DNA of 53,092 bases from Candidatus Pacearchaeota archaeon (GCA_016866995.1 VGKQ01000005.1:1-53092), one strand, 5' to 3'. Positions 1 through 53,092 are shown, counted from the first letter of the stretch. A program made the numbers and translations. Notes: a model not told the origin generated them from the sequence alone.

Positions 1-141
1 CTGTTCTCTCTTATCGCCCTCCTTTACGATCCATTTTATCTTTTTGGTATTTAGCTTTTTCATAAGCTCTTCTTGTTTATTAGAGCTTATGTGTGTTATC
101 GAGGTAACATTATTTCTGGATAACACACATAGCTCCAGCAT
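1..141 (-). CDS. 5' part of a gene running off the window (MLELCVLSRNNVTSITHISSNKQEELMKKLNTKKIKWIVKEGDKREQ...), function unknown
   Basis: Hand-translated open frame from ATG at 141 to the window edge; no diagnostic motif visible. Confidence 0.4.
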   Translation of the reverse strand, partial: MLELCVLSRNNVTSITHISSNKQEELMKKLNTKKIKWIVKEGDKREQ

Positions 142-178
142 CAGATAAGTTTATAAATCTTCATTTTTATTAATAAAA

Positions 179-1267
179 ATGATAGATTTAAATGATTTAA
201 AGAGATGGTCATATGAATTAAGATTTGATAATTCTGGAACTCTTACAAAAAGGGCTATTTCTAAAATAAAAAAATTTATTGCAATCCAAAGTTTTAAGCA
301 ATTAGGCAAAAACATTCTTTACCCAGATACTATAGGTATTGAATTGACAAATAGATGCAATTTAAGATGCATTGAATGCGCAAGAAACTATTGGGATGCT
401 CAAAAAAACAAATTTGGGGATATGTCTTTTGATTTTTTTGTAGATAAGGTAGAACCAATATTACACAAGGGTATGAATGTTCAAATTAATGGATATGGAG
501 AATCTTTGCTAAATAAAGATATATTCAAGATTTTAGATCGATGCAACAAAAAGGGTTGCTTCGTACAATTATATACTAATGGTTCTTTATTTACTCCAGA
601 AAATATTAAAAAATTAATGAGAGTAGATCAGATAGTTTTTTCTATAGACGGAATTGAGAGTTGCAAGAAAATAAGAGGGGTATCTTCTGAAAAAATATTT
701 GATAATATTCGACAGATTAATAAGATAAAAGCAAAGAAAAATCTCCTGTCTCCTACAATAGCCATAAATTTTTGTGCTATGAGAGATAATATTAAGGAAT
801 TACCCGGGCTTGTAAAGATAGCATCCACCCTAAAAATTGATTATTTCTCGGTAAGGCACCTAAATATTTATTCAAAAAATCTAATTTCACAGAGTTTACA
901 ACATAAAGATAATCTTCGGCTTGCTGAAAGGTACTTTAAAAAAGCTCAAGATATAGCAAAAAGAAATAAGCTTATTTTAAGTATTCCCCCGCTAGAAAAT
1001 AAATTTCTTTCTTGCACTAATCCATTCAATGTGGTCTGGATTAAATGGAATGGGGATGTAATTCCTTGTTGTTTAGGCATCGTTCATGAAAAAAATACAA
1101 TTAGTGTTGGTAATCTAAATAAATCTAGCTTTGATGAGATTTGGAATAATAATATGATTAATCATATAAGAAGAAGCTTGCTTGATAATAAAAATTTTCA
1201 TCCATATTGTGAGACTTGCCCTGAAAGATACTGTTGTCTTGAGTTTAATATACGGCACCTTAAATGA
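179..1267 (+). CDS. Radical SAM/SPASM-domain protein
   Basis: ELTNRCNLRCIEC (CxxxCxxC), GYGESLL, YTNG; C-terminal CTNPF...WNGDVIPCC...VGNL...IWN...CETC SPASM/twitch signature. Confidence 0.9.
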   Translation: MIDLNDLKRWSYELRFDNSGTLTKRAISKIKKFIAIQSFKQLGKNILYPDTIGIELTNRCNLRCIECARNYWDAQKNKFGDMSFDFFVDKVEPILHKGMNVQINGYGESLLNKDIFKILDRCNKKGCFVQLYTNGSLFTPENIKKLMRVDQIVFSIDGIESCKKIRGVSSEKIFDNIRQINKIKAKKNLLSPTIAINFCAMRDNIKELPGLVKIASTLKIDYFSVRHLNIYSKNLISQSLQHKDNLRLAERYFKKAQDIAKRNKLILSIPPLENKFLSCTNPFNVVWIKWNGDVIPCCLGIVHEKNTISVGNLNKSSFDEIWNNNMINHIRRSLLDNKNFHPYCETCPERYCCLEFNIRHLK

Positions 1268-1270
1268 ATT

Positions 1271-1414
1271 ATTTATATGCTTGTCAATTACAGCATCAAA
1301 CTCATGGTTTTTCCTGACATACTCATGCCCGTTTTTTCCAAGCTTTTCCCATTTATCATCTTTTAGCAGTATCGTCGCAGTTAGTTTATTTATGCATTTT
1401 TCTATGAATTTTAT
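1271..1414 (-). pseudogene. Remnant C-terminal helices of a GT4 glycosyltransferase
   Basis: Frame with no ATG, preceded by an in-frame TAG, reads ...TILLKDDKWEKLGKNGHEYVRKNHEFDAVIDKHI, matching the GT4 C-terminal pattern also seen in neighbouring GT4s. Confidence 0.55.
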
Positions 1415-1527
1415 CTAATCGCATTTTATATATTAATATAACCTTTCTGTTGAATATTAATAACAGAGTATTTCTTAATAGAATCTAATATCATTAATCT
1501 TATAAATGATATTTTTTATCCTGTTAT

Positions 1528-2664
1528 ATGAAGCATCTCTGCATAATTGAGCTAATGCCTATTCCCCAGACAATAGGAGGAGTTCCTACTCATATTCTTG
1601 AATTATCAAAAGCTCTTGCAAGAAAAGGCTGGAAAGTTTCAATAATTTCATCAAGAACAAGAGAAAAAAACAAGTTTAGAATTAAAGGAGTTGATTTTTA
1701 TCATACTGGAATTAATCACAGGAAAATTGAAGATTTTAAAGGACTCTGGAAGCCTGTTTATTTATTCTGGAGATTTTTCTTTGAGATTTTTTTTGTTCTT
1801 GACTTAATAAGATTAATTAGAAAGCTAAATCCAGATATAATAAATTCAGAGGGCTTGATTACTCATGCAATTCCTGCTGTTTTCTCAGGAAAAAGATTTG
1901 TCTGCACTGCCCATGGAATTCATTCAGATGGTTTCAGAAAACTTTACAAATTAAAGGGGCAGAATATATTTAGCATAATATTCTCTTCATTATACTACCC
2001 GCTTGAAGCTCTTTCTGCATCAAGGGCAGAAAGAGTTATCTGCCTCGGAAAAGATACTTTTGAATTTTACAGCAAGTTTGGAAAATGTATAATAATTCCA
2101 AACGGAATAGATGCAGAAAAATTCAAATTTAAAAAAGCAAGAAGAGGAAATAATTTGGTTTTTGTAGGCAGATTTACTCAGCAAAAAGCTCCTGATAAAT
2201 TAATTAGAGCGATGTCTTCTCTTCCAGAATATAATTTAGATATTATTGGCCTTGGCCCGCTGCAGGAAGAAGTGGAAAGATTATGCAGCGAGAGAAAAAA
2301 CTGCAGGATTCTTGGATATAAAACACAGGAACAGCTTCCTCAAATATTAAATAAAAAAAATTTTATTGTCATTCCTTCTGAGTTTGAGGGCCTGCCTATA
2401 GCAATGCTTGAGGCAATGGCTTGCGGATGCATTCCAATTGCAACAAAAGTTGGTGATATTGCAGATGTTATAAAAGATGGAAAGAATGGCTTTTTGCTTG
2501 AAAACAACAAGCCAGAAACAATTGTAAGAAAAATAAAATCAATAAAATCCAATCTTGAGGGAATAAGAAAAAATTCAGTCAAAACAGCTCTTGAATATTC
2601 ATGGGATAAAATTTCAGACAGATTTATAAATGTTTATGAAGAGGCAATAAATAATAAAAAATAA
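1528..2664 (+). CDS. GT4 (GT-B fold) glycosyltransferase
   Basis: GGVPTH N-terminal loop, IPNGID, FVGRF, PSEFEGLPIAMLEAMACG (EX7E). Confidence 0.93.
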   Translation: MKHLCIIELMPIPQTIGGVPTHILELSKALARKGWKVSIISSRTREKNKFRIKGVDFYHTGINHRKIEDFKGLWKPVYLFWRFFFEIFFVLDLIRLIRKLNPDIINSEGLITHAIPAVFSGKRFVCTAHGIHSDGFRKLYKLKGQNIFSIIFSSLYYPLEALSASRAERVICLGKDTFEFYSKFGKCIIIPNGIDAEKFKFKKARRGNNLVFVGRFTQQKAPDKLIRAMSSLPEYNLDIIGLGPLQEEVERLCSERKNCRILGYKTQEQLPQILNKKNFIVIPSEFEGLPIAMLEAMACGCIPIATKVGDIADVIKDGKNGFLLENNKPETIVRKIKSIKSNLEGIRKNSVKTALEYSWDKISDRFINVYEEAINNKK

Positions 2665-2679
2665 TCAATTAAATTATAG

Positions 2680-2795
2680 ACAAATCACACAAACCCAAAC
2701 CTTCGGTTTGGGCACGCTCATCACGAGCAATTTGGCGAGGCAAATATTTGTGCTTATATCGAGCCAGATTGCGAGCCGAGCGTGGTGTGATTTGT
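2680..2795. other. GC-rich structured intergenic element (three-way junction; REP/MITE-like or ncRNA)
   Basis: Perfect 11-bp terminal inverted repeat ACAAATCACAC/GTGTGATTTGT enclosing hairpin CCCAAACC-ttc-GGTTTGGG and a long arm CACGCTC...GCAATTTGGC...GCCAGATTGC...GAGCGTG. Confidence 0.7.
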
Positions 2796-2810
2796 GAAAT
2801 AAAAAATAAA

Positions 2811-4001
2811 ATGAATAAAAAATTGAAAATAGGCTTTCTTATAACTTATTTTTATCCATTTACAGGAGGAGCAGAATCTAACTGCCTGAATCTTGCCATT
2901 GAGCTTGTAAAAAAAGGGCACGAAATTCATATATTCACAAGCGACAGGAAAAATAACAAGATTATTGAAAATCTAAAAGAAGAGTATAAAGGAATAAAAA
3001 TTCACAGATACAGGACGTGGTTTAGATACAAATACTATTTTGCCTTTTATCCTTCAATTGTTGATATTCTTAGATATAATCTTGACATTCTTCATGTGCA
3101 TACTTTTGGAATTCCCCAGCAGGATTTAGTTATTTTGCTTGAAAAATTAAAAGGAACAAAGCTTGTCTGCACGCCACATGGCCCTTTTATGGCTTTAAAT
3201 GAATCAAGCTATTCAAAATCCGCGCTAATCTTAAAAAAAATCTACATGCCGCTTATAAAATTTGTAAACAAACGCTTTGATAGAGTTATAATGGTTAATC
3301 CTTATCAATATAGCTGGATGAAAAATTTTGGAGTTAAAAAAGAGCAGATAATTTTTGTGCCGAATGGAATACAAAAATCAACATTTAAAAAAATAAGCTT
3401 GAAAAAAATAAAGCAAGTGCAAAAAAAATACAAGCTAGAAGGAAAATTTATAATATCTTATCTTGGCAGAATTCAAAAATATAAAGGACTGGATCAGATA
3501 ATAAAAATAATGCCTAATTTGTTAAAAGTCAAAAAAAACATTGTTTTTCTTGTGATTGGCGAAGATGCAGGAGACTTGTTAAGGCTTCAAGAGATTATAA
3601 AAAAGCTCAAGATAGAAAATGTAATTTTTACAGGCAAAATTCCAGAGGACGAAAGAGAAGACATTCTTGCCTTGCTTGATATTTCAGAAATATTTGTCTT
3701 TCCAAGCGAGTGGGAGGCATTTGGCATAAGTTTAATTGAGGCAATGGCGCGAGAAAATGCAGTTATATCAACAGACACAGAAGGAAGCAAGTTTCTTGTT
3801 TCAAAAGAAAATGGATTTTTGTACAAGTTTAATAATTTAAAAAACCTTGAGAAATATATTAAAATCCTGCTGACAAATGACAAATTAAGGAGAAAAATGC
3901 AGAAAGAAAACCTTAAAAAAGCCCAAGCTTTCCTCTGGGAAAAGATTGCCGTCAAGTTAGAAAAAGTTTATGAGGAATTAAATAATAACCAAAGTTTTTA
4001 A
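2811..4001 (+). CDS. GT4 glycosyltransferase
   Basis: YPFTGGAE, VPNGI, YLGRIQKYKG, PSEWEAFGISLIEAMA; ATG 2811 preferred over the TTG start inside the structured element. Confidence 0.93.
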   Translation: MNKKLKIGFLITYFYPFTGGAESNCLNLAIELVKKGHEIHIFTSDRKNNKIIENLKEEYKGIKIHRYRTWFRYKYYFAFYPSIVDILRYNLDILHVHTFGIPQQDLVILLEKLKGTKLVCTPHGPFMALNESSYSKSALILKKIYMPLIKFVNKRFDRVIMVNPYQYSWMKNFGVKKEQIIFVPNGIQKSTFKKISLKKIKQVQKKYKLEGKFIISYLGRIQKYKGLDQIIKIMPNLLKVKKNIVFLVIGEDAGDLLRLQEIIKKLKIENVIFTGKIPEDEREDILALLDISEIFVFPSEWEAFGISLIEAMARENAVISTDTEGSKFLVSKENGFLYKFNNLKNLEKYIKILLTNDKLRRKMQKENLKKAQAFLWEKIAVKLEKVYEELNNNQSF

Positions 4002-4023
4002 ACACCACACATAATAAGATAAT

Positions 4024-5475
4024 ATGCCAAAAAAAATTCTTGTTGTAAATCTTGGAAGTAAAAAAGGAGAAACAGTCTCAAAAGATGTGCTTTATGGTGC
4101 ATGGTGCAGGGGCAGAAAAGTGGGATTAATGGAATATCCTCCGCTTCCATTGCTTTATATAAATACGCTTCTGAATAAAAATGGATTTGAAACAGTATTT
4201 CTTGATGCGCAAGGCGAGAAAATAAGCCATTCCCAATTATTCAAGAAATTTGACTGGAAAAAAATAGATTATATTATTACTCAGACTGCAACAATGACTT
4301 TTAATGATGATATTGAATTGATGTCTGAAATAAAAAAGAAAAATCCTCAACTAAAAATAATTGTTTTTGGTTCTCATGTTACTTTTTTGCCTCAAAAAAG
4401 CTTGGAAAACAATGTGATTGATTTTGTTGTCAGAAGAGAGCCGGAATTTCCAATATTAAATCTAATTAAAGTGCTTAATTCAAAAAAAGATTTTAGCAGA
4501 ATAAAAGGAATAGCATTCAAAAAAGGGAAAAAATATATAATAAATCCTTTTGATGAGCATATGGACTTGAGTCAGCTGCCTTATCCTGACAGAGAGCCTA
4601 TATTTCATATAAATTATTACAATCCGCTTGTAAAATATAAAAACTGGACTACTGTGGAAACAACACGCGGATGCCCTTCAAAATGCACTTTCTGCACTGC
4701 TCCTTATTTTTTTGGAATAAAAATAAGAAGAAGAAGTAATGATTCAATACTTGAAGAATTAAAATATCTGAAAAAAAGAGGATATCAAGAAGTCTGGTTC
4801 AGGGATGAAATTTTTACTTTTGACAGGGAAAGAGTAAGAGAAATCTGCACAAGAATGATTAATGATAAATTAAAATTAAAATGGATATGCAATGGAAAAA
4901 TTGGTATGCTTGATAAAGAGACAATGATGCTGATGAAAAAAGCAGGTTGCAGGGTAATATTATTTGGAGTGGAATCCGGAGATCAGAAAATTTTGAATAA
5001 TATTAAGAAAGGTATAACCCTTGAAAAAGTAAGAGAAACTTTTAAATGGGCAAAGGAAGCAAAAATTGAAACCCATGCCCATTTTATGATAGGAAATCCC
5101 GGAGATAACAGGGAAACAGTCGAGAAAACAATCAAATTTGCAAAAGAAATAGATCCAGACACTGTTGCTTTTGGAATACTCACTGTTTATCCTGGTACAG
5201 AATTATTTGACACATTAAAAGGCAAGTTGAAAGATTATGATGGCACTCAGGCGAATATTGAGGTTCTTCATATAAAAAGTTTCAACAATGAGATGTTTAC
5301 TGATTTGTCTGCAGCAGAAATAGAAGAATATCTTATAAAAGCATATCAGTCTTTTTACATGAGGCCCAGATATATTATTAAGCAATTTTTTGGAATACGC
5401 TCTGTCAAGGAAGCTTATTCTCTGTTTAAATCAGGAATTGCAGTTTTCCTTTTAGTTTTACAGGGAAAAAATTAA
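4024..5475 (+). CDS. B12-binding-domain radical SAM protein (BchE/HpnJ-like)
   Basis: N-terminal YPPLPLL...FGSHVT B12-type domain; TTRGCPSKCTFC; FGVESG, FMIGNPG, VYPGT; C-terminal YQSFYMRP. Confidence 0.88.
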   Translation: MPKKILVVNLGSKKGETVSKDVLYGAWCRGRKVGLMEYPPLPLLYINTLLNKNGFETVFLDAQGEKISHSQLFKKFDWKKIDYIITQTATMTFNDDIELMSEIKKKNPQLKIIVFGSHVTFLPQKSLENNVIDFVVRREPEFPILNLIKVLNSKKDFSRIKGIAFKKGKKYIINPFDEHMDLSQLPYPDREPIFHINYYNPLVKYKNWTTVETTRGCPSKCTFCTAPYFFGIKIRRRSNDSILEELKYLKKRGYQEVWFRDEIFTFDRERVREICTRMINDKLKLKWICNGKIGMLDKETMMLMKKAGCRVILFGVESGDQKILNNIKKGITLEKVRETFKWAKEAKIETHAHFMIGNPGDNRETVEKTIKFAKEIDPDTVAFGILTVYPGTELFDTLKGKLKDYDGTQANIEVLHIKSFNNEMFTDLSAAEIEEYLIKAYQSFYMRPRYIIKQFFGIRSVKEAYSLFKSGIAVFLLVLQGKN

Positions 5476-5476
5476 T

Positions 5477-6184
5477 ATGAAATATTCTATAGTGCTGCCA
5501 GCATATAATGAGCAAAAAAGAATTGGAATTTTTTTAGAAGAGCTAATACTATTTTGCAGGAAAAAATTGAAAGATTTTGAAATCATTATTGTTAATGATG
5601 GAAGCACAGATAATACTCTTGATGTTTTGAAAAAATACAGAAAAAAAATCAAGATTATTTCATATTCAATAAACAAAGGAAAAGGATATGCTGTTAAAAC
5701 CGGAATGCTTGCTGCAAAAGGCGACAAAATTGTTTTTTTGGACTCAGATGGAGCATATCCTCCAGAAAACATTTTAAAGATATTTTCCGCTCTTGAAAAT
5801 TATGATGTTGCAGCAGGCACAAAGCGCTCAAAAGATTCAAGATGGTACTCTTCCGAGCCTTTTCTGAGAAAATTAATGAGCTTTGTTTATAATGCATTTA
5901 TTATTATGCTTTTCAGAGAGAGAATTTGGGATGCTGGCTGCGGGATAAAAGGATTCAGGAAAAATGCTGCCAGATATCTTGCTTCAAATCTCATTTCAGC
6001 AGGATGGACTTTTGATGTGGAATTAATGGTAAGAGCTTACAGAAAAAAATATAAGATAAAAAGGATTCCTGTCAGTCTCTATTCAGTTAAAGGCTCAAAG
6101 CTGAAAATTGTAGACCCTTTGAAAATGACCTTGAACATAATAAAATTAAAATATCTTCTTGATATAAAAAATGGCAGAATTTAA
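5477..6184 (+). CDS. GT2 polyprenol-phosphate glycosyltransferase (DPG/DPM synthase-like)
   Basis: SIVLPAYNE, VNDGSTD, NKGKGYAV, FLDSDG, DAGCGIKGF, WTFDVE. Confidence 0.9.
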   Translation: MKYSIVLPAYNEQKRIGIFLEELILFCRKKLKDFEIIIVNDGSTDNTLDVLKKYRKKIKIISYSINKGKGYAVKTGMLAAKGDKIVFLDSDGAYPPENILKIFSALENYDVAAGTKRSKDSRWYSSEPFLRKLMSFVYNAFIIMLFRERIWDAGCGIKGFRKNAARYLASNLISAGWTFDVELMVRAYRKKYKIKRIPVSLYSVKGSKLKIVDPLKMTLNIIKLKYLLDIKNGRI

Positions 6185-7658
6185 TTTTTCCCGCGAAAAT
6201 ACTTTACTTGTAATATTATTTATAATTTATCTTGCAATTTCATTCATTATTGGATTTTCACATCCGTTTTTGCTTGATGAAGGATTATATGCGCAATTTT
6301 CAAAGGCAGTAGCAGAGAACAAGCTAAATGAAGTTGTGTCAAGCATGGGAAGCTCAATGGGCCATCCTCCTCTTAATATTTTTATCAATGCTTTTTTCAT
6401 CAAGCTTTTTGGATATTCAGAGTTTTCAATGAGAATTCTTGTTATTCTTTCAGTAATAATCTTGTTTCCAGCATCATACTTCCTTGCGCGCCAGATTGGA
6501 TTTAGCAAAATAATCTCAGGCTTCTTTGCATTTCTTCTTTCATTATCTTTTCCTATTCTGAAACTGGCGCATTTTGCAATGACAGATGTGCCCGCTTTGC
6601 TTTTTATGTTATTAAGCTTTCTTTTCTTTTTAAAATACGAAAAAAACAAAAACTACTTGCTGCTTGGAGCATTATTCTGCATAATAGGATTTTTTTTCAA
6701 GCAGTATGTAATTGCCACTTCAATTTTAATCCCATATTTTTTTATAAAACAAAGAAAATTTAACTGGCAGATTATTGCTTCATGTTTGATTATTGCAATT
6801 CCATTATTTTCATGGCTGCTGTTCAACTCACATTTTTACGGCTCTTCAAAACTAGTTTCCTCTTATATAGAGCTTCAGTTTAATCCTTTAATCATGTTAA
6901 AAAAATTTGCATGGCTTCTATATATTCTTGGATTTTTTACATTTCCTTTTCTTCCATTTTTTATATCAAAAAAATCATTTAAATATTCCTGGCTTCTTAT
7001 TCTCCTTATCCCTCTTGCATTTATCTCTATAGAATTTCTTGGCTCTTCTGCAAATCCGGGCGGATACTCAATTCATGGAAGGATTCCTCTTTTTTATCAT
7101 ATTCTTCCATGGAAAATCTATCTTGCTCTTTGTTTTATCTTTTTTATTAGCCTTCTTCTGTTTATTTCAAAGCTTAATTTTTTCAGAAACAAGGAGATTT
7201 TTCTTGTTCTTGCTTCTTTTCTGATTATTTTATCATTCAGCTACAAGGCATCAGGAGGAATTTCAATAGTTGATATAAGGCACACAATTTTTCTTCTTCC
7301 TTTTATTCTGCTTCTTGCATTCAGGTTTGTAAAAATAAATTTTTATTTTTTCTTGATGTCAGCAGGAATCATAATTTATTCTGCTCTCTGGACACTCGCA
7401 CTTATTGCAACAGCAAATTCAGGATATAATGCTTCAATGTTTATTAATCAGAATATTTCCTCTGCGTTTTATGCAATGCCCCCCCTGCTTTACACAAACA
7501 ATATAAGCGTAAAAAATATTTCAGATGCAGAATACATCGTGACAGGCGAGGGCTTTTCAAGTTACAATTTGCTTGAAAACTGCACAATAATAAAAAATTT
7601 TGATTCCAAGCTTTTTGGATTTACAATAGCAAAAAGGTTTATATGTAAAAGACAATAA
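6171..7658 (+). CDS. GT-C fold multi-TM glycosyltransferase (ArnT/PMT-like)
   Basis: LLDEGLY first-loop DE motif, HPPL, SEFSMR, MTD, many TM segments. Confidence 0.82.
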   Translation: MAEFNFSRENTLLVILFIIYLAISFIIGFSHPFLLDEGLYAQFSKAVAENKLNEVVSSMGSSMGHPPLNIFINAFFIKLFGYSEFSMRILVILSVIILFPASYFLARQIGFSKIISGFFAFLLSLSFPILKLAHFAMTDVPALLFMLLSFLFFLKYEKNKNYLLLGALFCIIGFFFKQYVIATSILIPYFFIKQRKFNWQIIASCLIIAIPLFSWLLFNSHFYGSSKLVSSYIELQFNPLIMLKKFAWLLYILGFFTFPFLPFFISKKSFKYSWLLILLIPLAFISIEFLGSSANPGGYSIHGRIPLFYHILPWKIYLALCFIFFISLLLFISKLNFFRNKEIFLVLASFLIILSFSYKASGGISIVDIRHTIFLLPFILLLAFRFVKINFYFFLMSAGIIIYSALWTLALIATANSGYNASMFINQNISSAFYAMPPLLYTNNISVKNISDAEYIVTGEGFSSYNLLENCTIIKNFDSKLFGFTIAKRFICKRQ

Positions 7659-8365
7659 TGATAAATATGGAAACCTCTAAACTTAGCAAAATTTGGAACA
7701 AGCATGCAAATCAAGAAAAAAGCAAAAACTATGATTTCAGCCTTAAAAATATAAAAAAATCAGATGATTTCAATACTCAATGGCTTCTTAAACTTTCAAG
7801 GCAAAAAAAAGGAAAAAAGCTTCTTGATGCTGGCTGTGGAATTGGTTATTTTGTTACAATGGCAAGAAATCTAGGATTAAAAGCAGAAGGCATAGATATT
7901 TCTCCTGAAGCAGTAAAAATAGCAAAAAAAAGAGGAGAAAAAGTAATTCTAGGAGATTTGAGAAAAATGTCATTCAAAAGCAGAAGCTTTGACATTGTTC
8001 TTGCAGAAGGCTCAATTGAGCATTTCCCAGAAACAGAGAAGGCAATGAGTGAAATATCTAGAATTCTCAAGAAAAATGGCATTTTTATTGGAAATGTTCC
8101 CAATAAATTTACAATATTCACTATAACCAAGATTATCCAGCAGATATTTGGGATTTGGAAATGCGGTTATGAAAAATCATTCACAAAATCAAGAATAAAA
8201 AATCTCCTTGAAAAAGATTTTAGGACAATTGAGATGAAAAAATCAAAAATAGCAATTGGAACTCAGCATCCAATACTAACAAGAATAATTAGGGAAATTG
8301 ACTCTTTTTTAATGCTTTTTGGATTAGGAGGAGCTCATCATTATTTTTATTGTATAAAAAAGTAA
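7658..8365 (+). CDS. Class I SAM-dependent methyltransferase
   Basis: LLDAGCGIG, GIDIS, SFDIV...IEHF, RILKKNG. Confidence 0.9.
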   Translation: MINMETSKLSKIWNKHANQEKSKNYDFSLKNIKKSDDFNTQWLLKLSRQKKGKKLLDAGCGIGYFVTMARNLGLKAEGIDISPEAVKIAKKRGEKVILGDLRKMSFKSRSFDIVLAEGSIEHFPETEKAMSEISRILKKNGIFIGNVPNKFTIFTITKIIQQIFGIWKCGYEKSFTKSRIKNLLEKDFRTIEMKKSKIAIGTQHPILTRIIREIDSFLMLFGLGGAHHYFYCIKK

Positions 8366-8445
8366 AAATAAACAAAAAATACCAAAATGAAAAAATTAAA
8401 AATAAATTATATGCAAGAAACTATAAATGTCTTGCTGGATAAAAT

Positions 8446-9594
8446 ATGAAAATAGCATTCGTGACAGAATTTTACAAGCCAGCAATAGGCGGAGTCACAA
8501 AAATGGTTGAAGAAATTGGGACAAGGCTGGCAAAACACGGGCATGAGGTTCATATATTCTGCTCAGACTGGGACAAAGAAAAAAGAATTAAGAAAAAAGA
8601 AGAAATTATTGATGGCATTCATATTCACAGATGCTTTCATATTGCAAGATTTGTGAATTTTATAACTCTCTGGCCCTCCATTTTTTTCCGGCTGTTAAAA
8701 GAAGATTTTGATATTATTCATACTCAGGAAACAGGGCATCCCCACGTATTTCTTGCAGCTCTGGCTGCGAAAATATCAGGAGCAAAACATTTTCATACTA
8801 CCCATTGTCCATGGACATCAAGCTTCCGCTCATTATTTGGCAGGATAATACTTCCTATAGATTATCATGTTTTTATGAGAATATCATATGCTCTTTCTGA
8901 CAAAATTATAGCAATAACTCCCTGGGAGCTTGATTTTATTAAAAAATACGGAGGAAAAAAAGAAAAAATAGAAATAATTCCTAATGGAGTTGATAATCTT
9001 CTCTTCAAAAAATTGAAAAATGATTTCAAAAAAAGAAATAAAATTAATGGAAAAATGGTTTTATATTTTGGCAGATTAAATATTACAAAAGGCCCTGACA
9101 AGTTTGTTCTTGCAGCCCGCGAGATATTGAAGCAAAGAAGAGACATATTTTTTGTAATTCGCGGGCCTGATGAAGGCATGAGAGAAACAGTGAGAAAAAT
9201 GATTGAAAATGAAAAAAATATTCTCTTGCTATCTGAAACTCGCGACAAGGAGGAAGTTGCAAAGACATATCAAGCAGCAGATATATTTGTTCTGCCAAGT
9301 TTTAGGGAGGGGCTTCCATTAACATTATTTGAGGCAATGGCTTGCGGTCTGCCAATAGTTGCATCTCCTGTCAATGGAGTTCCATACGAAATGAACAAAG
9401 AAAATGGATTTTTTGTGAATTATGGAGATATAAAAAAATTGAAAGAAAAAATAATTTTTCTTATTGATAATCCAAAAATTGCAGGAAAATTATCTGAAAA
9501 TAATGTAAAAAAAGCTAAAAATTATACTTGGGATGCGATAGCAAAAAAATATCTAAGATTATACAATGAAACAAGACAAGAAATCAGAGATTGA
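8446..9594 (+). CDS. GT4 glycosyltransferase
   Basis: PAIGGV, IPNGVD, YFGRL, PSFREGLPLTLFEAMACG. Confidence 0.93.
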   Translation: MKIAFVTEFYKPAIGGVTKMVEEIGTRLAKHGHEVHIFCSDWDKEKRIKKKEEIIDGIHIHRCFHIARFVNFITLWPSIFFRLLKEDFDIIHTQETGHPHVFLAALAAKISGAKHFHTTHCPWTSSFRSLFGRIILPIDYHVFMRISYALSDKIIAITPWELDFIKKYGGKKEKIEIIPNGVDNLLFKKLKNDFKKRNKINGKMVLYFGRLNITKGPDKFVLAAREILKQRRDIFFVIRGPDEGMRETVRKMIENEKNILLLSETRDKEEVAKTYQAADIFVLPSFREGLPLTLFEAMACGLPIVASPVNGVPYEMNKENGFFVNYGDIKKLKEKIIFLIDNPKIAGKLSENNVKKAKNYTWDAIAKKYLRLYNETRQEIRD

Positions 9595-10195
9595 ATTAAC
9601 ACAACGCGGCCTGAGTCTAGATGAAGCTGTAAAAATAGAGAAAAATATGGCAAAAAACTTCGAAAATTTTGATCTATACTTCAATCTTTTTCAGGAAAAG
9701 ATTTATCCTAGAAAAAAAGACAAGATTATTGATGTTTGCTGCGGCGGCGGATATTTTACATCTCTTATTCATAAAAAACATAAAAACATTTCCGGCTTTG
9801 ACTTATCTCCATTCTCAATTAAAATAGCAAGAACAGCATTTCCAAAAATAAAATTCTTTGTTTCAGATGCAGAAAAAATAAATCTTCCTTCAAGCTCACA
9901 GGACATAATTTTTGTCTCGAACGCTCTTCATCATTTTCCAGACTTGACAAAAGTATCAAAAGAATTTTCAAGAATTTTAAAGAAAAATGGAAAAGTTTTT
10001 GCAATTGAGCCCAATTTATACAATCCTATAACAATTTTCAGAGAATTTATTGGAAAAATAAAAGGAGAAAAATCAAAAAATGAATATCCTCTTTCATCCA
10101 GCAGAGTAAAAAAAGCATTTTCAAAATACTTTAATGTCAAGATATCTTATTTTAGGCTTTTTACAAAACTTGTAATAGTCATGGAGAAAAAATAG
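9566..10195 (+). CDS. Class I SAM-dependent methyltransferase
   Basis: IIDVCCGGG, GFDLS, ALHHF, RILKKNG...EPN. Confidence 0.88.
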   Translation: MKQDKKSEIELTQRGLSLDEAVKIEKNMAKNFENFDLYFNLFQEKIYPRKKDKIIDVCCGGGYFTSLIHKKHKNISGFDLSPFSIKIARTAFPKIKFFVSDAEKINLPSSSQDIIFVSNALHHFPDLTKVSKEFSRILKKNGKVFAIEPNLYNPITIFREFIGKIKGEKSKNEYPLSSSRVKKAFSKYFNVKISYFRLFTKLVIVMEKK

Positions 10196-10862
10196 CATCA
10201 TCCTTCTCATTACTCCAATAAAATCCCTCTTTTCTGAGCATGCACGCAAGGCATTTCCCGCAGTGAATATTTTTTACATAGCACGAGTGAGTATTTTTAA
10301 AATTAACTCCAAGCTTTTTCCCAAGCAAAATAATGTCTTCCTTGTCCATACTTATCAATGGAGCAATAATTTTTCCCTTGAAATTTCCCAATTTTCCAAG
10401 CTTGTTCATTTCAAAAACAAATTCCTTTGTTGTGTCAGGATAGCTTTCTCTTCCCTCATTCTTAAACCCGAGAAAAATATCATAAATTTTTTTTTCTTTG
10501 ATAAACATTGACTCGGCAAGGGCAAGTGCATACACAATAAAAACAGTGTTCCTGCATGGCACATAATACTTCGTGCTTTCTTTTCTTGTATCTTTTAGCT
10601 CTTTCCTTCCAATTTTCTTGATTTTTCCGGGCTTATTTATCAAAGAACCTGAGATTTTTCCCAGCCATTTTAAATTAATTTCAAAAAATTCTGCCCCAAC
10701 CTTTCTTGCTGTTTTTCTTGAGCATTCTCTTTCTCTTTTCACTGATTTTTGATTATAATTAAAAAATAAAATTATAATTTTCCTGTATTTTTTCTTTTTA
10801 ACATAGTAAGCAGTTGTTACAGAATCTATTCCGCCAGAGCACAAAACAATTGCATTTTTCAT
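10179..10862 (-). CDS. queC: 7-cyano-7-deazaguanine (preQ0) synthase
   Basis: SGGIDS PP-loop, YYVPCRN, YPD, HSCY...HCGKCLACMLR zinc motif. Confidence 0.9.
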   Translation of the reverse strand: MKNAIVLCSGGIDSVTTAYYVKKKKYRKIIILFFNYNQKSVKRERECSRKTARKVGAEFFEINLKWLGKISGSLINKPGKIKKIGRKELKDTRKESTKYYVPCRNTVFIVYALALAESMFIKEKKIYDIFLGFKNEGRESYPDTTKEFVFEMNKLGKLGNFKGKIIAPLISMDKEDIILLGKKLGVNFKNTHSCYVKNIHCGKCLACMLRKEGFYWSNEKDDAIFSP

Positions 10863-10912
10863 ATATATTCTATTTTCACAATGTTTATAAGTTTATTTTT
10901 TCTAGTCAAGGC

Positions 10913-11107
10913 ATGAAGAAAAAAGCCAGCGAGTTAAGAAAAGGAGACAAAATTATTATAGGAAGCGAGATTCTTGTGATAGAAACAATAGAAGTGTCTG
11001 GAATAGGCAAACAAGGAGTTCAGAAATGCAGGATAGAAGCAAAAAAGCCAGATGGGGAAAAAATAGTTCTTGTACGTCCTTCTGATTATCCATTAGAAAT
11101 AAAATAA
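10913..11107 (+). CDS. 64-aa protein resembling only the N-terminal KOW/SH3 domain of aIF5A/EF-P
   Basis: ASELRKGDKIII...SGIGKQGVQKCRIEA...RP aligns by eye with aIF5A (l+.G..i.i...SKpGKHG.aKari.a); TATA-like TTTATAAG about 25 nt upstream of ATG 10913. Confidence 0.65.
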   Translation: MKKKASELRKGDKIIIGSEILVIETIEVSGIGKQGVQKCRIEAKKPDGEKIVLVRPSDYPLEIK

Positions 11108-11133
11108 TAAAATAATAAAATAATAAAATAAAA

Positions 11134-12033
11134 GTGATAGATATAATAATAACATCATATAACGAGCCCAAGTCAACTTTAAGAGCAGTAAATGCTTTTC
11201 TGAAGCAGAAAATTAAAAATTTTAGGATAACTGTTGTTGACCCTTTTCCAGAGGTTGAAAAATTTCTAAAAAAGAATATTAAAAGCAAAAATTTTATCTT
11301 TTTTCTAGACCCTGGAGAAGGAAAAAGCTATGCCCTCAATCTCCTATTTCAGGAATACTCTTCTGAAAATAAAGATGATATTTTTATCATGACAGACGGG
11401 GATGTTTATGTTTCTGACAATTCTGTTTCTGAAATCCTTAAAGCTTTTAAAGACAAGGAAATCGGATGTGTGACAGGAAAGCCGGTTTCTATCGACTCTA
11501 GAAATTCAAAGTATGGATTATGGGCGCAGACTGCTTTTGCAGGGATAGACAAGACGCGAAAAAGATTATCAAGAGAAAAAAAGTTTTTTGAATGTTCAGG
11601 ATACTTGTTTGCAATTCGCAAATCAGTAATTTTAGATTTTCCTCTCGAGACATCAGAAGACAGCATTATTCCTTTTTTATTCTGGAAAAAAGGATATAAA
11701 ATTTTCTATGCAGAAAAAGCAGAAGTTTATGTTAAAAATCCTGACAATTGGGGAGACTGGCTTGCTCAAAAAGTAAGAAATATCAAGGCTCACGAAAATC
11801 TTAATAAAATTGCCCCTGACATGCCCAGAACAAAATCATTTTGGAATGAAATTAAGGAAGGTGCTTTTTTTGCAATAAAGCAGCCAAGAAATTTCCGTGA
11901 GTTTATATGGACTCTTGAGCTATACTTTGCAAGATTATATCTTTATATGAAGGCTTTTCGAGAGTTGAGAAACAAGAAATATGCAGACGGGTGGAGAGAA
12001 ACCAAAATTGAGTCAACTAAGACTCTTGACTAG
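11134..12033 (+). CDS. GT2 glycosyltransferase
   Basis: IIITSYNEP, GKSYALN, MTDGD, SGYLFAIRK, SED, QKVR; GTG start. Confidence 0.85.
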   Translation: MIDIIITSYNEPKSTLRAVNAFLKQKIKNFRITVVDPFPEVEKFLKKNIKSKNFIFFLDPGEGKSYALNLLFQEYSSENKDDIFIMTDGDVYVSDNSVSEILKAFKDKEIGCVTGKPVSIDSRNSKYGLWAQTAFAGIDKTRKRLSREKKFFECSGYLFAIRKSVILDFPLETSEDSIIPFLFWKKGYKIFYAEKAEVYVKNPDNWGDWLAQKVRNIKAHENLNKIAPDMPRTKSFWNEIKEGAFFAIKQPRNFREFIWTLELYFARLYLYMKAFRELRNKKYADGWRETKIESTKTLD

Positions 12034-12060
12034 CTTATCTTTTAGCAATTTTTCAAAACT

Positions 12061-12795
12061 TTACTTTATTGATAATGTGGACCATAAAACTCTGAAATAG
12101 TTTTTATAACTCTCTGCTAGGTTCTTATCAATTATTCTTATTGCAAAAGGAAACTCTTTATACCAAAAAATTATAACAATTCTGTCTCCATAAATCCAAT
12201 TTGATGCAGGGGATTCGTAAGTTGCAGGCATATATCTCACACGAGTATATCTCATTCTTGAAAATTGTTCTCCTCTTTTTATGCCCTCTTCTGTTCTTAC
12301 ACACATAACATTTAATTTTATCCTCATTTTCTGCCTTTCTTTCTCAAAAGAATGTACTTTAAATCCTAATATTTCTGGCCCTTTTCCAGGAACATTAAAG
12401 GCAAACCATTCTTTTTTCTGTCTTAAGACATCATTTAATATAGTCTTTATCCCTTCTCTCCCCTCTAAAATCTCTACTACAGGCTTCTTCTCTTTGGGTT
12501 TATGGAGTTTTATGAGTTCTGGAAGAATAGATGAAAAATTTTTCTCCTTTTCCTTGAGTATGGAAAGAATTTTTATTGGTTCTATTGCTCTGTAATATCT
12601 TAGATTATTCTTCAAAATATAAGAAACCATTCCCTTTTTTTCAAGATCAGACATTATTGTATACAATAAACTACGATTAATGCCTGTTTTTTTAGCAATC
12701 TCTGAAACAAGAGAATCCCCCATTTCCAACAAGGCAAGATATACTTTTGTTTCTTTTTCATTTAATCCAATTTCTTTTAATTTTTCAATTTCCAT
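12061..12795 (-). CDS. trmB: TrmB-family transcriptional regulator
   Basis: LKEIGLNEKETKVYLALL...EIAKKTGINRS..Y..L..KG wHTH; EGREGIK; IYGDRI C-terminal domain. Confidence 0.88.
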   Translation of the reverse strand: MEIEKLKEIGLNEKETKVYLALLEMGDSLVSEIAKKTGINRSLLYTIMSDLEKKGMVSYILKNNLRYYRAIEPIKILSILKEKEKNFSSILPELIKLHKPKEKKPVVEILEGREGIKTILNDVLRQKKEWFAFNVPGKGPEILGFKVHSFEKERQKMRIKLNVMCVRTEEGIKRGEQFSRMRYTRVRYMPATYESPASNWIYGDRIVIIFWYKEFPFAIRIIDKNLAESYKNYFRVLWSTLSIK

Positions 12796-12826
12796 AACAA
12801 TTACAGACAATTCATGTTTTTAAATG

Positions 12827-12849
12827 TTGTTGTTAATTATAAACAACAA
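12827..12849. promoter_or_regulatory. Palindromic putative TrmB operator between divergent promoters
   Basis: TTGTTGTT-aattata-AACAACAA between a minus-strand TATA (about 12817-12824) and a plus-strand TTTATAGA (12853-12860). Confidence 0.55.
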
Positions 12850-12925
12850 AGATTTATAGAGCAACTATGTATGGATAATGTAGGGGTGATAGCACCTCAG
12901 AAGTTTAATTCTGAGTAAATTGAAA

Positions 12926-14425
12926 ATGAACAAAACAAAATTATTGTTAGTATATCCGGAAGTAGAATGTAGTGTGACTAGTGCACATACATATTCTTTG
13001 CCACTCGGATTAGGCGCAATAGCAACATATTGTAAGGAAAAATTCGGAGATTCATTAGATATAAAAATTTTAGATGGGTCCCTTTTAAATCATGAAGAAC
13101 AATTAAGAGAAACAAAAAGATTTTGCCCCAATATTACAGGAGTTAATCCTACAATAGCTAGTCAAAGAAAAGCATACGAGATTGCTAGGTTAGCAAAAGA
13201 TCTGGGTTCTTTTGTTGTTTTTGGCGGAGTTCATTCTAGTGCTACCTGGGATAATGGCAAGGAAGGAATGTGGATAAATATGCTTACAAACAGAGATTTT
13301 ATTGATGGGGTTGTTCTTCATGAAGGAGAAATTCCAATGTTTGTTATTATAAACAGACTAAGAGAAAGAGGTGTTTTGGAAGATACTTGTTTTGAAGGAA
13401 TTCCTAATTTTGCCTTCAAAGATAATGGCGGAAAAATTCATAAGCCTTCTTTAATACATGTACCTCATTTAAATAATTTACCAGATATAGACTACTCTTT
13501 ATTTGACTTAAAAAGATTCTTTGAACAAACAGAAAGCAGAGGATTTGGGAAAGCAGTCACTTATTATGCTGGAAAAGGATGTGCAAAAAGGGGCGGAAGA
13601 GATTTAAAGAGATTTTATACTTTTGATGAATATAATGCTCTTGTTGCAAGTATGGATATTTGTACTTTCTGCGGAAGAAATGAATTAGGATTCAGGAATA
13701 TGGAAGAAGATAGAGAGGCGAAAGTTTTAAGAGAGCTTCATGATAGATACGGCGCGAGGGGATTCTTTAATGTTCAAGACACTATAAATTTAGGGCATAC
13801 TTTTCCTCTCGGACTAAATGATTCTTGGTTTAGATTATTCATAGGAACAGAAAGCATAACTCCTGAGAATATAGCAAGATTAAAGCAGAGATATGGTCCA
13901 AATCTTATTTTCCAGGCAGGTGTTGAATCTGCAACTCCAGAGATGAGAAATGTTTTTGGAAAGACAGAAATAGATGCAGGAAGTCTAACACAAAGAGTAG
14001 AATTAATGAGGGATGAAGGAGTACAACTTCATGCAAGTTTTATTTTAGGAGGAAGAGGAGAAACCAAAGATTCTATGAGAAGAACAACAGAATCTGCAAG
14101 AAGATTAGCGGAGTACAATAATGTTACTTGGATTTTAATAAGCCCACAACTCATACTGCCTGGTTCTCCTGACTATAAAGCATTCTTGCAAATGCCTAAA
14201 ATGTATAGAAGATATGCCAAAGAAGATCTCATTGATATTCCTCGTATAAATCAAGATTTTTTGGGGCAGTTTAGTCCATCTCTAAGAAGAGGAGATGTTT
14301 TAGAAGAAATAAGACAAACCTTCGAGGATATTGGAACTGAAAGGAAAGATGTAATTCTAGATGTTAAAGGAGTTGTAGGAGATGAAGAGAGTTATATTAA
14401 ACCAAATAGACCCTATGCTAGTTAA
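12926..14425 (+). CDS. B12-binding-domain radical SAM protein with expanded cluster motif CX26CX2C
   Basis: LPLGLGAIA, VVFGGVHS, HEGE, YAGKGC-(26 aa)-CTFC, AGVES, FILGGRGE, LPGS. Confidence 0.8.
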   Translation: MNKTKLLLVYPEVECSVTSAHTYSLPLGLGAIATYCKEKFGDSLDIKILDGSLLNHEEQLRETKRFCPNITGVNPTIASQRKAYEIARLAKDLGSFVVFGGVHSSATWDNGKEGMWINMLTNRDFIDGVVLHEGEIPMFVIINRLRERGVLEDTCFEGIPNFAFKDNGGKIHKPSLIHVPHLNNLPDIDYSLFDLKRFFEQTESRGFGKAVTYYAGKGCAKRGGRDLKRFYTFDEYNALVASMDICTFCGRNELGFRNMEEDREAKVLRELHDRYGARGFFNVQDTINLGHTFPLGLNDSWFRLFIGTESITPENIARLKQRYGPNLIFQAGVESATPEMRNVFGKTEIDAGSLTQRVELMRDEGVQLHASFILGGRGETKDSMRRTTESARRLAEYNNVTWILISPQLILPGSPDYKAFLQMPKMYRRYAKEDLIDIPRINQDFLGQFSPSLRRGDVLEEIRQTFEDIGTERKDVILDVKGVVGDEESYIKPNRPYAS

Positions 14426-14428
14426 AAA

Positions 14429-14575
14429 ATGAACAACAATAAATTCACAATAACCAAGAAAATTGCAAAACATGGCAGACAAGCTGTAATCATAGTCCCA
14501 ACCATGCTACAGGACAAGCTTTCCCCTGGAAAGCTTGCAGAGATAACAATAGAAGTCTTACAAACTCTTGACTAA
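14429..14575 (+). CDS. 48-aa AbrB/DUF2080-like small DNA-binding protein (absent from the ORF track)
   Basis: MNNNKFTITKKIAKHGRQAVIIVPTMLQDKLSPGKLAEITIEVLQTLD; swapped-hairpin-type pattern; starts 3 nt after the rSAM stop. Confidence 0.65.
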   Translation: MNNNKFTITKKIAKHGRQAVIIVPTMLQDKLSPGKLAEITIEVLQTLD

Positions 14576-14980
14576 TTTTTTAATCTCGCTCTCAAGTTCA
14601 TTCAAGCTTGTTGTTATTTTTGTTGTTCCTGCAATAATTGCAGAAATTTCTTCTATGCTTTCTTCTGGCTTTCTGTCTGTTTTTATTGCTATAACCGGGA
14701 TTTTTTTTGAGTAAGCATATCCCATCTCCCATGCTGTTCCTGCCCCAACATTAAACCCATTCAGACTTGCAATTAAAAATTTGCAGTTTTTGAATCCTTT
14801 CAAGTCTCCTCTTGCAATTCTCTTAATATCTTTCATACTTTTCCATAAACCACAATCACGATGAGGCAGGAAAGTTTCTAATCCAAGTTTCTTGCATAAT
14901 TCATCAATTTTCTCAAGAAAATTCCTTTCTTCCTGAGTGCATAATGGCCCTGCAATATATACTCTGAATTTGTTATTCAT
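14558..14980 (-). CDS. Nucleoside 2-deoxyribosyltransferase / DNPH1-like N-glycosidase
   Basis: VYIAGPL, FLPHRD, DL, GTAWEMGYAY..KIPV. Confidence 0.88.
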   Translation of the reverse strand: MNNKFRVYIAGPLCTQEERNFLEKIDELCKKLGLETFLPHRDCGLWKSMKDIKRIARGDLKGFKNCKFLIASLNGFNVGAGTAWEMGYAYSKKIPVIAIKTDRKPEESIEEISAIIAGTTKITTSLNELESEIKKLVKSL

Positions 14981-15013
14981 AAGCTTTATAATTTAACATA
15001 GTTAATAAGTTTT

Positions 15014-16018
15014 ATGAAAATATTAATCATAAAATTAGGAGCAAAGGGCGATGTTGTTCGGACTCTCTGCATTCTTCCTGCCTTAAAGGAAAAATATCCT
15101 GATTCAGATATTTCTTGGATTACAAAAGAAAATACAGCTGGTTTTCTTCAAGATAATCCATACATCAAAAAAATTTTAACTCCAAATGAAGAAATAAACC
15201 AAAAACCTCTGGTTTTTGATATTTTAATTAATTTTGATATAGATGAAGAAGCCTGCCAGATGGCTGAAAAAATATCAGCAGAAAAAAAACTCGGCTTTTA
15301 TATGAAAGATAATTTTCCTGCTGCTTTTAATCTTGGCGCAGAATATTATCTTAACACTTTATTTGATGATGAGCTTAAAAAATCAAACAAAAAAACATAT
15401 CAGGAAATGATGTTTCAAGCTGCCGAACTGGAATGGAAAAAACAAAAATCAGAAATTTTCTTAAATAAAAAAGACAAAAAATACGCACAGGATTTTCTCA
15501 GGAATAATATGATAAAAGGAAAGATTATTGGAATTCATTTAGGAGCAAGCCCAAGATGGCCGTCAAAAGCATGGCATCCTTCTCAAGTTAAGGAATTTAT
15601 TATCAAATCAAGAAAAAAGGAGTATAATATACTGCTTTTCGGAGGCCCTGATGAAATAAACAGATACAGCAAATTTGCAGAAGAGCTTGGAAATGAAGGA
15701 ATAAAAATTTTTCTTAATAATCCTCAAAACTCAAACAAGGAATTCTCGTCTCTTGTAAATATATGTGATATGATGATATGTTCAGACTCCCTTGCTCTTC
15801 ATGTTGCTCTTGCTTTGAACAAGCCAGTTATAGGACTATTTTTCTGCACATCTCCTGATGAAATTGAAGATTATAATTTGCTGAAAAAATTAGTCTCTCC
15901 TATGCTTAAAGAATTTTTTCCTGAAAAATCAGACTTATATGATGAAAATCTTGTGAAAAGCATTTCTGCCTCCCAAGTATTCAATGAGGCAGAGAAGATA
16001 CTAAATAAAAATAAATAA
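15014..16018 (+). CDS. GT9 (heptosyltransferase-like) glycosyltransferase
   Basis: MKILIIKLGAKGDVV, GIHLGAS..WPSKAW, GGPDE, SDSLALHVALAL. Confidence 0.9.
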   Translation: MKILIIKLGAKGDVVRTLCILPALKEKYPDSDISWITKENTAGFLQDNPYIKKILTPNEEINQKPLVFDILINFDIDEEACQMAEKISAEKKLGFYMKDNFPAAFNLGAEYYLNTLFDDELKKSNKKTYQEMMFQAAELEWKKQKSEIFLNKKDKKYAQDFLRNNMIKGKIIGIHLGASPRWPSKAWHPSQVKEFIIKSRKKEYNILLFGGPDEINRYSKFAEELGNEGIKIFLNNPQNSNKEFSSLVNICDMMICSDSLALHVALALNKPVIGLFFCTSPDEIEDYNLLKKLVSPMLKEFFPEKSDLYDENLVKSISASQVFNEAEKILNKNK

Positions 16019-16019
16019 T

Positions 16020-16421
16020 ATGGAAAAAGTTGTTAACGGAATAATACTTGACAAGAATAAATTTCTTATAATTAAAAGAAAATCAGGATTGCATGCAGGA
16101 AAATGGGCATTTCCAGGAGGAATTTTGGAGAAAGGGGAAAGCGAGGAAGAAGCATTAATCCGCGAGATTAAAGAAGAAGTTAATCTTGATGTAAGAAAAA
16201 TAAAAGAAAAAATAGGCAAATATAATTACAAAAGAGGCAACAAGTTGGTAAAAGGAAATTCATATCTTGTTTTTGTTGATAATTTTAATGTAAAAATAAA
16301 TTCTGAAATTTCTGATTTCGAGTGGGTTTCAATAGAAGAGCTTGAAAAATTTGAGCTTGCTCCTGGAATTGAAGAAGAAGCCATGAAGGCTTTATATGAT
16401 AAAAAAATAAATAAGATATAA
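16020..16421 (+). CDS. NUDIX hydrolase
   Basis: WAFPGGILEKGESEEEALIREIKEEVNL Nudix box. Confidence 0.92.
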   Translation: MEKVVNGIILDKNKFLIIKRKSGLHAGKWAFPGGILEKGESEEEALIREIKEEVNLDVRKIKEKIGKYNYKRGNKLVKGNSYLVFVDNFNVKINSEISDFEWVSIEELEKFELAPGIEEEAMKALYDKKINKI

Positions 16422-16422
16422 A

Positions 16423-16899
16423 ATGGAAAAAATTAAATCAATTTCTGAACTTGCTGAAACAATTCAAGATTTAAAACAGCAAGGCAAAAAAATAGTATGG
16501 ACAAATGGTTGTTTTGATTTGCTTCATGAAGGGCATATTAAATACTTGAAAAAAGCCAAGGAGCAGGGTGATTTTCTTGTTATAGGCTTAAATTCAGATT
16601 TATCAGTAAAAAGGCTTAAAGGAAAGAACAGGCCGGTAATTTCCGAGAAAGCCAGGGCAGAAATTCTTGCGTCTCTTGAATGTGTTGATTTTATAATAAT
16701 TTTTGATGAAGATTCTCCTGCCAAATATTTAAGCATGCTCAAGCCAGATGTTTATGTTAAGGGAGGGGATTATACTATTGATACTATAAATCAAGATGAG
16801 AGAAGGATTATTGAAAATTATGGCGGAAAAATATTTATAACAGGATTAATTGCGGGAATTTCAACATCAAAAATAATAGAAAAAGTAAAAAGCCAATAA
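16423..16899 (+). CDS. rfaE2: RfaE domain II / HldC-like heptose-1-phosphate nucleotidyltransferase
   Basis: TNGCFDLLHEGH, GLNSD.SVKRLKG..RP, VKGGDY, GISTS. Confidence 0.88.
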   Translation: MEKIKSISELAETIQDLKQQGKKIVWTNGCFDLLHEGHIKYLKKAKEQGDFLVIGLNSDLSVKRLKGKNRPVISEKARAEILASLECVDFIIIFDEDSPAKYLSMLKPDVYVKGGDYTIDTINQDERRIIENYGGKIFITGLIAGISTSKIIEKVKSQ

Positions 16900-16944
16900 A
16901 AATACAAAGCAAAGTAATAAAAACTCATTAATTTTTAAAAAAAG

Positions 16945-18471
16945 ATGAACAAAGAAGAAGCAAAAGAGAAAATAAGAGCGTGGCTTAAAGACAGGCATAA
17001 TCTTGCATTTCTTGCAATTCTTTTATTTGCAGTAATACTCAGATTATATTTTTTCTCTCTTACTATAAACCAGCCATTATGGTGGGACGAGTCTGAATAC
17101 ATGCTAAAGGCAAAAAATATAGCCTTGGGAACTCCAGATACTGGCTGGACACAGCTCCGTCCTTTCTTATTTCCTTATTTCTCTTCAATATTTTTTTATT
17201 TTGGATTTGGCATTGGATTCATAAAATTTATTCTTATATTATTGTCAATAGCAAATATTATTCTAGTTTATGTAGTAGGAAAAAACTTGTTCAGCAAGAA
17301 AGCAGCATTAATCGCAACCTTTCTTTTTTCTGTTTTTTATCTTGACTTGTTCTGGGGAAACAGAATTGGAACAAATTCTCCTGAATTATTTTTCGGCTTG
17401 CTTATTTTCTTCTTTTTTCTTCAATACTGGAAGCATGGAAAAGAAAACTATCTTATTCTTATTTTCCCGCTTACAGCAGTAGGTTATCTTCTGAGATTTA
17501 CCTCTCTTCTTTATCTTCTTATTATAATCTTATTTTTGCTGATTGTAAAAAGAAAAGAAGCATTCAAAATCAAGAAACTAAATTACTCTCTGCTTATTTT
17601 TGTTATTATTGCAATTCCTGTCTTTATTTTTGCTTTTTTAAGCGGAACAAATTTATTTTTGAATCTGCAAAATGCACTGCAGGGAACAACATTATACCGA
17701 GGATTTAGTACAGCAATTCCTGTCACTTTCAAGTATATGAATCTTGTTTTCTTCAGTCTTCAAGGCAAGCCATTCACAGGAATATTTTACTTGTTAAATT
17801 TTCTCTTGTTTGCTCTCTTTATAATTGGCTTGCTTTCATTTTACAAACTTTTTTTAATGCTTGATGATGTATTTTCAGGAGGAAAAAAATACTCAAATTA
17901 CTTGTTAATTTTAATATGGCTGATTATAGCTTTATTATTTTACGGCTCTGTAATTGATATTTTTGATGATAGGTATTTTCTTATGGCGTTTCCAGCAATC
18001 TTTCTTGTTATAGGGTTGGGAGCAGAGAGCATATTTAACATTATAAAAAAATCCAGCAAGTATCTTTCAATTATAGTTATAGTTGCAGTTCTGTTGCTAG
18101 GAGGATATTCTCTTATTTCTCATTCTGATGAAATAGTAAAATTCAAGTTAAATACATATGACAGCCTGAAAACAGCCGGCTTGTGGATAAAAGATAATTC
18201 ATCTCCTGGAGATTTTATAATCAGCTCTGCAGTCCCTCAACTAACTTATTATTCTGAAAGAAGCACTTTTCATTTTAATTCAACTCAACAAGAATTCTAT
18301 AACTTCATTCAAGAAAAAAAGCCAAAATATGTAATTTTAACAGCCTGGGAAAAATCTCCGGATTGGGTTTATAAATGGTATCAAAATAATTCTGATATCG
18401 AGCTAGTTAATGCGTTTGCTTCAAAAGACACAGCACAGCCAACAACAATAATTTACAAATTAAAAATTTAA
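16945..18471 (+). CDS. GT-C fold multi-TM glycosyltransferase (ArnT/PMT-like)
   Basis: PLWWDESEY, RP, DRYF, AGLWIK soluble C-terminal domain. Confidence 0.85.
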   Translation: MNKEEAKEKIRAWLKDRHNLAFLAILLFAVILRLYFFSLTINQPLWWDESEYMLKAKNIALGTPDTGWTQLRPFLFPYFSSIFFYFGFGIGFIKFILILLSIANIILVYVVGKNLFSKKAALIATFLFSVFYLDLFWGNRIGTNSPELFFGLLIFFFFLQYWKHGKENYLILIFPLTAVGYLLRFTSLLYLLIIILFLLIVKRKEAFKIKKLNYSLLIFVIIAIPVFIFAFLSGTNLFLNLQNALQGTTLYRGFSTAIPVTFKYMNLVFFSLQGKPFTGIFYLLNFLLFALFIIGLLSFYKLFLMLDDVFSGGKKYSNYLLILIWLIIALLFYGSVIDIFDDRYFLMAFPAIFLVIGLGAESIFNIIKKSSKYLSIIVIVAVLLLGGYSLISHSDEIVKFKLNTYDSLKTAGLWIKDNSSPGDFIISSAVPQLTYYSERSTFHFNSTQQEFYNFIQEKKPKYVILTAWEKSPDWVYKWYQNNSDIELVNAFASKDTAQPTTIIYKLKI

Positions 18472-18488
18472 GATAAAAAATCAAAAAA

Positions 18489-19946
18489 ATGAATAATAAT
18501 AAAATGAAGATACACTTTCTAATTCCCCCGACAAAAGAAAGAAACCCGGACAGGTTATTTGGCTGCAACTACTCTTTTTTTCTTCAGCATAATATATTCA
18601 TCCTTTATCCTGCAACATATCTCAAGAAAAACGGCTTTTCTGTGAAATTTATAGATTGTGTAATTGAGGAAAAAACTTTAAATGAAGCTTTAGAAGAAGA
18701 GGCAGACGTCTATGTTTTTTATTCTGTATTTCTTTCGAGAGAATTAGACTTGAAAACAGCAGACATAATCCAAGAAAAATGGCAGAACAAGCCAATAGTT
18801 TTTATAGGCGCAGACCCTACAATCTATCCTGAAAAATACTGCAATAATAATCGATTTATAGTAAGGGGAGAGCCAGAAGAAACTCTTCTTGCCCTGTGTC
18901 GCGAGTTCTCAAGAAAAAACAAAAATTTTAAAAAAATAAGAGGATTGAGTTTTTTCAATAAAAAAATAATAAACAATCCTCCAAGAAATTATATAAAAAA
19001 CCTTGACAAACTTCCTTTTCCAGACAGAAATCTTATTGCCAAGCCATTTAAGTATTTCAATCCAAAATTCAGGAAGCTTCCTTCAACAACAATGCTTACT
19101 TCAAGAGGTTGCGCATTCAGATGTGAATTCTGCATTCCAAATTCATTAAGTTTTGCAAGAGAAGTTGAATGGAAGAAATATTTTAAGAAAAAACCGCCTG
19201 TTGCAATGAGAACTCCGGAGAATATAATCCAGGAATTTAGATTAATAAAAAATCAGGGTTACAAGTCAGTATTTATAGTCGATGACCAGTTTGTATGGGG
19301 GAAAGAAAGGACAATAAAAATACTTAAAGGAATAAGAAATTTTGGAATAGAAATTTCTCTTCTCGCAAGATGCGACATGCTTTCTGATGAAGATATTGTC
19401 AAAGAAATGGCTTTGTCAAATGTGAAATTTATTGACTTGGGAATAGAATCTTTCAGCCAGGAAATTTTAAAGGATGTAAGAAAAGACTTGGATGTAAAGA
19501 CAATACATAAATGCGTAAATAACTTAAAAAAATATAATATTGAGCCAGAAGTGAATATTGTTCTTGGCTGTTCTCCTCTTGAAACAAAAAAAACAATAAA
19601 AAATACAATTAATGAAGTCAAGAAGATGGATGTTGAGGTTGTTCATGCAACTGTCTGCACTCCTTTCCCCGGAACAGATTTTCGAGAAAGAGCTATAAAA
19701 AATAAATGGACAGAAGACAGGGATTATGTTCCTATTGACCCCGGAGCAGACTCTTTAATAGAATATCCTCATCTCAAAAGAAAAGAGCTTGTAAAATCAG
19801 TAAAATCAGTGTATAGAAAGCATTACTTCTCCCCAAGATACATATTAAAACAGCTTTTAAAAACACGCTCCCTCGCTGAATTAAAAAACAAGGCAAGAGC
19901 CGGATTTGGCATTTTCAAAAATATAATAATTTCAAGGAAAAAATGA
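18489..19946 (+). CDS. B12-binding-domain radical SAM protein (BchE/HpnJ-like)
   Basis: TSRGCAFRCEFC, VRGEPE, LPFPDR, LGIES, PFPGT, YRKHYFSP. Confidence 0.88.
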   Translation: MNNNKMKIHFLIPPTKERNPDRLFGCNYSFFLQHNIFILYPATYLKKNGFSVKFIDCVIEEKTLNEALEEEADVYVFYSVFLSRELDLKTADIIQEKWQNKPIVFIGADPTIYPEKYCNNNRFIVRGEPEETLLALCREFSRKNKNFKKIRGLSFFNKKIINNPPRNYIKNLDKLPFPDRNLIAKPFKYFNPKFRKLPSTTMLTSRGCAFRCEFCIPNSLSFAREVEWKKYFKKKPPVAMRTPENIIQEFRLIKNQGYKSVFIVDDQFVWGKERTIKILKGIRNFGIEISLLARCDMLSDEDIVKEMALSNVKFIDLGIESFSQEILKDVRKDLDVKTIHKCVNNLKKYNIEPEVNIVLGCSPLETKKTIKNTINEVKKMDVEVVHATVCTPFPGTDFRERAIKNKWTEDRDYVPIDPGADSLIEYPHLKRKELVKSVKSVYRKHYFSPRYILKQLLKTRSLAELKNKARAGFGIFKNIIISRKK

Positions 19947-20944
19947 AAAAAAAGCAATTTAGTGTAAGCATAATGATTCCTACTTATAACCGGGCAGAAA
20001 TGCTTGAAAAAGCACTGCTTTCTTTAAATGAGTTAGACTATCCAAAAAACAAGTATGAAGTTATTGTTGTAAATGACGGCTCAACAGATAATACTCAAGA
20101 AATTGTTAAAAAAACAGCAAAAAAAGTTAGCTACAAACTAAGATATCTATTCCAGAAAAATAAGAAGCTTTCTGCAGCAAGAAATCTTGCGATTAAAAAT
20201 TCTAGTAAAGAAATAATGGTTTCTATTGATGATGATATGATATTCCCAAGAACTTGGCTTAAAAAACTTCTCAAGCCTCTTAAAGATGATAAAACGGGCG
20301 CAGTTGGAGGCCCGTCTATCGCTCCTAAATTTGCATCATTTTTTCAGAGGGCAGTTGACCACTGCATGACAACTTCATTTGTTGGAACAGGCGGAATGAT
20401 TGGGACAACAAAAAAAAGTTTTGTAAAATATTATCCAAGAGGAGGCAACATGGCTGTAAAAAAATCTGTTCTTGATAAGGTTGGCTTATTTGATGAAAAA
20501 TTTATTCCAGCAGAGGAAATAGACTTGGACAAAAGAATAGAAAGAGCAGGATATAATCTTGCTCTTGCAAAAGATGCTGTTGTCTGGCACATGCCACGGG
20601 CTTCTTTAAAAGGATTTCTCAAACAGATTTATTCGAGAGGCGTAATGAAAGTTCAGTTTACAAGAAGATATAAGGAATCGTTTGAATTTTTATATTTTGC
20701 TCCAATGATTGGGGTTCTTGGATTGATTTTTATTATTGTATCATCTTTTTTCTCCAAGTTTCTTTTTCACTCATTCCTGTTTCTCATTCTTGTATATCTT
20801 TTAATACTATTCATAGATTCTCTAATTGCATTAAAAAGAATAAAAGATTTCCGCGTTATTTTTATTGTGCCATTTTTGATGTTTCTCCAGCATTTTACAT
20901 ACGGATTAGGAACTCTTGCAGCATTATTCAAGAAGTCGCAATAA
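19943..20944 (+). CDS. GT2 glycosyltransferase with C-terminal TM helices
   Basis: IPTYNR, VNDGSTD, AARN, IDDD, GGNM, EEIDL, VWH. Confidence 0.9.
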   Translation: MKKKQFSVSIMIPTYNRAEMLEKALLSLNELDYPKNKYEVIVVNDGSTDNTQEIVKKTAKKVSYKLRYLFQKNKKLSAARNLAIKNSSKEIMVSIDDDMIFPRTWLKKLLKPLKDDKTGAVGGPSIAPKFASFFQRAVDHCMTTSFVGTGGMIGTTKKSFVKYYPRGGNMAVKKSVLDKVGLFDEKFIPAEEIDLDKRIERAGYNLALAKDAVVWHMPRASLKGFLKQIYSRGVMKVQFTRRYKESFEFLYFAPMIGVLGLIFIIVSSFFSKFLFHSFLFLILVYLLILFIDSLIALKRIKDFRVIFIVPFLMFLQHFTYGLGTLAALFKKSQ

Positions 20945-20989
20945 AATTAATCTTATTTAAAATTATTATCTCAACAATATAAATTGATA

Positions 20990-21091
20990 TATAATTAATT
21001 TAAGTGATTAATATGGGTAAATATCACAAATTGTAAATATGAATATCTAAAATATAATAAAAATAATTCTTCAATTGGAATATCTAATTAA
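20990..21091. repeat. 102-bp AT-rich direct repeat, copy 1
   Basis: Identical by eye to 27653-27754 (TATAATTAATTTAAGTGATTAATATGGG...GGAATATCTAATTAA). Confidence 0.92.
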
Positions 21092-21161
21092 CATCTAAAT
21101 TTATCACTTAACTATTATTTGTATAATGTACTATTAAATTGCAGATAATTACTTTAATCAA

Positions 21162-21851
21162 CTAACTAACAAATCTATACTTAATTAAAGTCCAGATAGC
21201 TTCTACTCCATCTTTCCACTTAATTTTTTTCCCTTCTGCCATTTTTCTAGGGGAATAATAAATTGGAATTTCAAGAATTTTTATGCCTTTTTTGGCAATT
21301 TTTGCAGTAACTTCTGGGCAGAATTCAAATCTCTTGCATTTTAAGTTTAAGTTTTTAATAATATCTGCTTTCATCATCTTATAGCAAGTTGCCTCATCGG
21401 TTATTTTTATTCTATATAAAAGATTTGCAAGCTTGCTGAGAAATACTCCTCCAATATAAAATGAAGTGTAAGAATGCTCGTTTTTTCCCTTTCCAAGATT
21501 TCTTGAGCCATAAACAACTTCTGCTCTTCCTTTTATTATTGGTTCTAAAAGTTTATTATAATCTTCAGGATTATATTCTAAATCAGCATCCTGCACAATT
21601 ACAATATCTCCTGTAATATTTTTCAGGCCAGTACGTATTGCTCTTCCCTTCCCAAGATTTTTGTTTCCCGGATGTCTCACAACCTTTATTCCTTTAATTT
21701 TCTTCAAAATCTCAGAGGTATTATCTTTTGAGCAGTCATCAATCACGACTATTTCTTTTTTTATAGGCAATTTTACTTTTTTCACTTTCTCAATTATTTC
21801 TTTAATAGTTTTTTCTTCATTATATGCTGGAATAATTATACTTAGCTTCAT
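21162..21851 (-). CDS. GT2 DPM-synthase-like glycosyltransferase
   Basis: IIIPAYNE, IDDCSKD, GKGRAI, QDADLEY, VYGSR, FEFCPE. Confidence 0.92.
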   Translation of the reverse strand: MKLSIIIPAYNEEKTIKEIIEKVKKVKLPIKKEIVVIDDCSKDNTSEILKKIKGIKVVRHPGNKNLGKGRAIRTGLKNITGDIVIVQDADLEYNPEDYNKLLEPIIKGRAEVVYGSRNLGKGKNEHSYTSFYIGGVFLSKLANLLYRIKITDEATCYKMMKADIIKNLNLKCKRFEFCPEVTAKIAKKGIKILEIPIYYSPRKMAEGKKIKWKDGVEAIWTLIKYRFVS

Positions 21852-21869
21852 TTTTTCTTGGATTTATTT

Positions 21870-23903
21870 TTAATCTTTTTTATTTATTAGAATATACAGC
21901 AAGATAATTGCTGACAAAAATGCAAGTAAAATTGCAAGATACTGGATTGCTCTTGCTGTTTTATATAATAAATTTGATTCTGAAATATCATCAAAGCTTG
22001 CTCCATTATATCCCACTGGATATAAAAAGAAAGTATGAGTTGAATCTGCCATTGCAAGGGTTTGAGGTGCAAGATTCATTGCAGTTTTATAAACTTTGTA
22101 ATAATCTTCTCCATTTCCAGACAAAAGATAAAACTTATTCTGCTCAATATTTTTTATAGTGGCTTTTTCCTGCGAAATGTTTTTAAAATATGCTGTTATA
22201 TCTTCCATGCTCTTGTTAAAATCCGGCTGATTTGCAATTGTCCCCCAACCGCAATCATCCTTTATACATTCAATATAATAAACAGGAATTGTTGTTCTTC
22301 CTTCTAATTTATTTTGCTCCTGTATAAGCAGTGGAAACTGGGCTGATTCAATATAGTGCTTGTCATTAAAAATCCATGTTAAAGTCCCCCGATAAATTCT
22401 TGAATCAACTACAACAAGCGAGCCGTCTTCAATATTATTCTTATAATTAATCATTTGTGCAATAGCTGATTTTCCATAAAAATGACTGCTTATATATGGC
22501 GACTGATATCCGAGGAAAATAAGCGAAAAAACAATCAAGAAAGCAAGGAGATATATTCTTCTTATCTTTATTTTCTCCTGTATTTTTCCCAGTATTTTGT
22601 CAAGCGAGAATGCAGCAGCAGGAACAAGCAAAAGCAGGACAAAAAGATAGTGCTTTGAAAGAAGAATTATTGATGCAAGATAAAAAAATGGAATTCCAAA
22701 CGAAAGAATAAAAAACCAGAAATAATTTCTGCTTTTCTTGAAGATAAAAATCATTCCAATTGCACCAAGAATAAATACAATAAAATCATTATAAAGTATA
22801 TAAGTCAGTGCATAAAGAGAAGAAGGCATCTTGCTCCATGGCAGCTGTTTTGAGTTTCCAATGAAAAAACCGAGATAATCGGGCTTTGCCTTCCATCCAG
22901 CATCCCACGAATAATACTGGGCCGCAGTTTCTTCTCCATAATGAAAAACTCTTGTAAACTGAAAGTCAAGTATTCCTCTTTCCTGATAAAGAAGATAATT
23001 ATGGATAATAGCAGGCAGAAAAAATATTCCTGCTATTATCAGAAAGATCGCTATTTTCTTTAGAAGATTTCTATTTACAAATAAAAAATACCAAAAAATA
23101 ACACTTAATATACTTATTGCGATTGTAATAAAAATACTATTTATTATACAAATGCGGAGAATATTAACCATAGTAAGACCAGCCTCTCCAGAAAGTTTAA
23201 AAAAATAATATCCAATAAAAATTATTAAAGATAAAATAGCAATAATTATAAAAATTCTATAATTCCTGAGGAACCTCTTATTAACACTTACATAATCTTT
23301 TTTCCAGTTATAATACAAGGCATATAAAATCAAAGGAGGCATGAAAAAGAATACATATATTTTTGTTATTATTCCTAATCCAAATATTATTCCGGATAAA
23401 GCAAATAATGATTTTTTCTCTTTTTTCAGGGCACAAACAAAAAAATACATTCCAAATATTATGAAAAAAACAGCCATTGAGTCCATTTCAGCCATCATAT
23501 TCTTTATTGCAAATGCCGAGATTGCAAGCAAAAACGATGAAATAAGAGATATTTTCTCATCAAAAAACTCCCTGCTTAAAAGATATATTGCGAGAATGCT
23601 TAGTGTGCCAAATAAAATTGAACATACTCTTGAAGCAAGCTGCGTTGTCCCCAATATCTTGTAAAAAATATCTGTAATCAAAAACCAAAGTGATGCTGAC
23701 TGGTGATAAGTCTCTAATTTTCCAGAATTCAGGAAATTAATTGCATGGGTTGCAAATACAGTGTCATCTGCAAACATTCCTGTATTAATTGCTGCAATTA
23801 TTCTTAACACCAATCCGATTATAGCTATTGCAATCAAAAACCTGAATTTTTTATCAAACAATTTTTCAATAAGTTTGTCTACAAAACTATCAGTTTCTGC
23901 CAT
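21870..23903 (-). CDS. GT-C fold multi-TM glycosyltransferase
   Basis: FADD loop, QLASR, AEMD, many TMs, large external C-terminal domain. Confidence 0.8.
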   Translation of the reverse strand: MAETDSFVDKLIEKLFDKKFRFLIAIAIIGLVLRIIAAINTGMFADDTVFATHAINFLNSGKLETYHQSASLWFLITDIFYKILGTTQLASRVCSILFGTLSILAIYLLSREFFDEKISLISSFLLAISAFAIKNMMAEMDSMAVFFIIFGMYFFVCALKKEKKSLFALSGIIFGLGIITKIYVFFFMPPLILYALYYNWKKDYVSVNKRFLRNYRIFIIIAILSLIIFIGYYFFKLSGEAGLTMVNILRICIINSIFITIAISILSVIFWYFLFVNRNLLKKIAIFLIIAGIFFLPAIIHNYLLYQERGILDFQFTRVFHYGEETAAQYYSWDAGWKAKPDYLGFFIGNSKQLPWSKMPSSLYALTYILYNDFIVFILGAIGMIFIFKKSRNYFWFFILSFGIPFFYLASIILLSKHYLFVLLLLVPAAAFSLDKILGKIQEKIKIRRIYLLAFLIVFSLIFLGYQSPYISSHFYGKSAIAQMINYKNNIEDGSLVVVDSRIYRGTLTWIFNDKHYIESAQFPLLIQEQNKLEGRTTIPVYYIECIKDDCGWGTIANQPDFNKSMEDITAYFKNISQEKATIKNIEQNKFYLLSGNGEDYYKVYKTAMNLAPQTLAMADSTHTFFLYPVGYNGASFDDISESNLLYKTARAIQYLAILLAFLSAIILLYILINKKD

Positions 23904-23905
23904 AT

Positions 23906-24496
23906 TTATTTCTCTCCAACAAAAAGATTATTATATCCAAGCTCAAATCTTTCATGTTTAATATTTTTAAATCCTGCCTTTTTTAAATAATATCCTGGCT
24001 CATTGTCAAAATAAGTGTGATGGTCTTTTATCTCGTTGCTGTCTACGAGTTTTAAATTTGCAAGCATGTTTAATACATTCTTAGATTTTTTTGACGGCGT
24101 TGTTATGACAATCTTTCCGTTCTTATTCAGCATTTTATAGCTTTTTTTCAGCAATTCCTTGTAATTTTCTATATGTTCCAGCACTGCCAGCATAGTTATC
24201 ACATCTGCTTTTTTAGAAATTTTTAAATTTTCCAAATCTGCTTTAATAAATATAATATTCTCATAATTCCTTTTTACTTTTTTATCAATGCCTATTCCTT
24301 TTTTAATTCTTTTTCTCATTTTTTTCAAAAAAACCCCCTCTCCGCACCCCATATCAATTAATACTGTATTTTTTGGTATAAACTGGCTGGCTTTTCTTAT
24401 TCTCAGCCACCTAATTATCTTGTCTAATATAGTTTCCCTCATTTTTCCAAAATTATTTCTTTTTTTCATGGTGCTTTTTACTTCACTTTTCTCCAT
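23906..24496 (-). CDS. Class I SAM-dependent methyltransferase (true start may be a downstream ATG)
   Basis: LIDMGCGEG, GID, MLAVLEH, ITTP. Confidence 0.88.
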   Translation of the reverse strand: MEKSEVKSTMKKRNNFGKMRETILDKIIRWLRIRKASQFIPKNTVLIDMGCGEGVFLKKMRKRIKKGIGIDKKVKRNYENIIFIKADLENLKISKKADVITMLAVLEHIENYKELLKKSYKMLNKNGKIVITTPSKKSKNVLNMLANLKLVDSNEIKDHHTYFDNEPGYYLKKAGFKNIKHERFELGYNNLFVGEK

Positions 24497-25272
24497 AATA
24501 TTCCTATTACTGGTTTTACAGGGCTTATTAATCTTCTGAATTTTGAATTTATAATTCTCAATTGCACTATTGAAAGAAACATCTGCATGCTGGCTTTTCC
24601 AAGCCTGAGCTTGCTTTTCTCAGCATCTGCCCACACAGTCGGAATTTCTTTTATTTTAAATCCTTTTTTTCTCAGCCTGTAAAGCAAGTCAATATCAAAA
24701 GACCACTGGGTTATTCCAAGTTCTGGCAACACGCTTTTTATTGCGTCTTTCCTGAATATTTTTGCCCCGCACTGGGTGTCTGTGTAAGGCATGAAAAACA
24801 TGCTTCTTATGAGAAAATTAAAAACTCTGCTTGCCATAACCCTCAAAAAAGATTGTTTTGGAGTTACAACAGATTTTTTCAGATATCTGCTTGCAATCAC
24901 TCCATCATAATTTTCTATTTTAGATATAAGGTTAAAATACTCTTCTGCAGATGTTGACATATCTGCATCAACAAATCCAATTAAATCCCAGTCTTGTCTG
25001 CATGCTTCTTTAAATCCCTGAATTATTGCAAAACCCTTTCCTCCTTCCTTGAAATTAAGATATTCTATATTCTTGTACTTTCTCCTCACTTTCTTGACAA
25101 TCTCCTCTGTCCTGTCCTGCGTGTTGTTTATAACAACAAGTATCTCAATTTTTCTGATTTTTTTGTTTTTTCTGAGTTTTGAAAATAATTTTCCGTAGCT
25201 TTCCAGAGTTTTTGATATTCTTTGCTCTTCATTATGAGCAGGCATGACTATGCATAAATTTAATCTGTTCAT
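24478..25272 (-). CDS. GT2 dolichyl-phosphate glycosyltransferase (Alg5/AglJ-like)
   Basis: MPAHNEE, GGKGFA, FVDAD, IASR, DTQCGAKIF, WSFDID. Confidence 0.9.
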   Translation of the reverse strand: MNRLNLCIVMPAHNEEQRISKTLESYGKLFSKLRKNKKIRKIEILVVINNTQDRTEEIVKKVRRKYKNIEYLNFKEGGKGFAIIQGFKEACRQDWDLIGFVDADMSTSAEEYFNLISKIENYDGVIASRYLKKSVVTPKQSFLRVMASRVFNFLIRSMFFMPYTDTQCGAKIFRKDAIKSVLPELGITQWSFDIDLLYRLRKKGFKIKEIPTVWADAEKSKLRLGKASMQMFLSIVQLRIINSKFRRLISPVKPVIGILWRKVK

Positions 25273-25326
25273 TTTATTTAATAAGACAATTTATTTTAGT
25301 TTCCTGCACATTATTTTTATTCATTT

Positions 25327-26553
25327 TCATTTTTTTAATATCCATAAGTTATAAAGCAGCATAAGAAAATTAACTGTAGTTAATGAGATAGAAAATTCTA
25401 CCAAGTTGGAGTTAAAAATTCCAAGCAGTATAAATTCAAGAATAATAAAAATTAACAAGCCATAAGCCGATTTTTTCATCTTATTTACTGAAATATTATA
25501 TAATATTAAAATATATGAAAAAGCAGCAAAAGAAAATCCAAGTCCAAGAATAAACAGCACATTTGAAGCATCAAGATATCTTGTATCAAATAATGAAATG
25601 ACTTTTATCACAAATTCAGGAAAAAAAAGAAAAAATACTAAAGCGGCTATTGAAATAACAGAAGTAAGCAGAATAGATTTTTTGAACAAGCTTGATGTTT
25701 CTGTTTTTCTCTCAAATCTTTCAGAAGATATTGGAAACATTGCTTTTCCTATAGCAAAACTAGCAAAAAGAATTGATTTTGCAATAAGAGAGACGAAAGC
25801 ATATTTTCCAGAAATTTCAGGAGAAAAGAAAAATCTTGCAATTATAACATCTAAACTATAAATTAATATTATTGATGTCATTCCTATTAATACTGGAATA
25901 TTATAAGAAAATATTCCCCCGAAATTTTCTTTTGCTCTTCTGCTTTTTAACACGTCTTTTAAAGAGAAAAAAACTATAAAAAAAGCAGCCATGCTTCCTA
26001 TAATAATGCTTCCAATTGCGCCATACACCTTAAATCCAATTAAAACAAGAATTATTGAAAATACAAATTTAACTACAGACTCAATAACAAGATTTCCCCC
26101 CATTGCAAAAAATTTCTTTTTTCCTTGGAGCACGCCTCTTGCAACAGGAATTGTAAATGAATATACTATAAACAATCCTGTTATAACTAAAAGAGAAACA
26201 GGTATGCCCAGCAGTCCAGAGACAAAAAAAGAAACAATAATAAAAATAAAGAAGATTCCAAGAGAAATTAAAAATCCTTTTTTCATGCTTCTGTAAAAAA
26301 AATCTTTTATTTTTCCTGTTTTTTTCTTTGCATTAAATTTGCTTGTGTATCTCGCAACAACTGTCTGTATTGCCTCGCTTGGAATTCCAAAAATATAAAT
26401 AAAACTCATAAGAACAGCGAATGCACTGAATTCAGCAGGCCCAAGAAGCTTTGCCATTGAAATCTGGAATAAATAGTTGAATATGTTGAATATTCCAAGC
26501 ATTATAATTAAAATCAGGCTTCCTTTTACAAGTTCATCTTTTTTTATATCCAT
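25327..26553 (-). CDS. MOP/Wzx-family oligosaccharide flippase
   Basis: About 12 TM segments, AKLLGPAEF, RGVLQG, DVIIAR, G.YA, MFP. Confidence 0.85.
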   Translation of the reverse strand: MDIKKDELVKGSLILIIMLGIFNIFNYLFQISMAKLLGPAEFSAFAVLMSFIYIFGIPSEAIQTVVARYTSKFNAKKKTGKIKDFFYRSMKKGFLISLGIFFIFIIVSFFVSGLLGIPVSLLVITGLFIVYSFTIPVARGVLQGKKKFFAMGGNLVIESVVKFVFSIILVLIGFKVYGAIGSIIIGSMAAFFIVFFSLKDVLKSRRAKENFGGIFSYNIPVLIGMTSIILIYSLDVIIARFFFSPEISGKYAFVSLIAKSILFASFAIGKAMFPISSERFERKTETSSLFKKSILLTSVISIAALVFFLFFPEFVIKVISLFDTRYLDASNVLFILGLGFSFAAFSYILILYNISVNKMKKSAYGLLIFIILEFILLGIFNSNLVEFSISLTTVNFLMLLYNLWILKK

Positions 26554-26554
26554 C

Positions 26555-27562
26555 TTAAAATATTGAATTTTTGAATATCAGAAATCCAAGAATAATTATA
26601 ATTATCTGAAAAATATTTATTGCAGCAACGACATCTTTTTCATAAACTTTTTTCTTGATTTTCTTCAGCAGAAAAATTGCAACATGCTCTAGTCCATACA
26701 TTTTATTATAAGCAAGTTCAAGGCTGTTGTCTTTATTCGGCTTTCCGAATGATTGCTTTTTCAGCCTGCCTCTTGCTTTCAAAACAAGTTCTATTATATA
26801 CGGGATGAAGAAAAATATTGCAATTTTTTCCATATCTCCTAAAATAGCCATAATCGCAATCATTCCTCCGATAGGATAGGTTAGCGTATCTCCTGGAAAT
26901 ACTTTTGCGGGATATTTATTGAATATAAAAAAAGCAGCAAGCGAAAATATTAAGCAAATTCCAATTAATGCCAGCCACGAGTGTCCAGTAAAATAAGCAA
27001 CAATGCTTAGGGCAGAGATAATAAGAATTCCCTGGCTTGCTTCTAATCCATTGTATCCTGCAAGAAAATTAAATGTTGTTGATGCTCCTATAATTCCTAT
27101 TGGAATAATTATAAGCGGATAGATTAATCCAAGATTTGTTCCGTCTAAAAACGGAAGATTTATATGAGAGCTTCCAACATTAATAACCACAAGAGGAATG
27201 GAAGCAAAAAGGCATAATAAAATCCGTGTTCTCTTGCTTAATCCCCCATGCCACCATCCAAGCAAGTCATCTACTAATCCTGTTATTAATAACAAAAGCA
27301 TTGATGTTGTAGTGGCAAGAATTTCAACAACATTCTCGCTTGAATTAAAATAAAATGTTTTTATTGATATATAAATAAATACTGAAAATATAAATCCAAG
27401 AATAACAATTATTCCTCCAGAGCCAGCCACTTTTTCTTTCTTGTATTTGTTCATGTCCTCCCATAACAATCCTATCTGTTTTGCCTTTTTTATCCATCTT
27501 GGAATCATAAAAAATGTTACAAAAAAGCTTGCTATAATGGGGATTAATAATAAAGCATTCAT
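26555..27562 (-). CDS. aglH: UDP-GlcNAc:dolichyl-phosphate GlcNAc-1-P transferase (GPT/MraY superfamily)
   Basis: EDMNK, GLVDDL, FNFLAGYNGLE, FNKYPAKVFPGDT. Confidence 0.85.
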   Translation of the reverse strand: MNALLLIPIIASFFVTFFMIPRWIKKAKQIGLLWEDMNKYKKEKVAGSGGIIVILGFIFSVFIYISIKTFYFNSSENVVEILATTTSMLLLLITGLVDDLLGWWHGGLSKRTRILLCLFASIPLVVINVGSSHINLPFLDGTNLGLIYPLIIIPIGIIGASTTFNFLAGYNGLEASQGILIISALSIVAYFTGHSWLALIGICLIFSLAAFFIFNKYPAKVFPGDTLTYPIGGMIAIMAILGDMEKIAIFFFIPYIIELVLKARGRLKKQSFGKPNKDNSLELAYNKMYGLEHVAIFLLKKIKKKVYEKDVVAAINIFQIIIIILGFLIFKNSIF

Positions 27563-27652
27563 ATGAAAATCAAGCAGAACAGCTTTATAAAATCAACGGA
27601 TTTGTCTTATATTAAACACACACTCTAGCAATTATCTATAATTCATCCTGTT

Positions 27653-27754
27653 TATAATTAATTTAAGTGATTAATATGGGTAAATATCACAAATTGTAAA
27701 TATGAATATCTAAAATATAATAAAAATAATTCTTCAATTGGAATATCTAATTAA
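27653..27754. repeat. 102-bp AT-rich direct repeat, copy 2 (overlaps the aglB stop)
   Basis: Identical by eye to 20990-21091. Confidence 0.92.
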
Positions 27755-30477
27755 AATGGCTTGCCTGCATAAAAAAGATTCTGGTTAGAATAAGTATAGC
27801 TTAGATAATCCGGATTTGCCTGCATGTCTTGCGGGAAGCTTATGTTCCAGATTTTTATCGGTCCAAGAATATCATTATTATACAATGCAAAATCTCCAAT
27901 TCCAATGCCTTGCTCTCTCAAATTCTGAATTCTAAGATCGGGCTCATTATGAACAAGATGGAAATATTCCCCCTCCCCAAGAAGATATAATCTTACCCAT
28001 AATGCATTCAGGTTTTTCTCGCTTAAATATAATCCTGCCCCAATATTGCTTATTCCCGTGTTTGTTACTTGTGGCATTATAAATATCCCGCTTGGCAATC
28101 CTGTTTGAAAGTCATAGCTTTTGTTATTGTAAAAAACATATCTCATTGGTATTTTTATATATCTGTTATTATATACAAATAATGCTGTAGGCTGATGAAC
28201 AGCAACACTTCCGTTAATATTTGCAATTGGCAGAAGAATTCCGCCTATTCCTGCTTTTTGTGCAGGCATAATTATCTTTGTTGAATTATCATTCCATATT
28301 ATGTCTGCGTCAGTTGCAACTCCTCCTCTGTAAAGATAAATTGTCTCATTCTTTGTTTCTTGCGTCTGAGTTTCGTCAATTGTAAATGTTCCTATCCACG
28401 AATATCTGTCATAATTTTCATCACTTCCTATGCTTGAATATGCCCCATATTTTCCAATCTCAGTTGAGTCAATAAGAAAGTATGTTGAATTATGAGTATA
28501 CATAAATTCAAGAGCCTCTCGTTCTGTCTTCCCTGTCAGGACATGCCTTCCCATTAGATGATCCCAGTAAGCAATGGCATTTCCTCCATCTAACACAGTT
28601 GCTCTCTCTCCCATTGTCTGCACCCAGTATCCATAATCCCACCAGTGGCTGAATACAGCATCTTTCGGAGTGTTATTTCTAACCCACTCCATTGCTTTTT
28701 GCCACTGGTTGCTGTATATTGATGGAATATAAATCATCGCGCTGTTTTTTGTGACTTGATAATCATAATACATAGTATAAATTGAAGCAATTACAACAAC
28801 AATTGCAACAACCCATGCCAGTACTTTTATTATTTCATCTTCTGCCTTTCTTGCTCTTAAAAAATTGTCTACTATAAAATAACCAATGATAATTGCTGCT
28901 ACAGGAGCTAAAACCATAATTAATCTTATTGCGCTTCTTGCAGCTATAATTGTAAGAAAAAACAGAATAAATATAAGAATATGGTTGAAATCAATGCTTT
29001 TTAATAACTCATTTTGATTTTCTTTTTTATATTTATAATATACATATAGGAAAACAATTCCAAACAAGATTATACCTCCAAAATAAACAAATTTGCTTGT
29101 AAAACTGGCTCCATCAAATACGCTTGAAGAAGAATATCTGCTGAATATCAAACAAAAAAGAAAGATTGTATATGCAACAGTCAAAAGCCATTTTTCATTT
29201 CTCTTTAAATTTCCAACTGTTTCGTAAAACAAAAATATGCTGCCTATAAAAAACAGCCAGAAAAATAATGGAATTCCATAAACAACCGGGCCAAACTCTC
29301 TTGCCCACTCTCCAAAATACGGCTGCCTGTTTTCTGCAACTGTAAAAGAAATTCTGTCTTCATATGGCACTGTTAAATGAGTTATTATATCTCCTACAAC
29401 CCCTGGAACAAAGCCAATTCCAAATTTGATTGAAGCAATTATAATGATAATTATAAAAGCAGAAATAATTGATATAATTTGTTCAGGTAGCTTGATTTTT
29501 TCTTTAATCTTATTAATAAATCCAGTGTCTTTTAATTTTGTTTTAAAAATAATAAAATCAACAATAAGAACAAGCCAAAGGGCAAATGCCATGCTTGTTG
29601 ATGAGCTTGTAACTAGGCTCTGCAGCGTAATTCTTAAAGTAAAAGGAAGAGTAAAAATCATCATTGAAATAAGCCACAAACTGTAAATTACAAGCTCTCT
29701 TTTCCCTGTTTTTCCAAGAATAAATACAAGAAAAACAGAAACACTGAGAATAATAAATATAAACACCCATGCGCCCCATATTAATCCCATTAATGCTGTT
29801 GCTAATCCGGCAAATATGCTGTTAATTATCATTGAGTAAGTTTTTTTCGCCTTCCATGCGCAAAGGAAGAAATAAAATGTTGCAAAGAAAAATGCAAACC
29901 CGGCTGATTCTTTTTCTGGAATTCCTGCTATTGTTCTTGAAAGAAGTGAAGGAAGAATAATCATTAAAGCTGTGGATATAAGAGCAATAATATTTGAGGT
30001 ATTTTTTCCTTTTCCTTCAAATATCTTCCTCACAAGCAGGAAGAAAAATACTGCAGTAAATACAGACATTACAACAGGAAAGATTACTGCAGTATATTCT
30101 ATTGTTGCTTGAGAATTAAACCATTTAACAGGAGTATGAAGCCATGCAATCATATAAGGCAGCAATCTTGTTTCCCCTGCAGTAACATACCCAAAAGGAA
30201 CATATCTCATCATATCATTAATCATCAAGCTTCCTTGTTCAACTATATATTTTGCATACCTAAAGAATAAAAATGGGTCTAAATCTGGCCCAAGCGTCCA
30301 GTTATTTGTAGTTATATCCCACAAACCAGGATGCCCGTTGATAATTCTCATAGGCAGTGTCCTGATATAAACATTAATTGCAATTATAACCCCAAGTATT
30401 AAATAGTAAATCCAGGATATTTTTCCTTTCAAAAAATTTTTCGCCTTAATTTTTCTTTCTTCTATTGTCTCTTCCAT
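27751..30477 (-). CDS. aglB: Oligosaccharyltransferase STT3/AglB
   Basis: DLDP, EKE, TVAE, WWDYGYW, DGGN, DSTEIGK motifs; N-terminal multi-TM region. Confidence 0.96.
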   Translation of the reverse strand: MEETIEERKIKAKNFLKGKISWIYYLILGVIIAINVYIRTLPMRIINGHPGLWDITTNNWTLGPDLDPFLFFRYAKYIVEQGSLMINDMMRYVPFGYVTAGETRLLPYMIAWLHTPVKWFNSQATIEYTAVIFPVVMSVFTAVFFFLLVRKIFEGKGKNTSNIIALISTALMIILPSLLSRTIAGIPEKESAGFAFFFATFYFFLCAWKAKKTYSMIINSIFAGLATALMGLIWGAWVFIFIILSVSVFLVFILGKTGKRELVIYSLWLISMMIFTLPFTLRITLQSLVTSSSTSMAFALWLVLIVDFIIFKTKLKDTGFINKIKEKIKLPEQIISIISAFIIIIIIASIKFGIGFVPGVVGDIITHLTVPYEDRISFTVAENRQPYFGEWAREFGPVVYGIPLFFWLFFIGSIFLFYETVGNLKRNEKWLLTVAYTIFLFCLIFSRYSSSSVFDGASFTSKFVYFGGIILFGIVFLYVYYKYKKENQNELLKSIDFNHILIFILFFLTIIAARSAIRLIMVLAPVAAIIIGYFIVDNFLRARKAEDEIIKVLAWVVAIVVVIASIYTMYYDYQVTKNSAMIYIPSIYSNQWQKAMEWVRNNTPKDAVFSHWWDYGYWVQTMGERATVLDGGNAIAYWDHLMGRHVLTGKTEREALEFMYTHNSTYFLIDSTEIGKYGAYSSIGSDENYDRYSWIGTFTIDETQTQETKNETIYLYRGGVATDADIIWNDNSTKIIMPAQKAGIGGILLPIANINGSVAVHQPTALFVYNNRYIKIPMRYVFYNNKSYDFQTGLPSGIFIMPQVTNTGISNIGAGLYLSEKNLNALWVRLYLLGEGEYFHLVHNEPDLRIQNLREQGIGIGDFALYNNDILGPIKIWNISFPQDMQANPDYLSYTYSNQNLFYAGKPF

Positions 30478-30507
30478 ATCAAAAATTCTAAAAGATTTAA
30501 CTTCTTT

Positions 30508-30645
30508 TTATTCATCAAGACTGCTTAGAATTTCATCAGCATTCTGCTCTTTTTCCATTGCTTTTCTGTCGCAGTTAGGGCATTTTATAGGAGCTTTTTC
30601 TCTTTCTATAGCAAACCTGCAGTTTTTGCATACATATCTTGTCAT
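30508..30645 (-). CDS. 45-aa zinc-ribbon/rubredoxin-like microprotein (absent from the ORF track)
   Basis: MTRYVCKNCRFAIEREKAPIKCPNCDRKAMEKEQNADEILSSLDE, two CxxC; TATA-like TTTAAATA about 25 nt upstream. Confidence 0.75.
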   Translation of the reverse strand: MTRYVCKNCRFAIEREKAPIKCPNCDRKAMEKEQNADEILSSLDE

Positions 30646-30795
30646 TTTATATCTAAAATATAGGCATATTTAAATTTAATTGCTCTTCAATGATATTAAA
30701 TTTTGCAATTAAATTTACATTGGATAATAAGCAATAAATTATATTAACTATAATTAGTTAAACTGCTGATAATATTTTAGTATAAAATTAAAATA

Positions 30796-31653
30796 TCAGA
30801 ATAATAAAGGAGTTATAAAAACTTCTATTAAGCCAGCTATAAAAAGAACAATTACTGCAAGAATTAGCAAGTTTAATGAATCTTGTAAAATATTCCAGAA
30901 CTTGTCGCTTCTAATATCATGTTTTATTACTGCTATTGAGACAATCCCTCCTGCCAATGCAGCAATAAAATAGGCTGCAATTTCAGGCAAGCCATGAATC
31001 ATAAATCTTGCAATTCCTAAAGGCAGGTCATAGAGATTTGATTTTGAAAATATTCCAACAGCAGCAGCTATGACAGAAGCATTCCATGCAAGAACAAATA
31101 TAGCTCCTGCTCCAAATATAAGAGAAAATACAAGTGTAAAAATAAGAACATAGATATTATTTGCAAAAATCATAAAAAATTTCTCTTTTGCAGTTAAAAA
31201 CGCAGTGGGTGTTGTCTTGCCTTTTACACCATAATCTGCAACACACTCATTGAAATTTGCAGGCCTGTTTATCATGCAGTATGTCTCAATCTGCGCCTTG
31301 AAGCTCATATTTGAAGCAAGCACCATATACCAAAATGAAAATGCTATAATAAAACCGAGAAAGAGAAATAAGAAAGAATAAAGAGCTTTCATATGCTCTT
31401 TTATTATTTTGAACATTCCTTCATACTTAATGTCCTTCTCTTCTTCATTTTTAATTGCATAATACATAAATGGAATAGAAAACATTACTGTAAATGTCAC
31501 GACAAGTATTCCTGAATATTTTGAAAGAACAGCATCGCCAGCAAAAATCCAGTTTACAAGCAAAATAGAAAGTGTTGCATAAAATATCCCTATAAAAAGC
31601 ATTTCCCATGGCTCTCTTTCTGCCTTTCTCGGGCTCAGTATCATTTCTAGCAT
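30796..31653 (-). CDS. SpoIIM/DUF95-family membrane protein
   Basis: IFANN, WNASVI, HGLPE..AYFIAALAG, AGLIEVFITP. Confidence 0.85.
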   Translation of the reverse strand: MLEMILSPRKAEREPWEMLFIGIFYATLSILLVNWIFAGDAVLSKYSGILVVTFTVMFSIPFMYYAIKNEEEKDIKYEGMFKIIKEHMKALYSFLFLFLGFIIAFSFWYMVLASNMSFKAQIETYCMINRPANFNECVADYGVKGKTTPTAFLTAKEKFFMIFANNIYVLIFTLVFSLIFGAGAIFVLAWNASVIAAAVGIFSKSNLYDLPLGIARFMIHGLPEIAAYFIAALAGGIVSIAVIKHDIRSDKFWNILQDSLNLLILAVIVLFIAGLIEVFITPLLF

Positions 31654-31830
31654 CTTTGTATAAGAAAGCCAGAATATTTAAATTCTACTAATAATCCTTA
31701 ATTATCTTCAATTTATCAATAATTTTTATTTAATTGCAATAAAATTAATGTAATCTCTTAAATAACTTAAATATAAGCTAATAACAGATAATTTAGGAAG
31801 CTTTTTATACAATCTTTTTGTTTTGCTGTT

Positions 31831-32400
31831 ATGAATATAGAAAAATTTAAGCATAAATATTTTGACAAAAAACACTGGCAAAATCATCCAGCAAAATATT
31901 CTGAAGATTTTTCTTGTTTTCTGAAAAGCAAGAATTTTAAGGGAATGGTAGTTGATATTGGATGCGGAAATGGAAGGGATGTTAATTTATTTTCTAAAAA
32001 TGGATTCAGGGTTTTGGGCATAGATAATTCAGAGGAAGAGATTTTATTTGCAAAAAGCAATTTTCCTGATTTGAACTTTGAAGTCCAGAACGCAGAGACT
32101 TTAAATTTCCCAGACAATTCTATTGGCGCATTTTTTATGATTAATGTCATTCATTTTCTAAATCAGAAAAAAGCTTTAAATGAGATATTTAGGGCATTAA
32201 AACCTGGAGGATACTTCTTTGTTCATTTTAACCTATCAGTAATAGATGCAAAAGGAAATATATATTACAGACAGAATACTAAAAGCGTCCTTAATCTTGT
32301 CTCAAAATTTAAAATTATTTCGCAGAAGATTTTTGAGAGAGAAGACAGCAAGCCAATATGCCATAAGCATAAGATACTTGAATTGATATTAACTAAGTAA
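31831..32400 (+). CDS. Class I SAM-dependent methyltransferase
   Basis: VDIGCGNG, GIDNS, RALKPGG. Confidence 0.88.
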   Translation: MNIEKFKHKYFDKKHWQNHPAKYSEDFSCFLKSKNFKGMVVDIGCGNGRDVNLFSKNGFRVLGIDNSEEEILFAKSNFPDLNFEVQNAETLNFPDNSIGAFFMINVIHFLNQKKALNEIFRALKPGGYFFVHFNLSVIDAKGNIYYRQNTKSVLNLVSKFKIISQKIFEREDSKPICHKHKILELILTK

Positions 32401-32431
32401 GATTTTTATAGCACATTAATCTAATTTTATC

Positions 32432-33292
32432 ATGAAAAATAAAAAGAGATTTGACAAGATACTTGAGGATATAAAAAAAATAAAAATTCAGGGAGCCAGA
32501 AATATTGCAAAAGCCGCCCTGTATGCGTGTTCTCTTTCTGATTGTTCTGTTAATCAAGACTCAAGAAAAAAATTAATTAATGCAAGAGTTACAGAGCCAA
32601 TGCTTGTCAATGTTCTTCATAAATATAAAAATCTTGGATATAAAAAAACTCTTGCTCATTTTGATTATGCCCAAGAAAAGATAAATTTGCTAGTTTTAAA
32701 AATAATAAAAAATAATTCAGTTATTTTCACTCACTGCCATTCAACAAATGTCATTTCTAGTTTAATTTATTCAAGAAAAAAAGGAAAGAAGTTTGAAGTT
32801 TATAATACAGAGACAAGGCCATTATTTCAAGGAAGAATGACTGCGAGAGAATTGGAAAAAGCAGGAATAAAAGTCACAATGTTTCTTGACTCTGCAATTG
32901 ACATTGCTCTTGAAAAAAAACAAGGAACAAGAAAAGCAGATATTGTTCTGCTTGGTGCAGATGCCATACTGAAAGAAGGAATAATAAATAAAGTAGGAAG
33001 TGGAATGATAGCCGAGCTTGCAAGTTTTCACAAAATTCCTTTATATATTGTTGCAGATTCCTGGAAATACTCATCTCACCATATTCCAATTGAAGAGAGA
33101 GATTTTCATGAAGCATGGGCAAGAGTTCCCCGGCATATAAGAGTGAGAAATCCTGCTTTCGAGCTGATAGAAAAAAAATATATCAAGAAAATTATATCAG
33201 AGCTTGGAATTTTAAGCTATGATAAATTTTTGAGGAAAATAAAAAATAGAAAGATTTATAAACCTATAAGGGTACATAGTTATCATAAATGA
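32432..33292 (+). CDS. Ribose-1,5-bisphosphate isomerase / eIF2B-family protein
   Basis: KIQGA, FTHCHS (Cys), ETRP.FQG, GADAI (Asp), NKVGS, NPAFE. Confidence 0.85.
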   Translation: MKNKKRFDKILEDIKKIKIQGARNIAKAALYACSLSDCSVNQDSRKKLINARVTEPMLVNVLHKYKNLGYKKTLAHFDYAQEKINLLVLKIIKNNSVIFTHCHSTNVISSLIYSRKKGKKFEVYNTETRPLFQGRMTARELEKAGIKVTMFLDSAIDIALEKKQGTRKADIVLLGADAILKEGIINKVGSGMIAELASFHKIPLYIVADSWKYSSHHIPIEERDFHEAWARVPRHIRVRNPAFELIEKKYIKKIISELGILSYDKFLRKIKNRKIYKPIRVHSYHK

Positions 33293-33300
33293 TAACTATG
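33275..33300. promoter_or_regulatory. Perfect 12-bp inverted repeat, putative AbiEi operator
   Basis: CATAGTTATCAT-aa-ATGATAACTATG between TTTATAAA (about 33255) and the abiEi ATG. Confidence 0.72.
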
Positions 33301-33319
33301 GTTTATTGAAAGTTAAAAA

Positions 33320-34033
33320 ATGAATAAAATTAGACTAATAAAAGAATTAAGCAGATACCCTGTCTTTAATATTAAAATCTTAAAAGAACTGACAGGGAAG
33401 AGCCGAGAGTATGCCAAATTAATTGCATACAGGCTAAAAAAAGAGAGTCTTATATACGAAATAGAAAGAAACAAATACGCTTCTCAAAAAGACCCTCTAA
33501 TAATGGCAAGTAACATAATTTGGCCATCCTATATTTCTTTATGGTCATCTTTAAGATATTATAATCTAACCGAACAGCTTCCAAAAGATGTTTTTGTGAT
33601 AACAACAAGAGCAAGGAAAAAGAGAATAATAAATCTTGAAAATTCAAGAATAATCTTTATTCGAATAAATCCAAAATATTTTTTTGGGTATAATAAAGAA
33701 ATTTATAATGGATTTGATGTATTTATTGCTGAAAAAGAAAAAGCATTAATCGACTCTGCTTTGTTTAAAAAAATTTCTTTTTCAGAAATTTGTGAAATTG
33801 TTAAGAAAAATAAGGAAAATTTGGATATAGATTTGCTTGCAAAATATTTAATTAAAACTAGAAATAAATCTTTAATAAAAAGATTTGGCTTCTTGCTTGA
33901 AACTATGGGATTTAATTATTATAACAAATTTAAAGCATCAATTAATCATAAATATACTCCATTAGAATATGCTATTAAGGCAAAGGGTGAAAAAATAAAA
34001 AAGTGGAGAATAATCAAAAATGTTGACATATGA
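33320..34033 (+). CDS. abiEi: Type IV TA antitoxin, AbiEi-like
   Basis: N-terminal wHTH, PSYISLWSSL.YY.LTEQLP, FFGY, AEKEKALID. Confidence 0.85.
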   Translation: MNKIRLIKELSRYPVFNIKILKELTGKSREYAKLIAYRLKKESLIYEIERNKYASQKDPLIMASNIIWPSYISLWSSLRYYNLTEQLPKDVFVITTRARKKRIINLENSRIIFIRINPKYFFGYNKEIYNGFDVFIAEKEKALIDSALFKKISFSEICEIVKKNKENLDIDLLAKYLIKTRNKSLIKRFGFLLETMGFNYYNKFKASINHKYTPLEYAIKAKGEKIKKWRIIKNVDI

Positions 34034-34781
34034 CGAACTTGAGAATATAGCAAGACTAAAAAGATTATCTTTAATTAATGCTGAAAAAGATTATCTGCAA
34101 AATCTGATATTATTCAGCATATATTCAATTGCAGGAAAAGAGCTTATTTTCAAAGGAGGAACATGCTTGTATAAAATCTATAAGTTGGACAGATTTTCTG
34201 AAGACTTGGATTTTACTTTGACTGAAAGACTGGACATTAAAAAAATTGCAGAAAAGATAATCTCTGACTTGATGCTTCTTAACATAAAAGGAAAAGTAAA
34301 GGAGATTAAAGAGTATCCAAATGAGATAAATGTAAGACTCTTATTTAACGGCCCTCTTTATAAGGGAAGCAAAGAAACGCAATGCTTTATTCCATTGAAT
34401 ATGAGCATGAAAGAAAATATTTTAACAGAGCCAAAAAGAGAATTTATTGTTTCTTTGTACAAAGAAATTCCTAATTTTTATGTATTTGCAATGTCTGAAG
34501 ATGAAATTTTAGCTGAAAAAATTAGGGCAATAATGTCAAGATTAAAGCCAAGAGATATTTATGACTTGTTTTTTCTCTTGAATAAAGATGCTAAGTTTGA
34601 CATAAATCTTGTAAATAAAAAACTCTCCTTATACCACTTAAAGTTTGACAAAAAAGAATTTATCCACAGAATAGAAAAAATGAGAGGTTTATGGCAGATT
34701 GATTTGAAAAATTTAATATCTTCTGAATTAGAATTTGACAAAGCTAAGAAAATTATTCTTGCCAAAATAAATCAGTTTTGA
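34020..34781 (+). CDS. abiEii: AbiEii/AbiGii nucleotidyltransferase toxin
   Basis: EKDY, FKGGT.L, RFSEDLDF, EILAEK, R.KPRDIYD. Confidence 0.93.
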   Translation: MLTYDELENIARLKRLSLINAEKDYLQNLILFSIYSIAGKELIFKGGTCLYKIYKLDRFSEDLDFTLTERLDIKKIAEKIISDLMLLNIKGKVKEIKEYPNEINVRLLFNGPLYKGSKETQCFIPLNMSMKENILTEPKREFIVSLYKEIPNFYVFAMSEDEILAEKIRAIMSRLKPRDIYDLFFLLNKDAKFDINLVNKKLSLYHLKFDKKEFIHRIEKMRGLWQIDLKNLISSELEFDKAKKIILAKINQF

Positions 34782-34812
34782 TGAGTTTTTGAGAAAAGTT
34801 AGGAAATAAAAA

Positions 34813-35392
34813 TTAAATTACATCCTGCCAACAAGAATTGGCACAACCATATTTCAAATACTGTTTATAAGACGCTTTTGATGCTGTACCTGTATTCACG
34901 ATAGTAACACAGTCTTTTCCTTTTGTCCCAGAAGCATCACTACAAGTAATTGCACTCCATATATTTGAACTAGGCATCATCCCTTTAAAGTTTCCACTTT
35001 TCAAAGAAGCATCTCTATCTGTAGAACATTTATCAAAGCAAGTTGGATTTATACAATCTGTAAAGCTTCCAGTTTTACACTCTCCAACCCACCCAATTGA
35101 CGCTCCTCTTCCTGAAGAATAGTCTGGCCTACAATTTGGTTGGGGGCAACTTCCAGAAGGGCATTGATTTATGCAACTGAAAAAAGCCGAGTAAATTATA
35201 TCTAATGGATTGCTTTGATTAATTTTACTTGAAGATTTTACATTATTTTCAGGATTGCTTGCAGCTGAAGTGTTTGATGCTGGACTATTAGATTCTTGAT
35301 TGCTTTGTTTATTTCCCAGGAAAATATAACCTGCAATACCTGCAACAACTAATACTGCAATTACTATGATTACCAAAAAAAGTTTTATTCAT
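34813..35392 (-). CDS. Membrane-anchored Cys-rich (12 Cys) surface protein; ATG at 35392 is out of frame by one extra T in a T7 run (alternative TTG start 35376)
   Basis: N-terminal TM helix, Ser/Asn-rich linker, 12 Cys; removing one T gives MNKTFLVIIVIAVLVV. Confidence 0.65.
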
Positions 35393-35394
35393 TC

Positions 35395-35865
35395 TCATCC
35401 AACATTTATCTGAACTTTTTTTGAAACATCAATTCCCATAGGAACATCCAAAAAAGCTACAACATACCACTTAATCTGGCTGCTCACACCTGAAAGAATT
35501 TGGGCTGATTTAATTATAGTGCCCGCGATTCCTTCCCCAATATCCGACTGAGTTAAAACATTTTTGGGAATTTTTATCTTAAAATTATATGTAAAATTTC
35601 CAGAATAATCTTTTTCTCCGCTTAATGGCTGAACAAAATCAAAAACATACCCCATACTTTTATTAACATTCGTTTTAGAATTAAATAAAGCACTTCCTCC
35701 TATCTTTGTTTCTTTTTTTACTCCAATTAATCTTACTTTAGCTCCTCTTGCATGCACAACTTTTTTAAGAGTGAATACTGCTTTTCCACTAACAGTATCT
35801 CCTGGAGAAAAATCATATTTATCTAGCTGAATATCTACACTCCCTTTTCCAAATGGCCAAAACAT
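35395..35865 (-). CDS. Arrestin-N/Spo0M-like beta-sandwich protein
   Basis: G.VDIQLDK..FSPGDTVSG, Y.F.IKIP, KWYV.A.LDVP.GID. Confidence 0.6.
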   Translation of the reverse strand: MFWPFGKGSVDIQLDKYDFSPGDTVSGKAVFTLKKVVHARGAKVRLIGVKKETKIGGSALFNSKTNVNKSMGYVFDFVQPLSGEKDYSGNFTYNFKIKIPKNVLTQSDIGEGIAGTIIKSAQILSGVSSQIKWYVVAFLDVPMGIDVSKKVQINVG

Positions 35866-35899
35866 AATTTAAAATAGAAAAGTTAATTAATAAATCTTT

Positions 35900-36289
35900 C
35901 TAATTCTTCTCTTTTCTTGCTTCCTCAACTAATTCTGCAAGTTCTGAATTCAAATGCTCAAGATTATGAACAAAATTTTCCTTCAAATCATTCATTTCTT
36001 CAATCTGCTTGTCTATAATCTTGCTTGTTTCTTCAGGAGTTTTTCTTACAACAATCTTGCTTCCCACATTTACAAATAATTTTTCATCATCTATTTTAGT
36101 TTTTATAAACACGCCTCTTCCAAGATTAGCCAGCATTTCCTTATTCTTGCTCTTTTCAATATTTTTGAAGCACGACTTCAAGTTCTCAAGCTCTCCAGTT
36201 TGGCTGTCAATTGTTTCTATCTGCTGCTTTATCTCATTAGATTGCTGTTCAATCAAGCTCAGCTTGAATAATATTTCTTCTTTGCTCAT
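35900..36289 (-). CDS. pfdA: Prefoldin alpha subunit
   Basis: Coiled coils flanking LANLGRGVFIK...FVNVGSKIVVRK beta hairpins. Confidence 0.9.
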   Translation of the reverse strand: MSKEEILFKLSLIEQQSNEIKQQIETIDSQTGELENLKSCFKNIEKSKNKEMLANLGRGVFIKTKIDDEKLFVNVGSKIVVRKTPEETSKIIDKQIEEMNDLKENFVHNLEHLNSELAELVEEARKEKN

Positions 36290-36426
36290 ATTTTTCTTGT
36301 GTTTATGGAGTATATAAATTATTGCTTCTACTATTAATCTGCAACTTAATTTTTATTCTTACAATTAACCCACAAACAATATTAAACATTTTATCAAAAT
36401 AAGAGTTAATAACAGAAGATTTTGTT

Positions 36427-36957
36427 TTAAGCAACTTTCAAAATCTTCCTGAAAAAAGAGTTGAAAATAATTGAGAGAACAAGGTAAATCCAAACCCATT
36501 TTGGAAATATAAGAAATGTTGAGTTTAACGCAGAGCCTGTGAAATAATCCCCAAACCATCTGAATAAAAGGACAAAAGGAATAAATGTATAAAGCAAAGG
36601 CCTCATTGTATGCTGCATCATTTCAGGCATCTTCTCCATCTGCTTCCTGTTCAGTTCAAGCATTTTTTCAGGCTGGTTTTTTAATTTTTTTATTTCTTCC
36701 TGAATCTGTTTCTGTTCTGCCTTAATCTTCCTTATTGTTTCCTGGTCTGTTGCATATTTTTGTATAATTGTTGTCACAAATGTAAGAAAAGCACACAGCA
36801 GAATAATCCCAAGATAAAAATTCAAGTCAAGAAGCCAGCCGGCACTCGGGTCAAGAATATAATGAACAGAGCTTTTTATTATTGGAATGCTGTTCCACAT
36901 AAATGCAATTCCCAGGCTGAGTGCCATTATCAAGAATAAAATTCCCATTCCTTTCAT
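36427..36957 (-). CDS. DUF106 / EMC3-Get1-TMCO1 (Oxa1 superfamily) membrane insertase-like protein
   Basis: TM, TDQE coiled coil, MRPLLYTFIP, W.WIY...S..FRK; usual position downstream of secY. Confidence 0.85.
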   Translation of the reverse strand: MKGMGILFLIMALSLGIAFMWNSIPIIKSSVHYILDPSAGWLLDLNFYLGIILLCAFLTFVTTIIQKYATDQETIRKIKAEQKQIQEEIKKLKNQPEKMLELNRKQMEKMPEMMQHTMRPLLYTFIPFVLLFRWFGDYFTGSALNSTFLIFPKWVWIYLVLSIIFNSFFRKILKVA

Positions 36958-37021
36958 AAAAAATAAAAGTGAATTGGGTTTTTAAAGCTTCAGAATTAAA
37001 TCTTTCACTTAAAGTATCACG

Positions 37022-37336
37022 TTAAGGAACAAAAGTTTCTAATTTTCCTGTCTCCTTTTTTTGTATTCCTCTAAGAACTATTGGCTCAACCTCTCGTATT
37101 CCTTTTTCAGTTCCATATAAAAAAACATGAAATAAAACCTTGGTTCCAAGATAATATGGAACTCCATATCTTACAGACTGAGCTGTCACATTTTGTTTGT
37201 GAAAATAATGTAATGTTGAATAATTATCACCTCCTCCCTCCCAAACTTTTTCCACACCTTCTTGAGCTTCAATAAACTCAATTAAACTTACTATTCCAAA
37301 ATTAGTCATTGTTTCAGAAAATATTTGTTTTTTCAT
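37022..37336 (-). CDS. Orphan hypothetical protein between secY and DUF106
   Basis: 104-aa ORF with TATA-like TTAAATA about 28 nt upstream; no recognisable motif. Confidence 0.6.
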   Translation of the reverse strand: MKKQIFSETMTNFGIVSLIEFIEAQEGVEKVWEGGGDNYSTLHYFHKQNVTAQSVRYGVPYYLGTKVLFHVFLYGTEKGIREVEPIVLRGIQKKETGKLETFVP

Positions 37337-37407
37337 AAATTTTCGTATCCATGGTATTATTTAAGCATTTGTCTTTTACAAAATATATAACAGAAAAAAA
37401 CAGCAGA

Positions 37408-37541
37408 AGAAATTTACCCCATAAATTTCTTCATCTTGAACTTATCAAAGTGAGAGAGGCAGAAATTTACCCCATAAATTTCTTCATCTTGAACTTATCA
37501 AAGTGAGAGAGGCAGAAATTTACCCCATAAATTTCTTCATC
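37408..37541. repeat. 53-bp tandem repeat (2.5 copies) duplicating the secY 3' end
   Basis: AGAAATTTACCCCATAAATTTCTTCATC at 37408, 37461 and 37514, separated by an identical 25-bp segment. Confidence 0.92.
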
Positions 37542-38914
37542 GCAGGATGCATGTCAACTGCGTGCTGTTGTGATATGGAATTATAATACTGATAAATAAT
37601 CATTACTGCAAGCAGGACAGATGTTCCAGAAACCATTGCCCCAAGCGTATCAGCAAAAGCAGCCAGCAATCCTATTGCAGCCCCTCCCATTACTGTCAGA
37701 GGAACAATATATCTGTCAAGCACAGATTCAAGAATTCTTTCATCTTTTCTGAATCCAGGAATCTGCAAGCCAGAACCAATAATATTCTTGGCTTGTGATG
37801 AAGCATCCATGCCAGATGTTTTCATCCAGAAATATGCAAACAAGCACGAAAATGCCATATAAAACAGAATATGAGTTAATCCCTGGATAATATAAATGCT
37901 TCTTAACCCTCCTTTTATTGCTAGTCCTACAATATTTGTATGTGAAAGCCAGAATGCCAAGCCAGAAACAGCCTGCCCCCCTGAAAAGCTTCCAAGCCAT
38001 GTTGCATGCCCTGCCCAGTTTTCAATTAATCCAGCAAAAAGCTGGAGATTTGCAGCAAGTGCAGCAACAAGTATTACTGGGATTACAGAAGCATAAAAAA
38101 AAGCAAGCGGCCACTTTATTCCATATCCTCTTAGCCTGTCAAATGAAAGAGGCACCTCTATTTTAAGAGATTGAGCATACACAACAAATAAAAATATTAT
38201 TGCTGTAACAAATATTGCAGCAATCGCGCCTGCAGCCCCGGTTATATCCTGGTTTATTATACTCTGAATAAGCGAAAATATTTGCCCCGGGCATGATATA
38301 AAATCAGTGCCAGAAAATTTCAACAGGCAGTTTCCTCCCTGTTGTCCTATAAACTGAAACATTTCTGTAAAAATTCTCCACCCCACCCCCGCAACAATAA
38401 ATAATGAGACGCCCTGCCCAAAACCCCATTTCTGTACAACCTCGTCCATAAATACTATTACTAATCCTCCAAGTATCAGCTGAAATATCACAATTCCTGT
38501 ATACCCCGGAGCAGCCTGCAGCCCTTTCATCAATACATAAATTGCTGCCTCAAAGAGAATAAAAAAGAAAACAAGAAGTTTCTGCAATCCCTGAAAGTAT
38601 TTTTTTCCTTCTTCTGTTTTTGTGTCTATATTAAGAATTTTGCTTCCCACAAGCAATTGAAGTATAATTGATGCCATAACAATGGGCCCTATCCCCAGCG
38701 AGATAATTGAACCAAAATCAGTTCCAAGAATTACTGCAAGATACTGAAACCTTTCAAGCGAGTTTTTTTCCAATCCATATAATGAAATATTTGCAAGAAC
38801 AAAAAATGCAAGCAGAACTATTAAAGTCCATTTTAGCTTTACATTGAAGCTAAGCTTTTTTTCTACAGGCCCTCGGACTTCAGGCAGGTTTTTGAGTATC
38901 TCTTTAAATGCCAT
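37520..38914 (-). CDS. secY: Protein translocase subunit SecY
   Basis: LGIGPIVMASIILQLL, KWGFGQGVSLFI, FFYASVIP, GLQIPGFRKD, SGT..LL. Confidence 0.97.
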   Translation of the reverse strand: MAFKEILKNLPEVRGPVEKKLSFNVKLKWTLIVLLAFFVLANISLYGLEKNSLERFQYLAVILGTDFGSIISLGIGPIVMASIILQLLVGSKILNIDTKTEEGKKYFQGLQKLLVFFFILFEAAIYVLMKGLQAAPGYTGIVIFQLILGGLVIVFMDEVVQKWGFGQGVSLFIVAGVGWRIFTEMFQFIGQQGGNCLLKFSGTDFISCPGQIFSLIQSIINQDITGAAGAIAAIFVTAIIFLFVVYAQSLKIEVPLSFDRLRGYGIKWPLAFFYASVIPVILVAALAANLQLFAGLIENWAGHATWLGSFSGGQAVSGLAFWLSHTNIVGLAIKGGLRSIYIIQGLTHILFYMAFSCLFAYFWMKTSGMDASSQAKNIIGSGLQIPGFRKDERILESVLDRYIVPLTVMGGAAIGLLAAFADTLGAMVSGTSVLLAVMIIYQYYNSISQQHAVDMHPAMKKFMG

Positions 38915-39029
38915 GTTTCTAAATAGAAAATCTTGTTTTTAAAGGTTATTAGCATTTAAATTATATAAAATAAACCTTCTAACTTAACAAATTAAGAAAG
39001 TTTTTATATTATTATAAACACTTATTACT

Positions 39030-40271
39030 ATGAAAAACTCAGACAAAAAACTTCTTGCTGTTCTGATAATATGCATTCTTCTCCGCCTTGTAATTTTCTC
39101 CTTCCAGACTCCTTTTAACAATGACAAACACTTTTTAGTTGTCAGTTATATTTTTCAGAATAATGCTCTTCCTTCCCCTTTCCAGTTTGAGGAGGCGCAA
39201 CATCCTCCTTTATATTATATTTTTGCCTCTTTTTTTCTTTTTTTTGGCAGTGCAAAAGCAGTGCAGTTTTTTTCTCTCATCCTTTCAATAGGAGCATTAA
39301 TTGTATTTTTTGTTTTAATAAAAAAGCTTGATATACCTCCAAAAAACAAATTATACTGCCTTTTGTTTGCAGGACTGCTTCCACAGATGATATTCTTCGG
39401 CAATTATATCTCAAATGATTCATTGTCAATTTTTCTTGGCTCTTTGATATTTTTTCAGTCTTACATGTTGATAAAGTCTCAGTCAATTATGAATCATGTG
39501 CTTCTTGCAGTATTTCTCGGGCTTGGAATGCTGACAAAAGCAACTTTTATTTTATTTCTTCCTGTTCTTTTTGTTTTGATTATCTTTATAAACTTCAAAA
39601 ATAATCAAAAAATACTTGTTCCATGCCTGATTTTTCTTGTCATCTCCCTGGCTCTGGGAAGCTATAAGTATGTTAACAATGAAATTTTATATAAAAATCC
39701 ATTTATAAATTATCAGGAGATAAATCCCGGGTGGTTTGCGCCCCACAGAGGCACATACTCTGGCTCAAGTTCATTTTATGATATTAATATTATTAAGCTT
39801 ATAGAAAATCCGTATGTTTCTCTTGAGACAAAACACTCCTATCCCTTGATGCTTTACGGAACTTTCTGGTACCAGTATATCAAAGACTCCAATTTCAACG
39901 GCAAATCTGCAATTTTCAGCTGGCTCGGCTCTCTGATTTATATTTTGGCAATAATTCCAACGATAATTATGATTATTGGATTTTTTAGAATTGCACGAAA
40001 TCCCAGCAAAAATATTTTTGAAACATTATGCCTCCTGCTTTTCCTAACAAATTTATTTTTTATTTTTTATGCTGGAATTAAATATGATGACTGGGCATTT
40101 TTTCAGTCAAGATACTTATTCCAGTCATTTTTTTCAATTTTAATATTTCTTAATTCAGGAATTAATTTTATAAAAAACAGCAAAATCAGAAAACTTGTTT
40201 ATATTTCTCTATGCTCTTTATTTTTTCTTTTTGTAATTTATTTTGCATATGGCATCTATAATCTTTTATAA
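39030..40271 (+). CDS. GT-C-like multi-TM protein inserted antisense between rpl15 and secY
   Basis: ND.H, EAQHPPLYY, ISNDSL, GMLTKAT, FQSRYL. Confidence 0.75.
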   Translation: MKNSDKKLLAVLIICILLRLVIFSFQTPFNNDKHFLVVSYIFQNNALPSPFQFEEAQHPPLYYIFASFFLFFGSAKAVQFFSLILSIGALIVFFVLIKKLDIPPKNKLYCLLFAGLLPQMIFFGNYISNDSLSIFLGSLIFFQSYMLIKSQSIMNHVLLAVFLGLGMLTKATFILFLPVLFVLIIFINFKNNQKILVPCLIFLVISLALGSYKYVNNEILYKNPFINYQEINPGWFAPHRGTYSGSSSFYDINIIKLIENPYVSLETKHSYPLMLYGTFWYQYIKDSNFNGKSAIFSWLGSLIYILAIIPTIIMIIGFFRIARNPSKNIFETLCLLLFLTNLFFIFYAGIKYDDWAFFQSRYLFQSFFSILIFLNSGINFIKNSKIRKLVYISLCSLFFLFVIYFAYGIYNLL

Positions 40272-40334
40272 TTGGCTCTTTAACAATTATAAACTAAATA
40301 ATATTTTTTCAAATTAGTAACATTAATAGTAGAA

Positions 40335-40796
40335 TTACTTTTTCTGTTTCTCTTTAATCTGTTTTTCTTGTTCTTTATCTTCAGATTTGTTTTGCTTATT
40401 TTCTGAAAGAACAATTTTGCCGCCGGCTTTCTCAATTTTCTCCCGGGCTGATTTTGATGCGGCTTTTGCCTTTACAACAACTTTTCTTTTTATCTCTCCT
40501 TCTCCAAGTATTTTGTAATTCTCAAGATTAATTTCTGTTTCTTTCATTTTTTCAATATCAGAAACATTAATTACATTATTCATTTTTCTTTTTGTTTTTC
40601 TGGATGTAAATCCCTGCTGCCCAAAATATGGATAAAGATGTTTTATAACATAGCTTTTTCTCTGGTCTGCCCTCTTTCCAGTTCCAGACATTCCTTTTCC
40701 TCCACGATTTCCACTTCCTTTATGCTTCTTCATAGCCCACCCGCAAGTTCTTGTTCCTCTTGCTCTTGAAAATTTTCTTCTTTTCTTCAGTTTCAT
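40335..40796 (-). CDS. rpl15: 50S ribosomal protein uL15
   Basis: RGTRTCGW...GSGNRGGKGMSG, KILGEG, EKIEKAGG. Confidence 0.96.
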   Translation of the reverse strand: MKLKKRRKFSRARGTRTCGWAMKKHKGSGNRGGKGMSGTGKRADQRKSYVIKHLYPYFGQQGFTSRKTKRKMNNVINVSDIEKMKETEINLENYKILGEGEIKRKVVVKAKAASKSAREKIEKAGGKIVLSENKQNKSEDKEQEKQIKEKQKK

Positions 40797-41209
40797 GTTT
40801 TATCTCCTATATTCATAATATACTCTTTTAATTTAGGATGAAATGATGTTGTAAAATATTTTTCAAGCTCATCTGGCTTAACCCATTTTATTTCCTTGAA
40901 TTTCTCCCTAGCTTTCTCTTTTCCTCCAATAACCTCGCACAAATAATAAATTGCCAGAAAATCTTTTTTTTCAGGATATATTTTTGAAAAAACAGCCCCC
41001 AAATTTTCAACTTCCAGTCCTGTCTTTATTTTAATTTCTTTTTTTAATACTTCCTCGGGCTCTTCTCCTGAATTAACATCCCCTCCTGGAAAGCACCAAG
41101 TTAATTTTTTAATATAAGCATCATTTTCTCTTCTTCCAATTAAAATTTTTCTTGTTTTTGTATCAAAAACTATTCCAAGAACAATAACTTTAAAGTTATT
41201 TTCTGCCAT
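40793..41209 (-). CDS. NUDIX hydrolase inserted between rpl30 and rpl15
   Basis: WCFPGG...GEEPEEVLKKEIKIKTGL (degenerate Nudix box). Confidence 0.85.
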   Translation of the reverse strand: MAENNFKVIVLGIVFDTKTRKILIGRRENDAYIKKLTWCFPGGDVNSGEEPEEVLKKEIKIKTGLEVENLGAVFSKIYPEKKDFLAIYYLCEVIGGKEKAREKFKEIKWVKPDELEKYFTTSFHPKLKEYIMNIGDKT

Positions 41210-41210
41210 T

Positions 41211-41633
41211 TTACAGCATCCTCCTTATTAACTCGCAAATTTTTTCCTGATTGTCTCCTAAAACTCCGCGAGGATAGTGCAATTTTGAGTTAATTCCGCC
41301 CCGGGGAGGATGAAGAGAGAAAAAAGGCTTTAATTTAAAATCTTCAAGCTTTTTTTCAGTCTTGCTTTCCAGCATCTCGCTGGCAATTTTCTCAGCATCA
41401 ATTTTAATTTTTTTCCCTGATTTTCCTCTCTTCTTTATCAATTCAATTAAAGTTTCCTTGTCAATCTTGCCATAAGCAACAAAATTTCTAACAACTTCAA
41501 GCATCCCAAGATTTTCTGGCTTTTCAAATAAAAGAACACAAGCAAACTTCTTTCTTAATCTCATCCTGAATAAAGTTTCCTGAACTTCTTTTGGTATTTC
41601 AACCATTCCTGATATTCTTATTACAGCTATCAT
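41211..41633 (-). CDS. rpl30: 50S ribosomal protein uL30 (archaeal long form)
   Basis: MIAVIRISG, TL..MRLRK, VAYG, F.LHPPRGG. Confidence 0.95.
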   Translation of the reverse strand: MIAVIRISGMVEIPKEVQETLFRMRLRKKFACVLLFEKPENLGMLEVVRNFVAYGKIDKETLIELIKKRGKSGKKIKIDAEKIASEMLESKTEKKLEDFKLKPFFSLHPPRGGINSKLHYPRGVLGDNQEKICELIRRML

Positions 41634-41986
41634 TTTATGCTCCTGAAACCATGCCCTTCCCCCCAAGGTATTCCTACTCCTCGGGGGTTATAATCTCTTT
41701 TTATTAATTCCTGCCTAAGTTTCTCTGCCTCTTCTCTGCTGTCAAACCTCGCTGTTAAAATTAATCCCCTTGGTATATAATGATATGCCAATAATCTCCC
41801 ATTATGCTGTTTAATTAATTCTGAAACTTCAGAATTCATAGGATTTGCCTCCTCATAGGAATTAAACAATGAAAGTGTTCCTACTGAGCCAACTACCAAG
41901 GTATCATCTATAAATTTCTTTATTCTGTGCATTAATGTGGCTTCTTTTCTTGGTTTTCCTTTTAGTAATACCCTATATTCAATCAT
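41630..41986 (-). CDS. Orphan hypothetical protein (118 aa) between rps5 and rpl30
   Basis: MIEYRVLLKG...; ATGA overlaps with both the rps5 stop and the rpl30 start. Confidence 0.7.
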   Translation of the reverse strand: MIEYRVLLKGKPRKEATLMHRIKKFIDDTLVVGSVGTLSLFNSYEEANPMNSEVSELIKQHNGRLLAYHYIPRGLILTARFDSREEAEKLRQELIKRDYNPRGVGIPWGEGHGFRSIK

Positions 41987-42765
41987 CTTGCTTTTTCTCC
42001 TGCTACTTTTATCTCCATTGTTTTTTTCAAAGCAGAAATGCATGCCTTTGCAAGATTTATTGTTGAGCGAGTTTGCCCGAATGTCTTTCCATAAATATCT
42101 TTTATTCCAGCCAATCTTAAAATTTTCTTGCACTCATCTCCTACTGCAAGCCCTGTTCCCTGAGGAGCAGGAATTAATATAATTTCACTGCTTCCGCACT
42201 TTCCCTCAACTTTAAATGGAATAGAATGCATCTCGTGGCAAGAACAATCAAAACTTCCGCATCCTCTTCTTATTTTAAATATATTCAGCTTGGCATTTCT
42301 GGCTGCCTTGCTTCTTGCAGGCAGTGTTTCTTTTGCCTTTCCCAATCCAATTCCTACATGCCCGTTCTCATCTCCGACAACAGCAAGGCATGCGAATGTA
42401 GGGACATTTCCTTCTGCTGTCTTTTTCTGAGTCTGCCTCCATACTCTTCTTTTTCCTCCCCCAAATTTCCCCTTAGCCTGCCCGATTGCAAGCAAATCTG
42501 AATTCAAATTCAATAGAGAATCAGCAATTTCAGGCTCAAGAATTTTGTATTTTTCAAGAATCTCATCAATGTTTTTTATTTTTTTCTCCTTGACAAGCTT
42601 TCCAATTTTTGTTTTAGGAACCCATTTGTCAAGATTTTCTTCTATTTTCTTTTTTTCAACCATTCTAAGCCTTTCTTTCTCCAGCTCTTCTGCAGACTTT
42701 TTCTCAATCTCCTTGATTTCAGGCGCAATTATTTCAACAATATTCTCTTCTTTTTCCTCATTCAT
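41983..42765 (-). CDS. rps5: 30S ribosomal protein uS5
   Basis: WVPKTKIG, AVVGDENGHVGIG, PAPQGTGL, LAGIKD. Confidence 0.96.
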   Translation of the reverse strand: MNEEKEENIVEIIAPEIKEIEKKSAEELEKERLRMVEKKKIEENLDKWVPKTKIGKLVKEKKIKNIDEILEKYKILEPEIADSLLNLNSDLLAIGQAKGKFGGGKRRVWRQTQKKTAEGNVPTFACLAVVGDENGHVGIGLGKAKETLPARSKAARNAKLNIFKIRRGCGSFDCSCHEMHSIPFKVEGKCGSSEIILIPAPQGTGLAVGDECKKILRLAGIKDIYGKTFGQTRSTINLAKACISALKKTMEIKVAGEKAR

Positions 42766-43246
42766 TTTTTATTTTCTCCTTTATTTTTTCAAAATTTATA
42801 TTCTTCTTTAGATGTCTTCCAGATATTCTGTTTTCATCAGGAAATTCAGCATTATTTGGAATATCTATTCCTGCGTCAATTAATCCTTTCAAGAAAGCGT
42901 AAATTTTTGATTTTTTTGTATTTCTAATCAATCCTATATCTAATGCTGCTTTTATTTTTCCCTCTTTATCAATAATTTTTCTTCCGAGAAGCAAGCCAGT
43001 CAAATAGCAGGCTGGCAGAGATTTCAAGCTTCCTGCTGCTTCTTTTGGCCATCCATATTTCAAAAGTATTCTTGATTCAATTCCTCTTGAAACAAAATCC
43101 TGCGCTTCCTTGCTCTTTACATACTGCCCTATAATATACTTGTTTGTTTTCCTGAATATAATTCTTCCTGCTTCTGATTTTAAAAGCCTCATTCTCTTCT
43201 TATAATCTGTTTTTCCTTCTATTCTTCTTCTTTTGTTTATTTTCAT
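42758..43246 (-). CDS. rpl18: 50S ribosomal protein uL18
   Basis: RRRIEGKTDYKKR, RKTNKYI, ACYLTG, LDIGL, DAGIDIP. Confidence 0.95.
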   Translation of the reverse strand: MKINKRRRIEGKTDYKKRMRLLKSEAGRIIFRKTNKYIIGQYVKSKEAQDFVSRGIESRILLKYGWPKEAAGSLKSLPACYLTGLLLGRKIIDKEGKIKAALDIGLIRNTKKSKIYAFLKGLIDAGIDIPNNAEFPDENRISGRHLKKNINFEKIKEKIKNE

Positions 43247-43290
43247 TTTATATTCCTGCAATTTAATTTTTGCACAAATTTTATTTTCAT
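43243..43290 (-). CDS. 15-aa mini-ORF MKIKFVQKLNCRNIK bridging rpl19e and rpl18
   Basis: ATGA overlaps at both ends; flanked by a 16-bp direct repeat (43236-43251, 43280-43295). Confidence 0.5.
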   Translation of the reverse strand: MKIKFVQKLNCRNIK

Positions 43291-43673
43291 TTTATTATCT
43301 CTTTCATATGAGCCTTGCTTTTAAACACTCTTGCTCTTATCTGCTTTCTTGTTTTTTCATATTTTTTCTTGTCAATTTTCTTTTGCAGTTTCAATTGCCT
43401 TGCGTACTCTCTCAATTTTCTTGTAATTTTTACATAATTTTGCTTCCTGCTTCTTATTTTCTTTTTTATTTTCCCAAAACTCCTTATTTTTCTCTTCTCA
43501 ATTTTTCTCTTCCCTTTATTCTCTTTAATGACTATTGCTCCTGAAGAAACAAGATCACGAATATCTTGCTTTGTTATTGCTTCTTTTATTTCATCAATCC
43601 TGACAAACGCTATCTTGTCTGTTCCAACATTAAATGTTCGTGCTGCCATTGATTTTTTATTTTTTAAGTTCAT
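43287..43673 (-). CDS. rpl19e: 50S ribosomal protein eL19
   Basis: K.MAA....VG, EAITKQDIR.L...GAI, FKSKAH. Confidence 0.92.
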   Translation of the reverse strand: MNLKNKKSMAARTFNVGTDKIAFVRIDEIKEAITKQDIRDLVSSGAIVIKENKGKRKIEKRKIRSFGKIKKKIRSRKQNYVKITRKLREYARQLKLQKKIDKKKYEKTRKQIRARVFKSKAHMKEIIK

Positions 43674-44007
43674 TTTCATTCCAGTCAATCATTTTTCTTT
43701 TTGCATTTTCAATTGTAAATCCTTTTGGATATCTTCCTTCAAGCTTTTTTATGTTTTCCTCCAGCACATTATCCATATCCCAATTGAAAAAATTGCATAT
43801 CATTGCAGCATACCATAATGTATCTCCTATATTTTCTTTTATTCCTGCTTCTTGATTATTGTCATGGGCAAATGTTTTTTTTATGCAGGAAGCAACATCC
43901 CCTGCTTCTCCTGTTATTCCAAGCCCCCATGTAAGTATTTCTTTTTCTCTAGTTTCAAATTTTTTTGCAGTTTTCCTGCATAATTCCTGATATTCTTTCA
44001 AGTTCAT
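43657..44007 (-). CDS. MazG-like all-alpha NTP pyrophosphatase
   Basis: EYQ, GLGITGEAGDV, KENIGDTLWY, NIKKL..RYP.GF. Confidence 0.9.
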   Translation of the reverse strand: MNLKEYQELCRKTAKKFETREKEILTWGLGITGEAGDVASCIKKTFAHDNNQEAGIKENIGDTLWYAAMICNFFNWDMDNVLEENIKKLEGRYPKGFTIENAKRKMIDWNENELKK

Positions 44008-44008
44008 T

Positions 44009-44359
44009 TTATAACCCTCTTCTACTTAACTTTAAATCTTGCTCATCATAATCTCTAGCCACTCCTTTTTCCCCTGGAGAAAAGCTCACAACATCAACAC
44101 CTATAACTCTTCCCTTTTTCATTTTTAAGACATAATCTATTTCAGTTATAGTTTCATTATTATCTCTTCTTAATGTTTGCACATGTTCTTTTCTTCTAAA
44201 CCGGTATCTTCCTATAACTAACTCTTCTGGGCTATTGCCATAGGGATATTTGGAATTGGCTATTCCTGAAATAATTGCTCCAACTACAAATTGTTCTAAT
44301 CTTGCTTCTTTTCTTAAGTCAATAACAGAATTTCTCGTTCTGTCTAATGTTGCTGTCAT
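44009..44359 (-). CDS. Orphan hypothetical protein (116 aa) after rpl32e
   Basis: ATGA overlap with rpl32e, TAAAATG junction with MazG. Confidence 0.72.
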   Translation of the reverse strand: MTATLDRTRNSVIDLRKEARLEQFVVGAIISGIANSKYPYGNSPEELVIGRYRFRRKEHVQTLRRDNNETITEIDYVLKMKKGRVIGVDVVSFSPGEKGVARDYDEQDLKLSRRGL

Positions 44360-44697
44360 TTTTTCCCTCGTAAATTTAATATTTTTACTCCAAGCTCAGA
44401 TGCCTTTTTCTCAATTTCAATTCTTTTCTTTTTCCCGATTTTTCTTACAATTACTTCTTCTCCCTTTTCTGCTTGAAGAAGTTCTTTCAAGTTTGAAACC
44501 AATCTTATCTCCTTGCTTGGAGATTTCATCCCAATTTCCGGGCGAGAAGGATATCCCTTTCTTCTTTCTCTCATTTTTGCATGCCTGCCTCTTGGCTTTC
44601 TCCATTTCTGTTTCTTTTTTCTTCCCCATCCCAGCCTGGAATACTTGTCCCAGTTTCTTCTTATGAATTTTTTTCTTTTCTTATTTTTATTTTCCAT
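44356..44697 (-). CDS. rpl32e: 50S ribosomal protein eL32
   Basis: FIRR, KWRKPRG, P.IG, IGKKKR..I...A. Confidence 0.93.
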   Translation of the reverse strand: MENKNKKRKKFIRRNWDKYSRLGWGRKKKQKWRKPRGRHAKMRERRKGYPSRPEIGMKSPSKEIRLVSNLKELLQAEKGEEVIVRKIGKKKRIEIEKKASELGVKILNLRGKK

Positions 44698-44699
44698 TT

Positions 44700-45236
44700 T
44701 TAATATTCAGGTTTCTCAATAATATATATGCCGTCCTGAAAAACCCTCCTGTCCCTGTTATTTATCTTGCAGGAATTTTCTATGTTTGCAGCTGTCTGCC
44801 CGGCTGCCTCATTATTTGAGCTTTCAACAATTATATTTTCCTTGTCAACCTTAACTTCTGCTCCTGAAACTATTTTTGCAACTCTTGGCTTCACCTCTCC
44901 TAAAAAATTCTTGATAATAACTTCATGTTTTGACTTATCTACACTAACATTCATTGGAAAATGGACAGCGCATATTCTTAATTTGTATGAAAAATTTTTT
45001 TCAAATCCAAGAATAATATTTTTTATATGTGCTTTTATTGTCTTGATTAATTTTTTTTCCTTCTTTGTTGCTTTTTTTCCTCCGAGTATAATTAAATTGT
45101 CTTCTTTCTTTGCATCAAAGCCAGAATACTCTCTTTCAGCTTCTTTTCCATTTTTCTTGATTTTTATTATTCCATTTGCTATTTCAACTTCAATTCCTGC
45201 AGGAATTTCAATTTTCTCTATAATTTCTTTTCTCAT
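44700..45236 (-). CDS. rpl6: 50S ribosomal protein uL6
   Basis: HFPM, KNFLGE..PR, AGQTAANIE, DRRVFQDGIYI. Confidence 0.96.
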   Translation of the reverse strand: MRKEIIEKIEIPAGIEVEIANGIIKIKKNGKEAEREYSGFDAKKEDNLIILGGKKATKKEKKLIKTIKAHIKNIILGFEKNFSYKLRICAVHFPMNVSVDKSKHEVIIKNFLGEVKPRVAKIVSGAEVKVDKENIIVESSNNEAAGQTAANIENSCKINNRDRRVFQDGIYIIEKPEY

Positions 45237-45610
45237 TTTTCACCTCCCTGCCTATGCCTATTATAATCCCCATCATCTTTCATGATAAAATCTAACTCTG
45301 CAATCTGTCTATCTACACGTAATAATGTCCCCCTGACTGCTTTTTCTAAAGCTTCAGGGCTCATTCTGTCCAATTGTTCTTCCAGCAGAACTCTTAAATG
45401 CCCAAGTGCCTGGCCATATGCCATATAACCTGCAAATTGCCTATCTGACATTTCTCCTTGGATAGAACCAGAGCGAATACAGCAATCTCCAATAACTCCT
45501 CTTACAGCACGCATATTTCTGTTTTTAATCCCGGGAATTATCAGAGTTTCATATTTATTCACAAACTCTCCCATAACTTCGCCAGGATTCATTAATACTG
45601 CAGTTTCCAT
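45233..45610 (-). CDS. Orphan hypothetical protein (125 aa) between rps8 and rpl6
   Basis: TAAAATG junction after rps8; ends in GGAGGTGAAAAATGA (SD plus ATGA overlap with rpl6). Confidence 0.72.
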   Translation of the reverse strand: METAVLMNPGEVMGEFVNKYETLIIPGIKNRNMRAVRGVIGDCCIRSGSIQGEMSDRQFAGYMAYGQALGHLRVLLEEQLDRMSPEALEKAVRGTLLRVDRQIAELDFIMKDDGDYNRHRQGGEK

Positions 45611-45611
45611 T

Positions 45612-45983
45612 TTAGTAAAAATAAGCAATCAGGCTTCCTCCTATGTTTTTCTTCAAGCATTCTTCATGAGTCAGTAATCCCTTGCTTGTTGTTATAATCA
45701 AAATTCCAAAATCTCTTGCAGGAAGGTATCTTCTGATATATTTTTCAATTTCCTTGCATGAAATATCAAATCTTGGTTTTATTGCCTTGCACTCGTTTAA
45801 GTTAAATTTTATCTCAAGCTCTCTTCCTTTTTTCTTGAACTCAGCAATATATCCGTGTTTTTTTGCAACTTCCAGTACATTCAGAAGAAGATTTGAGTGC
45901 CTTTTTACAATTATCTCACTCTTTCTTGCTCTCTTTGCATTCATTATCTCATTCAATGTGTCTGCTATGATATCGTGGCTCAT
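45612..45983 (-). CDS. rps8: 30S ribosomal protein uS8
   Basis: D.IAD.L..I.NA, IKPRF, YLPARDFG..I.TTSKG, GG.LIAYFY. Confidence 0.96.
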   Translation of the reverse strand: MSHDIIADTLNEIMNAKRARKSEIIVKRHSNLLLNVLEVAKKHGYIAEFKKKGRELEIKFNLNECKAIKPRFDISCKEIEKYIRRYLPARDFGILIITTSKGLLTHEECLKKNIGGSLIAYFY

Positions 45984-46249
45984 GTTACTACCTGCAACTT
46001 TTCAGGGCCTTTACCCTCCGGCCTTTTAAAGTTTCTTAAACTTTCATTTATTTTTGTCATTTCTGCAACTGAATCATAACCTCCATAAACTTCTGCTGCA
46101 TTTTTGAATCCCTGAATTAAATAATCTAATGCTAATTTATCTCTTTCTCTTACTCCCCTTGGCCCTCTAACTCTCCAAGTGCAAACATCCAATGCACTAT
46201 CAATTCCTTTTCCAAGATATCTCATCATTGTTATTAATTTGTTTATCAT
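45980..46249 (-). CDS. Orphan hypothetical protein (89 aa) between rps14 and rps8
   Basis: ORF ends with an ATGA overlap on the rps8 start. Confidence 0.65.
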   Translation of the reverse strand: MINKLITMMRYLGKGIDSALDVCTWRVRGPRGVRERDKLALDYLIQGFKNAAEVYGGYDSVAEMTKINESLRNFKRPEGKGPEKLQVVT

Positions 46250-46252
46250 TTT

Positions 46253-46309
46253 TTATGAATACTTTTTATTTTTATTTCCTAAAATCTTATAATTTACTTT
46301 TATCATCAT
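46253..46309 (-). CDS. 18-aa mini-ORF MMIKVNYKILGNKNKKYS after rps14
   Basis: Starts at the TAAAATG junction with rps14; stops 3 nt before the next ATG. Confidence 0.4.
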   Translation of the reverse strand: MMIKVNYKILGNKNKKYS

Positions 46310-46310
46310 T

Positions 46311-46541
46311 TTAGCTGTATTTCTTAAACCCAATTTCTTCAGCAATGTCCCTGAAGCACTGCCTGCATAAATTTAATCCATAGCTTGAAATATGCGCTCC
46401 AAACCTTCCGCATCTCTCGCATTTTCTCGCAGCCATTCCAAATTTTCTTTCCTTGGGCTTGTTGTGCTTTAGGAACTTCTGCCATATAATTGGCTTGCTT
46501 TTAAGCTGATTCATAAATTTTTTCCAGTCACTTGCTGTCAT
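46311..46541 (-). CDS. rps14: 30S ribosomal protein uS14 (Zn-binding, N-terminally extended)
   Basis: CERCG...YGLNLCRQCFR..A..IGFKKY. Confidence 0.96.
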   Translation of the reverse strand: MTASDWKKFMNQLKSKPIIWQKFLKHNKPKERKFGMAARKCERCGRFGAHISSYGLNLCRQCFRDIAEEIGFKKYS

Positions 46542-47064
46542 CTTCTTCTATTTTTTTCTCCTTTGTTGTTATTTTAGTTTCATAATTTTTTTTCATATAC
46601 TCAATAATTTCCTCTCTTGAAACATCCTGCCTCTTCGGAATTCCTGATTTTTTTATTTTTCTTCTTTTAACTCTTGCTCCTGTCCTTGTAAAATCAATTG
46701 TAACATTCAAACCGAGAATTCCAATATCTCTCTGGTATTCTGTTCCCGGAATTTCAATATACTCGTGAATGCCGAATGAAAAATGATTTTTTTCTATCTG
46801 GCTTTCTTTTATTTCATTGTTTATTGCAAGAAGAAGTTTTTTCAGAAGTTGCTGAAAATTTTTTCTTATTGTTACTTTGCAGCCGACTTCCAATCCCGGC
46901 CTTACATTAAGCGAAGGAATTCTTTTTTTGCTTTTTATCTTTATTGGCTGCCTTGCTGATATTAATTTGAGAAGCCGCACCCCCTTGTCCAATTTATCCC
47001 CGCTTCCTCCAGCACTTAATACAACTTTCTCAATTCTCACTTCTCTCATCTTATTTTGTTTCAT
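46528..47064 (-). CDS. rpl5: 50S ribosomal protein uL5
   Basis: N.MREVRIEKVV, GCKVTIR, FSFGIHEYIEIPG..Y...IGILG. Confidence 0.96.
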   Translation of the reverse strand: MKQNKMREVRIEKVVLSAGGSGDKLDKGVRLLKLISARQPIKIKSKKRIPSLNVRPGLEVGCKVTIRKNFQQLLKKLLLAINNEIKESQIEKNHFSFGIHEYIEIPGTEYQRDIGILGLNVTIDFTRTGARVKRRKIKKSGIPKRQDVSREEIIEYMKKNYETKITTKEKKIEEDDSK

Positions 47065-47663
47065 TTTACTGCCATTATGTCATTTAGTTTTAAATTTATC
47101 TTTCCTTCTTTAAGCAAAATGCTTGCGTTTTTTCCTTCAATCTTTTCAACTTCTCCTTCTTCGCCCTTATGCTTTCCGTTAATAATTATAATCTTTGCTC
47201 CTTCTTTTAGCTCTATTTTTTTTATTTTTTCTCCCATTACAACCGAGTCGCCTATTTTAAATTTCTCAGCAGAAATAAAATTTCTTCCATCATTCAAATT
47301 AATCTGTGTTTTCTTTCCAGAAAGAATTTTCTTTCCTATTACTTTCAGGATTTTATCAGAATTTCTTGTTTCTTCAAGTCCGAATTTCTTGTTTTTTAAT
47401 ATAACCTTAAACTTCTCATCTCCAAGCTCAAGAACATCAAAAAGAGAAAGCACAAACTTTTCATCTTTTATAATCTTTCCATTTACCTTGGCTTTTTTGT
47501 CATGAATTATTTCCTTTACTTCTTTTTTGCTTTTTGCCTTTTTCATTACATCTCTGATTAATATCAGCACAGGAATTCCATTTTTTCTGCTTTTGATTAA
47601 AAATTTTGTTCCCTTTCTTGGAATTGGCCAGTTCTTAGGCGCTTGGTTTCTTTTCAGGTGCAT
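47061..47663 (-). CDS. rps4e: 30S ribosomal protein eS4
   Basis: MHLKR..APK.WPI.RK, VNG, QINL.DGRN, GKH.G. Confidence 0.94.
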   Translation of the reverse strand: MHLKRNQAPKNWPIPRKGTKFLIKSRKNGIPVLILIRDVMKKAKSKKEVKEIIHDKKAKVNGKIIKDEKFVLSLFDVLELGDEKFKVILKNKKFGLEETRNSDKILKVIGKKILSGKKTQINLNDGRNFISAEKFKIGDSVVMGEKIKKIELKEGAKIIIINGKHKGEEGEVEKIEGKNASILLKEGKINLKLNDIMAVK

Positions 47664-48033
47664 TTTGCTTTTCCTTGTTTTGTTTTATTTTTCTTTCAAC
47701 AAGCTCAATAATTTGTATTTTGCTTGGATGAAAATAGACATTTACCTTTGTCCCGTCTTTCTTCTGCCTTTGTATCCCCTCAATTGCTATTCTCGTTCTC
47801 TTCAAGTCCACTTTGCTTATTTTTCCTTTTTTCTTCCTGAACTTTCCTCTCATTATGATTACGCTGTCTCCTTTTCTTGCTTCAATATTTCTTCCATGTT
47901 TCTTTCTAAGCTCTTTGCTTAAATTTGCTGACAAAAATTTATACTTAATGTGCAGCGGGGCATTTTCAAAATATTTTCTCTGCTTCCGAGTTTGTCTGCT
48001 TGATTTCCATGCTGTGCTGAATTTTTGTTTCAT
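47635..48033 (-). CDS. rpl24: 50S ribosomal protein uL24
   Basis: SRQ.RKQRK...NAPLH, RKGD.V.IMRG, HPSK. Confidence 0.95.
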   Translation of the reverse strand: MKQKFSTAWKSSRQTRKQRKYFENAPLHIKYKFLSANLSKELRKKHGRNIEARKGDSVIIMRGKFRKKKGKISKVDLKRTRIAIEGIQRQKKDGTKVNVYFHPSKIQIIELVERKIKQNKEKQNAPEKKPSA

Positions 48034-48034
48034 T

Positions 48035-48334
48035 TTATGCTGCAAATAACTCTCTTATTGTTGATTTTCTATTTAATTGTGTTAATCTTACTGCAATTTG
48101 TGTCACTTCTTTTGAACTTTTTTGCGATAAAACTTTAGCAAGAAGCAATAATTCCTGATATTTTGGAGGCATGTATGGAAAATTTCTCATATCATATTCT
48201 TTTTTTTCTTCTATTGCTCTTGCAACATCAACGCAATACCACATAAAATTTCTTTGATTATTATAGTCCAGTCTTGCAAATTCTTTCCCCCCTGTTGCAA
48301 CACATTCTCTTATAAGAAAAGGTCTTTCTATCAT
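48035..48334 (-). CDS. Orphan hypothetical protein (99 aa) between rpl14 and rpl24
   Basis: TAAAATG junctions at both ends. Confidence 0.72.
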   Translation of the reverse strand: MIERPFLIRECVATGGKEFARLDYNNQRNFMWYCVDVARAIEEKKEYDMRNFPYMPPKYQELLLLAKVLSQKSSKEVTQIAVRLTQLNRKSTIRELFAA

Positions 48335-48335
48335 T

Positions 48336-48737
48336 TTAAACTATAAATTGCGCAAGTTTCGCAACCTCCTTCCATCTTTCCTGAACTTCCCTTGGTATTG
48401 CTCCCTTAACCTGTGTTCCTTTTGGATTTCCTTTCTCATCTTTCAATAATACTGCTGCATTATCTGTAAATGCAATTCTCTCCCCAGTCTTTCTCAAAAA
48501 GGGCTTTTTCTGCCTTATTAAAACTGCATCAAAAACCTTTCCTTTCATTTCAGGGTTTCCTGCCCTTACTGAAACTTTAATCCAGTCTCCAACCTTGGCT
48601 GTAATATATCTTCCTTTTCTCGATTTTCCATGCTTCACTCCGACGATTTTTACAATCCTTGCCCCAGAATTGTCAGAAGCAAGTATATGGCTTCCAATAT
48701 TCAATCCCCTTGTCATTCTTGCTGATACTGCTTTCAT
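48336..48737 (-). CDS. rpl14: 50S ribosomal protein uL14
   Basis: DNSGAR, VGD, AVLIRQKK, F.DNAAV, G.PKGT...G.I.REV. Confidence 0.96.
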   Translation of the reverse strand: MKAVSARMTRGLNIGSHILASDNSGARIVKIVGVKHGKSRKGRYITAKVGDWIKVSVRAGNPEMKGKVFDAVLIRQKKPFLRKTGERIAFTDNAAVLLKDEKGNPKGTQVKGAIPREVQERWKEVAKLAQFIV

Positions 48738-49063
48738 TTTTCTTCCTCCTTATTTTGAGATTTTTTTCTTAAAACTTCCACAAGCACAAAATGTATAATC
48801 TTGCTTAATGGACGGCATTCTCTTACTTGCACATAATCTCCAACTTCAACATTTTCCATGCATTTTGAAACTCGAGCATGAAGGCGTGTTTTCTTTTTCA
48901 TATATCTTTCATATTTTTTTATAAATAATGTTCTTTCAAATTCAATGGCAATTCTCTTTGGAAATTTTCTGATTACATTTCCTGCGAAAACTCTGCCTCT
49001 GGCTGCAAGTTTGCCGTGTATCGGGCACTGTTCATCATCACATTTTTCAATTTTTTCTTTCAT
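48734..49063 (-). CDS. rps17: 30S ribosomal protein uS17
   Basis: CDD..CP.HG.L..RG, KYERY, ECRPLSK..HF. Confidence 0.96.
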   Translation of the reverse strand: MKEKIEKCDDEQCPIHGKLAARGRVFAGNVIRKFPKRIAIEFERTLFIKKYERYMKKKTRLHARVSKCMENVEVGDYVQVRECRPLSKIIHFVLVEVLRKKSQNKEEEK

Positions 49064-49074
49064 TTTATATTTTT

Positions 49075-49374
49075 TTATTCAGCTATTGAACTTTCTGGAA
49101 ATCCTAATTCAATTAATAAGGGCTTTATTCTCCTTCTATGATCTCCCTGAAGCTCAATTATGCTATTTTTTACTGTTCCTCCACAAGCAAGCTTCTCTTT
49201 AAGAGTTTTTGCTATTTCTTTTATATTAATGCCTTCTCCAATCCCCGTAACAAGCGTAGTTATTTTTCCAAAAGCTCTTTTCACTGTTTCTATTTTTATT
49301 TTCTGCTCGCTTTTTGCAATTTCCTCGCAAACACATGCCTGCTTTGGCAGTCCGCATTTTGGGCATATTTCCAT
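49075..49374 (-). CDS. sui1: Translation initiation factor aIF1/SUI1
   Basis: CPKCGLP...CVCE, FGK..T, LK.KLACGGT, IELQGDH. Confidence 0.95.
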   Translation of the reverse strand: MEICPKCGLPKQACVCEEIAKSEQKIKIETVKRAFGKITTLVTGIGEGINIKEIAKTLKEKLACGGTVKNSIIELQGDHRRRIKPLLIELGFPESSIAE

Positions 49375-49565
49375 TATTTACCCTCCCTGTTTAATTTAAT
49401 ATTATTTGCAGTTAAAATTCTTGCAATTGATTTTTTAATTTCTTTGGCTTTAATCTTGCTGGCTTTGTTTGCAGTCACATTTTTCTTTATTAATTCGAGT
49501 TTAAGCTCTTTCAATTTTTCTTCTCTTTCTTCTTTGCTCAATTTTTTTATATCTTTATACTTCAT
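49374..49565 (-). CDS. rpl29: 50S ribosomal protein uL29
   Basis: KL.ELK.EL, IKKSIARILT; operon position. Confidence 0.92.
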   Translation of the reverse strand: MKYKDIKKLSKEEREEKLKELKLELIKKNVTANKASKIKAKEIKKSIARILTANNIKLNREGK

Positions 49566-50272
49566 CTTTCTTCCTCTGTATTTAACTCAGACTTGTTTTG
49601 CTTCTTTCCTAAAAGAAGTTTCTTTCTTGTTTTCTTTGGCTTTTCTTCTGTAACAGGCATTTTTAATTGTTTTCTCAGTTCATTATTAACTTCTATCTGG
49701 TCATGAATTTTTGCATCAGGAGGCAGTATCGCTACTTTTACTCCAATAACTCCAAGCATTGTTTTTGCTATTGCTTTTGCCCTGTTTACAATCTTTGCTG
49801 TATCACCTGTTTTTTTCAGATATCCAGAAGCAAACCTCCAGGCTTTTGCTCTCTCGCTTGGGAGCTTTCCACTAAGCCTTATTTCAGCTCCTAAAGCCCC
49901 TGCCCTCATTATTTTGTCAAGCATTTTATATGCTATTATCTTGAACTTTAAGCTTCCAAGCTTTTCAAGCATTAAGGCTATGTCATCTGCAATTGTTTGT
50001 GCGTCAAATTCTGGCTTTATTATTTCCTGAATTTCTATATTTGGATTTTCAAGCTTAAATTTTCTCTTTAATATTCTTGTCAGTTCAATAATTTTTTCTC
50101 CCTTTCTTCCTATAACATATCCAGGAGTGTTTGTTGAAATTATTATTTTCTCGCCCACAGGGGTATATTCTATTCCAACCGTGCTTATCTTTCCCTTTCC
50201 CAAATTTCCCTTAATAAATTCTTTTATATTTAATTCATCTTTCTTTAATTGAACAAATTTTTTCTCTTCCAT
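49562..50272 (-). CDS. rps3: 30S ribosomal protein uS3
   Basis: TPVG, PGYVIGRKG, AGALGAEI.LSGKLPSERA, GYLKK.G, GVIGVKV. Confidence 0.96.
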   Translation of the reverse strand: MEEKKFVQLKKDELNIKEFIKGNLGKGKISTVGIEYTPVGEKIIISTNTPGYVIGRKGEKIIELTRILKRKFKLENPNIEIQEIIKPEFDAQTIADDIALMLEKLGSLKFKIIAYKMLDKIMRAGALGAEIRLSGKLPSERAKAWRFASGYLKKTGDTAKIVNRAKAIAKTMLGVIGVKVAILPPDAKIHDQIEVNNELRKQLKMPVTEEKPKKTRKKLLLGKKQNKSELNTEEER

Positions 50273-50273
50273 T

Positions 50274-50837
50274 TTAAATTTGAGCCTCCTGCTTATTTTC
50301 TTGTTTTTTCTCACTAACTTTTCTCTCTTTTGCTTCAAGGTAAACATTTGTCCTCTTGAATCTCTCTCTTCCACCTCTTCTGAACGGGCGGGAGGCATCA
50401 TTTGCAATCGCAAGAGTTATTATTGGATTCTCAATTCCATTCACTTGGGAATTTGCCTGCAAGTTTTTCAGCAGATTAATAAATACCTTGCTTGCATTTA
50501 CAGGATATCTTCCACTCATTATTTTTCCATGCCGATGAGGAATTTCTCCCCTCATTTTTAATGGTTTTTTCATTTTCATTATCAATTCTAATTCAGGAAT
50601 CATTTCTTCTGGATTTTTTCCTCTGATTAAGTCGCATATAGCCATTGAATGCTTCTTTGAGATAGGCAAATCTTTTCCATTGACAACAGCTTTTTCTTTT
50701 TTCACAATTTCTTGTTTCTTTTCTTCTTTTTTTGTTTTCTCTTCTGATTTTATCTCTGATTTTTCTTCAACTTTTGGAGTTTCTTTGTTAATTGGCTCTT
50801 CAATTTTTTTCTCTTCAGTTTTTGCTTCTTTTTTCAT
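50274..50837 (-). CDS. rpl22: 50S ribosomal protein uL22 with charged N-terminal extension
   Basis: PISKKH...IC..IRGK, PHR, GRYP, KRT.V. Confidence 0.94.
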   Translation of the reverse strand: MKKEAKTEEKKIEEPINKETPKVEEKSEIKSEEKTKKEEKKQEIVKKEKAVVNGKDLPISKKHSMAICDLIRGKNPEEMIPELELIMKMKKPLKMRGEIPHRHGKIMSGRYPVNASKVFINLLKNLQANSQVNGIENPIITLAIANDASRPFRRGGRERFKRTNVYLEAKERKVSEKKQENKQEAQI

Positions 50838-50838
50838 T

Positions 50839-51228
50839 TTATTTCACAGACAAAGCTGCAGACGATTTAGTTGCGCCTATTCCTGGAGCTCCGTGCTCAA
50901 CTTTCTTTCTTGTCACGGAAAATTCACCTAATCTATGCCCCAGCATTTCTGGAATAATTTTTATTGAGACAAATTCTTTTCCATTATGGATTCCAATTGT
51001 ATAATTTATCATTCCAGGAACAATTACAAGATTTCTCAGGTGTGTTTTTATCGGCTTGCTTTTCCCCGAATTTTTCCTGCACTTTTCCACAAATTTTTCA
51101 ATAACATCAAAATGCCGAAGAACAAATCTTCTTGAATCAGCCCCAACTAATCTTGCAAATTCTCTTGTATCCAAAGCTTTTAACTCGCTAATATTTTTCC
51201 CGCGATATTTAAATTCTCGAGCTGCCAT
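50839..51228 (-). CDS. rps19: 30S ribosomal protein uS19
   Basis: F.YRGK, KTHLR, HNGKEF, MLGHRLGEF..TR..V.HG.PGIGAT. Confidence 0.96.
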   Translation of the reverse strand: MAAREFKYRGKNISELKALDTREFARLVGADSRRFVLRHFDVIEKFVEKCRKNSGKSKPIKTHLRNLVIVPGMINYTIGIHNGKEFVSIKIIPEMLGHRLGEFSVTRKKVEHGAPGIGATKSSAALSVK

Positions 51229-51229
51229 T

Positions 51230-51541
51230 TTATGCTGCTACTCCAAAAGGTAATTTAATATCTGAATAACTTTTCACTTCTAAAATTCCATAACCATATT
51301 CTTCTCCAATTTCACTTGCATGAGCTATTAAATGAGAAACTCTGCTTAAATGTGTGCCCCCAACAATCCAAAAATTATGAGTATCCCCCCTTCCTCCTTT
51401 TCCTATTGGATTTAATGAAATCATTCTTACTGCATAAACTGTTCCTGGCATTTCCTCTAATTTCAAAACAATGTCCCTGCTTAAACAACACGAATTTCTC
51501 ATGCTAAATTCTAATCTTAATTTTTTTCTTCTAATTAACAT
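51230..51541 (-). CDS. Orphan hypothetical protein (103 aa) between rpl2 and rps19
   Basis: MLIRRKKLRLEF...; TAAAATG junctions at both ends. Confidence 0.72.
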   Translation of the reverse strand: MLIRRKKLRLEFSMRNSCCLSRDIVLKLEEMPGTVYAVRMISLNPIGKGGRGDTHNFWIVGGTHLSRVSHLIAHASEIGEEYGYGILEVKSYSDIKLPFGVAA

Positions 51542-51542
51542 T

Positions 51543-52235
51543 TTATTTCTTCCTCCTTCCTGTTCTTTTTGGATGAAGATGTCCAACTTTAGCTCCGGGG
51601 GGAGCATTATTCTTTGCAATCTTGCTTTTTATTCTTTTTCCTCTTCCAGAGCCAAAAGGATGGTCAACTACATTCATTTTTACAGCAGAAGTTCTTGGCC
51701 ATAACTTGTTTTTTGCCTTCATCATATGCCATTTTTTCCCTGCTTTTATTATGGGTTTCTCAAGCCTTCCCTGTCCTGCAACAATTCCAATTGTAGCCCT
51801 GCATTTCTCATCAAACCATATTTCCTTTTTGCTTGGCATCATTACTGCAACTCTTCCAGGCATTTTCTTAGTAATTGTAGCAGACAATCCAGAAGCTCTT
51901 ACTAATTTTCCGCCGTCATTTAATTTTGCTTCAATATTATATATGCTTGTTCCTGGAGCAATATCTTTCAATTGCATAATGTTTCCGTTTTCTTGCTTTC
52001 CTGTTTCAATCTCCTGCCCCACAATTGCCCCGTCAAATGCAGGATTATAAAAAATCTTGTTTCCAATTTGAATTTTTGCAAGAGGAGCAGAATGCGCTGG
52101 CGAGTTTATAAGCTCAAGAATTTTTCCTTTTCCTTCTATAATAGGATATCCAATTCTAAATTTGTAAGCCTGCTTTCTGACTCTGTAAGTCAATGAGCCA
52201 TGCCCTCTTGCCTGTTGTATTATTCTTTTTCCCAT
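51543..52235 (-). CDS. rpl2: 50S ribosomal protein uL2
   Basis: MGKRI..QARG.G, GG..VRASG, KAG, MN.VDHPFG.G, PPGAKVG. Confidence 0.97.
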   Translation of the reverse strand: MGKRIIQQARGHGSLTYRVRKQAYKFRIGYPIIEGKGKILELINSPAHSAPLAKIQIGNKIFYNPAFDGAIVGQEIETGKQENGNIMQLKDIAPGTSIYNIEAKLNDGGKLVRASGLSATITKKMPGRVAVMMPSKKEIWFDEKCRATIGIVAGQGRLEKPIIKAGKKWHMMKAKNKLWPRTSAVKMNVVDHPFGSGRGKRIKSKIAKNNAPPGAKVGHLHPKRTGRRKK

Positions 52236-52236
52236 T

Positions 52237-52614
52237 TTATGCCACCGATTTCCTCCCCGCTTTTATTAATTTTCTCTCATAATCTATGAATGTTTTAGTC
52301 ATTTCCTCTCTCCTAATATCAATACAACCCGCTCTTTCAATATCAACAACAGTCAAATATCCTTCTTTTGTTGGAGCAAGATTTTTTAGAACAGTATTTA
52401 ATATCATAATCCTATTTCCATCTAATGGATTTCTATAAGCAAAACTGATTAGGTCTGGCTGTCCTCTTTGGGGCAGTACTCCATCGTGCACCGAGACAAG
52501 CCTAAATACAGGAGTGTCTAAAACTACTACATCATCCTTAACTAAACTAGCAATATCTTCGTTACTTCTTACTGGTTTAAATTCAACTCTCTCTAAATTT
52601 TGAAATATCTTCAT
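52237..52614 (-). CDS. Orphan hypothetical protein (125 aa) between rpl23 and rpl2
   Basis: TAAGATG and TAAAATG junctions. Confidence 0.72.
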   Translation of the reverse strand: MKIFQNLERVEFKPVRSNEDIASLVKDDVVVLDTPVFRLVSVHDGVLPQRGQPDLISFAYRNPLDGNRIMILNTVLKNLAPTKEGYLTVVDIERAGCIDIRREEMTKTFIDYERKLIKAGRKSVA

Positions 52615-52615
52615 C

Positions 52616-52858
52616 TTATATCATCCCAAGTTTAGTTGCAACATCAATTGCAGGATTTTTCTTATCCAGTTTAATATAAACATATTTTTCGTTTTTTCTT
52701 ATCAAAGTTCGAATTTTTTCAACATTAACTTTGAAAGTTTCCTCAAATTCTTTTTTTATCTCAGATTTTCTTGCCTTTCTCTCAACTCTGAAAATTAGAG
52801 TATTCTCTATTTCAATTAATTTCACTGCTTTCTCTGACGTGACTGGTTTTAGTATCAT
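52616..52858 (-). CDS. rpl23: 50S ribosomal protein uL23
   Basis: P..SEKA...IE.EN.L.F.V, A.DVATKLG. Confidence 0.95.
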   Translation of the reverse strand: MILKPVTSEKAVKLIEIENTLIFRVERKARKSEIKKEFEETFKVNVEKIRTLIRKNEKYVYIKLDKKNPAIDVATKLGMI

Positions 52859-52859
52859 C

Positions 52860-52955
52860 TTATATATTGAACATCAAACTGCAGTCTGATGACTGCACCA
52901 AAGGCAAATTTTCCCGCAGGAAAATTTGGTTTGATGTTGTAAATTTAATTATCAT
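52860..52955 (-). CDS. 31-aa mini-ORF MIIKFTTSNQIFLRENLPLVQSSDCSLMFNI coupled to rpl23 and spanning the hairpin element
   Basis: Open frame ending TAA-G-ATG at the rpl23 start. Confidence 0.35.
   Translation of the reverse strand: MIIKFTTSNQIFLRENLPLVQSSDCSLMFNI
52870..52938. other. Multi-stem structured element between rpl4 and rpl23
   Basis: AACATCAAAC/GTTTGATGTT outer stem enclosing TGCAGTC-tgat-GACTGCA and CAAATTTTCC-cgca-GGAAAATTTG. Confidence 0.75.
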
Positions 52956-53030
52956 TTTTTATATTTTAAATTTAATTATCATTTTTTATATTTTAAATTT
53001 AATTATCATTTTTTATATTTTAAATTTAAT
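52941..53030. repeat. 27-bp tandem repeat, 3.3 copies
   Basis: AAATTTAATTATCATTTTTTATATTTT at 52941, 52968 and 52995, plus a partial copy. Confidence 0.92.
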
Positions 53031-53031
53031 A

Positions 53032-53092
53032 TTATTTTCTAACTTCTCCTAACTCTTTAATTGCATTTTCAGTATAGCAAGTTAATCTTCCT
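53032..53092 (-). CDS. rpl4: 3' end of 50S ribosomal protein uL4 (partial)
   Basis: GRLTCYTENAIKELGEVRK* matches the archaeal uL4 C-terminal GRLT.wte.A motif; upstream of rpl23. Confidence 0.85.
   Translation of the reverse strand, partial: GRLTCYTENAIKELGEVRK

What the first reader, a model, noticed from the sequence alone, without database searches (positions are those of the whole stretch)
40793..52955. Ribosomal superoperon used as a landing strip for translationally coupled passenger genes
Seen: the conserved archaeal S10-spc order is intact, but seven orphan ORFs of 89-125 aa sit at L23/L2, L2/S19, L14/L24, S14/S8, S8/L6, L32e/L19e and S5/L30. MazG, a NUDIX and three mini-ORFs (15, 18, 31 aa) are inserted as well. 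All are co-oriented, and nearly all are joined to both neighbours by TAA-N-ATG or ATGA with no room for a promoter or terminator. Several carry an SD-like purine tract for the downstream r-protein in their last codons (e.g. GGAGGTGA at 45240-45247). By eye the orphans are more Arg/Gly/Val-rich and favour TTA for Leu, versus CTT in host genes. Established: these junctions are normally direct in archaea. Inference: a cassette-like acquisition process, with no integrase visible here, places promoterless genes into the most highly expressed operon while preserving coupling. The products could be ribosome-associated factors or host/virus-directed effectors. This is the best candidate for an undescribed system in the window.
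Basis: partly seen in the sequence, partly recalled or inferred. Interest (0 to 1): 0.85.

Follow-up and report, generated by a model that had tools for sequence, protein, structure and literature searches.

The report
Variable orphan genes inside ribosomal operon
In one family of tiny DPANN-type archaea, the normally invariant ribosomal-protein operon carries small, strain-variable genes of unknown function that are wedged between the ribosomal genes and are gained, lost and swapped quickly.

Summary
On the minus strand (52858 to 40335) the L23-to-L15 order is intact. It is interrupted by seven ORFs of 89-125 aa with no Pfam family, a MazG, a NUDIX and three mini-ORFs. 15 of 17 junctions next to an inserted gene are TAA-N-ATG or ATGA.

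The orphans are not chance ORFs (P about 1e-4 to 1e-5 each). Their Leu codon use is deviant (TTA 48/74, against 0.31 in the host).

This is a family-wide trait. 52 of 94 related operons carry at least one such insert (maximum 12; this window has 9), against 6 of 26 in sister families. 124 of 181 inserts have no relative among the others.

A congeneric contig lacks O3, O5 and O6 exactly at the ORF borders, and has a different ORF in place of O4. Lake metagenome contigs hold an in-frame allele without O6.

I found no attC-like repeats, no adjacent integrase and no shared cassette ends, so a dedicated cassette system is not shown.

Best reading: small accessory genes turn over rapidly at stop-start junctions, and selection keeps only co-oriented insertions that preserve translational coupling. 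The function of most of them is unknown. O5 belongs to a small family restricted to the phylum and is predicted to be a four-helix bundle.

The parts
40335..52858 (-). S10-spc ribosomal-protein operon backbone. Order: uL23, uL2, uS19, uL22, uS3, uL29, SUI1/aIF1, uS17, uL14, uL24, eS4, uL5, uS14, uS8, uL6, eL32, eL19, uL18, uS5, uL30, uL15.
   Evidence: ORFs. Orthologues in 20 relatives by tblastn and by family HMMs built here.
52237..52614 (-). O1, a 125-aa orphan at L23/L2.
   Evidence: No Pfam family. Only itself among 5.8e9 clusters. Not found in 40 relatives. The Atlas model has pLDDT 0.46 and is not usable.
51230..51541 (-). O2, a 103-aa orphan at L2/S19. The start is taken at the ATG one base after the L2 stop.
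   Evidence: No usable Atlas hit. TTA is 10 of 11 Leu codons.
48035..48334 (-). O3, a 99-aa orphan at L14/L24.
   Evidence: Absent from congener L023, where 9 nt take its place. A contig joint 48010->48403 occurs in two runs.
46253..46309 (-). An 18-aa mini-ORF that bridges S14 and O4. It starts one base after the S14 stop.
   Evidence: L023 has a 74-aa ORF starting at the same place. It may be the scar of an earlier insert (inference).
45980..46249 (-). O4, an 89-aa orphan at S14/S8.
   Evidence: In L023 it is replaced by an unrelated 74-aa ORF. A contig joint 45986->46318 occurs in two runs.
45233..45610 (-). O5, a 125-aa member of a small family restricted to the phylum. The predicted fold is a four-helix bundle. 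Its last codons hold the SD-like GGAGGTGA for L6.
   Evidence: The profile search lists 14 proteins, one of them O5 itself from the TTG start. AlphaFold2 gives pLDDT 88.5 and pTM 0.82. No PDB match at E<1. The family is in 9 of 401 family genomes. O5 is absent from L023.
44009..44359 (-). O6, a 116-aa orphan at L32e/MazG.
   Evidence: One true relative (52% identity, 117 aa) among 1.84e9 representatives. Absent from L023. An allele without O6 occurs in three runs. The AlphaFold2 model failed with pLDDT 33.
43657..44007 (-). MazG-like nucleotide pyrophosphohydrolase, 116 aa, between O6 and L19e.
   Evidence: PF03819 at 7.8e-10. 91% identical in L023 and 73% in G220 at the same junction. Host-like Leu codons.
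43243..43290 (-). A 15-aa mini-ORF that bridges L19e and L18, with ATGA at its start and TAA-A-ATG at its end.
41630..41986 (-). O7, a 118-aa orphan at S5/L30.
   Evidence: No Pfam family at E<=0.001. Only itself among 5.8e9 clusters.
40793..41209 (-). NUDIX-domain protein, 138 aa, at L30/L15.
   Evidence: PF00293 at 9.7e-16. Six weaker paralogues elsewhere in the genome.
52860..52955 (-). A 31-aa mini-ORF that ends one base before L23. It lies beside a 27-nt tandem repeat (52940-53038).
   Evidence: A contig joint 52862->53040 in three runs skips it.

Best explanation
The operon is a tolerated flux zone for small accessory genes, not a fixed set of extra ribosomal genes. In this family of small-genome archaea (phylum-level label Nanoarchaeota on one relative's record), short genes are repeatedly inserted, deleted and replaced at the stop-start junctions between ribosomal-protein genes.

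The operon is essential and translationally coupled. The only insertions that can persist are therefore those that point the same way, bring no terminator, and restore a TAA-N-ATG or ATGA junction with an SD-like tract in their last codons. The survivors look like cassettes without any cassette machinery being needed.

They would be transcribed by read-through and translated by coupling, so a promoterless newcomer is expressed at once. The conserved ribosomal genes on both sides can act as homology arms that let alleles with and without an insert be exchanged between related strains.

The inserts are a mixed lot. A minority are nucleotide house-cleaning or salvage enzymes (MazG, NUDIX, HD, 5'-nucleotidase, nucleoside deoxyribosyltransferase). 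Most are fast-evolving orphans, which I take to be strain-specific accessory proteins rather than ribosome parts.

Shown here: the anatomy, the variability, the deviant codon use and the lack of recombination sites. Inferred: expression by coupling, the selection filter, exchange by homologous recombination, and function.
For: Anatomy and more than chance.

Family-wide pattern. 52 of 94 operons of the family (46 of 80 near-complete ones) have at least one insert between L23 and L15. The mean is 1.9 and the maximum 12; this window has 9, the second highest. In the other 93 operons there are 157 widened junctions (150 nt or more). Of these, 144 are filled by same-strand ORFs with a median gap coverage of 100%. 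90% of the inserts start within -4 to +10 nt of the upstream stop.

Junction use is uneven. L30/L15 is 31%, L4/L23 25% and L14/L24 23%, against 0% at L29/SUI1 and 2% at S3/L29, L6/L32e, L32e/L19e and L18/S5. In sister families, 6 of 26 operons have inserts.

Diversity. 124 of 181 inserts remain singletons after iterative profile search. Some families sit at different junctions in different genomes. Only about ten families of known type were found among 146 inserts scanned.

Fast turnover. Congener L023 (r-proteins 75-93% identical) loses DNA homology exactly at the borders of O3, O5 and O6, and holds an unrelated ORF where O4 is. Lake metagenome contigs give a joint 44009->44374 with 33 other letters. 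By my reading of the frame, this makes an intact L32e that ends in ATGA on the MazG start. Its depth is 7.8 against 10.5 for the O6 path in run X4. Joints also lie over O4 and O3.

Foreign-like or weakly selected codon use. Family-wide, the insert TTA share exceeds that of the r-proteins in 36 of 47 genomes.

At least some inserts are real proteins. The O5 family gives a confident fold. O6 and its one relative are 52-53% identical along their whole length.

The same kind of insert occurs in the alpha operon on contig C2, at S11-91aa-RpoD and L21e-94aa-RpoF.
Against: No expression data exist: no RNA run holds the stretch. Read-through and coupling are therefore inferred from spacing alone.

The direction of change is not resolved for each orphan. 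The O5 family sits at S8/L6 in 6 genera scattered over a clade of 72 of 121 tips. L023 keeps a short spacer that looks like a deletion scar. So O5 may be old and often lost rather than newly gained.

A family at L23/L2 links this family with a sister family.

The contig joints were laid at 85% likeness with short sides of 30-51 nt. They may therefore come from co-occurring relatives rather than from strains of the same species.

Four of the seven orphans share the 10-mer GCATAAAATG at their 3' junction, where the whole genome has only 8 copies. A pure selection filter does not predict this.

No donor was found. There are no close relatives of O1-O7 in IMG/VR.
Confidence: 0.6

Rival explanations
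1. A dedicated, undescribed capture mechanism inserts promoterless ORFs site-specifically at stop-start junctions. This would be integron-like but without attC. It might use the junction motif as its core site and sometimes duplicate the 3' tail of the upstream gene.
For: The inserts are enriched in one family, 52 of 94 operons against 6 of 26. Insertion frames are exact. GCATAAAATG lies at the 3' junction of O1, O2, O3 and O7, and before two further conserved genes: 6 of the 8 genomic copies. In G144, two of three tandem inserts after L30 end with a copy of L30's last ~30-47 nt; in G164 one insert copies the S17 tail. This is what Campbell-type integration through that tail would leave.
Against: There are no repeats or hairpins at the insert borders in the window. 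Tail duplication is clear in only 2-3 of 164 inserts, and the overall scores equal the null. No integrase lies beside the operon; only two Xer-like genes were found, elsewhere. No TnpB-like domain or reverse transcriptase was found. The junction motif is the organism's ordinary gene grammar: TAAAATG occurs 418 times. Ala-stop endings are seen in only 9 of 155 family inserts.
Confidence: 0.12
2. The inserts are old lineage-specific genes fixed at given junctions. They diverge too fast to be recognised and are lost differentially, with little or no new gain.
For: The O5 family is at S8/L6 in 6 genera, with 22-29% identity where the r-proteins keep 55-60%. Some families are position-specific: four at L30/L15 and three at S14/S8. 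An L23/L2 family is shared with a sister family. L023's S8/L6 spacer keeps the first bases and an SD-like end, like a deletion scar.
Against: 124 of 181 inserts are singletons even by profile search. The same family occurs at different junctions: O5 relatives at L24/S4e and outside r-protein context, L22/S3 with L23/L2, and L19e/L18 with L30/L15. A non-homologous ORF sits at S14/S8 in the congener. Synonymous codon use is deviant. Most sister-family operons are empty.
Confidence: 0.15
3. Most orphans have no protein function. Once a stretch of DNA sits in a coupled operon, its frame must stay open so that ribosomes reach the next essential gene. Selection then keeps the ORF but not the sequence.
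For: Sequence turnover is extreme. Third positions and Leu codons are AT-biased, as expected from mutation pressure. Mini-ORFs of 15, 18 and 31 aa bridge gaps with the same stop-start grammar. Models of O1 and O6 have low confidence.
Against: The window's orphans are rich in Arg, Gly and Val rather than in the Lys, Asn and Ile that AT drift would give. The O5 family folds confidently from a 15-row alignment. O6 and its relative keep 53% identity over their full length. Clean alleles without an insert exist, so deletion is possible.
Confidence: 0.1
4. The pattern is an assembly or binning artefact, or spurious ORF calling.
For: The source is a metagenome-assembled genome with 70 contigs, and the window ends 234 bases upstream of L23.
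Against: Contigs of separate public runs match with 0 differences over 43241-50708 (7497 nt, X2) and 48558-52862 (4305 nt, X4). X2 may be the source sample; X4 is not marked so. The pattern recurs in 51 other genomes of the family. ORF openness is far beyond chance.
Confidence: 0.01

Closest known systems
Integron gene cassettes (definition recalled, not from a call)
   Same: They are small, promoterless and co-oriented, mostly of unknown function, compositionally deviant and turned over quickly. They are expressed from an upstream promoter that is not their own.
   Different: There is no attC-type imperfect inverted repeat at any insert border, since the junctions are 1 nt apart or overlap. 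There is no integron integrase beside the inserts. The inserts are scattered singly among essential genes rather than stacked at one attI site. Expression would be by translational coupling.
Phage 'morons', extra genes between two genes that are adjacent in related phages (recalled)
   Same: An insert sits exactly between neighbours that are adjacent in relatives. It has a different composition from its surroundings, and it is present or absent between close relatives.
   Different: Classical morons carry their own promoter and terminator; here there is no room for either. The host is a cellular ribosomal operon, not a phage genome.
Conserved non-ribosomal passengers of archaeal r-protein clusters: SUI1/aIF1, RNase P component 1, SecY, adenylate kinase, and Hsp20 in some Asgard genomes
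   Same: Non-ribosomal genes are embedded co-directionally in the S10-spc cluster. The window has SUI1, and sister families have an Rpp29-like ORF at SUI1/S17. The Asgard cases are from passages of PMC10833476.
   Different: Those passengers are conserved over phyla and sit at one junction. The inserts here differ between genera, congeners and probably strains, and occupy 20 of the 21 junctions surveyed from L3/L4 to L15/SecY.
ORFans and 'dark matter islands' of archaeal genomes
   Same: They are short, AT-biased, narrowly distributed and fast-evolving genes of presumed mobile origin. The sources are PMC2718499 and PMC4158269, of which I saw only the search listing and the start of each abstract.
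   Different: Those are described as clusters or islands and integrated elements. Here they are single genes inside the most conserved operon, with no sign of an integrative element.

Membership tests
Integron / gene cassette array | attC recombination site (imperfect inverted repeat) at the 3' end of each cassette | tested here: not met
   Junctions are +1 or -4 nt. The repeat search of 40300-53092 finds only low-identity AT-rich matches and none at the insert borders.
Integron / gene cassette array | Integron integrase (tyrosine recombinase) and attI next to the array | tested here: not met
   PF00589 matches only at C2:35017-35493 and C4:43343-43819, and none in the window's contig C5. The genome is 85.6% complete.
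Integron / gene cassette array | Promoterless, co-oriented ORFs expressed from an upstream promoter | tested here: inconclusive
   Co-orientation and lack of room for a promoter are shown. Transcription could not be tested because no RNA run was listed.
Moron-like insertion | Lies between two genes that are adjacent in related genomes | tested here: met
Moron-like insertion | Own promoter and terminator | tested here: not met
   15 of 17 flanking junctions are +1 or -4 nt.
MazG nucleotide pyrophosphohydrolase (43657-44007) | Pfam PF03819 above the gathering score | tested here: met
   39.3 bits against a cut-off of 22. Catalytic residues were not examined.
NUDIX hydrolase (40793-41209) | Pfam PF00293 above the gathering score, and an intact Nudix box | tested here: inconclusive
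   The domain is met, at 58.4 bits against a cut-off of 21.1. By eye, against the recalled consensus GX5EX7REUXEEXGU, the box reads with K for R and without the paired glutamates. Activity is therefore doubtful. No tool was used for this.
Ribosomal proteins (orphans as diverged or duplicated r-proteins) | Profile similarity to an r-protein family of the operon | tested here: not met
   With the 21 family HMMs run at --max and E<=5, the best match of any unnamed insert to an r-protein HMM is E = 0.0026. Only 66 of 779 weak matches are to a neighbouring gene.
Free-standing homing endonuclease genes | A recognisable nuclease domain (GIY-YIG, HNH, LAGLIDADG, PD-(D/E)xK) | tested here: not met
   No such Pfam family was found in the 7 orphans or in the 146 inserts. 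The only hint is a sub-threshold DUF4143 match of O6 (E = 0.071, 13.3 bits against a cut-off of 28.1).

The most novel reading that the evidence does not exclude
A lineage-specific mechanism captures promoterless ORFs at the stop-start junctions of translationally coupled essential operons and moves them between genomes. The junction motif (the GCATAAAATG type) and the duplicated 3' tail of the upstream gene would serve as the crossover site. The ribosomal superoperon would then work as a distributed, integron-like expression platform for strain-specific effectors in DPANN archaea.
Probability: 0.12. Interest if true: 0.9.

Novelty: new variant of a known kind. Interest (0 to 1): 0.7.

Why it matters
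The S10-spc cluster is the textbook example of frozen gene order. It is used as a phylogenetic marker block for uncultured archaea. If more than half of the genomes of a large family carry strain-variable orphans inside it, three things follow.

1. Essential coupled operons can be hot spots of gene flux. This bears on how tiny genomes with few promoters express new genes.
2. The inserts are an easily located set of highly expressed, lineage-specific proteins. They are good candidates for symbiont-host or virus conflict functions in organisms that cannot be grown.
3. Pipelines that rely on the contiguity of ribosomal blocks for binning or strain typing should expect presence/absence bubbles there.

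Four literature searches and passages of two papers showed no description of this pattern.

Tried and rejected
**Function by homology**
- Pfam, PHROGs and PADLOC on the orphans and on 146 inserts gave almost nothing.
- ESM Atlas gave no usable hit for O1 and O2.
- Foldseek of the O5 model against the PDB gave only generic helical bundles at E>1.
- The AlphaFold2 model of O6 failed with pLDDT 33.
- The 1844-aa match to O6 is a WD40 repeat protein. It shares only a short VSFSP-like stretch, and I rejected it as spurious.

**Origin**
- No paralogues of O1-O7 exist in the own genome.
- Inserts are not derived from neighbouring r-protein genes.
- No close relatives of O1-O7 are in IMG/VR. The method finds only close relatives.
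- The part of L023 upstream of S17 holds ordinary host genes (tRNase Z-like, LSm, a large surface protein), not a mobile element.

**Mechanism**
- A general duplication of the upstream gene's 3' tail was tested and rejected as a rule. The mean score equals the null, and 2 of 164 inserts exceed the null's 99th percentile.
- My early impression of a shared C-terminal motif across many inserts did not hold up in profile clustering. I do not claim it.

**Expression**
- No RNA holder was listed for the stretch, so there is no evidence either way.

- The pdb_via_wide library was not on the machine.

Full report
**What is there**

The region lies on the minus strand. Read from 52858 down to 40335, it is the archaeal S10-spc cluster in canonical order, L23 to L15 with SUI1 after L29. 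Between the ribosomal genes sit nine extra genes and three mini-ORFs:
- O1 at L23/L2
- O2 at L2/S19
- O3 at L14/L24
- an 18-aa mini-ORF plus O4 at S14/S8
- O5 at S8/L6
- O6 and a MazG at L32e/L19e
- a 15-aa mini-ORF at L19e/L18
- O7 at S5/L30
- a NUDIX at L30/L15
- a 31-aa mini-ORF just upstream of L23

With starts taken at the ATG next to the upstream stop, the orphans are 125, 103, 99, 89, 125, 116 and 118 aa. None has a Pfam family. MazG and NUDIX score above their gathering thresholds.

Of 17 junctions touching an inserted gene, 9 are TAA-N-ATG and 6 are ATGA. The SD-like GGAGGTGA is at 45240-45247. Each orphan frame would be open by chance with P of 1.2e-5 to 2.0e-4, and 0-4 of 20000 shuffles stayed open.

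**Composition**

Orphan Leu codons are TTA in 48 of 74 and CTT in 9 of 74. TTA is 0.27 in the r-proteins and 0.31 in 562 long host ORFs (p = 2.8e-9). All seven orphans are at 0.5 or above, whereas small host ORFs average 0.34-0.37. Arg, Gly and Val are raised and Lys is lowered. MazG and NUDIX look host-like.

Across the family, inserts have a higher TTA share than the r-proteins of the same genome in 36 of 47 genomes, and mostly lower GC3. They are not Arg-rich in general.

**It is a family trait, not a peculiarity of this genome**

I fetched the operon from 93 other genomes of the same family (one per genus as drawn), from 26 genomes of sister families, and from ten metagenome contigs. I labelled the r-proteins with HMMs built here.

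Between L23 and L15, 52 of 94 family operons (46 of 80 near-complete ones) hold at least one unlabelled same-strand ORF. The mean is 1.9 and the maximum 12; the window's 9 is second highest. In the wider L3-to-SecY stretch, 76 of 94 do.

In the 93 other genomes there are 157 widened junctions. Of these, 144 are filled by same-strand ORFs that cover the gap completely at the median. 90% begin within -4 to +10 nt of the upstream stop. Six gaps hold only an antisense ORF and seven hold none. Insert length has a median of 98 aa and a range of 47-204.

Junctions differ in how often they are used:

| Junction | Share of operons with an insert |
|---|---|
| L30/L15 | 31% |
| L15/SecY | 26% |
| L4/L23 | 25% |
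| L14/L24 | 23% |
| L29/SUI1 | 0% |
| SUI1/S17 | 1% |
| S3/L29, L6/L32e, L32e/L19e, L18/S5 | 2% each |

Sister families have inserts in 6 of 26 operons, five of them with a single insert, apart from an Rpp29-like ORF at SUI1/S17.

**The inserts are extremely diverse**

Of 181 inserts, 124 have no relative among the others, even by iterated profile search. The largest cluster has 11 members. Some clusters keep to one junction. Others span several:
- O5 relatives at S8/L6 in six genera, at L24/S4e in one, and outside any r-protein context in two
- L22/S3 with L23/L2
- L19e/L18 with L30/L15

Known domains among 146 inserts scanned are few. They are HD (three inserts), DUF5680, GNAT, a 5'-nucleotidase, a nucleoside deoxyribosyltransferase, HAD, NUDIX and an HTH. 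PHROGs and PADLOC add nothing.

In the large databases:
- O1 and O7 find only themselves among 5.8e9 clusters.
- O6 has one true relative among 1.84e9 representatives.
- The O5 profile search lists 14 proteins, one of them O5 itself from the TTG start. One carries the name 'Nanoarchaeota archaeon'.

The O5 family gives a confident four-helix bundle (pLDDT 88.5, pTM 0.82) with no specific PDB neighbour.

**Turnover is fast**

Contig L023 is the nearest relative in my tree (distance 0.18, next nearest 0.55). Its r-proteins are 75-93% identical. DNA homology to the window stops and resumes exactly at the insert borders:

| Window | L023 |
|---|---|
| O3 (300 nt) | 9 nt |
| O5 (364 nt) | 39 nt |
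| O6 (340 nt) | 108 nt holding a 32-aa ORF |
| O4 and its spacer (319 nt) | 220 nt encoding an unrelated 74-aa ORF |
| MazG | kept, 91% identical |

L023's S8/L6 spacer keeps the first bases after the S8 stop and an SD-like end. It looks like a deletion scar, so O5 was probably lost there rather than gained here (my reading).

Contigs of four lake-water metagenome runs confirm the window's arrangement, with 0 differences over 7497 nt and 4305 nt. They also show alternative paths:
- 44009->44374 with 33 other letters, in three runs, at depth 7.8 against 10.5 for the O6 path in X4
- 45986->46318 over O4, in two runs
- 48010->48403 over O3, in two runs

Working through the frame, the 33-letter allele gives an intact L32e with a Lys-rich tail that ends in ATGA on the MazG start. 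That is a clean, coupled allele without O6 (inference and the coordinates).

One caveat applies. These joints were laid at 85% likeness with sides of 30-51 nt. They may therefore belong to co-occurring relatives rather than to the same species.

**Mechanism: what was looked for**

No repeat or hairpin marks the insert borders in the window. No integrase is in the window. The genome has two Xer-like tyrosine recombinases elsewhere, and no TnpB-type domain or reverse transcriptase was detected at 85.6% completeness.

Tight coupling is the genome's general grammar, so it does not mark the inserts. The inserts are not diverged copies of their neighbours.

A copy of the upstream gene's 3' tail at the end of the insert is clear in only a few cases. 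In G144, two of three tandem inserts after L30 end like L30 (47 nt at 79%). In G164, one insert after S17 does the same. Overall the scores equal the null.

One thing remains unexplained. The 10-mer GCATAAAATG occurs eight times in the genome. Six copies lie at the 3' end of a small unknown ORF just before a conserved gene: O1, O2, O3, the O7/L30 junction, a 91-aa ORF before rpoD, and a 78-aa ORF before a 541-aa gene.

**The trait is not limited to this operon**

On contig C2 the alpha operon reads L21e-94aa-RpoF-DUF655-S13-S4-S11-91aa-RpoD-(HTH regulator, 71aa)-L18e-L13-S9. Six further unknown small ORFs lie upstream.

**Reading**

The simplest account that fits all of this is a high flux of small accessory genes at operon junctions, filtered by selection. 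In an essential, coupled operon, only co-oriented insertions that have no terminator and restore coupling can persist. They therefore look like cassettes.

Expression by read-through and coupling, and exchange of alleles by homologous recombination in the conserved flanks, are inferences. The mini-ORFs fit as scars that keep ribosomes moving to the next gene. The known domains point to nucleotide house-cleaning or salvage. The orphans are best taken as strain-specific accessory proteins.

I give this reading 0.6. The rivals are:
- an ancient, fast-diverging, differentially lost gene set (0.15)
- a dedicated junction-capture mechanism (0.12)
- frames kept open only by the coupling constraint (0.10)
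- an artefact (0.01)

**Comparison with the known**

It works most like phage morons or integron cassettes. It fails the defining tests of both: there is no promoter or terminator of its own, and there is no attC or integron integrase. It differs from the conserved passengers of archaeal r-protein clusters by being variable. It differs from ORFan islands by sitting singly inside the most conserved operon.

Four searches and passages of a 2023 survey of archaeal r-protein clusters and a 2026 Nanobdellota preprint gave no description of it. Supplements were not readable.

I rate it a new variant of a known kind, with interest 0.7.

Noticed in passing
window 52940-53038: A 27-nt tandem repeat of 3.7 copies at 97% match lies just upstream of the 31-aa mini-ORF and L23, near the contig end. 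Contigs of three runs skip 52862-53040 with 11 other letters, so this stretch is also variable. The unit resembles the S14/O4 spacer at 65-71%.
   Followed up: partly
G000 contig C2, locus L122 3300-13700 (minus strand): The alpha operon also holds unknown small ORFs: 94 aa between L21e and RpoF, and 91 aa between S11 and RpoD. A 322-aa AsnC-type regulator plus a 71-aa ORF lie between RpoD and L18e. Six unknown ORFs of 65-107 aa lie in a row upstream of L21e.
   Followed up: partly
window 52242, 51235, 48040, 41640; G000 C2:42416; C7:1871: The 10-mer GCATAAAATG has 8 copies in the genome. Six of them lie at the end of a small unknown ORF directly before a conserved gene. O1, O2 and O3 all end in Ala-stop.
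   Followed up: partly
L023 12060-12123 and 12520-12577: In the congener, MazG is flanked on both sides by a similar ~40-60-nt element with a short hairpin-like inverted repeat, just before the next start codon. Nothing like it is in the window.
   Followed up: no
L041 (G144) 14600-15370: Three tandem inserts of 75, 94 and 71 aa lie between L30 and L15. The first two end with a near copy of L30's last 30-47 nt, including the SD-like tract and the stop. Their first codons are also alike.
   Followed up: partly
L023 1-7900: In the congener the operon is broken between SUI1 and S17. Upstream of S17 lie ordinary host genes: a tRNase Z-like metallo-beta-lactamase, an LSm protein and a 1202-aa surface protein with CBM96 and Ig-like domains.
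   Followed up: partly
window 39030-40271 (+): L15 is followed by a convergent 413-aa ORF that reads, by eye, like a multi-pass membrane protein. In 76 of the 94 family operons surveyed, a 471-aa ORF that I took to be SecY follows L15. That label rests on length and position and was not checked against Pfam.
   Followed up: no
window 40793-41209: By eye, the NUDIX protein's Nudix box has Lys for the Arg and lacks the paired glutamates of the recalled consensus. It may not be an active hydrolase. The genome holds six further weaker NUDIX paralogues.
   Followed up: no
L143 (G220) 1600-14800: Another heavily loaded operon of the family has ten or more inserts. They include a MazG at the same junction (73% identical to the window's, more than most r-proteins of the pair), an O5 relative, a member of the 155-160-aa L19e/L18 cluster, and a 186-aa insert at L30/L15 that looks like a metallo-beta-lactamase by eye.
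   Followed up: partly
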